Shown: in pieces, positions 1 to 64,000 of the stretch
Numbering within the stretch: position 1 is the first letter of the stretch
Layout: each line of letters starts with the position of its first letter
Source: Halarcobacter sp.
GTDB taxonomy: Bacteria; Campylobacterota; Campylobacteria; Campylobacterales; Arcobacteraceae
Reading direction: 5' to 3'
Length of the DNA: 64,000 nt
NCBI GenBank assembly: GCA_048571215.1
Contig: CP182352.1
Location: forward strand, 1,696,001-1,760,000
Notes under the pieces: generated by a model
Seen by the model: only the letters and a program-made list of their open reading frames with translations
What the model was told of the DNA's origin: nothing
Database searches by the model: none
Made by a program: the position numbers and the translations under genes

Positions 1-45
1 TAACAAAATAATAAATATATCAGGAGAGCATTATCGATAAAAAAT
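1..45 (+). pseudogene. Degenerate intI-like 5' stub with upstream region; module continues beyond the window edge
   Basis: taacaaaataataaatatatcaggag...atcgataaaaaa aligns with taacaaaatgctaaatatatcaggag...atggataagaaa at about 15487-15530; ATG has become ATC. Confidence 0.5.
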
Positions 46-122
46 AAAATATATGCTTGCACTTCTTTGAGAAAAAGTAATTCAAAAGCTACAAATTTTC
101 CCCAAGAAATATTAAGAATCTG

Positions 123-740
123 TTATAATCGTTCACTAAATGCTAGCTTAAGCCCAAGTGCAGCAAAGCTCGTTGCAAAAACTTTTTGTATCAGAATACT
201 AAACCTCTTAGATTTTATAATATACTTGCTAAACAAACCTGATAAAAAGCCATATACAATAAACACAACAAAGGTCATAAGCATAAATACAAAACCTAAT
301 AAAAGCATAATACTCAATGGGTTTTCTACACTACTAGGAATAAATTGAGGAAGAAAAGCTAAAAAGAAAATTGAAAGTTTAGGGTTTAAGATATTTAGTA
401 AAAAACCTTTTATAACAAGATTAAAATAGTTATTATTTGAGTTTTGCTTTGAAATATTTAAAGGTGAAGAAGAGCGCCACATTTGCCATGCTAAATAAAG
501 AAGATAAGCCGCGCCAATATATTTGACAACTTGAAAAGCAAGGGCACTAGTGTGAAATATAGCAGCAAGACCAAAGCTACTAGCTAATAAAGCAGGAACA
601 ATACCTAAAGTACAACCAACTGCTGCAAAGAAACTAGCACGTTTTCCGACAAACAAACCAGTAGCAATAGTATATAAAACCCCTGTACCTGGAATCAAAA
701 CAACTACTAGCGAAGTAAGTAAAAACTCAAAAGATATCAT
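123..740 (-). CDS. LysE family translocator (probable start MISFEF at 740)
   Basis: IPGTGVLY and GFLLNILNPKLSIFFLAFLPQF motifs; stop overlaps TTATAAC as in gene cassettes. Confidence 0.9.
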   Translation of the reverse strand: MISFEFLLTSLVVVLIPGTGVLYTIATGLFVGKRASFFAAVGCTLGIVPALLASSFGLAAIFHTSALAFQVVKYIGAAYLLYLAWQMWRSSSPLNISKQNSNNNYFNLVIKGFLLNILNPKLSIFFLAFLPQFIPSSVENPLSIMLLLGFVFMLMTFVVFIVYGFLSGLFSKYIIKSKRFSILIQKVFATSFAALGLKLAFSERL

Positions 741-895
741 AATATGTTTCCTTTTCTTTTTTTGATACTCTTCATTTTTAGTTTTCATTGTTTCATATAA
801 ACAAATTATACAATTTAAGAGTGTATTATGAGTAAAAAATCACTTAATATTTTAAGGGATAGATTTAAATACAAGTATTTTTAGGTGAATATTAA

Positions 896-1219
896 CTAAA
901 ATAGATCAAATGCAGTATCTATAATAAGATCAAATAAAGCATTCTTGAATCTCTCTAGTCTTACCAAAGCAAGTCCAGATTGCTTTAATGCATGTAATTC
1001 TATCACATCTTTTCTTCCCAAAACAAGCCATTCAAAATCATCATGTGTCAATTCACCTTGTGCAAGGAGCTTTGTCCATCGCTTAAAATCATTTTTAGAT
1101 AACTCAAGAAACTCCTTTGCATCAGTAAGTGCCTCATCCTTGAAACCTTTGAGCATTTTTTTGGCAATCTCTTCTACACCTTCTTGAACTGCTTGTGAAA
1201 AATTATCAAAATTTGACAT
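896..1219 (-). CDS. Hypothetical protein (probable start MSNFDNF)
   Basis: ORF with GGA RBS, 10 bp downstream of the lipoprotein gene. Confidence 0.7.
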   Translation of the reverse strand: MSNFDNFSQAVQEGVEEIAKKMLKGFKDEALTDAKEFLELSKNDFKRWTKLLAQGELTHDDFEWLVLGRKDVIELHALKQSGLALVRLERFKNALFDLIIDTAFDLF

Positions 1220-1229
1220 ATCGATTTTC

Positions 1230-1676
1230 CTAATTATTATTTTCTGGTTTAATCTTACCACTTTCAAGACCAATAATCTGGTCAAAGCCAAGAGAAACAT
1301 TTCTTTTAGTTTCAATAATAAAGATTTTTGAAAGAGTCCCTTTCTCTTTCCAGCGAGCTAAGAAACCTCCCAATAAGTTACGACTAGGGTCTTTCATAAT
1401 TTCCCATTGCTTTGTGACTAATTCATTTTTAGGTCGCCCTTTGGCATATTCATAAGCTTTTTCTACTTTTACTTTCAATCTATCCACGATTATTTTATTT
1501 TTAGAGTATGGCTGTGTTGCTTTATCCATTAACTCTAAGGAATCAACTTTGATAGAAGTTGCATTTTGATAAGCAACTGTGTCATATTTATCAATCAACA
1601 ATGAACAACCACTTATTATGAAAGAAAATAAAATCATCCATATAACTGATAAATTTCTATTAACAATGTAGTTCAT
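1230..1676 (-). CDS. Hypothetical lipoprotein; first gene after an attI-like site
   Basis: Hydrophobic leader ending in ISGC lipobox. Confidence 0.75.
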   Translation of the reverse strand: MNYIVNRNLSVIWMILFSFIISGCSLLIDKYDTVAYQNATSIKVDSLELMDKATQPYSKNKIIVDRLKVKVEKAYEYAKGRPKNELVTKQWEIMKDPSRNLLGGFLARWKEKGTLSKIFIIETKRNVSLGFDQIIGLESGKIKPENNN

Positions 1677-1706
1677 TTTTTTCCTTTTTGATGAGTAGTT
1701 AGATTT

Positions 1707-1735
1707 ACTTAACTATCTATTAAATATACAATATA
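1707..1735 (-). other. attI-like integron recombination site
   Basis: Minus strand ttaatagata-GTTAAGT fits GTTRRRY and has the same context as four other copies. Confidence 0.55.
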
Positions 1736-1910
1736 TGTATTTATCATCTAAAATCCATAATAATTATATATCAGTTTCAGATTCAAAACAATTCCCAACT
1801 TTATAAAAAAGCAACTATTAATATTATATCTAAAATACTTAGAATAATATAAAATTTATAATTATTAAATAAAAATTTTAATAATTATATACTTTAGAAT
1901 TTTATAGCTT

Positions 1911-2070
1911 TTATTCAAATTCAATATTTTCATAATGTGATACACTAAAAGACTCTGCATATTTTTTCATCTCATCTGGAATAATTGCTTGATTCCAATT
2001 CTCACCTGAAAACTCTATAAGGGAAGATTCATCTTCCCATACTGTAACTATTGTATGATTAACCTCTTTA
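1911..2070 (-). pseudogene. 3' fragment of an ABM-type (dimeric alpha/beta barrel) gene
   Basis: Translates EVNHTIVTVWEDESSLIEFSGENWNQAIIPDEMKKYAESFSVSHYE with no start. Confidence 0.55.
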
Positions 2071-2189
2071 TAATATTAAATTAAAAACAATAAATTTAAA
2101 ATATTTTATATACCTGAACTACTATTCACTTAATCTATATTTAAAAATAAATAATATACAATTCTTAAATATAGTTGAAAGGATAAATC

Positions 2190-2942
2190 ATGCAAGTAAA
2201 CAGTAATCATCACACACGTATTTATGGAGAAATACAAGAGCTTCCCGAACCTACGCCATTAGATAAAGAGACAGTAAATGCAATAAGAGAAGCTCAGAAA
2301 AAGGTAGATGAAGAAAGAAAAGAGTATGTTCCTACAAGTAAACAATTAGATGAAAATCCTTGGTTAAAAAATGCAGCAACTGGGCTTAATAAAGTCTCAG
2401 ATATTATTAAAGACTATGAAAGAGGCATTGATGGTTCTGGAAAATTTACAATATCGAAATTGACAAATGACTCTTTTGATGTCGTAAATGACAAAGATGA
2501 AGTTACTGGTACCTATGGTATTTTTTCAAAGGTAGATGAAGCAACTATCCACTTACCTTGGGATGATGAGAATTATACAAGAGAAGGTACAAAAGAAACA
2601 ACAGGTATGAGTCTAAGATATACATATACTTCATACGAAGATCATTCTTTTAAAAGTGCTGATATATCATTTGATCTTAAAAACACTGATATAGAGATTG
2701 ATTTTAATAAACTTACTGATAAATTAAAAAGTGACAAAGAGTTTGAAAAAAACTTTTTATCTGCTTTGGATGATTATATGAATAATAATAACAGTAGTAA
2801 ACTCATTAATTATTTAAAACAAGCCTTAGAACTTGAAAATGCAGATTTAAGTGTAAAAGAACCTAGCACTTCATCAATATATGGTAATAAAGGAAATTTA
2901 AACTCTATAAATAATAGTTCACATTTAAGCCTTTTATCATAA
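2190..2942 (+). CDS. Hypothetical protein
   Basis: 250-aa ORF with AAGGA RBS. Confidence 0.75.
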   Translation: MQVNSNHHTRIYGEIQELPEPTPLDKETVNAIREAQKKVDEERKEYVPTSKQLDENPWLKNAATGLNKVSDIIKDYERGIDGSGKFTISKLTNDSFDVVNDKDEVTGTYGIFSKVDEATIHLPWDDENYTREGTKETTGMSLRYTYTSYEDHSFKSADISFDLKNTDIEIDFNKLTDKLKSDKEFEKNFLSALDDYMNNNNSSKLINYLKQALELENADLSVKEPSTSSIYGNKGNLNSINNSSHLSLLS

Positions 2943-2955
2943 TTGTAAACTAAAA

Positions 2956-3020
2956 ATTCTGGGGAGATGATACTTAATTAACTATTTAATCAGTTTAATA
3001 TCCTATCCTTGGAACTCTAT
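2956..3020. repeat. Degenerate GGGGACATGATAC-type palindrome
   Basis: ttctggggagatgatacttaat...ggaactctat resembles 6723-6778. Confidence 0.5.
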
Positions 3021-3047
3021 GTGATAGTATTGTCGTTATTATCTGCC

Positions 3048-3662
3048 CTATTTGTCTACTTTATTAAACTGTATTTCTAAGTTTGAAGCTTGAGTAAAAC
3101 CAAATGTAAGAGGATAAGCTTGATTTTTATCATTGATATAAAAAAGTGCTGGAAAACCTCTTACTTGTAATTGATAAGTGATATTTAAATGCTCTTGAAA
3201 TTTTTTTTCAGTCTCGTAAGAATTAAATACTTTCAAAAACTCTACTTCATCTAATCCAATTGAAATAGCACACTCAACTAAAGTTTCTTTCAAAGAAGGA
3301 TTCTTCGCTTTTTTGTAATAAGCTGATTGAATAGCCTTTGCCATTTCATATGAGCTTTTATCTTTTAAAGTTTGGGCTGAAATTACAGCACGACAAGCAG
3401 GATATGTTGAACGATAAGGAGTATTTAATTTCCAATATTCATGATTAAAAGTTACTTGTGTCTTTTTTTCTATTTCTACCCAATAAGAAGATATACTCTT
3501 TTTCATATCCTCACTCATTGGCTCATAAGTATCAGGAGCTAAACCACCCATTATATAATCAACATCAAGGGAAGGATGTTTTTGTAAAAAATCTTCTAAC
3601 TCTGGTTGAAAAGCATAACACCAAGCACACATTGGATCCATAATATATAATAATTTCATCAT
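3048..3662 (-). CDS. DsbA family thioredoxin-fold protein
   Basis: DPMCAWCY CxxC motif and GFP cis-Pro motif. Confidence 0.9.
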   Translation of the reverse strand: MMKLLYIMDPMCAWCYAFQPELEDFLQKHPSLDVDYIMGGLAPDTYEPMSEDMKKSISSYWVEIEKKTQVTFNHEYWKLNTPYRSTYPACRAVISAQTLKDKSSYEMAKAIQSAYYKKAKNPSLKETLVECAISIGLDEVEFLKVFNSYETEKKFQEHLNITYQLQVRGFPALFYINDKNQAYPLTFGFTQASNLEIQFNKVDK

Positions 3663-3912
3663 ATCCTCATTTTATATACTAATTTTAGTAATTGTAACCA
3701 CTTTATTCTTATCTTTTGTTATCCTTATCACCTACCCTATTTTTAAGCCCTATTTTGTATTTACTTCCTAAAAGCAAATAGATCTAAGCTTTTTTTCCTT
3801 TATACTTGTTCTATTGCACCTTGCACTTGCTTTTCATCTTGTTTTTCTTATCCAAAAGAATAAGAAAAGATAAAAACTTATAAGATTATAAAAATTTGCA
3901 TATGTTTCATGA

Positions 3913-4299
3913 TTATATTACATCTAAGATTTTTTCAAGAAAATAGTGTAAGAAAGCTAAAATAACTAATATTAACAGCATAGAAATTCCACGTTTTAGG
4001 AACATATACTTGGATGAGTTACATTTTTTTTTCAGATAAAAGAGATCAAAAAGTATAAATAGTATAGCTAAAATGGCTCCTATTATACCTCCCACAAAAA
4101 ACACTCCAAAAAAATGCATTTTAGAATAAACAAAAGACAAGATACTTGTTTCTTCAGGCGTTGGACCTGCGATCAAGTATGAAAGCAAATACATATAGCC
4201 AATACCTAGAATCAAGGCAATGACTGTCCAAAGAGCATACTCCAAAATGAGTTTTCCCATTTTATTTGATTGAACAACATTTTTTTCATTCATTTTCAT
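3913..4299 (-). CDS. Hypothetical membrane protein
   Basis: Three hydrophobic segments; overlaps upstream ORF. Confidence 0.7.
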   Translation of the reverse strand: MKMNEKNVVQSNKMGKLILEYALWTVIALILGIGYMYLLSYLIAGPTPEETSILSFVYSKMHFFGVFFVGGIIGAILAILFILFDLFYLKKKCNSSKYMFLKRGISMLLILVILAFLHYFLEKILDVI

Positions 4300-5401
4300 T
4301 GGGTATTCCTTTCATTTTAAACTCATTTGCAAACAAATCATAGATAATATGCATTTTGTGATTATTAAAGCTATGCGTAAACTTTTTGTCAAATTGTGGA
4401 TGTGGTCCATCAAAAAGAAAAAACAAAACTGACTTTGCTTCTTTAAACTCCAAGGTATTGATTAGATTATATCGTTGTTTTTTCTTGATATACTTTATAG
4501 ATTTATCTTGAAAATAATTGACAGCATCAGCTTGCCATTTGCCATTTTTTGCAATATTAATGAGTTTTTTTTCATAGTTCTTATACTTTTCATTTGAAAT
4601 CAACTCAAAAAAATAAGCAATATATGCATTACTTTCGTTGTAGAGTTTACTGGGGGAATCGCTGTACTCATTCCATCCAAAATAACTTATAAATTCTTGA
4701 AAACTATCAGGAAAGAGATTTAAAAAAAGTACCTCATTTTTTGTGGAGAACGCCAGCTTTATTTGAGATATGGAAATACTGTTATCTAGCGGTTCTTCAA
4801 CATCAGAAATTGTATCATTGTTATTGAACTTGCGATTGGGTTTATTAATCAAATTTCCCTCATTGAAGAAACTAAACTTTCCACATTTCAAAGTAACATT
4901 GGCTTTACAGTTAGAATAATTAAATTCTGCCAACTTATACTTACTATACATACCTAATTCTTCAGTGACCAAGCCACCTAGATCTTCTTCATTTTCTAAA
5001 AAATATGCTGTACCTTCATCTTGAAAAACACTAAAAGGAAAAGCCTTATAGTACTTATAAAATAAAATCGAATCTTCTTTTTGATAAGCTAGTTTCTTGC
5101 CTGTTGAAAACCCTTTCTTCATGTGTTCTGTTACTTTTTTCCTAATTGCTTGATGAAGAATACTCTGATCTTTTTCAGGATACTTTATTAAATAAAGGTT
5201 AGGATAGACCTCTGATTGTATAAACATCATATTCTTAAAAAAGAAGTGGTTAATAATCTGTACAACAATACCAATAACAAGCAAAGCCAAAGCCACACGT
5301 GACCTTACTTTATTTTGTAAAATCCACTTTATTAATCTAATAGCAAAAAATAGTAAGCCAATACTCAATAGTAGAAAAAATATGATGAGGATTATTTCCA
5401 T
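4286..5401 (-). CDS. Hypothetical membrane-anchored protein
   Basis: 371-aa ORF with two N-terminal TM segments. Confidence 0.7.
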   Translation of the reverse strand: MEIILIIFFLLLSIGLLFFAIRLIKWILQNKVRSRVALALLVIGIVVQIINHFFFKNMMFIQSEVYPNLYLIKYPEKDQSILHQAIRKKVTEHMKKGFSTGKKLAYQKEDSILFYKYYKAFPFSVFQDEGTAYFLENEEDLGGLVTEELGMYSKYKLAEFNYSNCKANVTLKCGKFSFFNEGNLINKPNRKFNNNDTISDVEEPLDNSISISQIKLAFSTKNEVLFLNLFPDSFQEFISYFGWNEYSDSPSKLYNESNAYIAYFFELISNEKYKNYEKKLINIAKNGKWQADAVNYFQDKSIKYIKKKQRYNLINTLEFKEAKSVLFFLFDGPHPQFDKKFTHSFNNHKMHIIYDLFANEFKMKGIPNENE

Positions 5402-5435
5402 GAAGTTATATCCTTAGGGCACAGCAATCAATAAG

Positions 5436-5819
5436 CTAATACCACTTAGTCAAATACTTAATACGAGCATTTGTCATTTCAATTTCGCACTCAAGTCTGG
5501 CTTCATTGCGTTGCATACCTCCACTTTGAAGTACATAAAATGCATCACAATTTTTTTTCTTGAATTCAAGCCAGCTACGTTGACTAATAATCAAGCTTTG
5601 TTTCAATTCATTAGCATCAACTAAAGCTGCATCGGGTAGTTCTCCCGTGTTTATGCTACTCATAATAGCTTTATAAACACGATTCAATTCAGCATCAGAT
5701 GACTCTAGTTCAAGCTGTAGCTCACATAAAGAAGCAGGCAAACCACAACGCTCATCAATATCTTGTGCAAACAATTGGAAAGTCGTACAATAAAAAAATA
5801 GAACCATGAACCTAATCAT
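5436..5819 (-). CDS. Lysozyme inhibitor LprI (DUF1311) family protein
   Basis: Signal peptide; DAELNRVYK, SQRSWLEFKKKNC and C..EMTNARIKYL motifs. Confidence 0.85.
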   Translation of the reverse strand: MIRFMVLFFYCTTFQLFAQDIDERCGLPASLCELQLELESSDAELNRVYKAIMSSINTGELPDAALVDANELKQSLIISQRSWLEFKKKNCDAFYVLQSGGMQRNEARLECEIEMTNARIKYLTKWY

Positions 5820-5841
5820 TTAACTTTCCTTTTCTTAAAAT

Positions 5842-5975
5842 ATATAGTATTTGAGTTGAAAAACAAGGAGATATTTTTACTTAGTTCTTCAAAAGGTTTA
5901 ATTAAATTACTTTACAAGATAAAAGCTTAATAAATGCATTATTACCTTATTTTTCTTTCCAAGGTCTTATTACAC
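5842..5975 (-). other. Degenerate long attC site
   Basis: Arms ttggaaagaaaaataagg / ccttgtttttcaactc match the attC at 16875-17009, but both core boxes are mutated. Confidence 0.55.
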
Positions 5976-6051
5976 GATTTTATTTGATTTTTAATCTACA
6001 AAGATATAACAGAAGTTTTAGAATTGTCTATCACTTTTAAAGCTCTCTTTA

Positions 6052-6642
6052 TTAATTTTTAATCTCTTTAAGTTCTTTAAGTTTTTCAATAATTTTTAAT
6101 TCTTCTGAATTTTTTGGTGTTGTATTATCTTTTTTAGTGAAAAGATAACTTTTTAGTATATCATTTAAGATATCTTCTGTCTGATTAAATTTAGATAAAA
6201 AAGCAAATTGTTCTTTTTGATAATTCTTATCACTAGCCATTTGCTCAATATTTCCATTCAAAATTGTTTGACCTATCATAACTGTTTTAATTGAAGAGAT
6301 CATCTCTTTAACTTCATTATACATTTTCGATATTTTTTCGATATTATCTTTAGAAATACCTTTTTCTCTTATTTCATCTTGTATTCTAGTTAATAAATCT
6401 TCTAATCTTTTAACTTCTTCTTCTGAAATACCTTTTCTTAAAAATGACAAAACAGTAGCAGAAAATTGTTTAAATAAATCATTTACTGATTGCTCAGGTT
6501 CTTCTTTTTGCGTATGTTTAGTATTTTCTTGTTTCTCTTTTAACATATTAGAAAAATTAATATCACTATCTTTTTTTTCTTTTTTTTTGTTATTTTCTAA
6601 CATGCTTGAATTTGTTTGTTGAAGTCCATTTATCATATTCAT
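6052..6642 (-). CDS. Hypothetical protein
   Basis: 196-aa charged ORF with RBS. Confidence 0.7.
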   Translation of the reverse strand: MNMINGLQQTNSSMLENNKKKEKKDSDINFSNMLKEKQENTKHTQKEEPEQSVNDLFKQFSATVLSFLRKGISEEEVKRLEDLLTRIQDEIREKGISKDNIEKISKMYNEVKEMISSIKTVMIGQTILNGNIEQMASDKNYQKEQFAFLSKFNQTEDILNDILKSYLFTKKDNTTPKNSEELKIIEKLKELKEIKN

Positions 6643-6722
6643 AGAAATCCTTCATAAAAAGATTTAAAATTGTAGCATTTCTTTAATAAAATAAGAAAAT
6701 AGAGTATTTACTAGACTTTTAA

Positions 6723-6778
6723 TAGAACTCCACGAACATGATACTAAATTGATTAGGTATCATGTCCCCCAGAACTCT
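6723..6778. repeat. REP-like palindrome (GGGGACATGATAC type)
   Basis: acatgatactaa-attga-ttaggtatcatgtcccc inverted repeat. Confidence 0.6.
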
Positions 6779-6779
6779 A

Positions 6780-6806
6780 GATTCATAGTCTGATGCTTTG
6801 TTATAC
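6780..6806 (-). other. Half attC (R'' GTATAAC) truncated by the palindrome
   Basis: gtataacaaagcatc begins 6 bp after the PhzF stop. Confidence 0.45.
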
Positions 6807-6812
6807 ATTCTA

Positions 6813-7604
6813 TCAAATATATATTTTACCTTGCATGTATAATACTGCAAAACCTGAAATAAAAACTCGTTCATTTTTAATTTCACAATATAAAACACCA
6901 CCTCTACTTGAAGCTTGATATGCAATCAAATTTGTTTTTGATAATTTTTTAGCCCAATAAGGAGCTAATCCTGAGTGAATTGAACCAGTTACAGGGTCTT
7001 CATCACCTCCATTTGCAGGCCAAAAATATCTAGATATAAAATCAAATTCTTTAGAAGAAGCAGTAACCACAACATCAAAAGGAGCTAATTGTTTTAACTT
7101 TATTGAATCATATTCGATATTTTTCACATCATCTTCATTATCCATGATAGCAAAATATGCTTGTCTATTTTGTAATACTTTTATTGGTTTGATTGATAAA
7201 CCATCAAGTAAATCTTGTGGAGTATCTTCAATTTCTTGTGGCTCTTGATTAGGGAAACTCATTTGTATTTTTCCATCATCATTTTGATAAACATATAGCG
7301 AACCAACTTTTAATGTTGAAAACTCTATTTCATCTTTACATTTAAAATGATTAAAAATTATAAAAGAAGATGCTAATGTGGCATGTCCACAAAAATCTAT
7401 TTCGGATATTGGAGAAAACCATCTTATCTCATATTTATTTGGAGCAATCTCTTTTATAAACGCAGTTTCAGATAAATTATTTTCCATTGCAATCTTTTGC
7501 ATTAACTCTGGTTCTAACCACTCTTTTAGTGGTACTATCGCAGCTTGGTTACCTTGAAATTGTTTTTGCGTAAATGCATCAACAATATATATGTCTAGTG
7601 TCAT
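6813..7604 (-). CDS. PhzF family phenazine biosynthesis-like isomerase
   Basis: VDAF..GNQA, NLSETAF, FCGHATLA and EDPVTGS motifs. Confidence 0.93.
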   Translation of the reverse strand: MTLDIYIVDAFTQKQFQGNQAAIVPLKEWLEPELMQKIAMENNLSETAFIKEIAPNKYEIRWFSPISEIDFCGHATLASSFIIFNHFKCKDEIEFSTLKVGSLYVYQNDDGKIQMSFPNQEPQEIEDTPQDLLDGLSIKPIKVLQNRQAYFAIMDNEDDVKNIEYDSIKLKQLAPFDVVVTASSKEFDFISRYFWPANGGDEDPVTGSIHSGLAPYWAKKLSKTNLIAYQASSRGGVLYCEIKNERVFISGFAVLYMQGKIYI

Positions 7605-7608
7605 TCTT

Positions 7609-7780
7609 TTATTCCTTTAATTTTAAAAAATCGTCATCAATTATCATAAGTTTTACTCCATTTTTTATAACATAGCGATGAAAACTTAAACCATCCGATA
7701 CAACATATTCACCTTTATGTTCAGTTTTTTCAATTTTTGACCAATCTATAGTTTGAAATGGTATATTTTTATTATTAATT
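7609..7780 (-). pseudogene. Internally deleted DHCW-motif cupin gene
   Basis: NIPFQTIDWSKIEKTEHKGE joined directly to YVVSDGLSFHR..NGVKLMIIDDDFLK; central part and start codon missing. Confidence 0.65.
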
Positions 7781-7805
7781 TTTAATTATCTTTAACTTTT
7801 ATTTT

Positions 7806-7937
7806 ACATAATGGTGAAATTGAAAAATGAGGGTATTTTACATTTGATAGTTCAATTCACATTTTTGTTAGTTTACAAGATAAAGCTTTAAATTATCGCA
7901 AATAACCCTTGTTTTTCTTTCCAATAATTTGTTATGC
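7806..7937 (-). other. Long attC site (R' degenerate)
   Basis: GCATAAC overlaps the stop; ttggaaagaaaaacaaggg...ccctcatttttcaatttcac then ATTATGT. Confidence 0.7.
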
Positions 7938-8384
7938 CCTACCACAAAATCCAGTATTTAGTATAAAAGGACTAATAATAAAACAATATATTAAAAAACC
8001 TATAATTAATACCATTAAAACCAATGCAAAAATAGCTCCGATTCTTGTCATTTTATCACTGCAATATGCTTCATCAGCTATACTTAATGGTGACAAGTAT
8101 TCTAACCCATACTCCAAAACTATATATGTTATTATTGTACCTACAATTGCCACTAAAAAAGAACTTGTAATATAGTTTAAAAAAAAACCAATAAGTAATA
8201 TCCATACAAGCTCTATGAATAATAAACCAGATAAAATAAATAAAATAAAATTCTTATTTTTTTTAATTTTTTCATTACAATTTGGGCATTGAAAACATTT
8301 GATAAAAGTTCCAGATGGAGATTTATTAAAAATAATCCATTTAAGGGGTATTGATTCTTTTCCACAATTAGGGCACAATTTCAT
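7932..8384 (-). CDS. Zn-ribbon membrane protein (gene cassette)
   Basis: Two CPNC motifs and TM segments; stop within R''. Confidence 0.75.
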   Translation of the reverse strand: MKLCPNCGKESIPLKWIIFNKSPSGTFIKCFQCPNCNEKIKKNKNFILFILSGLLFIELVWILLIGFFLNYITSSFLVAIVGTIITYIVLEYGLEYLSPLSIADEAYCSDKMTRIGAIFALVLMVLIIGFLIYCFIISPFILNTGFCGRA

Positions 8385-8554
8385 AATTTACCTCATACTA
8401 TTACGATTGACTTCAGTGACTCGATGTATTCACTGCTAGGAGACTGTGAAAGAAGTCAATTTTAATATATATAATATTCTACATAAAAACACCTAAAAAT
8501 AATCATTCTAAAAATACTAAAATATTATAATATATTATATTTTAAAGGTGATTT

Positions 8555-8581
8555 ATGGGTAAAAAACTACTTGATAAATGA
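8555..8581 (+). pseudogene. intI-like 5' stub MGKKLLDK*
   Basis: AAGGTG RBS; KKLLD motif shared with other stubs; repeat follows. Confidence 0.55.
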
Positions 8582-8590
8582 TTGACATCA

Positions 8591-8690
8591 GAAACAATAA
8601 ATAAACACTCGGCTTCTCAAATGTGGGAAAGTGGGAAATTGACCTTTGCATTTTTTGATACCATTTTATTTGAATTGGTGTAATACTCAA
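8591..8690 (+). repeat. Structured repeat copy 1 (partial)
   Basis: aataaacactcggcttctcaaatgtgggaaagtggg...ggtgtaatactcaa. Confidence 0.85.
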
Positions 8691-8724
8691 TTTATACAAA
8701 GAAAGTTTGCAGCTAGTGTATTTA

Positions 8725-8887
8725 GTCCAGACTTTGTTGAAGCCGAAAGTTTTCTAATTATTTTCGGAGAAGACCGAGGACCGTTCAACTGGATAAAAGG
8801 TACTGAATGTACCTTTTAGGAAGGCGTTCCGCAGGTCAGGAAATAATTATAAAACTGTAGGGAACTTTAGCTTCAACAACCGTCTGG
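8725..8887. repeat. Large nested hairpin element
   Basis: ccagactttgttgaagc...gcttcaacaaccgtctgg with inner aaaaggtac-tgaat-gtacctttt. Confidence 0.7.
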
Positions 8888-9058
8888 TTGCTTTTTGTCT
8901 TACTTTTTACAACTAAAAAGTGAGAAAGCGAAGAACTTGTTCTTTAAGACAATTGCATACAATAAAAACTATTATCAAAATATTTGAGTATAAATAAACT
9001 TTTACTATACGTCTTAATTTCTATCGACTTTCTTTTGTGAAAAAGAAAGTAGCAAAGA
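8880..9058 (+). repeat. Left arm of structured repeat copy 2 (interrupted by IS110)
   Basis: Aligns with 25320-25520 and in part with 18706-18800. Confidence 0.8.
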
Positions 9059-9107
9059 AGTTGCCACCTTAAAAAATGATAAAATATAAAATATTTAAAT
9101 CTAATAT

Positions 9108-10091
9108 TTATGATATACTTTTAAATTTATTAGGGTCATATATATTATTATTTTTATATAATGAGTGAGCAATTACAATCATTTTTCGCATTACAGCAAT
9201 TTGTGCTACAGTAGTATGTTTGCCATTCTCTTTTAATCTATTATAAAATATTTTTAATTCTTCATTGTATTGTATCGCTGTCATTACTGCCATAAATAAT
9301 GTACCCCTACATAATTTTGAACCAGATTTTGATATTTTTGTTTTTCCTTTTATTGATGAACCAGAATCTCTACTAACTGGATCTAATCCAGCTAATGAAA
9401 CAATTTGCTTTTGATTTGTATCAGGATATTGTATAAAATGGTGTAATAATATAATTGAAGATAATTCTCCTATGCCTTTTATAGTTTGGATATTTAAAAA
9501 TGCATTATGTAAATTTTTGTCTTTTGCAATAACTTTTTTTATCTCAATAAGAATATCTTTTTCTTTTTTTTCAAATGATTTTATATCTTTTCTTAATGAT
9601 TTAATTATAATAGATGAAGCATCTTTTGAAACTAAAGCTTCCAAATGATTTTTATTTTGAGTTTTAATTTTTGATATAAATTTATAATATGTAATAAGCT
9701 CTTTTAATTCCTCGGCATAAGGATTAATAATGGGTATTTTAATCTGATTTTTTCTTGCAGTAACTATCATCTGAGATAACATTCTAGCATCTAAAAGGTC
9801 AGTTTTATTTCTTTGACCAATTGCTTTAGCAAAGTTAGCACTTTTCTTTGGATTAACAATAAAACAGTGTATACTTTTTTCAGAACAAAACTTTTTAATT
9901 AAAAAGGAATAATTAGCTGTAGGTTCAAAAACAAATACAAGTTTATCTATATCTTTTTTATAAAGTTTTTTTAACTTAGAATAAAAACCTTTAAGTGATT
10001 TCAAATTATTTGATATTTGAATATCTAAATCATTGATAGGGATATAAATATTAATTGTTGACTTACTTATATCTAATCCGATAGAATACAT
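9108..10091 (-). CDS. IS110 family DEDD transposase/recombinase
   Basis: GLDISK, FEPT, KTDLLDA, IKGIG, AGLDP..RDSGSS and AVMRKM motifs. Confidence 0.95.
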   Translation of the reverse strand: MYSIGLDISKSTINIYIPINDLDIQISNNLKSLKGFYSKLKKLYKKDIDKLVFVFEPTANYSFLIKKFCSEKSIHCFIVNPKKSANFAKAIGQRNKTDLLDARMLSQMIVTARKNQIKIPIINPYAEELKELITYYKFISKIKTQNKNHLEALVSKDASSIIIKSLRKDIKSFEKKEKDILIEIKKVIAKDKNLHNAFLNIQTIKGIGELSSIILLHHFIQYPDTNQKQIVSLAGLDPVSRDSGSSIKGKTKISKSGSKLCRGTLFMAVMTAIQYNEELKIFYNRLKENGKHTTVAQIAVMRKMIVIAHSLYKNNNIYDPNKFKSIS

Positions 10092-10109
10092 ATCTAGAAC
10101 CTTTGTATT

Positions 10110-10345
10110 AATATAAAGAGTTCGTTAGGGTAGGAATAAAATTCCTACCTGATATTTCGTCATACAAACTTTAGACTCGTAAATACGAACTAGTTATAAA
10201 ACTGTTCTTGTTGCCACTCAAATTTGAAGTATAACTATTGAACTTCTTTACAAGCTAATTAAAATTATTTTTAATTGCTTCAACCACCCACACAATATAT
10301 CATCTTCTATTGAACTCTATGAAAATATACTATCATATTTCCAAT
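10110..10345 (-). ncRNA. Putative IS110 bridge RNA
   Basis: Two stem-flanked internal loops whose strands match the target and donor junctions; TATAAT at the element end (10351-10356); boundaries approximate. Confidence 0.7.
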
Positions 10346-10358
10346 ATTTTATTATACG

Positions 10359-10631
10359 AACCATCCCACAGGTTTCGAAGGTGAAACTACTCTCGCTTAT
10401 TATTCATCCCTTTTGAGTGCCTAAAAACTTGCTAAAACGTTCTCCCAGAACGTTTCTTTAGGCTTCAAACAGTTTAGTCACTTGTTTTCAAAAGAGATAA
10501 ATAAACACTCGGCTTCTCAAATGTGGGAAAGTGGGATAAGGACCTTTGCATTTTTTATACCATTTTATTTAAGCTGGTGTGATACTCAATAATTATTATA
10601 AAATGTGGAGATTCAACTTCTGGGGTGTTAC
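10359..10631 (+). repeat. Structured repeat copy 2 (hairpin and tail)
   Basis: cccacaggtttcgaag...cttctcaaatgtggg hairpin and gtggagattca...ggggtgtta tail. Confidence 0.9.
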
Positions 10632-10663
10632 TTTAGAAGTATCTATTTTTAATAGAAAGATGT

Positions 10664-10704
10664 AAAAGAGAAAAAGAGGAATCAAACTTTCCTTTTCTCT
10701 TTTT
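10664..10704 (-). terminator. Probable intrinsic terminator
   Basis: aaaagagaaaaagagga...ttccttttctcttttt inverted repeat after the haem-binding gene. Confidence 0.5.
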
Positions 10705-10736
10705 TATAATAATTAAATAAATTGTTTCAAAACTTA

Positions 10737-11186
10737 TCAATCATTATCATGTTCTTCTTCACTACCAAATGTTTTTTCTAAGCCTAAAATAAGTTGTTGA
10801 GTTTCAGCTTGAGTAAGTTTAGCTTCAGGATGTGTTGGAAGATAATAAAAAGGTGGCATATCTCCTCCTTTTACTTCTTCTGCAGCTTCATCGCCTTTAT
10901 TTCTTTTTTGTGCACCCCACATAGAAACATTAAAATGTTCTCTACCCTCTTCAACGTCAAATGCAACCAACCAAGAGATAGGTGCAACTTTACTATACCA
11001 TGGATAAGTTGTCTTATTTGAGTGGCAATTAGCACAAGCTTTATCAAATAATACTTTTGTCTGCATTGAATCCCATTGAGGCTCCTTTACTACTGGTGGA
11101 TTTGTATAATCCTTTCCATAAGGAATAAATTGAATTAAGACAGCTACAACAGCTATACCTAAAATAATCTTACCTTTACTCATCAT
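10737..11186 (-). CDS. Haem-binding domain c-type cytochrome
   Basis: CANCH, YPWYSKVAPISW and MPP motifs. Confidence 0.9.
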   Translation of the reverse strand: MMSKGKIILGIAVVAVLIQFIPYGKDYTNPPVVKEPQWDSMQTKVLFDKACANCHSNKTTYPWYSKVAPISWLVAFDVEEGREHFNVSMWGAQKRNKGDEAAEEVKGGDMPPFYYLPTHPEAKLTQAETQQLILGLEKTFGSEEEHDND

Positions 11187-11278
11187 TCTTCTCCTAAATT
11201 AATAATTTAGACCGATTTTAAACTATTATTATGAATTCAACATGAATATAAAATGAATATTCTATATTAAAAAATATA

Positions 11279-11317
11279 GGGACATGGTACTCAATCAACT
11301 ATTTAGTCAATTTAATA
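11279..11317. repeat. Partial GGGACATGGTAC palindrome copy
   Basis: gggacatggtactcaatcaactatttagtcaatttaata resembles 2960-3000. Confidence 0.45.
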
Positions 11318-11330
11318 AGATAGTAGATAA

Positions 11331-11800
11331 TTAATTTAAAGTATTTTTTTTAATTCCCCACTTGAACTTATCTTTATACCACCCATATACATCTGAAATA
11401 GTCACTGAATTTGCTTTTCCCGAACTTGCATGAATAAACTTTCCATTTCCTAGGTATATTCCACTATGATTTACCTCACCTTTTAGACTTGTATCAAAGA
11501 ATACTAAATCTCCTTTTTCAAGTTCTTCAAGAGCAGTTTTTTCTCCTACTTGTGATTGAGATAAAGAGGTTCGGGGTAAGATTATTTTATTTTCTTTGTA
11601 AATATAATAAACAAAGCCAGAGCAGTCAAAACTATCTGGACTTTAGCGTATATATAAGGGTTCCCAAGTTTAGATTTTGCGAGTTTAATTATGTTTTTAG
11701 TAGATATATTATCTTTTACTATCTCTTTATTTTTATTTAAAGGGTCTGCAAATAAATATAAGGAAAAGATAGTAAAAATTGTTAGAAGATACCGTACCAT
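11331..11800 (-). pseudogene. Frameshifted NlpC/P60 peptidase
   Basis: LGNPYIYAK, frameshift near 11640, then PDSFDCSGFV, LPRTS, GDLVFF, HSGIYLGNGKFIHASS. Confidence 0.85.
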
Positions 11801-12066
11801 GTTGCTCCAATAAATAAAATAAATACCTGTATCAATGCAAGTAAACTTGATAAAGTAACTCCTAACCAAATAACAATATTCTTACCGTATTTTTTGATAT
11901 GAAAGTTTCCATAGATTATACTTAATGTTAAAAATATAATAACAATCAATGCCATCAATATAAAATTGACTTGAATATTATCAATCCACTCACTTTTCCA
12001 ATTAAAGAATATCACTCCGCTTAGAAAAGCCATTGTAAAAGGTATAAATTCTGAATTTTTTTTCAT
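11782..12066 (-). CDS. Hypothetical membrane protein (gene cassette)
   Basis: Starts just after attC core GTTAAAA; stop lies within TTCTAAC. Confidence 0.7.
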   Translation of the reverse strand: MKKNSEFIPFTMAFLSGVIFFNWKSEWIDNIQVNFILMALIVIIFLTLSIIYGNFHIKKYGKNIVIWLGVTLSSLLALIQVFILFIGATWYGIF

Positions 12067-12072
12067 CTTCTC

Positions 12073-12206
12073 TTTTAACGGCAATCTTGAGGGACAAGTG
12101 AACTAACGGTATAAATATTCAAATTTTACGGTATCTAAATACAACACATAAAAATTTAATATTTCGGCAGTTTTTACTTGTTCTCCTCTCCTAGTATTTG
12201 TTAGAC
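12073..12206 (-). other. attC site
   Basis: GTCTAAC aaatactaggagaggagaacaagt...acttgtccctcaagattgcc GTTAAAA. Confidence 0.8.
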
Positions 12207-12231
12207 TATTGCCAACTAAATAATGCTTTAT

Positions 12232-15207
12232 TTACTCAACTACTCCAGTACCAAAAGATGTTCCATCTGTCATGATTTTAGCTTGATTTTCTCCATATCC
12301 CATACTCATGTCAAGAAGTATTTTATTATCTAACAAAATCTTATTTATATACAGTTCATCATAAGCATATTTTAAAGTTGGAAATTCTTTTAATAATGTT
12401 GTCCCTTCTGTAGTACCATCACTTATCCATAATTGAATGTAAGTCTCATAGTTGCTAGAAGACGATAAATTTGTGATTTCTGCGACTATTAAAATTTTAC
12501 CATTCAACTCAAAAATACTTTTAATACCTGCCACATTAGTATCATCAATATTAGGTATTTTTTTAACTTCTGTTATAGTTGTTGGATTTATTTTCCATAA
12601 TGCCCCATTTATAACCTTATAGCTTATATTATTAACCGTTAAACTATTACCAAAATATGAATCACTTGAGCCAACTTTCAAATCTTCTACCATAACTGTA
12701 CCAGCTTCAGTTCCATCACTTTTCCATAATTCTTTACCATGTACACCATCATCTGCATCAAAAAACACAGTACCATTAACATCAATTAAGTTTCTTGGAT
12801 AACTCCAATTTGTTCCAACTCTAATATCTTTAATTATACTTGTACCTGCTTCTGTTCCATCACTCTTCCATAATTCTCCACCGTTAGCGCTATCATTATT
12901 ATAAAAAAATAAAATTCCATCACTCATAATTAAATCTTGAGGGGAAGAACCATAATCAGTAAGAGGTATTGTGCCTACTTCAGTACCATCACTTTTCCAT
13001 AATCTAGTTTTGTTATTTCCTTCGTTACCTGCAAAATAAAAAATATTATTATCAGCAACAGTAAAGTTATATAAATACGCAAAGTTATCTTTTATTTTTA
13101 CTGTTCCATTTTCAGTACCATCACTTTTCCAAAGGGAATCTATGCCATTATTGTCTTCAATTGTAAAATATAGAGTTCCATTAACATTGGTTAAATTAGT
13201 AGGGTTTGATGAATTTGCACCAATAACTATATCTTTTACTATCACTGTACCAGATTCAGTTCCATCACTTTTCCATAACTCTTTACCATGCTCTACATCT
13301 AAAGCTGTAAAATAGTATGTATTATTAATCTTAGTTAAACTGCTAACTGATGAACTTGCTATTTTTGTATTTATGTCTTTTAGTATCTTTGTGCCATTTT
13401 CTGTTCCATCACTTATCCATAGTTCAGCTCCATGATTATTATCACTCATAGTATAAATAAATTTTTCTCCCAATATTACACCAGATTCCGAAGTCCAAGA
13501 ATTCGATTCTGAAAGTATATTCGTTTTTAAAGGAGTGAGCGTTTCACTTGTAGTATTAAAGATTGATAATGTTTGATTACCCGTATTCTTATCCATTTGA
13601 GCTATATATAAAATATTATCTATTGGTGATTTTGAGATTGATGTATAATCTGATAAATCTAATAATTTTGTTGTATTATTAACTGTGCCATCAGTTTTCC
13701 ATATACTATCATTTGGCCATACATTATTATGTAAATATACAGTTTGATTATCTTCACTAAAGAAATCAAATGTATTAGATACTTCACCTGATGTTCTTGT
13801 TATTAATTTGATAGTTCCTACTTCAGTACCATCACTAATCCAAACATTTCCTCTTTGATAAAAATATACATTTTCTCCAAAAATTGAAAAAGCACCTGGA
13901 TCATAATCACTATTATATGTATAAAGAGTATTAATCTTTATAGTACCAATGTCTGTACCATCACTTACCCATAAATTTGTTTCTGTGTTGATAGCCGTCA
14001 TAAATATCTTAGTTGCTGTTGCAGCAAGTGTATTGATATATTCTCCTAAGTCTTTTACTAAAATAGTACCACTTCCTGTACCATCACTTTCCCATAATTC
14101 TTTGCCTATAGAAAAATAAAGTTTATTATTAAAGGTTGTGATTTTAGAAAAATAACTTGGTAAATCTTTCACCAAAACAGTACCATTTTCAGTTCCGTCA
14201 CTTTTCCATAAATCACCAGAATTATTATCATCATACAACCTAAAATAAGCAACTCCATTTAGATTTGTAATAGCTTCAATAGAAACATTGGAAGAACCAG
14301 TTCTTGTAAACTCCTTAATGAATGTTGTTCCATTTTCTGTTCCATCACTTTTCCAAATACTACCATATCCGTTTGAAGTATTGCTATCATATCTATTTTG
14401 AGTAAAATAGAGTACTCCCCCTATATCAGTTAATCTTCCACAACTACCTGTTTTTAGTAATATAGTTCCATTTTCTGTTCCATCTGTCCTCCATAGTCCA
14501 CTTCCATTATTATCTGAAGCCGTAAAATAAGTGTAACTACCAACTGTTATGAAATTTGATGGAGATGATGATTGTGTTGCTGTATTTATTTTTTTAACAA
14601 CTGTTGTATCTATTCCGTTAGTACTTATTAATTCTCCATCTCTTGAGACAGTAATATTTTTTTGTGATGATAAGTCAAAAGTATTTTTCAAATGTTCTAT
14701 AGCTTTATATTTGAAAACTGGTTCTTTATTTGAAGCTTTTATTATTGCATCTAGTTTTGTTGTATTTATATCTTTTAAATTTAATGATTCAACAAACATT
14801 CCATGAATAGAACTGTCAATGTTTATTTCATTCGTAATATTTCCATCATCATCTAATGATTGTAATAATATAGCTAATTTTGCTGTGTATTCATCATCAA
14901 AGTTTGTTCTATCTACATTTGCTATATCCTGTAAGTAAATATTTTTATCATTTGTAAAGCCATCTATGCTGCCAATTATTAAATTACCTATCTTAAACGT
15001 AATAGTTGCACCACTTTCACATTCAAACTTTCCATTTGCTTGTGTAGTTCCATTGATGTCTCCACACTCATAATTTATACCAACTACGGGTGAATCAATT
15101 AAATACCCTGTTACTAATTGTGAAGATGAAGTGCTACTTCCACCACCGCAACCATTTAAAAATACTATGAAAAGTATTAAAACTATTATTGAAATTTTGT
15201 TTTTCAT
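12232..15207 (-). CDS. ELWxxDGT-repeat surface lipoprotein (3 kb cassette)
   Basis: LNGC lipobox; more than 10 (E)LWxSDGTxxGT repeats. Confidence 0.9.
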   Translation of the reverse strand: MKNKISIIVLILFIVFLNGCGGGSSTSSSQLVTGYLIDSPVVGINYECGDINGTTQANGKFECESGATITFKIGNLIIGSIDGFTNDKNIYLQDIANVDRTNFDDEYTAKLAILLQSLDDDGNITNEINIDSSIHGMFVESLNLKDINTTKLDAIIKASNKEPVFKYKAIEHLKNTFDLSSQKNITVSRDGELISTNGIDTTVVKKINTATQSSSPSNFITVGSYTYFTASDNNGSGLWRTDGTENGTILLKTGSCGRLTDIGGVLYFTQNRYDSNTSNGYGSIWKSDGTENGTTFIKEFTRTGSSNVSIEAITNLNGVAYFRLYDDNNSGDLWKSDGTENGTVLVKDLPSYFSKITTFNNKLYFSIGKELWESDGTGSGTILVKDLGEYINTLAATATKIFMTAINTETNLWVSDGTDIGTIKINTLYTYNSDYDPGAFSIFGENVYFYQRGNVWISDGTEVGTIKLITRTSGEVSNTFDFFSEDNQTVYLHNNVWPNDSIWKTDGTVNNTTKLLDLSDYTSISKSPIDNILYIAQMDKNTGNQTLSIFNTTSETLTPLKTNILSESNSWTSESGVILGEKFIYTMSDNNHGAELWISDGTENGTKILKDINTKIASSSVSSLTKINNTYYFTALDVEHGKELWKSDGTESGTVIVKDIVIGANSSNPTNLTNVNGTLYFTIEDNNGIDSLWKSDGTENGTVKIKDNFAYLYNFTVADNNIFYFAGNEGNNKTRLWKSDGTEVGTIPLTDYGSSPQDLIMSDGILFFYNNDSANGGELWKSDGTEAGTSIIKDIRVGTNWSYPRNLIDVNGTVFFDADDGVHGKELWKSDGTEAGTVMVEDLKVGSSDSYFGNSLTVNNISYKVINGALWKINPTTITEVKKIPNIDDTNVAGIKSIFELNGKILIVAEITNLSSSSNYETYIQLWISDGTTEGTTLLKEFPTLKYAYDELYINKILLDNKILLDMSMGYGENQAKIMTDGTSFGTGVVE

Positions 15208-15222
15208 GTCTGTCCTTCGTAT

Positions 15223-15250
15223 GTCTAACTATTTGTTAGTACTACATTAT
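15223..15250 (-). other. attI-like site
   Basis: actaacaaata-GTTAGAC; similarity to the 24.2 kb copy starts at this core. Confidence 0.75.
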
Positions 15251-15640
15251 ATATAAATAATATATAAAATCACCTAATAGCACTACATTTTTTATGATAA
15301 GATACTAAATTGCTATAAAGCCCTTAAATAAGCTATTTTTAATATTATTTAAATAATATATTACAATATATAATATTTTTTAAACCTAAATTGTATATTT
15401 GATATAATTTTTAATATTAGACTATTAACGTATATCTGTAATAGCTTATCAAAATGTTATGCTATTGATTAAAAATCGTAATAGTTTAACAAAATGCTAA
15501 ATATATCAGGAGTAAAAAATGGATAAGAAACTACTAGATATTATGAGTGATAAATTCTAAATATTCACTTTTTTATTGAAAAAAGTAAAACAAAAAGCAA
15601 CCCGCGGGTTTCGAAGGCAGAAGCTTCCCTCGCTTATTAT
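15226..15640 (+). repeat. Near-identical duplicate of 24189-24603 (attI, promoter region, intI stub, repeat start)
   Basis: Direct visual alignment with few substitutions. Confidence 0.9.
15519..15560 (+). pseudogene. intI-like 5' stub MDKKLLDIMSDKF*
   Basis: AGGAG RBS; divergent from attI; KLLD motif typical of IntI N-termini. Confidence 0.65.
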
Positions 15641-15894
15641 TTATCCCTTTTGAATGCCTAAAAACTTGCTCTTGTGCTTGCACTCTCTGTGAGAAAACGT
15701 GAATTAGTCACGTTTCTTTACGCTTCAAACAGTTTAGTCACTTGTTTTCAAAAGAGACAAATAAACACTCAGCTTCTCAAATGCGGGAAGGTGGGATAAT
15801 GACCTTTGCATTTTTTGATACCATTTTATTTTAGTTGGTGTGATACTCAATAATAATTATAAAAGTGGAGATTCATCCTCTAGGGTGTTATTTT
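15561..15894 (+). repeat. Structured repeat copy 3
   Basis: Hairpin and tail; carries a 23-bp insert at 15671-15693. Confidence 0.9.
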
Positions 15895-15895
15895 A

Positions 15896-15922
15896 ATATT
15901 TCTCTCCAATGATTTGTTAGAC
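15896..15922 (-). other. Half attC truncated by the repeat
   Basis: GTCTAACaaatcattggagagaaata resembles the first arm of the attC at 16404-16474. Confidence 0.7.
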
Positions 15923-15940
15923 TTATTAATACTTGAAGAG

Positions 15941-16381
15941 TCAACTCCAAGATTGAATTTCTATAATATTTCCTTCTATATCTCGTAAATATGTAAATTT
16001 TAACAGTCCAACACCTTCAACTTCATTTTCAATAACTTCACCTAATGTTGTTGCTCCATTTTTTAAAGCTTTTGTTAGTATTTCATCTACATTATCCACT
16101 TCAAATGCAATATGTGTAAAACCAATTTGATTAGCCATAATTGGATTTGTATCTATAAACTTTTCATAACTAAATATTTCTAATGTTGGAGGGTTGTCAT
16201 ATCCAGGCAAGGATAAATGAACACCCATTTGTCTAGCATTTTTAATTCCTATAGCTTTATCTAACCATTCACCCTTTAAATCTCTTTCAGGTGGTTTAAT
16301 TTTGCATTCAAAAACTTTAATATAAAAATCTGCTAATGCTTTCCAATCTCTTGCTGCTATGTTTGTATGTGCAAATCTCAT
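15941..16381 (-). CDS. VOC/glyoxalase family protein (cassette)
   Basis: HTNI, GFTHIAFEV and RDIEGNIIEI motifs. Confidence 0.9.
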   Translation of the reverse strand: MRFAHTNIAARDWKALADFYIKVFECKIKPPERDLKGEWLDKAIGIKNARQMGVHLSLPGYDNPPTLEIFSYEKFIDTNPIMANQIGFTHIAFEVDNVDEILTKALKNGATTLGEVIENEVEGVGLLKFTYLRDIEGNIIEIQSWS

Positions 16382-16403
16382 TTATTATTTTCCTTTTACT
16401 TTA

Positions 16404-16474
16404 GTCTAACGTTTAAGTTGAGAAATAGTTTTGCCCGCTAGGGTAAACTATTTCTCTCCAAGGTTTTATTATAA
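16404..16474 (-). other. attC site (R'' AAC changed to AAT)
   Basis: ttggagagaaatagtttaccc-tagc-gggcaaaactatttctcaacttaaac GTTAGAC. Confidence 0.8.
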
Positions 16475-16476
16475 TC

Positions 16477-16809
16477 TTACTTTATACCCCTAATCATTTT
16501 ATCTTCATCAATTTCATCCTGAATATCTTCTGTAATTTCTCTATTATAATAATTACTAATTGTATTAGCTTGATCAACAATCATGTCAATTTTTTCTTCA
16601 TATTTTTCTGTATTTAAATCTTCGATTTTAAAATTTAAAAAATCAGAACATAAATCACTTTCTAGACCCAAGTGATCATCGTGAAATGCATATACATGTT
16701 CAGAGTTACCTCTTTTTACAATTTCTTGAACAGTATTGTATTCTTTTGGAGAATCCTCATCTTGATTTAAATCATTTATTACATCATGGATATTTTTTAA
16801 CTTCTTCAT
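16477..16809 (-). CDS. Acidic hypothetical protein (cassette; probable start MKKLKN)
   Basis: AAGGA RBS; lies between two attC sites. Confidence 0.7.
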   Translation of the reverse strand: MKKLKNIHDVINDLNQDEDSPKEYNTVQEIVKRGNSEHVYAFHDDHLGLESDLCSDFLNFKIEDLNTEKYEEKIDMIVDQANTISNYYNREITEDIQDEIDEDKMIRGIK

Positions 16810-16874
16810 ATATTGAATCCTTTTGTTGTTTATTTTATATATTTTAGCTAATTTTACTTGGTATTTAAATTTAA

Positions 16875-17009
16875 TTATAACGTTGGACTTGAAAAACAAG
16901 GAGGATGATAGCACTTGATTATTTCAGTTCTCATTTTAGCTATTTTGTTCTAAAAAGTTTATACTAACCGCAGTATACCCTTGTTTTTCTTTCCAATGTT
17001 TTGTTATAT
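16875..17009 (-). other. Long attC site
   Basis: ATATAAC aaaacattggaaagaaaaacaagg...ccttgtttttcaagtccaac GTTATAA. Confidence 0.85.
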
Positions 17010-17012
17010 ATT

Positions 17013-18410
17013 TTAAAAACCAAGATTGAAATCATCAATTAAATCAATGATTACATCAGATGGATCATCATTTTTATATTTTCTCAAAAGCATTTCTCTT
17101 AAATGCTCGTTGTTTAAAAAAATAATTAATTTGTTTTTTTCTATAAAAATATCTTTTCTTTTCTCAATGCCACTTTGATTTGGAAGTTTTTTACTACATA
17201 TGATTCCAAATCTACCAATTGTTTGCTTTAAATAATCATCAATTTGAAGCAATACAGATTTGTCAATTTCACTTCCATTTTTAGAATAGTTTTTAAACTC
17301 AAACACTATATATTTTGCATCATAGTCATCCCTAATAAATTTCCAATTTTCATTACTATTTCGATTGGGATATATAGCATCTCTTATATCAATACCAGAT
17401 TCCCTCCGTGATTGTATTTTAGGTTTGCCAAGTGGTGGTACAAATAAGTAATTTAAAATATCTACACAAATATCTTCATATATTTTCCAACCTTCTTTTC
17501 CTTCTGGACATTCATCTAATCTTTTGATTAATTTTTGTATATTTTCTAACTCTTTATCAATTAATTTAATTTTTTGTTTTTTTGTAAAAGTTTTTTTATT
17601 GAAATATTCTTTTATTAAATGAGGGTGTGAAAAAAGTTTTTGAATTAGTTTATGTCTATCCCATATAATAATATTGGAGGTATTTTGCACTAAAAAATCA
17701 TGAGAACTTTTAGTAATTTCAGAATTTGTAATAAGTAAAATATTATTAGCTTTTTCGATAGTTGAAATTCCAATTAATTTCCTTAATACTTCAATTGATA
17801 TTTTCTGATTTTTATAAAACCTAGCTTCAACTATTGTTTTTTCCTCAATACCTAGTATATTTTTTGTCTTGGTTATAAAATCATACCCACCATCTTTTGT
17901 GGGTGGAGTTCTTTTTACTTCAAAATTTTCTGATAAAAGAAGATCATACACTAAATTTTCAAACTTTCTCCCATCAAAACTTGACCAATCTTGTAATTCA
18001 TAATCTACATTACCAGTTTGTAGTAATGCCTTTTTTAGAATATCTAAACCAATTTCTTTATTTTTTGAAAAATCAGCATATAAGTAATTAGATAAATCAT
18101 ATGGGATTGTTGAATTGTCAATTTTAATTGGTAGAATTTTAATGCCTCTATTACTGGCATTTTGTAATAAAGCAGAATTTAGTTCGTATTGCATCCATTT
18201 TGAAGTTAAAGAAGAATTACTTAACACAAAAATAAACGCATTGCTAGATTCAATACCAGATACAATTTTATCTTGAATACTATCACCGAGTTGAATCTCT
18301 TTTTGATCATACCAAATATCATAATTAGTATCTTGTAAATTTGCATTAAGCCATTCAACAAATTCTTTATCTTCATGTGAATAACTAATAAAAACTTGTT
18401 TCTTCATCAC
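17013..18410 (-). CDS. TIR domain plus Mrr-like restriction endonuclease protein (cassette)
   Basis: VFISYSHEDK and SKWMQYEL TIR motifs; FE..V..L and DGGYD..VEAR nuclease motifs; second D..FEFK motif at the C-terminus. Confidence 0.85.
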   Translation of the reverse strand: MMKKQVFISYSHEDKEFVEWLNANLQDTNYDIWYDQKEIQLGDSIQDKIVSGIESSNAFIFVLSNSSLTSKWMQYELNSALLQNASNRGIKILPIKIDNSTIPYDLSNYLYADFSKNKEIGLDILKKALLQTGNVDYELQDWSSFDGRKFENLVYDLLLSENFEVKRTPPTKDGGYDFITKTKNILGIEEKTIVEARFYKNQKISIEVLRKLIGISTIEKANNILLITNSEITKSSHDFLVQNTSNIIIWDRHKLIQKLFSHPHLIKEYFNKKTFTKKQKIKLIDKELENIQKLIKRLDECPEGKEGWKIYEDICVDILNYLFVPPLGKPKIQSRRESGIDIRDAIYPNRNSNENWKFIRDDYDAKYIVFEFKNYSKNGSEIDKSVLLQIDDYLKQTIGRFGIICSKKLPNQSGIEKRKDIFIEKNKLIIFLNNEHLREMLLRKYKNDDPSDVIIDLIDDFNLGF

Positions 18411-18423
18411 TTTCCTTATCTAT

Positions 18424-18452
18424 ATATAACTATTTATTGAATATACATTATA
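18424..18452 (-). other. attI-like site
   Basis: tcaataaata-GTTATAT; 7-mer complementary to this cassette's R''. Confidence 0.7.
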
Positions 18453-18705
18453 TAAATAAAGTACTTAAATCCACTACTTTATTATATATTTAGTAGAAAA
18501 GCTTATTTCATGCATCTTTATAGAGGAATATTACAAAATACAATATTTTTTCTATATATTTTTATTATAAGTTATAATTTTTATATATATTTAATGTCGA
18601 TATTTGGAACTTTTATATATATAATGTATGTTAAAAGTGAAAATTTAACTTTAAATAACATTTTGATTATTTAACAAAATGATAAATATATTATGTGTAT
18701 TTGGA

Positions 18706-19070
18706 TAATACTATTATCAAAATATTTGAGTGTAAACTAACTTTTGCTGTACGTCTTAACTTATTCCGACTTTCTTTTATAAAAAAGAAAGTAGCAAAGA
18801 AATTATCCCGCAGGTTTCGAAAGTGAAACTTCCCTCGCTTATTATTTCACTTTTCTGTTTTTCAAAACTCGCTAAAACGTAAGTTAGTTACGTTTCTTTA
18901 CGCTCTAACAGTTGAAAAACTTTTCCGAAAAGCAAAATAAACACTCGGCTTCTCAAATGCGGGAAAGTGGGATAAGGACCTTTGCATTTTTTTATACCAT
19001 TTTATTTTAATTGGTGTGATACTCAACAATTATTATAAAAGTGGAGATTCATTCTCTGGGGTGTTATTTT
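18706..19070 (+). repeat. Structured repeat copy 4
   Basis: Part of left arm, hairpin and tail. Confidence 0.9.
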
Positions 19071-19077
19071 AAAGCAA

Positions 19078-19277
19078 CTATAAACAAATGTATAGATGGA
19101 ACATGAAACTATTATCGATGATTATACTACTAAAATGAATACAAAAAAAGCAAGAGATATAGTTAGAAAAAGAGCTTCAATTGTAGAGCATCCATTTTGC
19201 AAGTGTGAATTCCATTTCACTTCATGGTACAATAAAAAGAACTTTAGGTTGGGATCATTTTTTAGTAAGAGGAAAAC
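19078..19277 (+). pseudogene. Transposase fragment, IS1182-like C-terminus
   Basis: RKRASIVEHPF, 28-bp insert, then GTIKRTLGWDHFLVRGK. Confidence 0.7.
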
Positions 19278-19480
19278 AAAAGGCAAGCATACAACAGCTG
19301 TTCAAATTGCACTTATGCGAAAAATGATAATTATTGCACATTCTTTATATAAAAATGACATACAATATGACAAAGATTTTTATAAAAAAAGTTGTGGATT
19401 TCAAGAGTAGAAAACTACTCTTGATTTAAGAAATTGATTTAATTAAAATTTATAAATTTCAAGTTTTTTTAAGGTGGCGA
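19278..19480 (+). mobile_element. 3' remnant of a second, diverged IS110
   Basis: GKHTTAVQIALMRKMIIIAHSLYKN resembles the C-terminus of the intact copy; ends ttttttaaggtggcgact like the intact IS end. Confidence 0.8.
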
Positions 19481-19495
19481 CTGTTCCCTTATTTT

Positions 19496-21208
19496 TTATT
19501 TTCTTATTTTTGATATTGCCTTGATAACACTGCATTTAGTATTATTTTTAATCCATTCCGCCTTACTTGCCCAAAGTGCTTGACATACTCCATATATTTG
19601 TAAGTTTTCATTTTGTATATCGTCACTTTTCTTTTTTATCTTTTTTAAAAAATTAAACTTGTCCTGGATACGCTTTTTACATATCTTTGAATAAGGAACA
19701 CCTTCACATACGTTTTGTGCTTTTTTTTCTATCAGAGTTTCGGCCTTATTTCTTAATTCTTTTATCTCCTTTGGAAATAACTTTAAATCTTCAAATTGTC
19801 TAATATAAGTCATTATACTTATATTTAAATTCATTTCATGTGCTTTTTGTGCAGTATCTAATCCCATGCTAGAAAGTTCATAAGATGTATAATTTGGATA
19901 CATGGATGTGTAGTCATATTTTGCTGCACAAAATTGATTATTTATAGGGTTCTTAGGTATTAGAATTGAGTTTGATATAAGACCATTTTTTGAATTTTCT
20001 TTTGAATTTTCTTTAGTGCTTTCTAATGTTCTAATCTCATTTGGATAATCGGTAATTGAACCAACGTTTATTTCAATGATTTTTTTCTCTTTAGTACTAT
20101 CATTAACTTTAATTTCTACGGTTCTATTATCATCAACATAGCCTAAATGTGTATGTGCGGAAATGTATCCCAACGCATATTGACTTTTGAATATTTGTTT
20201 AAACTGATCCAATAATTTTGGTTCAAATTCACTTAATGGATGATGTCCAAAAACAATAAAATATTGTTTATTAATCTCTAAATTTTTTACCCATTTTTTA
20301 ATCTCATCCATTTGATCAACTGTTATACCTGCCGTCATTCCTGGATTACGATTTTTTCCATAATGTCGTTTTGAACTTATTGCACCATAAAAATTTAATG
20401 GTTTATTCTTATAATTTGCAGTATCTATTACAATACCCTTGAGGGAACCTTGTTCTGTTTCTTTAGATAAATTGATACGTTGAAGTATAAATGATTTATA
20501 ATTATCTTCTTCTGCTTTAAACCTCTTAACATATATTTTGTCAATTAAAGCATTAAAGCTTTTCTCTTCATTTATATTTTTATCTTTATATTTATCTGAA
20601 TTAAGTATAAATTCTAAATACTTATTTATAAATTTTCCTTTTGTCATTCTTGATGATAAATATTCACTCTTTGATACATTCTTCTCATCATAAATAGATT
20701 TATCATAACAAGATTTTCCCCACTGTAGTTTTATATTATTCGTATAACCAGCAGTTGTACCGAACCAAAAAAAGTCATGATTGCCAGGAGCCATAACAAA
20801 TTTATCTTTGTTTTCGGCAAGTAAATCACTAAAGGTTTTCCATTCATTTTCACAAGCAATATTTAGTGCATCCCCTAAATGAATGATATTTTTTTTCTTA
20901 GCATCTTCTTGTTTTAAAACCCATTTAAATAAATATTCAGAATATATATCAAGCTGAGGAGGTCTAATAGCTACGCTTGATGGTATCTCTGCATATTGAT
21001 TCCTCATTATTGATGGATCTGTAAAGATATTACTAAATTGGTTATCTCCTATCAAAAGAACATCATGTTTTAGATCAAAGCTAGTAAAACCAAGGGTTTG
21101 CTTTGAAACAACATTCCGGTTTTTATAGTTTATATCTAATGCTTTTGGAGCACATCCTGTATAAAATACTATAGCTATAATTAAAGTGATATATTTTTTT
21201 CGTTGCAT
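19496..21208 (-). CDS. Metallophosphoesterase lipoprotein; first gene after an attI-like site
   Basis: YTGC lipobox; GDNQ, HLGD, PGNHD, GHHP and AHTH motifs. Confidence 0.85.
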   Translation of the reverse strand: MQRKKYITLIIAIVFYTGCAPKALDINYKNRNVVSKQTLGFTSFDLKHDVLLIGDNQFSNIFTDPSIMRNQYAEIPSSVAIRPPQLDIYSEYLFKWVLKQEDAKKKNIIHLGDALNIACENEWKTFSDLLAENKDKFVMAPGNHDFFWFGTTAGYTNNIKLQWGKSCYDKSIYDEKNVSKSEYLSSRMTKGKFINKYLEFILNSDKYKDKNINEEKSFNALIDKIYVKRFKAEEDNYKSFILQRINLSKETEQGSLKGIVIDTANYKNKPLNFYGAISSKRHYGKNRNPGMTAGITVDQMDEIKKWVKNLEINKQYFIVFGHHPLSEFEPKLLDQFKQIFKSQYALGYISAHTHLGYVDDNRTVEIKVNDSTKEKKIIEINVGSITDYPNEIRTLESTKENSKENSKNGLISNSILIPKNPINNQFCAAKYDYTSMYPNYTSYELSSMGLDTAQKAHEMNLNISIMTYIRQFEDLKLFPKEIKELRNKAETLIEKKAQNVCEGVPYSKICKKRIQDKFNFLKKIKKKSDDIQNENLQIYGVCQALWASKAEWIKNNTKCSVIKAISKIRK

Positions 21209-21225
21209 TTTTTTCTCCTATAAAT

Positions 21226-21255
21226 ACTTAACTATTTAATAATAATACATTATAT
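21226..21255 (-). other. attI-like site
   Basis: attattaaata-GTTAAGT. Confidence 0.65.
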
Positions 21256-21466
21256 ATATTTATTGCTTAATTATCTCAACTACTAGATATTTACATAAAA
21301 TATCCTTAAAATAGGTATTCAATGAAAGTTTATTACAAAATGTAATATTTTTGAATTGATTTTTTATTTTTAATTATAATTAAAATATATATTTTTTGTC
21401 TAAATAACTGTAATAACAATACACTATGTATGTTAATTGGAAAAAAACATAATAATACTGATACAA

Positions 21467-21508
21467 ATGACTAAAAAATTACTTGATATTATGAGGAATA
21501 AATTCTAA
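21467..21508 (+). pseudogene. intI-like 5' stub MTKKLLDIMRNKF*
   Basis: Same truncation junction as the other 13-codon stubs. Confidence 0.65.
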
Positions 21509-21855
21509 ATATTCACTTTTTGCCTGCAAGCAGGATTACATATTGAAAAAAGTAAAATAAAAATAACCCGCGGGTTTCGAAGATGAAACTTCCCTCGTTT
21601 ATTATTTATTGTTTCTGTTTCGTCTTGTGCTTGCACTCTCTTTGAGAAAACTCACATAAAAATATGCTCCTAGCATATTTGTTCTGTTCAAACAGTTACA
21701 AAACTTCTCCGAAACAATAAATAAACACATGGCTTCTCAAATGCGGAAAAGTGGGATAATGACCTTTACTTTTTTAAGTATCATTTTATTTTAGTTGGTG
21801 TAATACTCAACAATTATTATAAAAGTGGAGATTCATTCTCTGGGGTGTTATTTTT
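21509..21855 (+). repeat. Structured repeat copy 5
   Basis: Hairpin and tail with two mini-inserts. Confidence 0.9.
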
Positions 21856-21886
21856 TTCTATATATTTTTATAGTTTAGGAGATATT

Positions 21887-21928
21887 ATGGGTAAAAAACT
21901 ACTTGATATAATAAAGGATAAATTTTAA
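21887..21928 (+). pseudogene. intI-like 5' stub MGKKLLDIIKDKF*
   Basis: AGGAG RBS; same junction. Confidence 0.65.
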
Positions 21929-22153
21929 ATATTCACTTTTTTGCCTGCAAGCAGGATTAGATATTGAAAAAAGTAAAATAAAACCATCCCACAGGTTTCG
22001 AAGATAAAACTTCCCTCGCTTATTATTTATTGCTTCTCAAATGCGGGAAAGTGGGATAATGACCTTTGCATTTTTTGATACCATTTTATTTTAGTTGGTG
22101 TGATACTCAATAATTATTATAAAAGTGGAGATTCATCCTCTGGAGTGTTATTT
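21929..22153 (+). repeat. Structured repeat copy 6 (hairpin interior deleted)
   Basis: ttatttattg joined directly to cttctcaaatgcggg. Confidence 0.9.
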
Positions 22154-22173
22154 AGTTTTAACAAAATATAATA

Positions 22174-22680
22174 TTAGGATTTATTAATTTTAGATTTAAC
22201 TTTATTAATAAATTCTTCAACATTACCTTCAAGTATATTTCTACATTTTGGAACAATATGTGCACCTCCCAAAGTATTACTTACTAAGATAAAATAATGT
22301 TTTTTTGACTCTACTACTTTAGTTATTGCTGATAAATCATATATAGTTTCATTAACATCTGTCAATTCTTTAAATTTATCTCCATCAATAATTAAAGTAT
22401 GTTCACAAAGTATTCCTTCACCTTTATATAATAAAGCAATAATTCCAGATAAAATAAAACTGATTATAGCCATTACCAATATAAATACTACAATTTGAGA
22501 TAAAATTGAACCTATAATAAATATACTTGAATATCCATCATTAAGCATTTTTAAAAATGACCATACTAAAAAAATAATTAAAACAAAAATTATAGATATC
22601 ATAATGGATTTAATCATAAATATTGACCTAATTTGATAATTAAATAAATCTTTTCGTGTATTTATGTATTTTATTTTCAT
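22174..22680 (-). CDS. YcxB-like membrane protein
   Basis: Two TM segments; C-terminal I.KVVESKKHYFI and AHIVPK pattern. Confidence 0.7.
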   Translation of the reverse strand: MKIKYINTRKDLFNYQIRSIFMIKSIMISIIFVLIIFLVWSFLKMLNDGYSSIFIIGSILSQIVVFILVMAIISFILSGIIALLYKGEGILCEHTLIIDGDKFKELTDVNETIYDLSAITKVVESKKHYFILVSNTLGGAHIVPKCRNILEGNVEEFINKVKSKINKS

Positions 22681-22883
22681 TTAAATATTCCTTTATAAAA
22701 GATTTTACTATGATTGCTTATTAATGCATAAAACTTTAATACTAAGTTACCATATAATTATTATCATTATTTTAGTACTTTTAATCTTAATAGATATTAA
22801 ATTAGGACTAAATAGATTTATAATATGTCTTTAGAGTATTAGGTTTAAATGAATTAGTATCTAAAATACCACAAAACTATTAG

Positions 22884-22900
22884 TTTTTAAGGTGGCAACT
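22884..22900 (+). mobile_element. Isolated IS110 3'-end motif
   Basis: tttttaaggtggcaact is the reverse complement of 9059-9075. Confidence 0.5.
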
Positions 22901-22907
22901 GACCCAT

Positions 22908-22992
22908 ATTTTCTTTTAGTTGGTGTGATACTCAATAATTATTATAAAAGTGGAGATTCAACCTCAGGGGTGTTATTTAGGGGTGTTATTTT
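22908..22992 (+). repeat. Structured repeat copy 7 (tail only, 13-bp terminal duplication)
   Basis: aggggtgttattt occurs twice, 22966-22991. Confidence 0.85.
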
Positions 22993-23001
22993 CAAGGTTC
23001 T

Positions 23002-23682
23002 TTAAAGTTTAATTGCTTTTGTAATAGCAAAATTATACATTCTCCAATAACAAGCACTTTGTTGAAACCCAACTTCTTTTAACCAATCAAAATGATTTGA
23101 TAAAATAATTGGAAAATCTTTTTCAATATGTTTTTCATACCAAAACTCTGGGTTTTCACCTTGCTCTTTCATAAACTGTTTCCAAAGAGAATATTGATGT
23201 TCTCTAACCTCTTTATCTTCATCTATGATAATATCATTTGAGATATAAACTGCATTTTGATTTGCACTATTAAAAAGTTTTTGATAAAAAACTTTTCTCT
23301 CTTCCCAATTTAGATGATGTAGTGTCATACCTGTTAAAATTATATCGTATGATTTTCCAATTGAATCTATTTTATAATCCCCTTGGATCAATTCATAGTT
23401 TTTTGTATATTTTGATATTTTTTGTTCATAAGCTTTTAGCATTTCAGTAGTAATATCAAATCCAGTGATATGTGAATTTGGAAGTTTCTTTAAAACAATT
23501 TCAGACAATATACCATTACCACAACCTAAATCCAATACTTTATAATTTTTACTTTTATTGTTTGGTAATAAATCAAATATGATTTTATGTTGTTCTAAAT
23601 ATTGTGGAACCAATCTTATCATCAATGCTTCATAATCAGAAGCTTGTTGTGCAAAATGTTCTTGTATATTTATATCTTTCAT
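23002..23682 (-). CDS. Class I SAM-dependent methyltransferase (cassette; probable start MKDINIQ)
   Basis: VLDLGCGNG and LHHL motifs; GAGGA RBS overlaps the attC core. Confidence 0.9.
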   Translation of the reverse strand: MKDINIQEHFAQQASDYEALMIRLVPQYLEQHKIIFDLLPNNKSKNYKVLDLGCGNGILSEIVLKKLPNSHITGFDITTEMLKAYEQKISKYTKNYELIQGDYKIDSIGKSYDIILTGMTLHHLNWEERKVFYQKLFNSANQNAVYISNDIIIDEDKEVREHQYSLWKQFMKEQGENPEFWYEKHIEKDFPIILSNHFDWLKEVGFQQSACYWRMYNFAITKAIKL

Positions 23683-23688
23683 TTTATC

Positions 23689-23744
23689 CTCTAACGCCTC
23701 AATCAGCCGATGCATTAGCGGTCGGCTGAATTGATTTGTTAGCG
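23689..23744 (-). other. Short canonical attC site
   Basis: CGCTAAC aaatcaattcagccgaccgctaatgcatcggctgattgaggc GTTAGAG. Confidence 0.93.
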
Positions 23745-24172
23745 CATGTAGCTTTAGTAACGAATTCAAAACCAAATACAACACAAAAAGACATCAGCAA
23801 CCAAACAAGCCATTTAAAGAAATTTTGCACCAAGACAACGTGAATTGGATTTCCAACCACATAATCCATAATTGGCTGCCTAAAAAACGCACCATGGATA
23901 GCCATAAGCAAGACAGAAAATACTAAGGCCGCTTTAAATTTACCAAAACCAATTAGCTTATTGCGGGCAAGATAATATAGTGCTATTGCAGCTATCCCGT
24001 ATTCCAGAGAAGTAACTCCAGCAATATAGCGAACATCCCAAGACGGCTGAATTGATAGCCCCTGCATCTGACTACTAATCCAAGAGGGAAGCCATTCTAC
24101 GGTTGCTACATGAACAATGAAACTAGTTGCAGAGGCAACTACAGCAACGATAAAAATAAGAAAAAATTTCAT
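23699..24172 (-). CDS. Hypothetical membrane protein (GC-richer cassette)
   Basis: Four hydrophobic segments; ORF reads through the attC (ANKSIQPTANASAD). Confidence 0.8.
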   Translation of the reverse strand: MKFFLIFIVAVVASATSFIVHVATVEWLPSWISSQMQGLSIQPSWDVRYIAGVTSLEYGIAAIALYYLARNKLIGFGKFKAALVFSVLLMAIHGAFFRQPIMDYVVGNPIHVVLVQNFFKWLVWLLMSFCVVFGFEFVTKATCANKSIQPTANASAD

Positions 24173-24185
24173 AACTCTCCTTGCG

Positions 24186-24213
24186 TGCTAACTATTTATT
24201 AGTACTATATTAT
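24186..24213 (-). other. attI-like site
   Basis: actaataaata-GTTAGCA. Confidence 0.75.
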
Positions 24214-24481
24214 ATATAAATAATATATAAATTCACCTAATAGCACTACATTTTTTATGATAAGATACTAAATTGCTATAAAGCCCTTAAATAAGCTATT
24301 TTTAGTATTATTTAAATAATATATTACAATATGTAATATTTTATAAACCTAAATTGTATATTTGATATAATTTTTAATGTTAGACTATTAACGTATATCC
24401 GTAATAGCTTATCAAAATGTTATGCTATTGATTAAAAATCGTAATAGTTTAACAAAATGCTAAATATATCAGGAGTAAAAA

Positions 24482-24523
24482 ATGGATAAGAAACTACTAG
24501 ATATTATGAGTGATAAATTCTAA
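24482..24523 (+). pseudogene. intI-like 5' stub MDKKLLDIMSDKF*
   Basis: Identical to 15519-15560. Confidence 0.65.
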
Positions 24524-24806
24524 ATATTCACTTTTTTATTGAAAAAAGTAAAACAAAAAGCAACCCGCGGGTTTCGAAGGCAGAAGCTCCCCTCGCTTAT
24601 TATTTATTGTTTCTGTTTTGTAAAACTCACATAAAAATATGCTCCTAGCATATTTGTTCTGTTCAAACAGTTACAAAACTTTTCCGAAACAATAAATAAG
24701 CACTCAGCTTCTCAAATGCGGGAAGGTGGGAAACTGACCTTTGCATTTTTTAGTACCATTTTATTTTAGTGGGTGTGATACTCAACAATTATTATAAAAG
24801 TGGAGA
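24524..24806 (+). repeat. Structured repeat copy 8
   Basis: Hairpin and tail, truncated at gtggaga. Confidence 0.9.
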
Positions 24807-24807
24807 C

Positions 24808-25161
24808 TCATTCTTTATAGTTTATTTTTTTATAATAACCTGCATTCCTCAAATCATTTATTCTAAATATTAGTACATAATATAAAGATGGCATTACTGA
24901 TACTATATAAACTGCAAAAATTAAAAATAGATAAAAATTTGAGCTATTTATTAAAGTTCTATAAGTATTTATTAAATAAAAGAGAGGATAAATACTAATT
25001 AAACTATAAATAAGATATATAATAAAACCTAAAAAAGTAACAAAATTTTTTTTAAATTTTTTTATTTTTATTAAAAAGTATACATATATTTTAGATATTA
25101 TTAAAAGTAAAACACTTGATATAATTATAAATATAATTAACTCTAATATATTCTCTATCAT
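24808..25161 (-). CDS. Hypothetical membrane protein
   Basis: AAGGTG RBS; hydrophobic and very AT-rich. Confidence 0.6.
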   Translation of the reverse strand: MIENILELIIFIIISSVLLLIISKIYVYFLIKIKKFKKNFVTFLGFIIYLIYSLISIYPLFYLINTYRTLINSSNFYLFLIFAVYIVSVMPSLYYVLIFRINDLRNAGYYKKINYKE

Positions 25162-25246
25162 TTTTCACCTTTGCATGGACAATAATATCAAAAATAATTA
25201 TATTAATAAATAAAGTGATGTTATAAATATTAGATTTTAATTTTAA

Positions 25247-25322
25247 TCAAGGCGAAGTGAAAATTTTAAGAGGAGCGTACATGCAAGTACATGAGTATTA
25301 AATTTTTTACTTCCAACAACGC
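25247..25322. repeat. Palindromic element (CAAGGCG...GAGCGTAC/GTACATGA...CAAC type)
   Basis: aagtgaaaatttta...taaattttttactt stem; related to 26739-26858. Confidence 0.6.
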
Positions 25323-25788
25323 GTCTGGTTGCTTTTTGCCTTACTTTTTAGAACATGTAATCCTGCTTGCAGGCAAAAAAGTGAGAAAACGGAAAGCCTC
25401 GCTCTACAAGACAACTGCATACAGTTAATACTATTATCAAAATATTTGAGTATAAATAAACTTTTGAAGTACGTCTTAACTCTTCTCGACTTTTTTTATG
25501 AAAAAAAAGTAGCAAAAAATCACCCGCGGAGTTTTGGAGGTGAAACTACCCTCGCTTATTATTTATTGTTTCTGTTTTGTAAAACTCACATAAAAATATG
25601 CTCCCAGCATATTTGTTCTGTTCAAACAGTTACAAAACTTCTCCAAAACAATAAATAAACACTCGGCTTCTCAAATGCGGGAAGGTGGGATTATGACCTT
25701 TGCATTTTTTTATACCATTTTATTTTAATTGGTATAATACTCAACAATTATTATAAAAGTGGAGATTCATCCTCTAGGGTATTATTTT
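25312..25788 (+). repeat. Structured repeat copy 9 (longest uninterrupted copy)
   Basis: Left arm, hairpin and tail. Confidence 0.9.
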
Positions 25789-26431
25789 AATATTTATAAA
25801 TATATTTAGGTAAAAAAATGAAAATCAAATAATTAAGTATAAAAAGTATACATGCAGGCAACATTGAAATAATAAAAAAAAGCCCACTAAAACAGCCACT
25901 TCCACAAGTGTTTCCTTCATACCAAAGATATAATGCACCTAAGGTGGGGAGAATAGATAAAATAAATAAAAATTTTCCAAAAAATAAATATTTATTTTTC
26001 TTTTTTAAAATATTATATATTTTATAAGAAGGTATTAGTGGTATTAAATGTGCTAATACCAATACAAAAGTAAAAAAAAACATAAACTCGGATTTAATTA
26101 TAAATAAAAAAGGAAAACTCAATAATATTGCAATTAAAAAATAGTATAAAACGAATTTATAATTAATTTTTTCTTTCTTAATACTAATATAATTATTCAC
26201 TTTATATATTTTATTATCTAAAATTAATGTTTTTTCAGTTAATAAAATATAATCATTAATTGTATCATAATAAAAACTTTCATCATTTTCTACGATAAAG
26301 ACAATTTTATTATATAAATTAGTTTCATCAACAGCTAAATATGGGTAGTTTTTCTTAATCTCATCTTCAACTGATAATGGACTTTTTTTATTATTTAATA
26401 ATATAAGTTTTATTGTATCTCTTAAATTCAT
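25787..26431 (-). CDS. Hypothetical membrane protein
   Basis: 214-aa ORF with four C-terminal TM segments. Confidence 0.65.
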   Translation of the reverse strand: MNLRDTIKLILLNNKKSPLSVEDEIKKNYPYLAVDETNLYNKIVFIVENDESFYYDTINDYILLTEKTLILDNKIYKVNNYISIKKEKINYKFVLYYFLIAILLSFPFLFIIKSEFMFFFTFVLVLAHLIPLIPSYKIYNILKKKNKYLFFGKFLFILSILPTLGALYLWYEGNTCGSGCFSGLFFIISMLPACILFILNYLIFIFLPKYIYKY

Positions 26432-26738
26432 AGTATTCTTTTTTAAAAATCATAAAAAAGATTATAATATATATGCTCTAAAATATTATTGAATTGTAAA
26501 AAACATCATCCATTTTTACTTTAAAATTGAGATTATAATGCCACTAAAAATTAAGACAAGAATTTTAAAAGATTAATCTCAAAAATAATTAAAGTTAATT
26601 TATGAATTTCCATTTTCATACCTTTTTAATTTAAATTAGTAAATTATAATTAAAATATTTATAATAAAAAATATATATTACAATATGCAATAAAAAGTGA
26701 TGTTAGAAATTTTAAGTTTAGTTAATTAAATAATATAG

Positions 26739-26858
26739 AAAGCTTTAGAATTTAAAGAGGCAAGGCAGGCAAGTTTTTAGAGGCAGGAGCTTACAAGTAG
26801 TAAGTGACTGTCTCTAAAAATGAAGCTGAACGAAGCATATTTAAAAAGCTAAAGCTTT
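26739..26858. repeat. Palindromic element directly after the guaB stop
   Basis: aaagctttag...ctaaagcttt outer stem; tttttagaggcag...ctgtctctaaaaa inner stem. Confidence 0.7.
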
Positions 26859-29679
<2,821 letters not shown>

Positions 29680-29779
29680 ATCTCTCTCCTAAGGGGTATA
29701 GTATTGCGCGGTATTATATATAAAAAATGATTAAAAAGGGGTAAAGTATTTAGGTAAATAAAAATTTATTTTGCAGAAA

Positions 29780-29806
29780 AAAAGGGAGTAATTTCTTACT
29801 CCCTTT
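29780..29806 (-). terminator. Intrinsic terminator after rplQ
   Basis: aaagggagtaa-tttc-ttactcccttt hairpin with T run on the minus strand. Confidence 0.8.
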
Positions 29807-29827
29807 ATATATTTTATTTAATAAGTA

Positions 29828-30178
29828 TTAAACAAATGAGATGAATGCCATTGGTGTAGCATCACCTCTTCTAATTCTTGTTTTAACAATCGAAGTATAT
29901 CCACCATTTCTATCTACATATCTTGGTGCAATCTCAGCGATTAGTTTTTTTGTTGCTTCTTTATCTTGTAATAAAGCAAATACTGTTCTATGAGTATTTA
30001 AGTCTGCATTTCTAGCAGTTGTGATTAATCTTTCGATATATCTTTTTAACTCTTTTGCTTTAGGAACAGTTGTCTCAATCTTCTCTCTTTCGATAATTGC
30101 GATTGCTAAGTTTTTTAGTAACGCTTTTCTATGAGGAGAAGTTCTGTTTAATCTTCTATATCCGTGCTTATGTCTCAT
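29828..30178 (-). CDS. rplQ: 50S ribosomal protein L17
   Basis: MRH..., ETTVPKAKE and GGYT..RRGD motifs. Confidence 0.98.
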
Positions 30179-30192
30179 CTCAATCCCTTAAT

Positions 30193-31191
30193 TTATGCTT
30201 TAAGTTGCTCTAGCTTTCTTCTTAAAGCAGAGGCAACGTTCTCAGGAAGTGTATTTTCAATTGGGAAACCTAAAGAATCTAATTTCTCAGCGATTTCATC
30301 AAACGATTTTTTTCCTAAGTTCTTAATGTTTTTAACTTCAACTTCACTCATAAGTACTAATTCACCAAGGAACTTAAGTCCAGCTCTATCTAAAGAGTTG
30401 AAACTTCTAGCACTTAAGTTTAAATCATCAATTTTTACAACTAAATCTTTTAATTCAACTGGTTCTTCACCTGCATCATTAACTGTTACTTCTGATAAAT
30501 CAAAAACTTTGTTAAATACTGACATTTGAGAATACATAACAGATACTGCTTCTTTAAAAGCAGTAATTGGAGTAATTTGTCCATTTGTTTGTACTGTAAA
30601 TACAGCTTTTTCATAGTTAGGATTATCTTCAACTAACATTTTTTCAATATCATATACTACTTTTTTTACAGGAGTAAAGAAAGCATCTAATGGAATATAA
30701 TCTGAACCAACAATATCTCTAATATCTTCAGAAGGCATATATCCAATACCTCTTTGAATGATAACTGAGAAAGTTAAGTTACAGTCACTATTAATAGTTG
30801 CTAAGTGTACTTCAGGAGAAACCACTTCAACATCAGAGTTGATTAAGTCTTCACCTTTTATCTCTTTTGGTCCATCAAAAGAGTATTCAACAACTACTTG
30901 GTCTTCATCACCATTAATTTTGAATTTAATATTCTTAAGATTAATTATAAAAATAGCTATATCTTCAAGCATTCCTCTTAATGAATCAAACTCATGCGAA
31001 GCTCCTTCTATTTTAACTGCAATTGGAGCGTATCCAACTGAAGAACTTAAAAGAAGTCTTCTTAGAGGGTGTGCTAAAGTTATTGCAAAACCACTTTCAA
31101 ATGGATATGCTGATATTTTAGCTTCATTATCACTGATAGCTTCTATCTCAACCTCTGTTGGTAAAAACGGTGTATCTGCAAATTTTTTCAT
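30193..31191 (-). CDS. rpoA: RNA polymerase alpha subunit
   Basis: PFESGFAITLAHPLRRLLLSS; alpha-CTD; operon position. Confidence 0.98.
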   Translation of the reverse strand: MKKFADTPFLPTEVEIEAISDNEAKISAYPFESGFAITLAHPLRRLLLSSSVGYAPIAVKIEGASHEFDSLRGMLEDIAIFIINLKNIKFKINGDEDQVVVEYSFDGPKEIKGEDLINSDVEVVSPEVHLATINSDCNLTFSVIIQRGIGYMPSEDIRDIVGSDYIPLDAFFTPVKKVVYDIEKMLVEDNPNYEKAVFTVQTNGQITPITAFKEAVSVMYSQMSVFNKVFDLSEVTVNDAGEEPVELKDLVVKIDDLNLSARSFNSLDRAGLKFLGELVLMSEVEVKNIKNLGKKSFDEIAEKLDSLGFPIENTLPENVASALRRKLEQLKA

Positions 31192-31206
31192 AGCCTACCT
31201 TATTTA

Positions 31207-31833
31207 TTATTTAGAATATAACTCTACAATTAATCTTTCTTCCACTGGAATAACAACTTCTTCTCTTGTTGGGATTCTTGTAAAAATTCCAAATACTTTT
31301 TCTTTTTCTACATCTACCCAATCAACAATACCAGTTTGGTTTGTTAATTCTAATGCTCTAACTACTTGTGGATTAGATTTAGATTTTTCTTTAATCTCAA
31401 TTTTTTGTCCTGGTTTTACGATGAAAGAAGGAATATCTACTTTTTTACCATCTACTAAAACATGTCCATGAGTTGTAAATTGTCTAGCATTTGCTCTAGT
31501 TGTAGCAAATCCCATTCTATAAACAACATTATCTAATCTTTGTTCAATTAAAGTAATAAGGTTAGCCCCTGTGTTACCTTCTCTTCTTGCAGCTTCTTTA
31601 AAGTATTTTCTAAATTGTTTTTCAGAAACACCGTATAAGAATTTAGCTTTTTGTTTTTCTCTTAATTGTAATCCATACTCAGAGATTTTAGTTCTTCTTT
31701 GTCCATGTTGTCCTGGAGCAAATGGTCTTTTCTCTAATGCAGATTTTCCGTTAAGTCTTCTCTCACCTTTTAATCCAAGGTCTGCATCAAGTCTTCTTTC
31801 GATTTTTTCTACTGGTCCTCTATATCTTGCCAT
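31207..31833 (-). CDS. rpsD: 30S ribosomal protein S4
   Basis: MARYRGP, PGQHG and RLDNVVYR motifs. Confidence 0.98.
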
Positions 31834-31842
31834 AACTACTCC

Positions 31843-32235
31843 TTACACTCTTCTTCTTTTAGGAGGTCTACAACCGTTATGTGGTAATGGTGTAACATCT
31901 TTAAACCATTTTACTGTAATACCTTCAATAGCTCCAACAGATTTAACTGCTGTATCTCTACCTGAACCTGGACCTTGGATTTTAATACCAACGTTTTTAA
32001 TACCATGTTCCATCGCTTTAACCATTGCATCTTCAACTGCTTGTTGTGCTGCAAAAGGAGTAGATTTTTTAGAACCTTTAAACCCTAAGTTTCCTGCACT
32101 TGACCAAGCAATAGCATTACCAGCTGAATCAGTTACAGTTACCATCGTATTATTGAATGATGCCGCAATATGTACGATACCGTCAGCAATATTCTTTTTT
32201 ACTACTTTTTTTCTAGTTACTTTTCTTTTTGCCAT
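31843..32235 (-). CDS. rpsK: 30S ribosomal protein S11
   Basis: KSTPFAAQ and [13 protein letters not shown] motifs. Confidence 0.98.
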
Positions 32236-32244
32236 TAGTTATCC

Positions 32245-32613
32245 TTACTTCGCTGCTGCACCAACAGTTTTCTTTTTACCTTTTCTTGTTCTGGCATTAG
32301 TTTTAGTCTTTTGCCCTCTACAAGGTAAACCTTTTCTATGTCTTAAACCTCTATATGAACCTAAGTCCATTAAAGCTTTGATATCCATAGCAACTTTTTT
32401 TCTAAGATCACCCTCAACCATGTAGTTTTTTTGAATCTCTTGTCTAATAGCTGCTGCTTCATCTTCTGTTAATTCGTGTGCTCTTTTGTTGTAATCAATT
32501 CCAACAGCATCTAAGATTAATCTAGAGTTATGTAAACCAATTCCGTAAATATACGTTAACGCATATTCCATTCTTTTTTTATTTGGTAAATCAACACCTG
32601 CAATTCTTGCCAT
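32245..32613 (-). CDS. rpsM: 30S ribosomal protein S13
   Basis: [10 protein letters not shown] and [14 protein letters not shown] motifs. Confidence 0.98.
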
Positions 32614-32615
32614 GA

Positions 32616-32729
32616 TTATCCTTGTCTCTGTTTATGTTTTTTGTTTTCGCAGATTACTCTTACGATACCTCTTCTTTTGATAACTTTACATTTATCACAC
32701 ATTTTCTTTACTGAAGCTCTTACTTTCAT
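32616..32729 (-). CDS. rpmJ: 50S ribosomal protein L36 (absent from ORF track)
   Basis: [37 protein letters not shown]. Confidence 0.97.
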
Positions 32730-32759
32730 AAGTCTGTCCTCTTTTTGTGTTTATTACCA

Positions 32760-32930
32760 CAATCCAACAGGGAAGAACTGCCTAGAAAAAAGCGAAATCG
32801 CTTTCTTGCATGGGTGGAACCAAGCTAGAACAATCTACAAAATATAGATATTCGCTTTTTTCCGGTTCTGCCCAACTCTTTATAAAACACAAAACATTTT
32901 ATAAAAAATTCCTCTATGGTTGGAAAAATG
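32760..32930 (-). ncRNA. Candidate structured RNA or leader upstream of rpmJ
   Basis: Nested inverted repeats downstream of a TATAAT at 32938-32943. Confidence 0.45.
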
Positions 32931-33067
32931 GATTTGGATTATATTTAATTTTGGCTTAAATCTTGTTTAATTCTTAAGTCACAGATTAATCTAGATAATT
33001 AAAAATATAAGTAAGTATTTTTTAGTTATAATTTTTTTATTAATTAAGTTATTAAAAGGGTGATATT

Positions 33068-34108
33068 TTGTTAAAAATTGAAAATATTAATGCTGTTTAT
33101 ATTGATGATGAACCAGTAAATTTAATGTTGGTACAAGCTTATGGTTTAGAATTCAATTTAAATATAGAAACGTTTCAAGATCCAAAAGAGGGATTAGAAT
33201 ATATTCTAAACAACAATATAGATATTCTCTTTACCGATTATATGATGCCAGAAATTAATGGAGTTGAGTTAATAAAAAGATTTAGAGAAATCAATAGTGA
33301 TGCACCTGCTGTTGTTATTACAGCAGTAGGAGATGACCAAGAATTAAAAATAAATGCCCTAGAAGCTGGTGCAACTGATTTTTTAACAAAACCTTTAGAA
33401 CTACCTGAATTTAAAGCTAGAAGTATAAACCTAATAAATCTAAGACTTGCCCAACTAAAATTACAAGATAAAGCCTTACTACTACAAGATGAGATAAATA
33501 AAGCAACCCAAGAGATACAAAATAGAGAATATGAAACCCTTAAAGTTCTTGCAAAAGCTGCAGAGTATAAAGATGCAGAAACAGCAAATCATACTATTAG
33601 AGTTGCACACTATTCAAAACTTATGGCAAAAAAATATGGCTTAAATGAAGAACAACAAAGAATTATATTTTATGCTGCACCTTTTCATGATATAGGAAAA
33701 GTTGGTATTCCGGATTCTATTTTATTAAAAGAGGGGAAACTAGACCCTGAAGAGTTAAAAGAGATGCAATCCCATCCATATATTGGTGCTAGCATTTTAG
33801 AAAACACCCAAAGTCCTTATCTAATAGAAGGAAAATTAATCGCTTTGAATCATCATGAAAAATATGACGGCTCTGGCTACCCTGAAGGGAAAAAAGGTGA
33901 AGATATACCTTTAAGTGCCAGAATAGTAACAATTGCTGATGTTTTTGATGCACTAACTTCTAAAAGACCATATAAAGAACCGTGGAGCTTCCAAGAGGCA
34001 ATCTCACTTTTAGAAAAAGAAAAGGGGATACATTTTGATCCCAAGCTCATTGAACTTTTTACAAATTCAATAGATGAAATCAAGGATATATATGAAAATT
34101 TTCAATAA
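33068..34108 (+). CDS. Response regulator with HD-GYP phosphodiesterase domain
   Basis: REC domain; HDIGK and HHEKYDGSGYP motifs. Confidence 0.93.
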   Translation: MLKIENINAVYIDDEPVNLMLVQAYGLEFNLNIETFQDPKEGLEYILNNNIDILFTDYMMPEINGVELIKRFREINSDAPAVVITAVGDDQELKINALEAGATDFLTKPLELPEFKARSINLINLRLAQLKLQDKALLLQDEINKATQEIQNREYETLKVLAKAAEYKDAETANHTIRVAHYSKLMAKKYGLNEEQQRIIFYAAPFHDIGKVGIPDSILLKEGKLDPEELKEMQSHPYIGASILENTQSPYLIEGKLIALNHHEKYDGSGYPEGKKGEDIPLSARIVTIADVFDALTSKRPYKEPWSFQEAISLLEKEKGIHFDPKLIELFTNSIDEIKDIYENFQ

Positions 34109-34460
34109 TAAATCAATCAATATAGAGATAGAAGATAGTGAAATCCCATGGCTAAAAATATTTACAAATGAAGCTTATAAAGAGTTGTCAGAATGCCCAA
34201 AAGAAGTAAAAGAGGAGATTTTTAATACTTTAGATATTATTGAAAAAGAGATGTTAAACTATTTTAATCCAAAAAAAATAAATATCGCTTCATTTGGGAA
34301 CTATCTTCCCCATGTACATTTTCATATAATGGCTAGATTTGAAGAGGATTCTTATTTTCCAGAACCTATGTGGGGAAAGAAACAAAGGGAGGCAGATTTG
34401 AATCTACCTGAGTTTAAACCCTTTTTTGAAAAAATCTCTTTATTACTAAATAAAAATTAA
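34092..34460 (+). CDS. HIT family protein
   Basis: PHVHFHI motif. Confidence 0.9.
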   Translation: MKIFNNKSINIEIEDSEIPWLKIFTNEAYKELSECPKEVKEEIFNTLDIIEKEMLNYFNPKKINIASFGNYLPHVHFHIMARFEEDSYFPEPMWGKKQREADLNLPEFKPFFEKISLLLNKN

Positions 34461-37069
34461 TTTTTTGCTATAGATTTTATAGATTCTAAATATGAACTTA
34501 AAACTTCATATTTAGCTTCATAATCAATACTCTCTTCTTCATCCTTAGCAGCTGTTTCTATCTCTTGGCTAATATCTGCAATCTCTGTCATTTTTAGATT
34601 TGCTGCAGCTCCTTTTATTTTATGAGCTAGCTCTTTTATTTGAGTGAAATTTTTTGAAACTATTGCCTCTTTTAAGTTAGATAAATCATCATCTATAGAA
34701 TCAAAAAAGGTATTTAATATTGTTCTAAATACACTTACAGGTATACCTAGTTTTTTTGCACTATCATCTATAGAGTATGATAGCTTTTCACTTTTTATCT
34801 CCTCTTCATTCTCTTTTTTCTCTGCATCTTTTTTTTGGGTGTACTTATACAATATAGAGTTTAAAGTTTCCTCTTCAAATGGCTTTGTCATATAATCATC
34901 CATTCCAGCTTCTAAAAACTTCTCTTTATCCCCTGCTATGGCATTGGCAGTTAGTGCTACAATAGGTGTATGGTTTAAATTATTTGTTTTTTCATATTCT
35001 AATATTAAAGTGGTAGCATCAATACCATTCAGTATAGGCATATTTATATCCATAAATATTAAATCAAATTTTTCACCAGTTTTTACTATATCAACTGCTT
35101 CTTGTCCATTATTTGCCATTATAGAATTTATATTTTTTTCAGTAAGTATTGCATTCATTAGGTGCTGATTAACTATATTATCTTCAACTACCAAACATTT
35201 TATTTCCCATTCATAATCTATATTTTGATTAACAAATACTTCATCTTCAATATTAGGATTTAATATCTCAACAATTGCATCATATAGTCTTGATTGATTT
35301 ATAGGGGATTTCAATACAATATATTTGTTCTTTAAATCTATTTTATAATTTTCATCTGAAGCTACAATTATAAAAGGAACATTTAGATTTTCCTTATCTA
35401 TTAAAGCTAAATCCTCATAATTTATCACAACTAAAGCATAATTAAAAAACTGGCTTTGTTCGTACATAACTTCAGGTTTACTATAATTTGATAAATACTT
35501 TTTAGCAATACCTAATTGTGATTTACAATCACACTCATCACAATATATTGCAATTTTAGAATTAATATCGATTTGAGGAAATAAATCTTTTGCTTTTTTA
35601 TAATCTAAATCAAGGATAAAATAAAACTCACTACCTTGATTGTCTTCACTTAAAAGTTCTATTTTAGAACCCATTACTGAGATAATATTTGAACTAATAC
35701 TTAAACCTAATCCTGTACCACCATATTTTCTAGTAACACTACTATCAACTTGTGAAAATGGATCAAAAATGGTTTTTTGTTTATCTTTTGGTATACCTAT
35801 TCCTGAATCTTTAACAGAAAATAAAACTTGTGCAGTTTTTTCATTTTTACCTTCTAACTCAATACGAACTGAGATTGATCCCTTATTAGGTGTAAATTTT
35901 ATGGCATTTCCAATCAAATTAGAGATAACTTGTTTTATCTTTAGAGGATCAGCTATTATTTTACTTGGTAGATTTGGGTCAATGTAAAAAAGTATATCAA
36001 TATTTTTTTCATTTGCTTTTGCTACAAAAAGTTCTATTACTGGTTCAAACTCTTTAAAAGGATTAAACTCTTTTTTCTCTAATTCTAACTTTCCACTCTC
36101 TATTTTAGAGATATCTAAAATATCATTTATAACACCAAGTAATGAGCTTGCACTACTATTTACAATATTTACATAATTTGCTTCTTTTTTTGGTAAGTTT
36201 GAGTGTTCTAAAAGTTTTGTAAAACCTAATATTCCATTTAAAGGTGTTCTAATCTCATGGGACATTGTTGCTAAGAAAATTGACTTTGAAGCTTCAGCAT
36301 TTTTTGCTTTTTGCATAGAATGAATATGTTCTGTTATATCTACACTAAAAGATAAATACTCAGAAATTTGATCCTTGAAATCTAACATAGGCACAATTAT
36401 TGTAGAGGTATAATAATCTTTTCCACTTTTATCATGATTTTTAATATCCCCAGTCCAAATCTCATTATTGTTTATCTTCTTCCAAAGGGAGTCAAAAAAC
36501 TCATCTTCCATATCCCTATGTTTTAAATAATTGTATGGTTTTCCAATTAACTCTTCATTTGTATAGTTTGAGATATTTAAAAACTGTTCATTTACATAAG
36601 TTATTTTACCTTTAGTATCAAACCTAGTTATAATAGCTGAGGCATTAATAGCTTTTTGATACTCTTCTAAATGTTTATTTGAATCCTTCAAAGTAGAAAT
36701 TAAGGATTTGGCATTGGAATCTTTTTCTTCTAAATATTTGATGATTTTATTGATTTGAATAACAAAATTATCTATATCTTTGTTATTGAAATTTTTATCA
36801 AAGGGGGTATATTTGTCATTTTTAATCCCCTCAAGAAAACTTGTTATCTCCTCAATTGGATATTTAACAAAACGATTAGTTACATAAATAGCAATTATCA
36901 CTAAAACAATAAGTAAAGCTAACATATATACAATAAAAAAGTTTTTTAAACCACTACTTATTGCACTACCAATAACTACTTCCATTCCAATATTGATACC
37001 TACAATAAAAAGAAAACCAACTATTATAACGGGAATTAAAACCTTATCTTGGGTATCTAATTTTTTCAT
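34457..37069 (-). CDS. Hybrid sensor histidine kinase (PAS-HisKA-HATPase-REC-Hpt)
   Basis: MSHEIRTPL, GGTGLGL, FMDINMP and AHKIKGAA motifs. Confidence 0.95.
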   Translation of the reverse strand: MKKLDTQDKVLIPVIIVGFLFIVGINIGMEVVIGSAISSGLKNFFIVYMLALLIVLVIIAIYVTNRFVKYPIEEITSFLEGIKNDKYTPFDKNFNNKDIDNFVIQINKIIKYLEEKDSNAKSLISTLKDSNKHLEEYQKAINASAIITRFDTKGKITYVNEQFLNISNYTNEELIGKPYNYLKHRDMEDEFFDSLWKKINNNEIWTGDIKNHDKSGKDYYTSTIIVPMLDFKDQISEYLSFSVDITEHIHSMQKAKNAEASKSIFLATMSHEIRTPLNGILGFTKLLEHSNLPKKEANYVNIVNSSASSLLGVINDILDISKIESGKLELEKKEFNPFKEFEPVIELFVAKANEKNIDILFYIDPNLPSKIIADPLKIKQVISNLIGNAIKFTPNKGSISVRIELEGKNEKTAQVLFSVKDSGIGIPKDKQKTIFDPFSQVDSSVTRKYGGTGLGLSISSNIISVMGSKIELLSEDNQGSEFYFILDLDYKKAKDLFPQIDINSKIAIYCDECDCKSQLGIAKKYLSNYSKPEVMYEQSQFFNYALVVINYEDLALIDKENLNVPFIIVASDENYKIDLKNKYIVLKSPINQSRLYDAIVEILNPNIEDEVFVNQNIDYEWEIKCLVVEDNIVNQHLMNAILTEKNINSIMANNGQEAVDIVKTGEKFDLIFMDINMPILNGIDATTLILEYEKTNNLNHTPIVALTANAIAGDKEKFLEAGMDDYMTKPFEEETLNSILYKYTQKKDAEKKENEEEIKSEKLSYSIDDSAKKLGIPVSVFRTILNTFFDSIDDDLSNLKEAIVSKNFTQIKELAHKIKGAAANLKMTEIADISQEIETAAKDEEESIDYEAKYEVLSSYLESIKSIAKN

Positions 37070-37071
37070 GA

Positions 37072-38001
37072 TTATCCATCTTGATTTATTTGTTTTATTA
37101 ACTCTTTTAAAATATCCTCTGCATCATCAATCTCTATTTGGCAACCACCAGCTGCTTCGTGACCACCGCCACCATATTTAAGCATAAGTTCACCAACATT
37201 TGTTTTTGAAGTTTTATTTATAATAGATTTACCTGGACTAAAAACTACATTTTTTCTATCTTTTCCCCAAACAACATGGATAGAGATGTTTGTTTTAGGA
37301 TATAAAGCATAAACTAAAAATCTATTTCCAGGATAAATAATATCTTGGTCTCGATAATCAACAATTACTAGATTTCCTTTAATTGTAGAACAACTTTTTA
37401 ATTGAGCTTTAAACTCTTTTTCATATAAATAGTATAAATCAATTCTCTCTTTTACATCTGGAAGTTTTAAAATATCTTCTATATCATGGTCAGCACAATA
37501 ATCAATCAAATCCATCATAAGCTGATAATTAGAAACTCTAAAATCTCTAAATCTTCCAAGTCCAGTTCTTGAATCCATTAAGAAACTTAATAAATCCCAA
37601 CCTTCTGGATTTAGAATGTCATCTCTTGAAAACTGCGCTGCATCAGCCTTATTTGCAGCATCCATCATTGGTCTAAATTTTGCTGGAAACTTCTCATCCC
37701 CACCATAATATTGATATACAACTTCTGCTGCACTTGGAGCATCTGGATCGATTATATGATTGTCTTTTTTTTCATTTCTAAGGGTTTCAGAAAAATGGTG
37801 ATCAAATGCTATATGAACACCAGGTACATATGGTAGATTTGTTGTTATATCTGTTGAAGTTACTTCGATTTTCCCATCTTACATATCTTTTGGATGTACA
37901 AATGTTATCTCATCAACTATACCTAAATATTTCATTAGTGTTCCACAAACTAAGCCATCCATATCACTTCTTGTGATAAGTCTAAATTTCTTCAAAGACA
38001 T
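37072..38001 (-). pseudogene. DHH-family phosphoesterase (exopolyphosphatase-like) with in-frame stop at codon 41
   Basis: MSLKKFRLITRSDMDGLVC...HPKDM*DGK...FDHH...GGGH; TAA at 37879-37881. Confidence 0.85.
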
Positions 38002-38026
38002 AACAACTCCTAAATTATATATTTAT

Positions 38027-39097
38027 CTAAACCAATGCAATATTATTTGCAATCACTTCACCCATTTGTGAAGTTGAAACAACCTCTTTAGCATCAAATG
38101 CAGCAATATCTTTAGTTCTATACCCATCTTTTAATGCTTTTTTAATAGCTGCATCTATTTTTTCTGCTGCTTTTTCTTCACCTAAAGAGTATCTAAGCAT
38201 CATACCAGCACTTTCAATTGTAGCAATTGGATTTGCTATACCTTGCCCTGCTATATCTGGTGCTGAACCATGAATTGGTTCATAAATTGCTGTTTTTTCT
38301 CCTGTTGAAGCTGATGGCAATAGTCCAATAGAACCAACAACCATTGAAGCGGTATCTGATAAAATATCTCCAAAAATATTTCCAGTTACAATTACATCAA
38401 ATTGTTTTGGGTTTCTAACAAGTTGCATAGCAGCATTATCAACATACATATGTGATAATTGAACTTCTGGATAAGCTTTAGCAATCTCTTCCATAGTATC
38501 TCTCCAAAGTTGAGAAACTTCAAGAACATTTGCTTTATCTACAGAACAAACTCTTTTATCTCTTTTCATAGCCAATTCAAAGGCTTGTTTACCAATTCTT
38601 TCAATCTCTGGTTTTGTATAAACCATAGTATTAAAAGCTTTAAAACCATCATTTTCTCTTGGTTGACCAAAATAGATTCCACCAATTAATTCCCTTACAA
38701 CCATAATATCAACACCCTCAATAATTTCAGGTTTTAATGTTGAAGCATTTACTAATTCATCATAAATAATAGCAGGTCTTAAATTTGCGAAAACACCCAT
38801 CTTTTCTCTAAACTTCAAAAGTCCAGTTTCAGGTCTTAAATCCCTAGGAAGAGTGTCCCATTTTTCTCCACCAATTGCACCAAATAAACAAGCATCAGAA
38901 TCTAAAACACCATCAACAGTCTCTTGTGGTAAAGGGATTCCTGTTTCATCAATAGCAATACCGCCCATAAGATACTCTTTATAAGATAGTGCAAAGCCAC
39001 ACTCTTTTGCTACTGTATCTAATACTTTTATTGCTTCATCTACTATCTCTGGACCTATTCCATCACCTTTAATTACTGATATATTATAATTCTTCAT
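38027..39097 (-). CDS. leuB: 3-isopropylmalate dehydrogenase
   Basis: [15 protein letters not shown] and [12 protein letters not shown] motifs. Confidence 0.97.
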
Positions 39098-39597
39098 TAG
39101 TTTCCTTTTCCCGTTTCAGCTTTTGCATAATTTATTAATCCACCTGTTTGTATCAACTCTTGCATAAAAGGTGGAATTGCAATAAATTTATAAGTTTTAT
39201 TAGTAGTATTATTTGTAATAATTCCATCATCAAGATTAATCGATATCTCCTCACCCTCTTTTATCTCTAAAGATTCAGGTAATTCAAAAATTGGTAATCC
39301 CATATTAAAAGCATTTCTATAAAATATTCTTGCAAAAGATGGTGCAACTACAGCTGCAACACCAGCAGCCTTAAGTGCGATTGGTGCGTGTTCTCTTGAA
39401 CTTCCACAACCAAAGTTTTCTCCCGCAACAATAATATCACCCTTTTGAAGTTTTTTAGGGAAATCAGGATCTGCATCCTCCATAACATATTTTGCTAAAT
39501 GTTCAGGGTCTGAGCTATTTAAATATCTTGCAGCAATGATAACATCAGTATCAATATTTGCTCCAAAATTCCATACTTTTCCAGTAATAATATTCAT
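39097..39597 (-). CDS. leuD: 3-isopropylmalate dehydratase small subunit
   Basis: [11 protein letters not shown] motif. Confidence 0.95.
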
Positions 39598-39779
39598 TCT
39601 ATATTTCCTTATTGTTAGTATACTTTTATAAACAAAAGTAACCGAATATATTTTTTAAAGTCTTGCATTTTATCTAATATTTAACAAATAATAGATTAAA
39701 CATATCAATTAATGAATATTTCAACTAATTTCGGTATAATATCGGACTATCTTTAATACACATGAGGAAAATCCATATA

Positions 39780-41642
39780 ATGAGCGCAAAAGATTTAAAT
39801 AAAGTTATTGAGAATACTATTAAAGAGTATAAAGAGTCAGTACTTACCTATGAAAAACTTATTAAAATCTTTCCAAAAGCACCTTCAGGTCCAAATATCA
39901 AGAAACTTTTAGCCCTTGTACAACTATACAGTGTAACCTTGATTACATCACAAGAACAAGCTAAAAGAATGAATGCTGAAGAAGCAAAAAAGAAAGAAGA
40001 TTTAAGAAATAAACTAAAAGACAATGATGAGGATGTATTTGATTTACTAAAAAGTAAAGAACTCTTAGAATGGTCTAGATCAGACTCACCTGTAAGAATG
40101 TACCTAAGAGAGATGGGACAAATTCCACTTTTAACAAAAGAGGAAGAGATTGAAATCTCTAAAAGAATCGAAATGGGTGAAGATATCATCCTTGATGCTA
40201 TTTGTTATGTACCCTATCTAATCGATTTTATCTTAGAATACAAAGAGCCTTTAGTAAATAGAGAAAGAAAAGTTAAAGAGCTTTTTAGAAATTTTGATGA
40301 TGAAGATTCTGATGATACTGATACTTCAAATGATGATGAATTAGAAGAGGAAGAGGATGAGTTAGATGATGATGGCTCAATCAAAAAAACAAAAAAACTA
40401 GATAAAAGAGCAGAAACAATTATCGCCACTTTTAAGGCTTTAGAAAAAGCTAAAAAAGATTGGACTAAGTTCCAAGCAAAAGAGACAGCAAAATCAGATA
40501 ATGAACAAGATCAAATGCAATTCAACCTTGCAATAGCATTTAGAAAGAAGATTTTAAAAGAGGCTTTAATGGATTTAGGTCCAACTTCTAAGCTTATTAC
40601 AGAAATAGTAAAAGCTATGGAAACTGCTCTTAAATCAGAATCAGGATTTGAAACTGAACTTAAAAAACTAGAGTATAAATTACCATTATTTAACGATATA
40701 TTATTGAAAAATCACCAAAAGATTTTAGATAATATTGTAAACCTATCAAAAGTTCAAATCACTTCAATGGTTCCTGAAGCTACTATGGTATCAACTTATA
40801 TGGAGATTAAAAAGCTTTTCCAAACAGCAGAAGCTTCTAAGGGTGGATTTGATTTAGAGCCAGAAGAACTTGTGGATGTATTAGAACAAATTAAACGTGG
40901 TAAAAAAATCACAGATGAAGCAAAAACAAGAATGGCTAAATCAAACCTTAGACTTGTTGTATCTATTGCAAAAAGATACACAAATAGAGGTTTACCTTTC
41001 TTAGACCTAATCCAAGAAGGAAATATTGGTCTTATGAAAGCTGTTGACAAGTTTGAGTATAAAAAAGGTTATAAATTTTCTACTTATGCAACATGGTGGA
41101 TTAGACAAGCAATCTCAAGAGCAATTGCTGATCAAGCTAGAACTATTAGAATTCCAATTCATATGATTGAAACTATTAATAGAATCAATAAAATCATTAG
41201 AAAAGGTATTCAAGAAAATGGTAAAGAACCGGATGTAGATGAAATCGCAAAAGAGGTTGGATTGCCAGTTGATAAAGTAAAACAAGTAATTAAAATTACT
41301 AAAGAGCCTGTATCTTTAGAAGCACCTATTGGATCTGATGATGATGGTAAATTTGGAGATTTTGTACCAGACGAAAAAGCTCCAACTCCTATTGATAATA
41401 TTATGAAAGAGGATTTACAAGGTCAAATTGATCAAATCCTAGCTCAGTTAAATGAGAGAGAACAAGCAGTAGTTAGAATGAGATTTGGTCTTATGGATGA
41501 TGCAAGTGATAGAACACTAGAAGAGATTGGAAAAGAACTTTCTGTAACAAGAGAAAGAGTTAGACAAATTGAATCAAGTGCTATTAAAAAACTTAAGCAT
41601 CCAAAAGTTGGTAAAAACCTTAAAAACTATGTAGAAAGTTAA
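39780..41642 (+). CDS. rpoD: RNA polymerase sigma factor RpoD
   Basis: SPVRMYLREMG, NLRLVVSIAK, STYATWWIRQA and TRERVRQIE motifs. Confidence 0.98.
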   Translation: MSAKDLNKVIENTIKEYKESVLTYEKLIKIFPKAPSGPNIKKLLALVQLYSVTLITSQEQAKRMNAEEAKKKEDLRNKLKDNDEDVFDLLKSKELLEWSRSDSPVRMYLREMGQIPLLTKEEEIEISKRIEMGEDIILDAICYVPYLIDFILEYKEPLVNRERKVKELFRNFDDEDSDDTDTSNDDELEEEEDELDDDGSIKKTKKLDKRAETIIATFKALEKAKKDWTKFQAKETAKSDNEQDQMQFNLAIAFRKKILKEALMDLGPTSKLITEIVKAMETALKSESGFETELKKLEYKLPLFNDILLKNHQKILDNIVNLSKVQITSMVPEATMVSTYMEIKKLFQTAEASKGGFDLEPEELVDVLEQIKRGKKITDEAKTRMAKSNLRLVVSIAKRYTNRGLPFLDLIQEGNIGLMKAVDKFEYKKGYKFSTYATWWIRQAISRAIADQARTIRIPIHMIETINRINKIIRKGIQENGKEPDVDEIAKEVGLPVDKVKQVIKITKEPVSLEAPIGSDDDGKFGDFVPDEKAPTPIDNIMKEDLQGQIDQILAQLNEREQAVVRMRFGLMDDASDRTLEEIGKELSVTRERVRQIESSAIKKLKHPKVGKNLKNYVES

Positions 41643-41648
41643 TAACTT

Positions 41649-42335
41649 ATGGATTATTTTGAAGAATGGGTTGAACTTGACCTAAACCCTGTAATTTCAT
41701 TTTCTTCCGCTGGGAAGTTAGTTTACTCAAATCAAGAAGCTCAATTTCTACTTAGTAGAATTAAACAAAAAGAGCTTTTTGATTTGGCTTTAAAATATGC
41801 TCCTCAAACCTTTGGTATTGAGACATCATATATTGATTTAAATATTAAAAATTACTCTTTTTATGCTATTACAGTAAGGTATCATGATGAAGATGAGATT
41901 CATATGAAGCTTTATAAAAGTGCTATGGTTAAGAAGAAATCCCAACTTAGTACAGAGAATACTAATATTACAAATATATTCACCCTTGTTGACTTAGCAA
42001 TATCTACTAAAAAAATAAAATCAAAAGCAAAGTTTATAAAAAACTACGATCCATCTATTCCTGAGTTTAAAATAAATGCTAGTGAGTTTATAAAAGCTCT
42101 AAATCTTATTTATGATACCTTTGAAAACTCTGAGATGCTTACAACATCAGTTATATTAAAAATTGGTGAATATATAAAAATAAACAATAAGAAACACTCT
42201 ATTATAAGTGTAGATGTTTTTTCTAGCACTAAATGTTCAACAGAATCTTTTACTTATAAAGATGAAAATGCTTCATTTATAGTTACAAAAGATGAAGATA
42301 AGATAACTATTGACTTGCCTCTTCTTTTAAAATAG
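41649..42335 (+). CDS. Hypothetical protein
   Basis: 228-aa ORF immediately after rpoD. Confidence 0.75.
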   Translation: MDYFEEWVELDLNPVISFSSAGKLVYSNQEAQFLLSRIKQKELFDLALKYAPQTFGIETSYIDLNIKNYSFYAITVRYHDEDEIHMKLYKSAMVKKKSQLSTENTNITNIFTLVDLAISTKKIKSKAKFIKNYDPSIPEFKINASEFIKALNLIYDTFENSEMLTTSVILKIGEYIKINNKKHSIISVDVFSSTKCSTESFTYKDENASFIVTKDEDKITIDLPLLLK

Positions 42336-42942
42336 CTTTTGAAACAATCACAGAAATAGGAACAACTGCCAATCCAACTAAAAAAGGGATTGGTAGAAAA
42401 AGCTTATTGTTATTTAAAGCAAAAAATCCAAGTATTAAAAAACCATATCCAAGTATTCTATAAATAGAAACAAAACCTGTAGCAGAAAAGATTGTATTTT
42501 TAAAAGAATCTTTTTTTACTTTTGATTTCTCTTCATTTATTATCTCTTTTATCTTTTCAGGAGTTAACTGCTCTTCGGGAATCTCTTCATATTCAGTATA
42601 TAAATCATATGGATCATCTATCTCATCAACTTTATCTCTATCTTCACTACTATTTACCTTAGAGCTGTCAAAATTAGAGAGTCTATTTTGAATATTTTTT
42701 CTATAAGATAAAAAAGAAGTAATAGTTACAAATAAAGAACCTAAAAATGCAATTTGTGTATTTAGAAGCCATAAAGAATCATAAACTATCAAAGCAAATA
42801 TAGCTAAAGCTATATCTACTATTAAAAATATTTTCCCGAAAGAAACAATTGTATTTTTAGTCCTCATCATCTTCTTTATCGTAAGAGTTATCTCCATATT
42901 TTGCTCTGTGAGAATATCTTGGGTCATTTTCCATCCCCTCAA
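42307..42942 (-). CDS. Hypothetical membrane protein (start uncertain)
   Basis: Four TM segments; downstream of the AtpZ/AtpI-like gene. Confidence 0.7.
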   Translation of the reverse strand: MRGWKMTQDILTEQNMEITLTIKKMMRTKNTIVSFGKIFLIVDIALAIFALIVYDSLWLLNTQIAFLGSLFVTITSFLSYRKNIQNRLSNFDSSKVNSSEDRDKVDEIDDPYDLYTEYEEIPEEQLTPEKIKEIINEEKSKVKKDSFKNTIFSATGFVSIYRILGYGFLILGFFALNNNKLFLPIPFLVGLAVVPISVIVSKAILKEEASQ

Positions 42943-43174
42943 ACTCTTTTTGAGCTCTTTTGTAAGCCTTGTATATATTTAATCCAGCCGCAGCTATTCC
43001 CCAAAAGAGACCAAGCCAAAGTGTCCAGTTATATCCTGTTAAAACTTTTAATCCATAACCAATACCAAAACCTATTAAAACAGCAGCAACCATAGATATA
43101 CCTAATGACAGGTTATCTAATGCTACAAGTTTTGCTCTATGCTTTGGTTCAGTTATATTATTTTTATTTTCCAT
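42857..43174 (-). CDS. AtpZ/AtpI family membrane protein
   Basis: LSLGISMVAAVLIGFGIG and GLFWGIAAA two-TM pattern. Confidence 0.8.
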   Translation of the reverse strand: MENKNNITEPKHRAKLVALDNLSLGISMVAAVLIGFGIGYGLKVLTGYNWTLWLGLFWGIAAAGLNIYKAYKRAQKEFEGMENDPRYSHRAKYGDNSYDKEDDED

Positions 43175-43183
43175 AATAACCTA

Positions 43184-43504
43184 CTAATTTAAATAAGTAC
43201 AACAGTAATCTGTAATCTCATCAACTTTTATTTCAAAGCTAGAGTTTGCAGGTACATCAAAAGAATCTCCAGTTTTAAAAGTTTCCCAGTTACTTTCCAT
43301 TCCTGAAAATAAAACTTCAACTTTACCTGAAAGTATCTCCATATTTTCTGCTGCTTTTGTACCAAAAGTGTATTCTCCTGGCAACATTATTCCAAGTGAT
43401 CTAATAACACCCTCTTGGTCTGTATAATTTCTACTTGTAACTTTTCCATCAAAGTAGATATTTGCTTTTTTTAGTAAATCTACATTTTTCTCAATCAAAC
43501 TCAT
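43184..43504 (-). CDS. ppnP: Pyrimidine/purine nucleoside phosphorylase (DUF1255)
   Basis: NIYFDGKVTS, GEYTFGT and FDVPANSSF motifs. Confidence 0.9.
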   Translation of the reverse strand: MSLIEKNVDLLKKANIYFDGKVTSRNYTDQEGVIRSLGIMLPGEYTFGTKAAENMEILSGKVEVLFSGMESNWETFKTGDSFDVPANSSFEIKVDEITDYCCTYLN

Positions 43505-43513
43505 AGTTATTCC

Positions 43514-44797
43514 TTATAAATTTTTCATAACTTCATTAGCTGCAGCAATACACTCATCAATCATCTCATCACTTATTACTGTTGACATAAATCCAAGTTC
43601 ATAAGCAGAACAAGCAAAATAAAAACCTTTTTTTATCATTTCGCTATGAAATTTAGTAAATCTATCAATATTAGAAAATTCTCCTACTTCTTTAAAATTT
43701 GTAGGCATTTTATTGGCAAAAAAGAATCCAAACATACTACCTCTAGTATCAACTTCTAATTCTATACCATTTTTATTTGCTACTTCTTTTAATCCATTAA
43801 CTAATTTTTTAGATTTTCTCTCTAACTCATCATAAATAGACGGATTTGCCTTTAATTTTTTTAAACTTGTAAGACCTGCTGCCATAGCAACAGGATTACC
43901 ACTTAAAGTACCTGCTTGATAAATAGCTCCATTTGGTGAAAGTTGTTCCATGATTTCACTACTTGATGCAAATGCACCAACTGGCATACCAGCTCCAATA
44001 ACTTTTCCAAAGGTGATAATATCACTTTTTGTTTTAACAACACCATGAGCTCCAGTTAAAGATGCTCTAAATCCAGACATAACTTCATCAAAAATCAATA
44101 AAGCACCATTTTCATCACAAAGTCTTCTACACTCTTTTAAAAACTCTTCTGTTGCTGGTACCAATCCCATATTTCCTGCTATTGGTTCAATTATAATACA
44201 AGATATATCATTTGAATCCTCAAAACACTTTTTTAAGTTTTCAATATTATTATACTCACAAACTAAAGTATGTTTTGTTAAATCAGAAGGAACTCCTGGA
44301 GAGCTTGGACTTCCAAATGTAGCCATACCAGAACCAGCTTGAACCAATAAAGAATCAGAATGTCCATGATAACACCCTTCAAACTTTACAATATCACTTT
44401 TACCTGTAACACCTCTTGCTAATCTAATAGCAGACATTGTTGCTTCTGTTCCAGAACTTACAAATCTTACTTTCTCAATATTATCATACATATCAACTAT
44501 TTCTTCAGCTAGCTGTGTTTCAAGAACTGTAGGTGCACCAAATGATAAACCTTTTTTACTAGTTTCAATAACTGCATCTTCAATATCTTTGTCACAATGA
44601 CCAAAAATAAGTGGTCCCCAACTTTGTACAAAATCTAAATATTTATTTCCATCAACATCAATTAAGTATGCACCCTCACCTTTTTCAATAAACGGAGGTG
44701 TTCCACCTACACTAGTAAAGGCTCTTACAGGAGAATCAACCCCTCCTGGAATAACTTTTTTTGCATCTTCATAAGCATCAATTGAGTTTTTAAACAT
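43514..44797 (-). CDS. hemL: Glutamate-1-semialdehyde 2,1-aminomutase
   Basis: [18 protein letters not shown] and FGKVIG motifs. Confidence 0.97.
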
Positions 44798-44926
44798 TAT
44801 CTATCCTAACATATCTTAAAATTAAAAGTGGCAATTATACTATAACTTTCTTGATATATAATTTTATTGGCATATTTTAATTTTTTTGCAACTTAAGCAA
44901 AGAAACTTTTTACTATAATTGCATCT

Positions 44927-45709
44927 ATGAGAATAATTATATTTGCTTTTTTAATTTCAATTATTATACATCTTTTACTATTTTCTCCCCTTATAAAAAT
45001 AAAAAAAGATATTAAACAGCCTATATCTACATCAAAGGTTATAGATAAATCAACAGTGCGTTATGTAAAGTTACAACCAAAGCCAAAACCAAAAAAAGTT
45101 GAACAAAAACCAAAAGTTAATACAAAAGTTCCAAAAAAATTTAAAAAAGTTGAACAAAAAAAAGTTGTGCCTCAAAAAAAAGCACCTAAACAAAAAAGTA
45201 AAAAAGTCATACCTAAACCTATAAAACTACCAAAAGAGAAAAAACAACTATTTAAAATAAACAAAGATATAAAACCTGTAGAGAAAAGAAAAACAATAAA
45301 GAAAAAATCTTTAGAAAATTTACTTCTAACAGAACCTATACCTTTAGATAAAAATTTATTAGATGATATTACTAAAAGTTATGTAAAACTTTATGGTCAA
45401 GAGTATAATTCTATGACCAAAATACAAAAGGTTTTTATACAAAGTAAAATAAAAGATATAGTTGAAATCACAAGACAATACTATAGATTTCCAAGAATTG
45501 CTATAAAATTAAGAAAAAATGATTTTAATATTGTAGAGTTTAAACTTCATCCAAATGGTGATATTAGTGATTTGAAAATAGTACAAAAAGGGGAATACTC
45601 TTTTTATGACAAATCTATTATTGAGGCGATTGAGATAGCTTATAAAGACTATCCAAGACCTAAGGAAACAACTAAAATAAAATTTTATTTAACCTATACT
45701 ATATATTAA
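44927..45709 (+). CDS. TonB-like energy transducer
   Basis: N-terminal TM with S..IH; Lys/Pro-rich linker; C-terminal domain. Confidence 0.75.
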   Translation: MRIIIFAFLISIIIHLLLFSPLIKIKKDIKQPISTSKVIDKSTVRYVKLQPKPKPKKVEQKPKVNTKVPKKFKKVEQKKVVPQKKAPKQKSKKVIPKPIKLPKEKKQLFKINKDIKPVEKRKTIKKKSLENLLLTEPIPLDKNLLDDITKSYVKLYGQEYNSMTKIQKVFIQSKIKDIVEITRQYYRFPRIAIKLRKNDFNIVEFKLHPNGDISDLKIVQKGEYSFYDKSIIEAIEIAYKDYPRPKETTKIKFYLTYTIY

Positions 45710-45774
45710 ATTTACACTATTTTAACAATAAACTAAGTAGAATTACAAAATTTTATAATATTTCAGGAAATTTA

Positions 45775-46710
45775 ATGCTAACAGATAAAATAAGAAATAA
45801 ACAAAGTGGAATTATATTATATGGGATTACACCACCTAAAGTAAATCATAATGAAGAAGAGATAAAAGATATAGCTAAAAAACATATTGAGAGAATATCA
45901 AAGTTAAATGTGGATGGTTTAGTACTTTATGATATCCAAGATGAATCAGATAGGACAGATGAAAAAAGACCTTTCCCATTTATAAAAACTTTAGACCCTT
46001 GTGAATATTCTCATAACTATCTCCAAGAGTTAAAAACTCCAAGAATAGTATATAGAGCTGTAGGAAACTATACTACTCAAACCTTTACAAAATGGCTAGA
46101 ATTTACAAAAGAGGATGGACAACAAGTTCATTCAGTATTTGTAGGGGCTGCATCTCACGAACAAAAAAATCCATTAACTTTAAAAGAAGCCTATGTCCTA
46201 AAAAGAGAAGTAAATAACAATCTATGTTTAGGTGGTATTGCCATACCTGAAAGACATACAAAAAAACACGATGAACACCTAAGAGTATTTTCTAAAAAAA
46301 ACAACACGTGTGAATTTTTTATAACCCAATGTGTATATGACTTAGAAGCTGCCAAAGTGTTTTTAACAGATTATGCAAAATATGCAAAAGAAAACAACTA
46401 TGAAATGGTTCCAATCATTTTCACTCTAACCCCTTGTGGTAGTATAAAAACCTTAGATTTTATGAAATGGTTAGGAATAAGTATACCAAACTATTTAGAA
46501 GAGGATTTAAAAGAATCAGGTGATATTTTACATGAATCAGTGAAACTTTCAAGAGATATTTTTGAAGAGCTTTACACCTTTGGTTTAAAAAAAGGTATTC
46601 CAATTGGATGTAATGTTGAAAGTGTTGCCATACGAAAAACAGAAATTGAAGCTTCAGTTGAACTTTTAGGAGAAGTAAAAGAAATAATAAAAAATCATTC
46701 AGAGCATTAA
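45775..46710 (+). CDS. Methylenetetrahydrofolate reductase-like FAD oxidoreductase
   Basis: YDIQDE, GGIAIPERH, FFITQ and FMKWLG motifs. Confidence 0.8.
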   Translation: MLTDKIRNKQSGIILYGITPPKVNHNEEEIKDIAKKHIERISKLNVDGLVLYDIQDESDRTDEKRPFPFIKTLDPCEYSHNYLQELKTPRIVYRAVGNYTTQTFTKWLEFTKEDGQQVHSVFVGAASHEQKNPLTLKEAYVLKREVNNNLCLGGIAIPERHTKKHDEHLRVFSKKNNTCEFFITQCVYDLEAAKVFLTDYAKYAKENNYEMVPIIFTLTPCGSIKTLDFMKWLGISIPNYLEEDLKESGDILHESVKLSRDIFEELYTFGLKKGIPIGCNVESVAIRKTEIEASVELLGEVKEIIKNHSEH

Positions 46711-46774
46711 ACTATTCCATTCTTTATTTTATTAAGATATACTAGTTTCTGTAAATAAAAATAAAGGAAACAAT

Positions 46775-46936
46775 ATCGCAAAAACAAACTATTCTTATGA
46801 AAAACGGGGTCGAGAGATAGAAAAGCAGAAGAAAAAAGAAGAAAAGCGTATGAAAAAGCTAGCACAAAAAGAGGATAAAAAACTTGATGAATCAGAAGAG
46901 AATCAAGAACTTAAAGATTCTGCAGTTGATAAATAA
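46775..46936 (+). CDS. Small charged protein with apparent ATC start (absent from ORF track)
   Basis: AAGGA RBS, then ATC-AKTNYSYEKRGREIEKQKKKEEKR...; 53 codons. Confidence 0.55.
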   Translation: MAKTNYSYEKRGREIEKQKKKEEKRMKKLAQKEDKKLDESEENQELKDSAVDK

Positions 46937-46994
46937 AGTCTAGTAATACGCAAAAAGTGAGATAGAAAACACTTAACTATCTCAACTTATAAAA

Positions 46995-47846
46995 CTACTT
47001 TACAGTAGCCAAAACTAACTCTCTAAGTGTTTTACAGGCAACTGCTGTAGAAACTCCACTTGCATCATATTTTGGACTAAGTTCCACCACATCCATTCCA
47101 ACTACATTTTCTAATTTACTTAAACTTTTAATTATATTCATCATATCATGAAAATCTATTCCACCTGGTTCTGGTGTCCCTGTACCAGGCATTACTGAAG
47201 GGTCTAATACATCTAAATCTATTGTAATATATACAGGTTTATCTTTTAATCTTCTAACACAAGATTCTAAGGTATTATATGTAAATTTTTCTAAGTGAGT
47301 ATGTTTTTTTGCCCAAATAAACTCCTCTTTTAGTCCACTTCTTATACAAAATTGATTTATTTTACCATCACCTACTTGGTCATATATTCTTCTTAAAACA
47401 GTAGCATGACTTAAGGCCTCACCTAAATAATCCTCTCTTAAGTCTGTATGGGCATCAAAATGAATAATGTTTAAATCATCATATTTTTTACTAAGTGCTT
47501 TTACAGGAGCTAAAGATACTAAATGCTCTCCCCCTATCATAATTGGAATTTTTCCAGCATCTATAATCTCTTGTACTTTTTCTTGAATCATTCTAAGTGC
47601 TGTTTTTTTATCCCCAAAAGGTAATTCTAAATTACCATAATCAAAAAGTTTTAAATCCTCTAAATCCCTATCTAGATATGGACTAAAACTCTCTATTGCC
47701 CATGAGTCTTCTCTCATTGCGCTTGGTGCAAATCTTGCTCCTGGTTTAAAAGATGTTGTCCCATCAAAAGGTGCTCCAAATAGTACAGCTTGTGATTCTT
47801 TAAAATCATCTTCAAAACCTATAAAACAACTACTTTGTGCTTCCAC
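46995..47846 (-). CDS. speB: Agmatinase
   Basis: GGEH, DAHTD, DLDVLDP and GTGTPEPGG motifs. Confidence 0.93.
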   Translation of the reverse strand: MEAQSSCFIGFEDDFKESQAVLFGAPFDGTTSFKPGARFAPSAMREDSWAIESFSPYLDRDLEDLKLFDYGNLELPFGDKKTALRMIQEKVQEIIDAGKIPIMIGGEHLVSLAPVKALSKKYDDLNIIHFDAHTDLREDYLGEALSHATVLRRIYDQVGDGKINQFCIRSGLKEEFIWAKKHTHLEKFTYNTLESCVRRLKDKPVYITIDLDVLDPSVMPGTGTPEPGGIDFHDMMNIIKSLSKLENVVGMDVVELSPKYDASGVSTAVACKTLRELVLATVK

Positions 47847-47848
47847 TT

Positions 47849-48955
47849 CTATAATCTCCTTTCGAAACTATACATATGCATATATCTAAATGCCACAAGA
47901 TTTTCTAAAATAGCAAATAGAACTATAAAATTTATAAACGAACTTCCCCCATATGAAAACATGGGTAATGGAAGTCCAACAACAGGAGCATAACCTATAA
48001 CCATCAAGATATTTACACTCATATTAAAAAATATCAATAGTCCCAATCCGGAGGCAAAGGTACGAATAACATAATCATCATGAAAAAAATAATTCATGGA
48101 TAGAAGATGAAATATTATCAAACCATAAATAAAAATCAAGCCTAAGGCACCTAAAAAACCATGTCTTTCTACAAAATATGCAAAAATAAAATCACTTGTT
48201 GCTATTGGTAAAAACTTTAATTGAGTTTGGGTAGCATCCTCTACATCTTTTCCTGTAACTCCACCATTACCAATGGCAATAATTGATTGTTGAACTTGAT
48301 AACTAGGCTTTTCTGATAAAAAATCTGATATTCTTTTCTTTTGATAATCTTTAATTAAATTAGTATATATCAAAGGGGATGCAAATAGTATAATAATTAA
48401 AATAGTTGTCCAAATTCGCCAATTTACCCCAATTATAAATAAAATACCATATCCCACTAACAATAACACCAAAGCAGTACCTAAATCTGGCTCTTTTGCT
48501 ATTAGAATAAAGGGTAAAACTATATAAAAAGAGTAAAAAAGAAAATCTTTTAACTCATAACCGGTTTTTTCAGGAGGATTATTTTGTATCAAATACCCTA
48601 ACATCAATATAAATACTGGTTTAAAAAGTTCACTTGGTTGTATAGTTAAACCCACATAAGGAATGCTTAACCATCTCTTAGCCCCAAGTTTTGTTACTCC
48701 CCAAAACTCTACTGCTATAAGCAAAAACACCCCAATCCAATAAAGTATTGGTATTATCCTTATATTCCTTCTAAGGGGAAAAAGAAAAACTATAACAAAG
48801 GCAATTGCCGAAATTGTAAAATATAATAATTGTTTATTAGCTAAATTATCACTTGTTTCACCAATTAAATTATGTGATAATAAAATTAATGGTAAAATAA
48901 ATATAATAATCAAATAATCAAAATGAGATATAATTCTTTTGTCAAATAAATACAT
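47849..48955 (-). CDS. rodA: SEDS family rod shape-determining protein
   Basis: GAKRW, QPSE, EPDLGT and PLPMFSYGGSS motifs. Confidence 0.9.
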   Translation of the reverse strand: MYLFDKRIISHFDYLIIIFILPLILLSHNLIGETSDNLANKQLLYFTISAIAFVIVFLFPLRRNIRIIPILYWIGVFLLIAVEFWGVTKLGAKRWLSIPYVGLTIQPSELFKPVFILMLGYLIQNNPPEKTGYELKDFLFYSFYIVLPFILIAKEPDLGTALVLLLVGYGILFIIGVNWRIWTTILIIILFASPLIYTNLIKDYQKKRISDFLSEKPSYQVQQSIIAIGNGGVTGKDVEDATQTQLKFLPIATSDFIFAYFVERHGFLGALGLIFIYGLIIFHLLSMNYFFHDDYVIRTFASGLGLLIFFNMSVNILMVIGYAPVVGLPLPMFSYGGSSFINFIVLFAILENLVAFRYMHMYSFERRL

Positions 48956-48974
48956 AGTGAAAGAGTACCAAAAT

Positions 48975-49949
48975 ATGTATAAAAATTTTATTGTTTTTAC
49001 CCCAAATAGATTAGATAAATTTTTAGCCGAAAATTTAAGTGAGTCAAGGAACCAAATAGAGCAACTTATAAAAAAAGGTTTTGTAAAAGTTGATGGAAAG
49101 GTTTCTTCAAAAACTGGCTTAAAATTAAAAGAAGATCAAGAGATTTTAGTTGAATTTCCCCAAGTTATTCCAAAAGAAGTAAAAGTTAAGGAAGATTTAA
49201 AAGATATAGATGTTGAAATAATATACGAAGATGATGAAATATTAGTTATCAATAAGCCTTATAATCTTACAGTTCATGATGCACCAAGCGTAAAAGATGC
49301 CACTTTAGTGGATTGGCTAAAACAAAAAAACATCTCCTTGTCAACTATAAGTGGAGATGAAAGACATGGTATAGTTCATAGACTAGATAAAGGAACTAGT
49401 GGGGTCATGGTTGTAGCTAAAACCAATGAAGCCCATGTTCACTTAGCAAAACAACTTGAAGTAAAAAGTATGGGAAGATATTATTTAGCTATAATTGATA
49501 TGCCCTTAAAAGATAACCTGATTGTAGAAAAACCAATTGGTAGAAATCCAAACAATAGATTAAAAATGGCAATTGTACAAAATGCAAGATATGCAAAATC
49601 TGCATTTTCTAAATTGATATTTTCTAAAGATGAAAAATATGAGCTAATTTCTTGTAAACTCTTTACAGGAAGAACTCATCAGATAAGAGTTCATCTAAGT
49701 TCGATAAATAGGCATATTTTAGGGGATAATTTATATGGTTTTAAGGGCGAATTAAATAAAATAAACAGATTTTATTTACATGCATATATACTTTATTTAA
49801 CCCATCCGAAAACAAAGAAACAAATGAGTTTTCGTGCAAACCTTGCACCAGATATGCATGAGTTTTTATGTAAAAATTTTAATATGGAGATTGTAAATGA
49901 CAAAATTGATAAAACTAATATCTTTGATAGCTTTAATTTTACTAGTTAG
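48975..49949 (+). CDS. RluA/RluD family pseudouridine synthase
   Basis: S4-like N-terminus; VHRLDKGTSG and TGRTHQIRVH motifs. Confidence 0.93.
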   Translation: MYKNFIVFTPNRLDKFLAENLSESRNQIEQLIKKGFVKVDGKVSSKTGLKLKEDQEILVEFPQVIPKEVKVKEDLKDIDVEIIYEDDEILVINKPYNLTVHDAPSVKDATLVDWLKQKNISLSTISGDERHGIVHRLDKGTSGVMVVAKTNEAHVHLAKQLEVKSMGRYYLAIIDMPLKDNLIVEKPIGRNPNNRLKMAIVQNARYAKSAFSKLIFSKDEKYELISCKLFTGRTHQIRVHLSSINRHILGDNLYGFKGELNKINRFYLHAYILYLTHPKTKKQMSFRANLAPDMHEFLCKNFNMEIVNDKIDKTNIFDSFNFTS

Positions 49950-51177
49950 TGGTTGTGCCTATAAAGATGGTTTAATAAAAGTAGAAAAACCAAAAATTGA
50001 TGAGACTCTTGAAGTTGTTGATTCTAGCTCGATTAGGTCTATTTCAGATGTAAATGCAATCGCTTTTGAGTGGAGAAAAGTTGATGATCCAAGGGTTGTT
50101 GGATATAATTTTTACAGAGCAAACCTTCAAAAAGATGGTTCAAAACTTATACTAATTGATACCATAAAAAATAGATATACAACCCACTATGTTGATAATG
50201 ATTTAGAAGCAAACACAAAATACGTTTACAAAATTTCATCAGCTACAAAAGGTGAATATGAATCAAGAACAACAAATGATTATGTGACATCTACTCTTCC
50301 AAAAATAGAAGGGGTTAGTTTTATCCAAGCTATTTCAAACCTTCCAAGACAAATTAAAATTATTTGGAGACCACATACAAATGAAAGAATAGAATATTAC
50401 AAAATAGAAAGAAGTTCTCCTGCAACTTCAAAATGGAAAGAGTTAGATACGATAAAAGGTAGATTGCAAGCTGAATATATTGATATGGATTTAGATGATA
50501 ATGTGATTTATAACTACAGAGTTACAGCTATTACTTTTGATGATTTAGAAACACTTCCAAGTGAAATTGTAAAAGCACAAACAAAACCACTTCCAGAAGG
50601 AATTTTAAACCTAAAAGCAACAAATAATTTACCTAGAAAAATAGCACTTCATTGGCAAGCATCACAATCAAGTGATGTTATCAAATATAATATATATAGA
50701 TCAACTTCAATAAATGGTTCTTTTGATAAAATCAAAAGTGTAAGTGCAAATACTTTAGAGTATACGGACTTTATTAATGAAGATGGAAAAAGTTATTTTT
50801 ACAAGGTAAGCTCTCTTGATAAAGATGGTTTGGAAAGTGATTTAAATATTAATGCGACTTTAGGAACAACTTTAGGAAAACTAAATAAACCTATTATCAC
50901 TTTAGCTCAGATTCAAGGGGAAAAAGCAATACTAAATTGGCAACCAGGTGATAGAAGAGCTGTTTCATATATTGTACATAAAACTATAAAAGAGAATTTT
51001 CTAAGCTCAAAAACAATTAAGTTTGAAGGGATTAATGCTCTTAGATTTGAGGATAAAGATATAGTTAGAGGTGTATCATATAGTTATGCAATACAAGCAG
51101 TTGATAAAAATGGTATCCTATCAGAGATAACAAATAAAACTGAACTAATTTTACCAAAACTGAAAGAACAAAATTAA
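49897..51177 (+). CDS. Fibronectin type III domain lipoprotein
   Basis: VSGC lipobox; four FN3-like repeats. Confidence 0.88.
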   Translation: MTKLIKLISLIALILLVSGCAYKDGLIKVEKPKIDETLEVVDSSSIRSISDVNAIAFEWRKVDDPRVVGYNFYRANLQKDGSKLILIDTIKNRYTTHYVDNDLEANTKYVYKISSATKGEYESRTTNDYVTSTLPKIEGVSFIQAISNLPRQIKIIWRPHTNERIEYYKIERSSPATSKWKELDTIKGRLQAEYIDMDLDDNVIYNYRVTAITFDDLETLPSEIVKAQTKPLPEGILNLKATNNLPRKIALHWQASQSSDVIKYNIYRSTSINGSFDKIKSVSANTLEYTDFINEDGKSYFYKVSSLDKDGLESDLNINATLGTTLGKLNKPIITLAQIQGEKAILNWQPGDRRAVSYIVHKTIKENFLSSKTIKFEGINALRFEDKDIVRGVSYSYAIQAVDKNGILSEITNKTELILPKLKEQN

Positions 51178-51180
51178 TAG

Positions 51181-52377
51181 ATGCCGCATATAACTTTCAA
51201 AAAATCAAAAAAAGATTTAATTGTACCATCAGAGTTTGATGGTACAAAATTTAATTTTATGGCAAAATCATATAACTTTACACAAAAAACAAGAATACCT
51301 GAATATAAGATTTGTGTACAAAGGGAAGATAAAACTTTTTTACTAAGCTTAAGAGAAAAAGAGAATAATCTTTTGCTAAAAGCAGACAAAATAACAAGAG
51401 TCACCCCAGTTCAACTTGTAAAAGAAGCAATAAACTCATATATCCAAAGTGTAGATGGTGAAATATTATTTTCAAATACTCAAAACTTTTCTCAAAAAAT
51501 AAAACCAAACAAAAGTTATTTAAAGGATATAGATTATTTTGTCAATGATTTCAAAACAGATAAAGAGATACAAATTGAGATAGGTTTTGGAAGTGGTAGA
51601 CACCTTTTATATCAGGCAAAAAACAATCCCGATATCCAATTTATAGGTTTAGAGATACATACCCCTTCAATAGAACAACTTTTAAAACAACTAGAGATAC
51701 AAAAACTAGATAATATTTTAGTAGTAAATTATGATGCAAGATTATTTATGGAGTTTATTAACTCAAATAAAGTGGGAAGAGTTTTTGTGCATTTCCCAGT
51801 ACCTTGGGATAAAAAACCCCACAGAAGAATCTACTCAAATGGTTTTATAAATGAAGCCTTAAGGGTTTTGAAAATAAATGGTAGTTTAGAACTTAGAACA
51901 GATAGTAGAAAATATTTTGATTATTGTCTTGATTTGTTAACAAATTTAAATAGTGGAAAAATTGAAATAGAGATAAATAAAGATTTGGAAATCTCAAGTA
52001 AATACGAAGATAGATGGAAAAGACAAGGTAAAAATATCTATGATGTTACTCTATTTTGTAACCAAGAGGATGAAGATATAAATTTAGATTATGATTTTAG
52101 TTTTGAAAATATAGTTAACTATACAGAACTAATCAAAACCCTAAGTACAAAAGCTGTTGTAAAAGATGACTATTTTATCCATGTGGAAGACTTATTTATC
52201 ATTGAAGAGAAAGAAAACTCTGGTCTAATTCAAGTCACCTTTGGAAGTTTTGATAGACCCCTTAGCAAATATATTTTAATCCTTGAAGGTAAAGCTTCAT
52301 ATTTCCAAGACCACCCACTACCAACAAGTGCAAATATAAAAGCACATAATCAATTAAAAGAGATGCTAAAAGTATGA
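51181..52377 (+). CDS. trmB: tRNA (guanine-N7)-methyltransferase
   Basis: EIGFGSG, FPVPWDKKPHRR and LRTD motifs. Confidence 0.93.
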   Translation: MPHITFKKSKKDLIVPSEFDGTKFNFMAKSYNFTQKTRIPEYKICVQREDKTFLLSLREKENNLLLKADKITRVTPVQLVKEAINSYIQSVDGEILFSNTQNFSQKIKPNKSYLKDIDYFVNDFKTDKEIQIEIGFGSGRHLLYQAKNNPDIQFIGLEIHTPSIEQLLKQLEIQKLDNILVVNYDARLFMEFINSNKVGRVFVHFPVPWDKKPHRRIYSNGFINEALRVLKINGSLELRTDSRKYFDYCLDLLTNLNSGKIEIEINKDLEISSKYEDRWKRQGKNIYDVTLFCNQEDEDINLDYDFSFENIVNYTELIKTLSTKAVVKDDYFIHVEDLFIIEEKENSGLIQVTFGSFDRPLSKYILILEGKASYFQDHPLPTSANIKAHNQLKEMLKV

Positions 52378-53036
52378 TATTTGCCAAAAATATATATCTT
52401 TCATATGATGAAAATAAATATATTATTAAAAAAGGCAATTTCAATATAAAAGAAAAAGAGTTTGTTTTTATAGGTGGAACAAGTGGTAGTGGTAAATCTA
52501 CCCTACTAAAATCTTTTTATGGTGAAATACCTCTAAAACATGGTGATTTAGTAATTGCTGGACAAAATGTTATGGGGATAAGAGGAAAAGCACTTAGAGT
52601 ACTTAGAAAAGATATAGGTATTATTTTCCAAGATTACAAGCTAATAAAAGAGTGGACTATTGAAGAGAATATTATGATTCCACTTAAAATAAATGGTTAT
52701 TCTAATGATATTTCAAGAGAACAGGCAAATAAATTACTAGCCCATGTGAAACTTGCCCATAGAGCTGGGTACTATCCAAATGAGTTAAGTGGTGGGGAGC
52801 AACAAAGAGTTGCAGTTGCACGTGCCCTTGCACACAATCCAAAGATAATTATTGCTGATGAACCTACAGGAAACCTAGATGATTATTCAGCAGAGGTTGT
52901 TTGGAACTTACTTAAAGGTGCAAATGAACAATTAGGTATTACAGTTGTAGTTGTAACCCATAGGGTTCCTAAAAACTTTGGAATTAGATTTAGACAATTA
53001 TCAATTGAAGATGGAATAATATATGAAGTTTCTTAA
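52374..53036 (+). CDS. ftsE: Cell division ATP-binding protein
   Basis: [20 protein letters not shown] and ADEPTGNLD motifs. Confidence 0.93.
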
Positions 53037-53841
53037 AAATATATTTGCTTTTATTGTTCCTTTAACTGCAATGTTAATCTCCTTTATCATTTATCTATTT
53101 GCTTCAAATATATTAGAAAACTATAAAATAAAAATAGCAAATGATTATTCAATTGTTATTGTAACAAACACACCACTAATAAAAGAGGATCTTACAAAAC
53201 TTGCAGGAATAAATGTTGAGAAAATCATCACCTTAGAAAAAGAGAAAATAATTAATGATATAAAAAATAGTCTCTCTCCCACTTCTATTATTCTTTTAAA
53301 ACAAAAACTTCCACACTTTTATAAAATACAACTTGAAGTATTTCCAACAACTTCGGAACTTGAAATCATAAAAAATACCCTTTATCAAAATAAAAACATT
53401 AGAAAAGTAGAAATATTTTCAAAAAACCATAATAATATCTATCTTCTACTGTTGTTACTTAGTCAAATAAGTTTGATACTATTTACTATTATTACAGTCT
53501 TTGCTATTATAATTATCTCAAAACAAATTAGAATTTGGTTTTATGAACACCACGAAAAAATCACAATATTAAAACTACATGGGGCGTCTATTTTATATAG
53601 TTCCTCTGCCATATTAAAATATGCTATTATAAGTGCTATTTTGTCATTTATAATAGTTTCTGGAATATTTATTTACCTAATAGGCAATATTGGGGTAATT
53701 TTACCTGATGATTTAGAAAATATTGTTATTGTAAATTTAAATCTAAATGAAGCACTCACTGAGATTTTTATTCTCTCATTTGGAATATCAATATTAACAA
53801 TTATTGGAGTACTATTAAAGTATAAGTTAAAACATGATTAA
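53023..53841 (+). CDS. ftsX: Cell division permease
   Basis: Follows ftsE; I.ILKLHGA motif. Confidence 0.85.
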   Translation: MKFLKNIFAFIVPLTAMLISFIIYLFASNILENYKIKIANDYSIVIVTNTPLIKEDLTKLAGINVEKIITLEKEKIINDIKNSLSPTSIILLKQKLPHFYKIQLEVFPTTSELEIIKNTLYQNKNIRKVEIFSKNHNNIYLLLLLLSQISLILFTIITVFAIIIISKQIRIWFYEHHEKITILKLHGASILYSSSAILKYAIISAILSFIIVSGIFIYLIGNIGVILPDDLENIVIVNLNLNEALTEIFILSFGISILTIIGVLLKYKLKHD

Positions 53842-55108
53842 GTTTATAATTCTTTTATTTATTAGTTTTACTTTTTTAAATTCTGCAAATAGCATTGATA
53901 AAAAGATATTAAGCAATAAAAAAATACTTAACAAAAATAAATCGGTTCAATTAAGAACAGACCTTCAAGTTAAAATCTTAGCTAAACAAATCTCCAATCA
54001 AAATAATGAACTAAACAAACTTGAAAATGATATTAAAATCATAAACAGTGATATTATAGTGCATGAAGAGAAACTAAAAAATGCAAAAAAATCTCTTGTC
54101 AATTTACAAAATAATTCAAAATCACTAATGGAAAAGAAAAGGGAAAATGAAGAGCAAATAGTAAAGGTTATAATAGAAGACTTTTCCTCTTCAATAGCAC
54201 TTAAACTTGCAAATGAAAGCACTCTTGATGAATTAATAGATTCAGAAGTTTATAAAATACTTTCACAAAACTCAAAAGATGAGATATTAAAACTAAACAA
54301 CAGTTATGAGATAATTACCCAAAATAAAAAAGATAATCAAAATAAAATTGAAGATATTTCAGATTATATTAAAAAAAGAAAAGAGAAAAAAAAGTATTTA
54401 GCAAGTTTAAAACGTAAATACTCTAATTCCTTAGTTACTTTAGAAAAAAAACATAAAGAGTATCAAAAACAACTAAGAAAAATTATTTCAAAACAAGAAT
54501 CACTAAAAAATCTTTTAGGAAAATTAAACATCTTAAAAAAAGAGCAGCTAGAAGCAGAAAGAAAAAAAAGATTGGCACGAGCAAAAGCCGCAAAAAGAAA
54601 AAAGAAAAAAAGTGGCAAATATGATATAAATGATGAAAGAAATAGTAAATATGCAGACGATATTGATATGGATATTAGAATGATTGGTTCATCAACTTCT
54701 GGAATAAAAATATCAAGATATAGAGGTAAAAAAACTATTGCACCACTTGATTCTTTTAAAGTTGTTAAAAAATTTGGTAAATACTATGATCCAGTATATA
54801 AAATAGAACTATTTAATGAATCAATGATACTAAAATCAAAAATCCCTCAAGCAAAAGTAAAATCAATCTGGAATGGAAAAATTGTATATGCCAAAAAAGA
54901 TGCTGGATTATTAGAAAATGTTGTTATTATTCAACACTCTAATGGAATCCATACTATTTATTCACATCTAGATAAAATCTCTCCCTCTTTAAAAGTTGGC
55001 AGATGGATTAAACAAGGGTATGTTGTAGGTAGAGTGAATGATAGTTTAACTTTCCAAGCAACAAAAAATGAAGCCCACGTTGACCCAAAAGATCTCTTTA
55101 GAATATAA
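53834..55108 (+). CDS. EnvC-like murein hydrolase activator (coiled coil plus M23)
   Basis: VIIQH..TIYSHL motif; follows ftsEX. Confidence 0.85.
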   Translation: MIKFIILLFISFTFLNSANSIDKKILSNKKILNKNKSVQLRTDLQVKILAKQISNQNNELNKLENDIKIINSDIIVHEEKLKNAKKSLVNLQNNSKSLMEKKRENEEQIVKVIIEDFSSSIALKLANESTLDELIDSEVYKILSQNSKDEILKLNNSYEIITQNKKDNQNKIEDISDYIKKRKEKKKYLASLKRKYSNSLVTLEKKHKEYQKQLRKIISKQESLKNLLGKLNILKKEQLEAERKKRLARAKAAKRKKKKSGKYDINDERNSKYADDIDMDIRMIGSSTSGIKISRYRGKKTIAPLDSFKVVKKFGKYYDPVYKIELFNESMILKSKIPQAKVKSIWNGKIVYAKKDAGLLENVVIIQHSNGIHTIYSHLDKISPSLKVGRWIKQGYVVGRVNDSLTFQATKNEAHVDPKDLFRI

Positions 55109-55189
55109 GTATTTCTTATTTTTAGCCTATAATTATAGATAGTTTAAGTGCATTTTTACTAGAATATCAGGTTTTAAGGTGGTTTATTA

Positions 55190-57034
55190 ATGAAAAAAAA
55201 TATTATTCTAAATTCTGTTATAATGGTTATAGTTTTATCTATATCTATTACTGTATTAAGTTTGTACAACTTAAGAACTTCTGGTATCAAATCAGCTATT
55301 CATAATGCTCTATCTATTTCAGAAGTAGTAAAAAGTGGTTTAACTTCTCATATGGTAAATGATAATATGGGTGAGGTTCAAACCTTTATGCAATCTGTTT
55401 CAAATATAAAAAATATTGATAAACTTTGGCTTGTTAGAAGTGATTTAGTAAATAAACAATTTAAGACAACAAACCACAATAAACCAAGAGATGCAATCGA
55501 TAAAGAAGTTTTAAAAACAGGTAAAATGATTTATATTTTGGATGAATCAATTACAAAATCCTCAGTAAGAGTTACTATCCCATATAATGCTATAGCAGAC
55601 AAAGGAGTTAACTGTTTAAATTGCCATCATGTTCAACCTGGTGCCACATTAGGAGCCATTACCTTAGTTGCAGATATTAGTACCTTAAAAGAGATAGGTA
55701 TTGAATCTTTATATGTAATATCTGTAATCATACTAATCACAATAATCTTTTTCTTGATATATAGTAAAAAAATCATTTCACCTTACTTTAAACTTTATGA
55801 ATTATTTAAAATAAATATGTCACAAGCAACCCTTGGAAAATTTGAAAAAGTTACTCCCCCACCTGGTTTAGCAAAGGAGATGAAAGTTATCACTGATGAT
55901 TATAATAATCTTTTACAAACCTTTAAAGAAACTGCTGGAGATATAGATAAAAAGTTGCAAGGATTTATTGGTTACAAAAATTCAAGTACAGAAAGAAATC
56001 CACTAAAAGAATCAAAAGAGATTATCGACAATTTATCAAATCTATATCAATATAAAAAGCAAGTTGAGTTAGATAGTTCTTTAGATGAAATATATACAAG
56101 ATTAGCTCAAGTTTTTGAAAATAAGTTTGGTCTAAAAAACTTCACTTTTGCAGAGATAGATATGACTAAACACAAGATGAAAAAACTTATTCAAAGAGGT
56201 AAATCATTTTATTGTGAAAAAACAATGGAAACAAACCCTGAATGGTGTAGATGTGCTAGGACAAAAAGTGATGTAATCTCAATAGATTTTCACAATAGTT
56301 GTAGATATTTTGAAAATAAAGAAAAGTTTTATTATTGTATGAATATCAATATTGCAAAAAATAAATTCTTGATTATCCATTTTACTTGTAATACAAAAGA
56401 AGAATTAGAGCAACTAAAAGAAAAAATAGTATTTATAAAAAACTATTTAACAGAAACAGCTCCTGCAATTGAAGTGAAACTTCTGATGGCTGCACTTAAA
56501 GATTCTGCATTTAGAGATGGCTTAACAGGGCTTTATAATAGAAAATTTTTAGATGAACATACTAAAAAACTTATTCCTCAAGTAAAAAGAAATAATACAA
56601 ATATTGGAGTTCTTATGCTCGATATGGATCATTTTAAAGCTGTAAATGATGAGTATGGACATGATATTGGGGATAAAGTTTTAAAAGAATTAGCAATAAT
56701 TTTAGAAGAGAATGTAAGAGAATCAGATCTTGTCATTAGATATGGGGGAGAAGAGTTTATCATACTTCTTGTAGATGTTATATCAGAAGATGCAGCACTA
56801 AATGTTGCACAAAAAATAGGTCAAAAAGTAAGAGATAATGAGATATCTGTTTATGCAGGTAATAAACTTAAAAAGACAATAAGTATTGGTCTATCTATGT
56901 ACCCAAAAGATTCAAAAGTTCTAGATACTGTTATTAAAAATGCTGATATCGCCTTATATGAAGCAAAAAGTACAGGAAGAGATAAAGTTGTTAGATTTAA
57001 AGAAGAGCAAATTTCTAGTGTTGATTTATTTTAA
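55190..57034 (+). CDS. Diguanylate cyclase with periplasmic CxxCH sensor
   Basis: CLNCH, DGLTGLYNR and RYGGEEF motifs. Confidence 0.93.
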   Translation: MKKNIILNSVIMVIVLSISITVLSLYNLRTSGIKSAIHNALSISEVVKSGLTSHMVNDNMGEVQTFMQSVSNIKNIDKLWLVRSDLVNKQFKTTNHNKPRDAIDKEVLKTGKMIYILDESITKSSVRVTIPYNAIADKGVNCLNCHHVQPGATLGAITLVADISTLKEIGIESLYVISVIILITIIFFLIYSKKIISPYFKLYELFKINMSQATLGKFEKVTPPPGLAKEMKVITDDYNNLLQTFKETAGDIDKKLQGFIGYKNSSTERNPLKESKEIIDNLSNLYQYKKQVELDSSLDEIYTRLAQVFENKFGLKNFTFAEIDMTKHKMKKLIQRGKSFYCEKTMETNPEWCRCARTKSDVISIDFHNSCRYFENKEKFYYCMNINIAKNKFLIIHFTCNTKEELEQLKEKIVFIKNYLTETAPAIEVKLLMAALKDSAFRDGLTGLYNRKFLDEHTKKLIPQVKRNNTNIGVLMLDMDHFKAVNDEYGHDIGDKVLKELAIILEENVRESDLVIRYGGEEFIILLVDVISEDAALNVAQKIGQKVRDNEISVYAGNKLKKTISIGLSMYPKDSKVLDTVIKNADIALYEAKSTGRDKVVRFKEEQISSVDLF

Positions 57035-57041
57035 ACAATAA

Positions 57042-57842
57042 ATGAAAATTAGTGTAATCATCCCTAGCTTTAATAGAGAAAAACTAATTGCTAAAGCTAT
57101 AAAAAGTGTTCAAGACCAAAGTGTCAAAGTAGATGAGATTATAGTAGTAGATGATGGCTCAACTGATAATACTAAGGAGTTATTAAAAGATTTTAATATT
57201 AGGTATATTTACCAAAAAAACAAAGGTGTTTCAGCTGCAAGAAATGTAGGAATCACCCATGCAAAAAACCAATGGTTGGCTTTTTTAGATTCTGATGATA
57301 TCTGGCATAAAGAAAAAATTAAACACCATATTGATTTACACCAAAACAATAAAAAACTCCTTGCATCTTTTACCGATGAACTGTGGATTAGGAACAATAA
57401 AGAGATTAAGCTAAAACAATATCAACAAAAAACTAATCCAAGCTTTTCTAACTCTTTAAGATTATGTAAAATAGGAACCTCCACATTTTTTTGTCACAAA
57501 AAAGTTTTTGGAGATATTGGCTTATTTGATGAATCACTAAAGGCTTGTGAGGATTATGATTTATGGCTAAGAGTTTTATTGGATTATGAAATCAAATACA
57601 TAAATAAAAAACTTACAACAAAATATGCAGGGCATGAAAATCAACTATCTTTTAATACAAAACTTATTGATACCTATAGAATAGAAGCTTTAGAAAAACA
57701 TATAAATACTCCACATAAAAAAGAGGTTATAGAAGAGATTATTTATAAAATAGATATTTTATTGAAAGGTGCCATCAAACATCAAAATGATGATTTGATT
57801 ATATTTTATAAAGATAAGCTAAAAAATATAATGAATCATTGA
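57042..57842 (+). CDS. Glycosyltransferase family 2
   Basis: VVDDGSTD, FLDSDD and EDYDLW motifs. Confidence 0.93.
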   Translation: MKISVIIPSFNREKLIAKAIKSVQDQSVKVDEIIVVDDGSTDNTKELLKDFNIRYIYQKNKGVSAARNVGITHAKNQWLAFLDSDDIWHKEKIKHHIDLHQNNKKLLASFTDELWIRNNKEIKLKQYQQKTNPSFSNSLRLCKIGTSTFFCHKKVFGDIGLFDESLKACEDYDLWLRVLLDYEIKYINKKLTTKYAGHENQLSFNTKLIDTYRIEALEKHINTPHKKEVIEEIIYKIDILLKGAIKHQNDDLIIFYKDKLKNIMNH

Positions 57843-57854
57843 TAGGAAAAGCTA

Positions 57855-60218
57855 TTAAGCTTTTCCATCAAAATTGTTTTCATTTACATTATTTACAATA
57901 TCATTTGCTATATCATTTGTTTCTTTTGCTATTTCATTTGTTTTATCAGCTATAGAAGCATTTTCCTGAGTAAATTTATCTAATTGGTTTACTGCATCAC
58001 TAATTTGAATCATACCAGTATTTTGCTCTTTTGCAGCATTTGTAACATCATCAATCAAATGACTTGTACTAGCAATTTTTTCCTCAAGTTCACTAAAACC
58101 TTCAATCATTGTTGTACTTATTTTTTTACCCTCATCTGCTTTGACAGTTGCTAACTCAACAAGATCTTTAATCTCTTTAGCAGCTTCAGCACTTCTACTT
58201 GCTAGATTCCTAACCTCCCCAGCAACTACTGCAAAACCTTTTCCAGCTTCACCTGCAGTTGCAGCTTCTACTGCTGCATTTAGTGAAAGAATATTTGTTT
58301 GGAAGGCGATTTGATCAATCACTGAAATAGCATCATTGATTGCAATTACAGTTTTATTTATTGAATCCATAGAGTTAACAGTTTTATTTGCTAAGTCTTT
58401 TCCCACATGTGCAGATTCTTGTGTTGCACCTGAGATTTGTAACATCTCTTGCGCTTTTTCACTTGTTTGTCTAATATTTCCTGTAATCTCTTCAATTGAA
58501 GCTGCAGTTTCTTCTAATGATGCTGCTTGACTTGTGGCATTTTCATTTAAAATCTTTACATTTGAAGTAAGCTGATTTGATCTATTTTGTAAACTTATAC
58601 CATCTTCTTGATTACTTTGTAAAATCTTAGTAATCATTCTATTCATATTAATAATATCAGTACCAATTTTACCACTATTTTTAGCATCAATTTTTACTGT
58701 AAAATCTCTATTTGCATATTGTTCTAAGACATCACTTAAGGTATTAATATTTGTACCAACAAGAGCTTGTACATTGTCAAGCATATTATTAAGTAAGGAC
58801 TTTAACTCTTCTAGTGATTCATTATTTGTTGAATTAGTTATTCTTTTATCTAAAAATCCTTCTCCAACATTATGAACAATCTCTTTAACATCATTTATCA
58901 AAATATTATCCTGTTCTATAATATTTTTTGTCTTCTCAATATTTTCATTAACCAATAAAGACATGCTTCCAATCTCGTCATTTGAAGTTATCTCTAAAGA
59001 CTTAATATTTTTTTCTTCTTTATTTACATACCTAAAGAAATGAAGTAGACCATTTTGAAACTTATTTAATGGTTTTACTATAATATTATTCATAATAAGA
59101 ATTGAGATAAATCCTAAGATAATAATTATTATTAGTACAATTATAGAGATTTTTACAATTGAGGAGTTTATACTTTTATTAGTTCTATCATTGATTTGTT
59201 TTATATCTGCTTCTACATCTGTTATATATGAACCAGTTCCAATTATAAAATCCCAAGGTTCAAATTTTCTAACATAAGAAAACTTTTTAAAATCACCTTT
59301 TTTACCAGGTATAGTCCAAAAATATTTTACTAAACCACCATCTTTATTAGCATTTGCAACCTTTACTATCTCTTTATATATAAAAGTTCCTTTTTTGTCT
59401 TTTAATTCAGACATATTTTTTCCAACCATAGAATCTTTTTGTCCATGCATTAGAACTTTATAGTTAGAATCATTTATCCAAAAATATCCCGTTTTACCAT
59501 ATCCCATATTTTTTATAGCTGTTAATGCTTCCTCTTTCATTTTTTCAGAAACATTATCTATATATTCACCTGTTCCAACAACCCAATTAAAAGGTTTAAA
59601 CATCTTCACATATGATACTTTTGGTTGAGCTTGATCAAATCCTGGTTTATCCCATAAGTATTTCAAAAACCCTTCCCCTTTAGGTGATGTTCCAAGTGCA
59701 ACTAAATCTTTTATAAGATACACTCCATTTTTATCTTGCAAGTGGGATAGGTTTTTACCCTCTAATTGTGGTTTAGTTGGTAAAGATATACAAACTCCAT
59801 TTGGGTCATATACGAAAAAATATCCAGATTTACCAAATCTTGCATCATTTAAGATTGATTTTAATCTTTTTTTCATCTCCTCATTTGAAAGTGTATTTTT
59901 ATATTTATTATATTCCCCTTCTAGAATAGAAAAAATATAATTAGTTTGTTCTCTTAAATAATCCTCAACCTCTTCTTGTATTTTATCTTGTGATGTTCTT
60001 GCATAATAGGATTCTACTGTTTTATATGCTAAAGATACATAGTTCTTAAGTTCATTCTCTTTTGCTGTATATGCACTTTTTGCTGATAATTCACTTGTTG
60101 ATTTTGCTTCATTTTTCATTGTATAAATTGACTCAAAAAGCATAATAACTGCAACTATAACGATAGAACCAACTACTGTAGAAAGCAGTTTAACTTTTAT
60201 TGAACTATTTTTTAACAT
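57855..60218 (-). CDS. Methyl-accepting chemotaxis protein with Cache domains
   Basis: QTNILSLNAAVEAATAGEAGKGFAVVA; two GYF Cache repeats. Confidence 0.95.
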   Translation of the reverse strand: MLKNSSIKVKLLSTVVGSIVIVAVIMLFESIYTMKNEAKSTSELSAKSAYTAKENELKNYVSLAYKTVESYYARTSQDKIQEEVEDYLREQTNYIFSILEGEYNKYKNTLSNEEMKKRLKSILNDARFGKSGYFFVYDPNGVCISLPTKPQLEGKNLSHLQDKNGVYLIKDLVALGTSPKGEGFLKYLWDKPGFDQAQPKVSYVKMFKPFNWVVGTGEYIDNVSEKMKEEALTAIKNMGYGKTGYFWINDSNYKVLMHGQKDSMVGKNMSELKDKKGTFIYKEIVKVANANKDGGLVKYFWTIPGKKGDFKKFSYVRKFEPWDFIIGTGSYITDVEADIKQINDRTNKSINSSIVKISIIVLIIIIILGFISILIMNNIIVKPLNKFQNGLLHFFRYVNKEEKNIKSLEITSNDEIGSMSLLVNENIEKTKNIIEQDNILINDVKEIVHNVGEGFLDKRITNSTNNESLEELKSLLNNMLDNVQALVGTNINTLSDVLEQYANRDFTVKIDAKNSGKIGTDIINMNRMITKILQSNQEDGISLQNRSNQLTSNVKILNENATSQAASLEETAASIEEITGNIRQTSEKAQEMLQISGATQESAHVGKDLANKTVNSMDSINKTVIAINDAISVIDQIAFQTNILSLNAAVEAATAGEAGKGFAVVAGEVRNLASRSAEAAKEIKDLVELATVKADEGKKISTTMIEGFSELEEKIASTSHLIDDVTNAAKEQNTGMIQISDAVNQLDKFTQENASIADKTNEIAKETNDIANDIVNNVNENNFDGKA

Positions 60219-60390
60219 ATATTTCCCCTGTTGTTAGTTATATTATTATAACACAATTAATTTTTTATTATAAGTTTATCTTTTAAGTTTATTTTATTTA
60301 TTGTATAAAAAATAAACAAAAGTGTAAGATAAAAGTAGATTTTATAAAGAATAAAAAAATGAATTTTAGAAAATATTTTTTATGTGAATT

Positions 60391-60418
60391 AGAGTAAAGC
60401 AATTTAATGCTTTACTCT
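60391..60418 (-). terminator. Probable terminator after dapD
   Basis: agagtaaagca-atttaa-tgctttactct. Confidence 0.65.
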
Positions 60419-60427
60419 ATAGTTTTG

Positions 60428-61615
60428 TTAGTGAAGGTCAGCGTTTAGTTTTACTTCTCTTGTTGATCTCATAGCAATAATTTGACCATTTACTGAGTTT
60501 TGTCTAAAATGAACTCCATTTACACCTAAGAAGTCCATACCTCTCATAAGTGTTTTAATCTCTTTGTCTGGATTAATCTCTTTGATTGCAGCAACCGCTT
60601 TTTCAGAAAGTGTGATTTTAGTTCCTGGTAAAATTGTTACACCAGCATCTAAGATACATCCATCACCAATTGCAGTACCTGTACAAGAGTTAGCTCCAAG
60701 AAGAGTATTCTCACCAATTGATACAGGAACACCATCTGTTCCAGAAAGTACTCCAAGAATTGAAGCACCACCACCAACATCAGAACCAGCACCAACTACA
60801 GCTGATGAAGAGATTCTTCCTTCAACCATAACAACACCTTCAGTACCTGCATTAAAGTTAATATATGCAGCCCCAGGCATAACAGTTGTACCAGCTGCTA
60901 ATTGTGCACCAAATCTAACTTTTGAAGTTTCTAATATTCTTGTGTTATCTGCTGGAATTACATGAGATAAGAATCTTGGGAATTTATCTACCATTGTAAT
61001 CTCTGGATATTTGTTAGCTAATTTTAATGTAACTTCATTTTCTCTTAACCAATCTAATTCAATTGGAGTAGAACCAGACCATGCGCAGTTATGTAGTTTT
61101 CCAAATACACCATCAAGATTTAAGCTTCTTAATTTTGCTTTTCCTGTTGATAGAGCATAAAGTTTTAAATATGCAGTTTCTGTACAAGCTACAGGCTCAT
61201 CATCAAAAATAAATACAACTTTGAAATTATCTGCTGTTAAACCAGAATCAATAGGCAATGAAGCTAATTGAGATACAACTTGAACATTTTTATGCTCAAC
61301 ACCTTTTGCTTCTGGGATATAAGGTCTAAAAGACTCAATGCAAGCTGTTAAAAACTTGTCATCAACACCACAAACTAATTCAGACTTAGATGTATCTACA
61401 TCAGCTCCAGCTTGTTTTAAAGCATCTAAAAATATAGCTGCACTACCTAAGTTTTCATTCCAGTTTAATACAGGGAAAGTTGCTTGTAAAATTTTTTCAG
61501 GATTTAATTGTCCTCTATCAACTCTTGCAATACCAAAACCAATAGGATTTCTATACCAAGATTGAGATTGAATCTCTTCTATTTTCTTTTTAAAATCATC
61601 TTTTGTAAATGTCAT
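60428..61615 (-). CDS. dapD: Tetrahydrodipicolinate N-succinyltransferase
   Basis: VDKFPR, NFNAGT and EGRISS motifs; hexapeptide repeats. Confidence 0.93.
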   Translation of the reverse strand: MTFTKDDFKKKIEEIQSQSWYRNPIGFGIARVDRGQLNPEKILQATFPVLNWNENLGSAAIFLDALKQAGADVDTSKSELVCGVDDKFLTACIESFRPYIPEAKGVEHKNVQVVSQLASLPIDSGLTADNFKVVFIFDDEPVACTETAYLKLYALSTGKAKLRSLNLDGVFGKLHNCAWSGSTPIELDWLRENEVTLKLANKYPEITMVDKFPRFLSHVIPADNTRILETSKVRFGAQLAAGTTVMPGAAYINFNAGTEGVVMVEGRISSSAVVGAGSDVGGGASILGVLSGTDGVPVSIGENTLLGANSCTGTAIGDGCILDAGVTILPGTKITLSEKAVAAIKEINPDKEIKTLMRGMDFLGVNGVHFRQNSVNGQIIAMRSTREVKLNADLH

Positions 61616-61680
61616 AAACCTTCCTTAAATTTTTTTGGATTATACTTAAATGTTCTCTAAATTCAGATTAAATAAAAAAA

Positions 61681-63528
61681 CTAATGAATTGTATCCATAT
61701 CTATTAAAGCCATAGTTGAATCTATGTTATGTAATGCTGTTAAAAGAGCTTTTATATTGGATGACCTTAATATAATCTCATATCTATATCGATTAGATAA
61801 TTTAAATATTGCACACTGACCAAAACCAACCACTTCAATATCATTATTTGATTTTAATATCTTTACATATTTATCTAATTCATCTTTTACTTTCAAACCA
61901 TTTGCATGGGCAAATATAACTCTTGCTAACTTTAGATATGGGGGATAAAGTTCTTGTCTAAACTCTAATTCACCTTTTAAAAACTCCTCATAATCACTAT
62001 CAATTAGATAATGTTTAAAAAACTCTTCATTTTTTGTTTGAACTATAACTTCACCCTCCCCTTTTCTTCCACTTCTTCCAGAGATTTGAATAAGCAAAGA
62101 TAGGGCTCTTTCCCTTGATTTGTAAGAATTCATATTTAAAACTGAATCAATACCAAGTACAACGGCAAGTTTCACATTATGATAATCATGCCCCTTTGAA
62201 AGCATTTGAGTACCAATTAAAATATCTATTTTATTACTATTGAAGTCATTTAATACAGTTTTTAGTTTAGTATCTGTTTTTATCTCATCCCTATCAAATC
62301 TTCTAATTGTTTTTGTAGGGAAAAGTTCATTTAATTGAGTTTCAATCTCTGCTGTACCAACTCTTAGATTATGAATAACTCCATTGTCACAATTAGGGCA
62401 TTTTTCAGGGATTTTTTGAGTATAGTTACAATAATGACATTTTAAAGCTAAATCGTTTTTATGTAAACTCATAGAAACTGAACAATAAGGGCATTCAACA
62501 GATTTTCCACAAGAGGTACATATTTGGTATTTATAGTTTGCTCTTGTTGGTAAAAATACTATCACTTGATGGTTATTATTTAATGTATTTGTTATTTTTG
62601 AGATAATATTATTTGATAAATCTTGAGAAGATTCATCAAAATAGATTGTTTTTGAAGTATCATAAAAGGTCTGCTTTAATCTAATATATGGAACTTTTAA
62701 AAAAGAAGAAGCGGAAGCAGTTGCACTTCCTAGTATTAACCTTATATCATATTTTTTAGATATATAAATGCTTAAATCTTTTGCATTAAGTCTTGGTTTA
62801 CTATCACTTTTATAAGAATCATCATGCTCCTCATCAACAACTATTAAACCAAGGTTTTCTAAGGGTAAAAAAAGAGCAGATCTAGCTCCAGCTATTAATT
62901 TGATTTTTGAACTTAATATCCCATTTATAATTGTTTCTTTTTTCTTTTTTGTAATTTTTGAATGCCAAATAGCAATAGCTTCACCAAATACTTTTTCTAA
63001 TCTTTTTTGCATTTGTGGAGTTAGTGATATTTCAGGCATTAAAAGAATAGCTTGTTTCCCTTCGTTTAAAACTTTTTCAATAGTTTTAATATATATCTCT
63101 GTTTTACCACTTCCAGTGTTTGCAAATAAAAGGGCTTGTTTTTTATCCTCTAAAAAATCATATGCCTCTTTTTGTTCCTTTGAAAGTTGTATATTTGAAT
63201 CAAATTTTTCATTATCATCAATAAGTTTTATATCTTTATCAAAAGGGGTATATATACTTAGTGCTTCACCTAAAGAACACACATAATATTGGGAAATAAA
63301 ACTTGCTATTTCTAACATCTTCTTACTATAATAGGCTAAACTAACCTCTACTATATCACTACAATTAAATTTTGGTTTTTCAACACTTTTTAAAACAACA
63401 GCTTCACTATTTATTTTTCTATTTCTAAGTTTTATTAATACTTTTGTGCCATCTGGTATATCAATATCAGATTGAAATGTTAAGGGGCTTAGGGGGGATT
63501 TTAGTAAGGCTACTTCATAATAATTCAT
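61681..63528 (-). CDS. priA: Primosomal protein N'
   Basis: TGSGKTE, DEEH, Cys-rich region and GTQMLSKG. Confidence 0.95.
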   Translation of the reverse strand: MNYYEVALLKSPLSPLTFQSDIDIPDGTKVLIKLRNRKINSEAVVLKSVEKPKFNCSDIVEVSLAYYSKKMLEIASFISQYYVCSLGEALSIYTPFDKDIKLIDDNEKFDSNIQLSKEQKEAYDFLEDKKQALLFANTGSGKTEIYIKTIEKVLNEGKQAILLMPEISLTPQMQKRLEKVFGEAIAIWHSKITKKKKETIINGILSSKIKLIAGARSALFLPLENLGLIVVDEEHDDSYKSDSKPRLNAKDLSIYISKKYDIRLILGSATASASSFLKVPYIRLKQTFYDTSKTIYFDESSQDLSNNIISKITNTLNNNHQVIVFLPTRANYKYQICTSCGKSVECPYCSVSMSLHKNDLALKCHYCNYTQKIPEKCPNCDNGVIHNLRVGTAEIETQLNELFPTKTIRRFDRDEIKTDTKLKTVLNDFNSNKIDILIGTQMLSKGHDYHNVKLAVVLGIDSVLNMNSYKSRERALSLLIQISGRSGRKGEGEVIVQTKNEEFFKHYLIDSDYEEFLKGELEFRQELYPPYLKLARVIFAHANGLKVKDELDKYVKILKSNNDIEVVGFGQCAIFKLSNRYRYEIILRSSNIKALLTALHNIDSTMALIDMDTIH

Positions 63529-63956
63529 TCAAACTCTTCACATAATTTTTTACTATTTAAACACTTAAACAAAGAGTTTTTATACTTAAACTCTAAATAT
63601 TCATCACTATTAAAATATATTTTATAACTATTTGAAGAGGTTTTTATCCATTTTCCTAACTCTTTTTTTTCACTTGAAGTGGAAATTAATGGAAACTCTA
63701 AGATATTTTTAAAAAGTTTTGTATTTACTTCATCTACTTTTGCACTATCCAATAGGATTGGATTACTTATATTTTTTAAAATATTTTCACTATTTAGTTT
63801 TTCTATGGAGTTTCTAATCAAAGCTATTTGTGTCTTGATTTTAACTTTATTTGCATAATTTGTAGAGTCTAGGTATTTATTTAATGCAAAGGCAGCCAAA
63901 ATAGATAAAATCACTAAAACAATAATCAATTCAAACAAAGAAAAACTATTTTTCAT
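63525..63956 (-). CDS. Prepilin-type N-terminal cleavage domain protein
   Basis: SFSLFELIIV type III signal. Confidence 0.8.
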   Translation of the reverse strand: MKNSFSLFELIIVLVILSILAAFALNKYLDSTNYANKVKIKTQIALIRNSIEKLNSENILKNISNPILLDSAKVDEVNTKLFKNILEFPLISTSSEKKELGKWIKTSSNSYKIYFNSDEYLEFKYKNSLFKCLNSKKLCEEFE

Positions 63957-64000
63957 AATTAAAAATTTGGAATTTTATTGGTGATTTGTTCTATATCCTG

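Follow-up and report, generated by a model that had tools for sequence, protein, structure and literature searches.

Integrase-less integron front ends and a companion structured repeat downstream of guaB in a Halarcobacter-like genome

The DNA analyzed here, referred to as the window, is a stretch of 64,000 nucleotides from Halarcobacter sp. (GCA_048571215.1, CP182352.1:1696001-1760000), in which positions 1-26858 lie downstream of the conserved anchor gene guaB (26859-28304, minus strand; Pfam IMPDH, 2e-160). This region contains five copies of an integron front end and a degenerate sixth, with a layout of an attI core, a cassette-facing TATAAT box, a spacer of ~250 nt and, in five places, a stub consisting of the first 8-13 codons of the integrase gene intI, as identified by a stub search of the window. 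All five copies, hereafter platforms, were matched on the plus strand by a platform profile; because this profile was trained on the window copies themselves together with the genuine platform beside the genome's own intI, independent tests count for more. In blastn comparisons with the genuine platform, the 15.2-kb copy aligned from attI to ~58 nt inside intI (67% over 362 nt, E 3e-33), the 24.2-kb copy gave 66% over 360 nt (E 2e-32), and the 18.4-, 21.2-, and 1.7-kb copies gave E values of 3e-14, 4e-9, and 3e-9, respectively. Across the window copies, identity to the genuine platform is only ~60-67%, a point against their putative recognition by the IntI of this genome. Furthermore, the 15.2-kb copy is 91% identical to a locus of a related genome, G017, that carries a near full-length intI, and to the platform of G008. 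The spacers and stubs can thus be aligned to the attI-intI 5′ regions of this genome and of related species, and the five attI-like cores of the original prediction, with its possible sixth near 8395, stand on profile matches and homology, the sixth being a stub plus a degenerate core.

Platform 1 (1700-1994; profile E 2e-39), with an attI core at ~1709-1725, a minus-strand TATAAT box, and a partial spacer, has neither a stub nor the repeat described below, and lies on a long tree branch with a best identity of 54%. The degenerate sixth platform (8385-8581, plus strand) comprises the attI-like sequence ATACTATTACGATTG near 8395, a short spacer, and a stub ORF (8555-8581); it was missed by the platform profile at E<=1e-4, its stub having been found by pattern. 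Platform 2 (15208-15563) has its core at ~15223-15240, followed by a spacer and a stub ORF at 15519-15560 (MDKKLLDIMSDKF*), whereas platform 3 (18408-18699; profile E 4e-40; core 18426) has a spacer and a degenerate, ORF-less stub, termed 5′ form B. Platform 4 (21212-21511; profile E 3e-48), with its core at 21228 and a stub ORF at 21467-21508 (MTKKLLDIMRNKF*), is 90% identical to the guaB-locus platform of G006. It is followed by an extra unit without attI (21887-22155), consisting of a plus-strand stub ORF (21887-21928, MGKKLLDIIKDKF*) and a short copy of the repeat, and then by platform 5 (24174-24526; core ~24186; stub ORF 24482-24523). The stub ORFs, starting at 8555 (MGKKLLDK*), 15519, 21467, 21887, and 24482 (M-KKLLDI-DKF*), are to be compared with the N-terminus of the intact IntI, MGKKLLDIMKDKIRF.

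A minus-strand start codon lies 10-25 nt from every attI core, with the core on the upstream side, in agreement with the earlier proposal that the cores precede minus-strand genes. The crossover core (…AATAG|TTA…) is kept in each module, and the TATAAT box, presumed to be the cassette promoter Pc, is kept in every platform 17 nt before the G|TT crossover. The longest run of invariant columns in a nine-sequence alignment covers the core AACTAT together with the ATTATATAT block; a promoter scan of 15150-16000 returned 9 sites against 6.8 ± 3.0 expected. As judged from sequence, the window platforms appear to share with a complete integron an attI that precedes a divergent intI and adjoins the first cassette at G|TT; a complete integron, however, has intI beside the array, where the window has 8-13-codon stubs instead. 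The attI sites of class 1-3 and Vibrio integrons likewise have the G|TT crossover next to the first cassette, are divergent from intI, and have an adjoining cassette promoter (here predicted), but the window attI sequence is unrelated to theirs and is defined solely by homology to the intI loci of the genus.

The cassette side was examined with an attC covariance model, R1, which was built from 18 attC sites of this genome, all outside the window, and run with search filters off. The sole window attC passing the model is located at 16403-16474 on the minus strand (69.8 bits, E 4e-15); it spans the full model length and is absent from the training set. Another three sites are truncated, retaining a 5′ half that scores a non-significant ~13 bits: that of the glyoxalase cassette (15895-15921, minus; GTCTAACAAATCATTGGAGAGAAATATT) abuts the repeat tail and matches nhmmer model positions 2-28 only (13.3 bits), and another (16985-17008, minus; nhmmer model 2-25, 12.8 bits) stands behind a gene for a defence-like TIR and Mrr_cat fusion (17013-18410, minus). 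The latter is the first gene behind the attI at 18424 (Pfam TIR_2 3e-30, Mrr_cat 4e-20; 23 PADLOC families, best 5e-24). The first gene behind the attI at 15223 encodes an ELWxxDGT repeat protein of 991 aa (12232-15207, minus; TIGR04534, 443 bits), and behind it a long attC-like site, with a GTCTAAC start and a GTTAAAA end, was noted by eye (12078-12205, minus), which is not among the covariance-model matches at E<=10. Three cores had been said to head cassettes with clear attC sites; one such site holds, at 69.8 bits, while the others are truncated or unscored. With only one model-supported attC, what is left here may be a fossil array and not a functioning dock, and one significant attC in 64 kb falls short, with model R1, of the two attC sites by which a CALIN is defined. 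Other loci of this genome do qualify as CALINs: outside this locus, 43 attC-model matches were obtained at E<=1e-3, some in relatives outside the training set, and other orphan platforms of this genome lead into cassettes with high-scoring attC.

One intact integron is present in the genome, at 895 kb, 800 kb from the window. Its stop-free IntI gene (genome 895245-896189) scores 398 bits with TIGR02249 against a cut-off of 265, and in a search of the genome it alone exceeds that cut-off. The integrase acting in trans that had been postulated thus has a gene to encode it. The genome as a whole contains 19 platform copies, 18 of them orphan, in ~ten loci, and the module occurs in many congeners, so that the array is not the peculiarity of one locus as which it had been presented. 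Of the 18 orphans, 15 lead, after 5-102 nt, into a co-oriented copy of the repeat described below. The guaB array and CALINs are alike in having cassettes without a neighboring integrase, with IntI elsewhere in the genome and intI loss as the presumed origin. According to a survey of such elements, half of the CALINs are in IntI-bearing genomes and 15 of 279 are near intI pseudogenes, the pseudogene search having used the C-terminal domain, and attI, unknown for most integrons, was left unsearched there (Cury et al., 2016, PMC4889954). Here, unlike in a CALIN, attI has been kept along with the −10 box and the initial 13 codons of intI, and the whole has multiplied (18 per genome, 5-6 per array).

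Four of the five window platforms, the 1.7-kb copy being the exception, run into one co-oriented repeat as originally described. This repeat, E1, is ~260 nt long and is fused to the intI stubs at one identical junction. The window copies, on the minus strand, comprise a partial copy at 8583-8690 (model positions 154-261; nhmmer E 2e-31), a part beyond an insertion sequence with a short promoter-like tail at 10340-10635 (E 8e-76), and copies at 15568-15895 (with a short tail; E 3e-79; the top row of alignment A2), 18773-19072 (E 1e-72), 21542-21855 (with both small palindromic inserts; E 2e-58), 24531-24830 (with a central domain of another type than that of the 15.6-kb copy), and 25494-25789 (the copy nearest guaB, with 5′ form B; E 5e-60). 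A tail with only the first ~35 nt lies at 22908-22980, preceded by two direct TAACACCCC repeats, and the short E1 of the attI-less unit (21962-22155), folding on the minus strand, lacks the central domain. The insertion sequence (8926-10360, approximate boundaries, minus; transposase 9108-10091) belongs to the IS110 family, with 159.9 bits for NF033542 against a cut-off of 140 and matches to PF01548 (DEDD_Tnp_IS110) and PF02371 (Transposase_20). It sits in an E1 copy between AGCAAAGAA and CCATCCCACAGG, and the same IS110 flank is found in 4 of the 31 E1 rows from this genome in alignment A2. A diverged, shorter, and inverted relative of E1, termed E2 (8739-8920, plus), gave a weak inverted nhmmer match to model positions 3-187; its own strand folds into a long, imperfect hairpin, and alifold on 17 copies of E2 gave −57 against −33 kcal/mol and 122 G-U against 16 A-C pairs in the favored orientation.

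E1 shows compensatory pairing, with a fold on the cassette-sense strand. In the alignment, 97.7% of pair cells are paired, compared with at most 52.6% when the pairs are slid by one to three columns, and cells changed on both sides number 76 against 27.8 ± 6.2 in shuffles, none of 500 shuffles reaching 76. The minus strand is favored both by the pair cells (164 G-U against 13 A-C) and by the folding energy, which is lower for that strand in 32 of 39 copies. Rfam 15 contains no match to E1 or E2 and gave none at gathering score in the 64 kb; at E<=1, positions 1-27000 yielded a single chance-level miRNA match, outside E1. A retron, group II intron, or RT-linked non-coding RNA was rejected, PF00078 having no matches in the complete genome. 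The copies are mosaic, central domains being swapped among otherwise near-identical copies, which points to frequent homologous exchange.

All E1 copies are co-oriented and on the intI side of the platform only; of the 33 strong copies, 30 are no more than 7 kb away from a platform, and the repeat is confined to one genus among the collections searched. Thus, E1 is not the mere separator it was taken for: it folds opposite to the stub strand and is a fusion partner of intI at a fixed junction. In the class 1 integron precedent of the IMU, a short non-coding repeat stands beside a truncated integron, and such repeats bracket cassette-bearing segments. E1 resembles this in both respects. An IMU is flanked by two MITE copies with terminal inverted repeats and target duplications; E1 differs in its one orientation, one fixed platform side, one junction inside intI, and strand-specific pairing; in an alignment of 25 copies with flanks, neither terminal inverted repeats nor target duplications were seen, and the MITE-type flanking of the precedent invoked earlier was likewise not seen. 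BOX, ERIC, and BIME/REP elements occur in tens of copies, have optional modules and long imperfect hairpins, and are IS110-family targets. E1 is like the pneumococcal BOX, enterobacterial ERIC, and BIME/REP elements in its modularity, tens of copies, hairpins, and IS110-family insertion, and in sharing its genome with a RAYT-like gene, yet is tied to one genetic context, the integron platform. Most probably, E1 is an intergenic repeat of this kind, transcribed, mosaic, and rich in hairpins, although this is the least certain part of the interpretation, and it may act as a mark or an insulator where each platform ends upstream.

That E1 is instead a recombination site, a giant attC-like hairpin for IntI or another recombinase with the modules as its products, is highly improbable. 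E1 does occupy the attC position behind cassette genes, its base stems are conserved while the central domain is exchangeable like the variable part of attC, and an IS110-family element targets it. However, attC acts via the bottom strand and E1 folds on the cassette-sense strand; moreover, E1 is without AAC…GTT end boxes, receives no score from model R1, and has its breakpoints mid-sequence. On the preferred reading, E1 supplies portable homology and is not a recombination site.

Another reading, which we consider unlikely, takes E1 as a site-specific mobile element (REPIN/MITE-like, moved by a RAYT-like Y1 transposase or another enzyme) that inserted many times into the intI 5′ end, independently killing integrases of different lineages and leaving the stack as a by-product. 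The identical stub/E1 junction does recur in three or more platform lineages in which an intact or near-intact intI is also present, codon 10 of the 15.2-kb stub agrees with its own lineage's intI in G017, and the strand specificity resembles that of ssDNA-active elements. The genome also has a single Y1_Tnp gene with adjoining REP-like GGGGACAGGCACCTTT motifs, a similar hairpin occurs inside E1, and an independent intI deletion in G011 likewise ends near codon 13. Nevertheless, no intI 3′ remainder lies beyond any E1, the IntI searches having returned the intact gene only, and the element-like termini and duplications are missing from the alignment. Gene conversion that runs to the limit of homology would account for the lineage-specific stub codons just as well, and the degenerate stub travels with E1 in tandem units, which argues that stub and E1 spread as one piece.

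The platform tree puts the window copies at four different positions, three of them in starred clades with other species or loci and one on a long branch; platform 3 groups with two other platforms of this genome, a MAG, and G012. By sequence, the window platforms come from at least four lineages, in keeping with the earlier proposal that attI-proximal segments of several integrons were gathered here. Platforms at window 18408 and at 963097 and 1464819 of this genome (G000) have a common degenerate-stub junction, and the sequences part directly after AGTTA(G). Sister platforms with a common derived integrase-less junction thus have different first cassettes and break at the crossover, a pattern that favors an integrase acting in trans. 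Likewise, 15225-15644 and 24188-24607 are collinear for 420 nt and differ at 9 positions, their match ending exactly at CTAAC (= G|TTAG) on one side and mid-E1 on the other. In some lineages, the crossover breakpoints could predate integrase loss. The upstream borders of the modules vary, among them a truncated attC, gene ends, and an IS relic, and indicate no single clean mechanism.

These breakpoints also bear on a rather unlikely reading of the modules as dead relics, in which the front end of a decayed integron was copied by segmental duplication and homologous recombination, the conserved block is a promoter of island genes, and no integrase is now active. The window attC sites, one intact and three truncated, would fit such decay, as would the homologous exchange seen in the mosaic E1 copies and the many independent routes by which intI decays in the genus. 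However, the breaks of sister platforms at G|TT are non-random, the invariance in the nine-sequence alignment extends to the crossover core and is not limited to the −10 box, high-scoring attC cassettes follow other orphan platforms, and the genome encodes an intact IntI.

We therefore regard as probable, though with real doubt, a joint explanation in which the guaB-downstream region of this marine Halarcobacter-like genome is a decayed chromosomal integron, now a row of integrase-less front ends. In these, E1 takes the place of intI at the fixed junction, usually beyond the first 13 codons, and the single IntI at 895 kb would act in trans on the orphan attI sites, which would put several genes in a promoter-proximal first-cassette position. 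The stack would have grown as platform segments of different lineages were joined, one side by exchange at the attI crossover and the opposite side by homologous recombination inside E1. The kind of locus is already known, as a decayed chromosomal integron or CALIN; the retained and multiplied attI front ends are new, together with E1, an undescribed companion repeat of a decayed integron. A bolder version, which we advance tentatively as doubtful, is that the Halarcobacter front end has become a multi-copy integrase-free module (E1, intI stub, attI, Pc) spread genome-wide and between species, with one integrase for many docks, many cassettes in an expressed first position, and E1 as a new structured RNA of the module. 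If so, one surviving integrase elsewhere in a genome may serve many docking sites, and E1 might be an insulator, might act as antisense to the 5′ end of intI, or might be a homology handle that moves the module.

Among 25 genomes of the genus, intI is broken in 5 and gives no match at E<=1e-30 in 13, the routes of decay including a 23-nt insert, internal deletions, and loss. Platform number does not track intact IntI: G012 has five platform matches and no intI, whereas G019 and G020 have an intact intI and no platform match. guaB is present in 24 of the 25 genomes, this one counted, and the guaB-downstream loci of 12 relatives contain a platform in 6, E1 only in 2, and neither in 4. The guaB-downstream site is thus the recurrent chromosomal integron site of the genus. 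Among the six platform-bearing loci, one has a fragment only, and in G015 an intI pseudogene abuts guaB.

Integrons are described as carrying one integrase and one attI site per array, with expression limited to the first few cassettes. In the complete, single-contig Halarcobacter sp. genome (3.61 Mb, with the window at bases 1696001–1760000), a single integron integrase exceeded the family cut-off (398 versus 265 bits); it is encoded by a stop-free gene at genome positions 895245–896189, and the protein begins with MGKKLLDIMKDKIRF. The same genome holds 19 copies of the integron platform—that is, an attI core, a TATAAT box facing the cassettes, a spacer, and usually an intI stub—with 18 of the 19 being orphans that lack intI. 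Short ORFs resembling the IntI N-terminus start at window positions 8555, 15519, 21467, 21887, and 24482. The module at 15.2 kb, consisting of a platform joined to the repeat E1, was found by blastn to align with the platform of the intact integron (~895 kb) from the attI region to ~58 nt within intI (67% over 362 nt, E 3e-33), and the remaining four window modules all align as well (E 2e-32 to 3e-9). The attI-like cores, spacers, and stubs of the original prediction are thus real. A proposed sixth site near 8395 stands less firmly, in that a stub and a degenerate core are present, but the platform profile missed it. A second attI considered in the array of the intact integron (904.7 kb) was rejected, having the promoter-like part only, the core replaced by AATAATTA, and no stub.

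Four conserved blocks were read from an alignment of nine sequences, including platforms of three relatives: the core AACTAT.T..T; ATACATTATATATA, which represents the TATAAT box on the cassette strand; a spacer palindrome, ATTACAATATGTAAT; and a box directed toward intI, TGATATAAT, followed by a ribosome-binding site and the stub. The palindrome, found in the window at 15352–15372, 18535–18555, 21330–21350, and 24315–24335, adjoins the −10 box facing intI and is present in all platform lineages; it is a candidate operator through which the integrase might be controlled.

The core of E1 spans ~260 nt, with 59 nhmmer matches in the genome, 33 of them strong. At its 5′ end, form A has a ribosome-binding site, an intact stub ORF, and an A/T hairpin, whereas in form B the stub is degenerate and lacks an ORF; at its 3′ end, a short form ends in a tail with TATAAT, and a long form runs on into E2, a diverged inverted relative of E1, giving tandem units of ~612 nt. 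Co-oriented E1 follows the platform after 5–102 nt in 15 of the 18 orphan platforms, and 30 of the 33 strong copies are no more than 7 kb away from a platform. E1 has no match in Rfam and no similarity to intI. Its interpretation as decayed intI was rejected, the best E value being 0.13 when the long-form unit was compared with IntI and the platform by tblastn and sensitive blastn.

Folding of one E1 sequence alone was not decisive (z of −1.4 and −2.2 on the plus and minus strands, respectively). A consensus structure of 30 pairs was obtained from 39 aligned copies, 31 from this genome and 8 from relatives, with 97.7% of the pairs formed, compared with at most 52.6% in slid-pair controls. Cells altered on both sides numbered 76 versus 27.8 ± 6.2 in shuffled alignments, and none of 500 shuffles equaled this value. 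Read on the minus strand, the pairs include 164 G-U versus 13 A-C, and the folding energy is lower on that strand in 32 of the 39 copies; on the basis of this asymmetry and these energies, E1 is predicted to fold on the cassette-sense strand, which runs antisense to the stub. E2 behaves similarly, the same asymmetry favoring its own strand. E1 and E2 therefore constitute a covariation-supported, strand-specific repeat family that is absent from Rfam and whose genomic association is very tight.

A TATAAT sequence lies ~7 nt ahead of the first base of E1, its reading as a promoter having been made by eye and not singled out by a generic scan. The short tail of E1 (TAACACCCC.GAGGATGAATCTCCAC then TTTTATAAT) also occurs without E1 at at least nine sites, including window 22950–22985 and genome positions 548517, 809296, 810127, 2554854, 2557863, and 3396737; two or three direct TAACACC repeats often stand ahead of these E1-less tails. 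In its sequence, the short tail looks like a regulated promoter module.

The same junction between stub and E1 recurs in several platform lineages. One old fusion with later gene conversion would explain this identity and is favored, because no 3′ remainder of intI was found beyond any E1 and the degenerate stub travels within the tandem units; a mobile E1 that targeted intI repeatedly is a possible alternative source of the shared junction. No reverse transcriptase was found in the genome. Among seven small ORFs beside platforms or E1, none had homologues in 14 loci of relatives (12 of them downstream of guaB), so that no protein partner of E1 emerged; each of the seven occurs only once at full length in the genome, and one is an IS110 fragment. 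A scan of a public collection for a 23-nt E1 core returned two metagenome-assembled genomes (MAGs) only, with no gene context gained.

The platforms themselves belong to several lineages. In a maximum-likelihood tree of 32 platforms, those of the window occupy four positions: 15208 and 24174 cluster with platforms of the congeners G008 and G017, 18408 with two other loci of the same genome, one MAG, and the congener G012, and 21212 with the guaB locus of the congener G006 (90% identity), and 1700 forms a long branch. The 15.2-kb platform is also 91% identical to a G017 locus with a near full-length intI. Positions 15225–15644 and 24188–24607 are collinear over 420 nt with nine mismatches; this match ends on one side at CTAAC (read as G|TTAG along the cassette strand) and on the other inside E1, beyond which two different central-domain types follow. 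A derived form-B junction is common to window 18408 and genome positions 963097 and 1464819, and three distinct sequences stand at these loci right behind …AATAAATAGTTA(G). Integrase recombination at attI combined with homologous exchange within E1 would predict such breakpoints. Mainly from the breakpoints, we infer that platforms may have been active after integrase loss, the events being undated and some possibly preceding that loss. On their upstream side, the modules have heterogeneous junctions. Metagenome contigs (four runs from two samples of one study) compared with window 8000–27000 are broken at every repeat; the joints listed have sides of 21–58 nt, mostly ≤32 nt, that fit repeats elsewhere in the genome, and no cassette or module rearrangement could be read from them.

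The stack occupies window 1–26858, downstream of guaB (26859–28304, minus strand; IMPDH, 2e-160), where nearly all genes are encoded on the minus strand; many of them are small and without a Pfam family. Others encode an ELWxxDGT repeat protein (991 aa), a metallophosphatase, a methyltransferase, a glyoxalase-family protein, and a TIR-Mrr_cat fusion (17013–18410). The fusion gene, which comes first after the 18424 attI, has matches to numerous PADLOC defence models, in agreement with the idea of chromosomal integrons as stores of defence cassettes.

A clear class of ~65-nt attC sites is present in the genome outside the window. In 18 aligned sites, 88.6% of the pair cells are paired and 38 cells are altered on both sides, values reached by none of 500 shuffles. 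A covariance model trained on these 18 sites, all from outside the window, gave 43 matches at E ≤ 1e-3 in loci other than the window, among them sites in relatives left out of the training and, in the intact array, attC sites of 135 nt. Run over the entire window without filters, the model gave a single significant site, at 16403–16474 (69.8 bits, E 4e-15). Three further sites are 5′ halves ending near the loop, one directly adjoining an E1 tail; the clear attC sites earlier assigned to the window cassettes thus held for one, and the array is more decayed than had been supposed. An attC finder based on AAC/GTT ends and folding was discarded as non-discriminating, since it returned 19 minus-strand versus 21 plus-strand candidates; it also missed the real site. 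The intact integron has two copies (genome 896493–896678 and 898384–898569; 99.5% identical) of a GC-rich 186-nt cassette that lacks an ORF and contains a long inverted repeat; one copy is the very first cassette behind attI.

Among known categories, the window array comes nearest to CALINs or decayed sedentary chromosomal integrons, and MITE-flanked class 1 integrons have only a loose likeness to it. In passages of Cury et al. (2016; PMC4889954), attI is given as unknown in most integrons, matching being limited to classes 1–3, and C-terminal intI pseudogenes are placed near 15 of 279 CALINs; these passages do not mention multiplied attI–promoter–stub modules. A literature search that left most subscription journals outside its reach, and so leaves absence unproven, found no account of how integrons are built in Arcobacteraceae, of multiple attI sites or attI–promoter–stub modules, or of the E1 repeat. 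To our knowledge, no attI sequences have been described for the phylum, and the platforms provide them. One integrase with 18 retained attI–promoter modules constitutes a natural test of whether IntI acts on distant attI sites, of CALIN origin and continued activity, and of attI multiplication as a way to express more cassettes.

With 19 platforms in one genome and the module shared by congeners, the architecture is more than a one-locus curiosity. The combined module was found in 20 of 24 congeners and, outside the genus, as short stretches only (3 of 16 genomes); platform-only matches occur in 14 of the 24, with 10 in G002 and 5 each in G003, G012, and G017. Counting the present genome, IntI is intact in 7 of 25 genus genomes and broken in 5, and guaB is present in 24. 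Among 12 guaB-downstream loci of relatives, a platform is present in 6 (one a fragment), E1 alone in 2 more, and neither in 4. The order in G015 is attI, intI in three frames, and guaB; in G011 and G024, a platform without E1 adjoins guaB; and in G006 and G012, guaB is followed by E1, stub, attI, and attC sites supported by the model. The latter two each have a single module of the type stacked in the window, and the guaB-downstream locus itself is, as far as sequence comparison indicates, an old integron site. In the genus, intI has decayed by several independent routes: G015 and G017 both carry a 23-nt palindromic insert at an identical codon, the G008 gene has lost an internal stretch, that of G011 is deleted from about codon 13 onward, and in other cases intI is fused to E1. 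At the G008 locus L067 (9863–10027), intI is left as an in-frame mini-ORF in which about codon 50 meets the final ~8 codons at a short GAAAT repeat. Right behind guaB in the window lies a ~120-nt inverted repeat (26720–26858; TAGAAAGCTTTAG … CTAAAGCTTTCTA), the inner part of which is kept at the equivalent place in G011.

In two species, the 23-nt palindrome-containing insert (CTCAAAGAGAGTGCAAGCACAAG) splits intI at an identical codon boundary and shifts the frame (~19370–19395 in the G015 locus L055 and ~9204–9226 in the G017 locus L068). It also occurs at varying positions in E1 and E2 copies (window 15671–15693 and 21624–21646), and other genera of the order have exact matches of 28–31 nt. 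Another small hairpin insert (GCCTGCAAGCAGGATTACAT; window 21517–21537 and 21938–21958, genome 963603–963625) lies in the 5′ hairpin or central domain of E1, in both orientations. An IS110-family RNA-guided transposase element occupies an identical position in four E1 copies (window 8926–10360; genome ~1467.5, 2521.4, and 2826.5 kb), marking E1 as its favored target; an IS110 fragment is also present at window 19096–19410. Finally, a lone Y1 (IS200/RAYT-like) transposase gene (genome 2560379–2560910) has GGGGACA…CACCTTT motifs directly upstream, and similar motifs occur behind window cassette genes (~19470–19495 and ~22885–22905) and inside E1.

Follow-up and report, generated by a model that had tools for sequence, protein, structure and literature searches.

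A repeat-specialised IS110-group element in Halarcobacter sp. with a predicted bridge RNA of the IS621 type

We identified an insertion sequence of the IS110 group in a 64,000-nucleotide stretch of Halarcobacter sp. DNA (the window), and we consider it very likely, at a probability of about 0.9, to be an active element whose movement relies on IS621-type recombination guided by a bridge RNA. Counted with one core, this element, hereafter A, is 1300 bp long and occupies positions 10358..9059 of the window on the minus strand. It consists of a left end (LE) of 267 nt, a gene for a DEDD/Ser recombinase of 327 aa and a right end (RE) of 47 nt (Table 1). The LE would encode an RNA of about 190 nt, in which a 5' stem-loop is followed by two internal loops; the first of these would bind the target and is matched to a repeat of the host genome. 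The anatomy of the element, the number and identity of its copies, the empty sites, and the covariation of guides with flanks and of paired positions within stems are set out below; by analogy with IS621, we infer transcription of the RNA, a circular intermediate, catalysis and the order of strand exchange.

The recombinase matches PF01548 (E 2.4e-15, residues 4-154) and PF02371 (E 2.6e-15), and aligns over its full length with the transposases of IS621, for which a solved structure exists (E 5.6e-27), and ISCro4 (E 6.6e-27). The GxD, E, DxxD and SG motifs line up among all three proteins. D7, E56, D98, D101 and S243-G244 occupy the motifs that hold D11, E60, D102, D105 and S241-G242 of IS621, in the residue numbering given in passages of PMC11208158, and in the PF02371 match S243-G244 aligns with the SG of IS621. 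An exact-protein look-up returned no named entry for the recombinase, and a plasmid collection contained no relative of the element at E 1e-30.

Table 1. Element A, its flanks and its predicted bridge RNA, in window coordinates
Feature	Position	Strand	Remark
Left target (LT) in host repeat, TGTGGGATGG	10361..10370	-	last 6 nt and core pair with LTG (predicted)
Left flanking core TT, the target's own core	10359..10360	-	4/4 copies
Left end (LE), 267 nt, encodes predicted bridge RNA; first bases CGTATAAT	10092..10358	-	
TATAAT, -10-like box, LE bases 3-8	10351..10356	-	invariant in 13/13 relatives
5' stem-loop	10320..10343	-	9 pairs, 3 with compensatory change
Outer stem of target-binding loop, 5' strand	10294..10307	-	partner 10226-10239
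Left target guide (LTG), GUGGGUGG-UU	10282..10291	-	UU binds core (predicted)
Terminal hairpin, target-binding loop	10252..10280	-	9 pairs, 5 compensatory; 100% paired
Right target guide (RTG), GUAAAGA-AG	10243..10251	-	against top strand TT-TCTTTGC: 9/9, including two wobbles
Handshake guide UU	10241..10242	-	complementary to donor positions 6-7 (AA); rule from PMC11208158
Outer stem of target-binding loop, 3' strand	10226..10239	-	
Left donor guide (LDG), GUGGCAA-CA	10209..10217	-	identical to RE GTGGCAA + core C
Terminal hairpin, donor-binding loop	10187..10207	-	8 pairs, 3 compensatory
Right donor guide (RDG), UACG-AG	10176..10181	-	complement of CT-CGTA (donor core + LE start)
Donor-loop handshake guide UC	10174..10175	-	could pair with target positions 6-7 GG (C:G, U.G)
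Hairpin GGTAGGA..TCCTACC	10128..10150	-	conserved; between bridge RNA and ribosome-binding site
Recombinase gene, 327 aa	9108..10091	-	D7, E56, D98, D101, S243 align with IS621 catalytic motifs
Right end (RE), 47 nt, closes with ..TTTTAAGGTGGCAA	9061..9107	-	
Right flanking core CT, the element's own (donor) core	9059..9060	-	28/28 copies
Right target (RT), TCTTTGC, in host repeat	9052..9058	-	

Comparison of empty and occupied sites indicates that insertion is site-specific and flanked by a short core, with no target duplication past that core. The occupied state reads LT-TT-[10358..9061]-CT-RT, with unequal left and right cores; the element combines a long LE with a short RE, and inspection of its ends revealed no inverted repeats. 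The host genome (3.61 Mb, one contig) contains four full-length matches to A, three matches at 75% identity, which we call paralogue B, and three short fragments. The four A copies show no differences over 1300 bp, and among the three B copies there are 0-2 differences over 1288 bp. All A copies lie at one and the same position of a repeat of about 600 bp, the copies of which differ from each other. Among the 31 repeat junctions read, 4 are occupied and 27 are empty; at the latter the sequence is ..GGGATGGTT|TCTTTGCTAC or a close variant, with at least three T. Because the empty junctions carry three or more T, the target is read as GGGATGG-TT-TCTTTGC, and the true site thus comprises LT GGGATGG, core TT and RT TCTTTGC, the last being present in 15 of the 27 empty and all 4 occupied junctions. 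Two empty sites of B were also found.

These boundaries revise the preliminary description of the element, which had proposed the target GGGATGG-TTC-TTTGCT and the circle junction GGCAAC-TTC-GTATAAT. The proposed target has no exact match in the genome and 20 matches at up to two mismatches, none of them in the repeat; the string is off by one T, and in place of a TTC core there are a target core TT and a donor core CT. The core of the circle junction is likewise read as CT, and the junction would be ..GGTGGCAA-CT-CGTATAAT, also written ..AAGGTGGCAA-CT-CGTATAAT.., by analogy with IS621. The earlier notion of a non-CT core therefore holds for the target, whereas all 28 relatives read have CT as donor core and the core-binding bases of RTG and RDG are of the CT type.

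All four copies lie in one repeat family, itself tandemly amplified, as would also be seen if a repeat already holding the element had been copied as a block by duplication or gene conversion, in which case the flanks would be uninformative on targeting. However, the elements are 100% identical whereas their flanks are not: the left flanks read GGGATGG or GGGATAA, and flank identity is 75-92% over about 250 bp. Block copying also fails to account for the presence of the same element at a non-homologous site that shares only the RT TCTTTGC, and leaves the guide/flank covariation among relatives unexplained. We therefore regard it as very improbable.

The non-homologous site was found in contigs of an RNA library whose run comes from another organism, in which the same element appears with 0 differences over 10108-10359. 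This site reads ..GGTTAGTAG-CT on the left and CT-TCTTTGC-AAAAAATATAC on the right. Its RT is identical over exactly the seven guided bases and diverges beyond them, while its LT gives 6 pairs, 3 wobbles and 1 mismatch out of 10 by manual count, with a left core CT. Across all five sites of A, the RT is thus invariant and the LT variable. The contigs span leader and gene and may represent DNA carry-over. Contig joints jump exactly 1300 bases (9058 to 10359), in agreement with a 1300-bp element. Joints skipping 1300-1335 bases were considered as products of excision, but empty repeat copies elsewhere in the same genome explain them best. Wastewater runs contained about half of the query words.

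Among the joints listed in the contig data there was no RE-LE (circle) joint, and neither circle nor transcript was seen there, as would be expected of a recently immobilised relic with guides that are readable yet no longer functional. In contrast, the ORF is intact with its catalytic motifs, and four identical copies, with a near-identical one in another organism, indicate recent movement; a relic is accordingly hardly credible, and we retain the reading of an active element.

Folded as a single sequence, the leader is no better than shuffles (z 0.70), and its structure was therefore judged on the alignment of relatives. The consensus fold comprises a 5' stem-loop and two internal loops, of which the target-binding one has both an outer stem and a terminal hairpin and the donor-binding one a terminal hairpin. 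When written as an explicit structure, it has 95.4% of cells paired and compensatory change in 16 of 45 pairs; none of 500 shuffles reached the observed values, and slid controls gave 33-46%. Four of the helices are well supported, whereas the outer stem of the donor loop is weak (78% paired, without compensatory change). The TATAAT box probably serves as the bridge RNA promoter, and the conserved hairpin downstream may form either the 3' end of the RNA or the leader of the gene. Rfam gave no relevant match, either in a permissive search of 8500-11000 or at gathering thresholds over the whole window; a Chlorobi-RRM match (E 0.55) inside the gene was dismissed as a weak chance match.

The preliminary description had listed six bridge-RNA motifs in an IS110 element, and all of them lie where it had placed them on the minus strand: GGGTGGTT at 10289-10282, a hairpin at 10280-10252, AAAGAA at 10249-10244, GTGGCAAC at 10217-10210, a second hairpin at 10207-10187 and TACGA at 10181-10177. 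Both the consensus fold and the fit of guides to flanks bear out the order it had borrowed from IS621, with the target loop preceding the donor loop. Its suggestion that the RNA is programmed against the repeat also agrees with the match between the target loop and the repeat occupied by all four copies.

Within the predicted guides, the two most distal positions of the LTG of A are mismatched. The core would be covered by UU of the LTG, AG of the RTG and AG of the RDG, with wobble accommodating the difference between TT and CT: UU matches TT perfectly, and AG is perfect on CT and forms a G.T wobble on TT. In the LDG only the first core base pairs, and the second is mismatched (CA opposite CT). 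RNAalifold reports CG/UA and GC/AU switches in the RDG in 5 of 13 sequences. Between A and B, the difference in core-binding bases is confined to the LTG (UU versus CU). The AG of RTG and RDG is CT-type, and the LTG alone has gone from CU to UU.

Paralogue B provides a comparison within the same genome. The two elements are 75% identical in DNA, and the B leader is nearly identical to that of A except in three blocks, namely LTG (GTGGGTGGTTG in A versus TGCGGAACTA in B), RTG (GTAAAGAAG versus GATGGCGAG) and RDG (TTTACGAG versus TTTTATAAG). B is flanked by TTGCGGAA-CT on the left and by CT-CGCTAAA or CT-CGTCGAA on the right (CT-CGCY), and its LE begins TATATAAT (TATA). The three blocks fit these flanks and this LE start, so that each block of B matches its own target or donor, as those of A match A's.

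We extended this comparison to relatives, which a protein search over 184 genomes of the family detected in 31 and a scan of genome contigs at 6 loci. Their record titles name Arcobacter, Halarcobacter, Arcobacteraceae and Sulfurimonas, consistent with the Campylobacterota origin suggested from the sequence at the outset. Junctions were placed using the ends LE YRTATAAT and RE ..AAGGTRGCAA, and both were readable in 28 copies, which yielded 13 distinct leaders. Like B, 11 further relatives depart from one another in little beyond the guide blocks, and their flanks are altered correspondingly. The right core is CT in 28 of 28 copies; the left core is CT in 22, TT in 5 (the four A copies and L011) and GT in 1 (L015). 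The left cores of L011 and L015 come from single records of ambiguous register and were given no weight. As candidates for further non-CT left cores, TT (L011/L018) and GT (L015/L024) were rejected, being single records with no empty site and an LTG register ambiguous by 1 nt.

Guides and flanks were scored over 8 LT and 6 RT positions outside the core, with 0.5 credited for each wobble. Cognate pairings reach a mean of 11.0 of 14 over 24 pairs; the 288 non-cognate pairs from the 13 distinct leaders average 5.74, and the matches of guides to flanks exceed chance. All of the highest non-cognate scores are between sister elements that share guides. For nine of 13 guide sets the element's own site ranks first, and for three more the first place goes to the site of a sister with the same guides, while L015 fails; poor fits to the own flanks are those of L015, L025 and L029. 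On the donor side, RDG UACGAG accompanies LE CGTA in 8 leaders and UAUAAG accompanies LE TATA in 5. The LDG is GUAGCAAC only where the RE is GGTAGCAA, in L023, with a G-to-A change in both. Furthermore, 4 of the 22 differences in a pair of elements that are 98.3% identical and share one genome fall in the LTG, and the left flanks of this pair differ to match. From these sequence comparisons, the left guides (LTG, LDG) would pair with the bottom strand and the right guides (RTG, RDG) with the top strand, covarying with target and donor.

Such covariation also bears on whether the site might be chosen by the protein or by the DNA structure of the repeat, the leader being merely a 5' UTR and the flank matches incidental. 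The target of A does lie between hairpins of the repeat, and according to 10.64898/2026.03.19.712850 an IS110 element has been reported with a target stem-loop as second determinant. However, guides and flanks change together in at least eight specificities against an otherwise similar leader and a similar protein, which makes this explanation improbable. A structural gate could supplement RNA guidance, not substitute for it.

If guidance by the bridge RNA is accepted, the junctions of A can be placed in the IS621 scheme. Durrant et al. (PMC11208160) describe the left guides (LTG, LDG) as pairing with the bottom strand and the right guides (RTG, RDG) as pairing with the top strand, with guides of 8-9 nt on the 5' side and 4-7 nt on the 3' side, core included. 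According to Hiraizumi et al. (PMC11208158), top-strand cleavage in IS621 falls 3' of the core; once strands have been exchanged, the RTG binds the core arriving from the donor and the RDG that arriving from the target, and handshake guides adjoin the core-binding bases. For A, the second loop would read the joined ends of the element through LDG GUGGCAA-C with ..GTGGCAA-C and RDG UACG-AG with CT-CGTA, and the DEDD/Ser recombinase would exchange strands at a 2-nt core. The host site would contribute a TT core while the element keeps CT, with G.T and U.G wobbles allowing the same guides to read both. A cut 3' of the core would leave each core on its left arm, giving LT-TT-LE and RE-CT-RT. The unequal flanking cores, TT left and CT right in 4 of 4 copies, are as top-strand cleavage 3' of the core in IS621 predicts; the single-strand model of a 'half-match' preprint would also yield the observed junctions. 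Excision would presumably give an RE-CT-LE circle and a restored TT site. Passages of PMC11208160 report that TT cores were made to work experimentally with an extended RTG.

One departure of this clade from IS621 concerns the handshake positions. In IS621, handshake pairing with cognate DNA blocked exchange (PMC11208158). Here position 7 is common to donor and site in 16 of 24 sites, and positions 6-7 in 13. The target-loop handshake UU fits the donor AA, yet the A at position 7 in 16 of 24 sites allows cognate pairing; the handshake guide could thus also pair with its own target in this clade.

The repeat that A occupies has a unit of about 598 bp, tandem at some loci and framing accessory genes at others, including 8.5-26 kb of the window. 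Among 25 IS-free copies it displays long-range helices that covary in three variants, and its consensus fold is stronger on the strand of the gene and the IS (-25.0 versus -9.3 kcal/mol). It was detected in 29 of 184 genomes, spread over 6 of 22 genera, and 14 of the 31 IS-positive genomes carry it, although relatives are not independent. For 9 of 14 elements tested, the flanks match the repeat unit of G000, in either orientation and at several positions: 598/1 for A, about 232 for B and the element of G088, and near 585, 525, 279-234 and, in reverse, 210 for others. Sister elements have inserted at no fewer than five further positions within this repeat family. The specialisation proposed for A in the preliminary description therefore extends to the whole clade.

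Other identities were considered for the repeat. An integron integrase is present in the genome (398 bits, C1:895245-896189); within 60 kb of it there is no repeat array, and inspection found no R'/R'' boxes, so that an integron attC array is not supported. A REPIN or BIME spread by a RAYT was rejected for now, the single Y1 transposase (C1:2560411-2560746) having no flanking repeat. A 25-codon ORF within the best-conserved stretch of the repeat was also discarded, as inspection showed a frameshift or stop in other copies.

As a broader scenario, which is possible but in our judgement doubtful, an Arcobacteraceae clade of IS110 elements may have co-evolved with a structured mosaic repeat of about 600 bp that frames accessory-gene cassettes, changes in little beyond the target loop having redirected it to at least six positions on both strands. 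A might then have adapted to a TT-core site through its LTG alone (CU to UU), its donor core remaining CT; the top-strand product in 4 of 4 insertions would record that inherited junctions stem from top-strand exchange alone, in line with single-strand 'copy-and-paste' models, and identical copies at equivalent points of dispersed arrays could act as portable crossover sites for cassette shuffling.

To the extent that sequence can test it, A appears IS621-like in every defining respect, and its mechanism would be one already known. A and IS621 share both protein domains, the catalytic motifs, a long LE with a short RE, and an RNA encoded in the LE (predicted for A), in which the target loop comes first and the 5' side of each loop is directed to the bottom strand and the 3' side to the top strand. 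They also have in common guide lengths in the reported 8-9 and 4-7 nt ranges, a donor core CT, dinucleotides after RTG and RDG that in A are putative handshake guides, and insertion into a host repeat. Unlike IS621, the protein match being distant (98 bits), A has a host-site core TT against the element's CT, an RTG of 7+2 nt and a -10 box wholly in the LE, with no good -35 in the RE on inspection. Many natural sites of the clade have donor-identical positions 6-7, and the target is a mosaic repeat of about 600 bp and not a REP.

Among other systems, ISPpu10 and ISPpu9, IS110 elements in REP sequences of Pseudomonas putida, are likewise multi-copy at one position of an intergenic repeat. As described in passages of 10.64898/2026.03.19.712850, their natural guide-target interfaces contain wobbles, as here, and the right guide of ISPpu10 is strict and its distal left guide tolerant, which parallels the invariant RT and varying LT of A. 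They differ from A in host phylum, repeat and guides, and amplification as IS-cargo-IS is without support here. Rearrangement of modules by the element is plausible by analogy with the ISPpu10-cargo-ISPpu10 arrangement in the same passages. The IS1111-attC group (ISPa21, ISPst6) also belongs to the IS110 family and is specialised on gene-cassette repeat sites, and the repeat here also frames accessory genes; however, the repeat does not display on inspection the R'/R'' boxes of attC targets, and the RNA lies in the LE, whereas passages of PMC11208160 place the guide RNA of IS1111 elements in the RE and describe sub-terminal inverted repeats. ISCro4 and IS622 belong by sequence to the same fold family and follow the same bridge RNA logic. 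Their engineering rules ask for matching cores and a non-matching position 7, whereas A has non-matching cores and its clade often a matching position 7.

The present system represents variations on a known theme, namely a Campylobacterota host, a mosaic-repeat target, unequal TT/CT cores and frequent donor-target identity at positions 6-7. A non-exhaustive literature search found no publication on IS110 in Arcobacter. Passages on bridge RNAs, in a search that was not exhaustive, contained no description of non-matching natural cores, of which the supplementary target tables of Durrant et al. may already hold cases. The clade offers a natural set for bridge RNA rules outside Enterobacteria and Pseudomonas, with ready-made 'reprogramming' controls in two paralogues that share a genome, a pair 98% identical in which four bases changed the target, and thirteen related guide sets. 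The TT target and CT donor cores suggest that natural elements tolerate unequal cores via wobbles, with junctions that follow the top-strand cut, and the identity at positions 6-7 departs from a design rule for engineered bridge recombinases. On the host side, the element marks a multi-copy structured repeat that organises accessory-gene islands.

L065 and L066, two insertion sequences of another genome of the family (G167) that are related to element A, the IS110-group insertion sequence of the window, share 98.3% identity, and the left target guides of their bridge RNAs carry four clustered base differences. The left flanks of the two copies differ correspondingly, and, judged from these sequences, L065 and L066 are a natural one-loop retargeting pair. 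In the host genome, one empty copy of the ~598-bp repeat has the site sequence TGTGGGTGGTT, which matches the left target guide of element A at 11/11 positions and so exceeds the match at every occupied site; the copy is nonetheless unoccupied, and its right target is TTTTTGC, where the occupied sites have TCTTTGC. A relic of an IS110 transposase gene, with 76% identity to the 3' part of element A, lies in the repeat array that also contains element A, in the opposite orientation. At the right junction of element A, the right end AAGGTGGCAA could pair with the target right flank TTGCTACTTT, with a terminator-like hairpin predicted across this junction; the target flank, when reverse-complemented, therefore resembles the left arm of the donor.

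The ~598-bp repeat, which occurs in 29 of the 184 family genomes in tandem or framing accessory genes, may be an RNA gene, a recombination site or a mosaic mobile element. Its three variants show covariation in long-range helices, the gene strand gives the better predicted fold, and a TGGTAT box, extended -10-like, lies upstream; a search of Rfam returned no match. The second half of the unit resembles a diverged, inverted copy of the first. No repeat array was detected within 60 kb of an integron-type integrase gene of the host genome, and the flanks of its single Y1 transposase gene lack the repeat.

Locations of the repeat and of the genes and sites discussed with it
Feature	Location	Strand	Remark
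Repeat array	window 8500-26000		~598-bp units
Example repeat unit	G000 (host genome) C1:1979588-1980185		
Empty repeat copy	G000 C1:382960		
Right junction, element A	window 9046-9070	-	
IS110 relic	window 19257-19356	+	100 bp
991-aa repeat protein	window 12232-15207		
465-aa protein	window 17013-18410	-	TIR and Mrr_cat nuclease domains
Integron-type integrase	G000 C1:895245-896189		outside window; TIGR02249, 398 bits, above cut-off
Y1 transposase	G000 C1:2560411-2560746		IS200/IS605-type

Among the cassettes framed by the repeat, one encodes the TIR and Mrr_cat protein, which is defence-like; its neighbours include the gene of a repeat protein with no match in Pfam.
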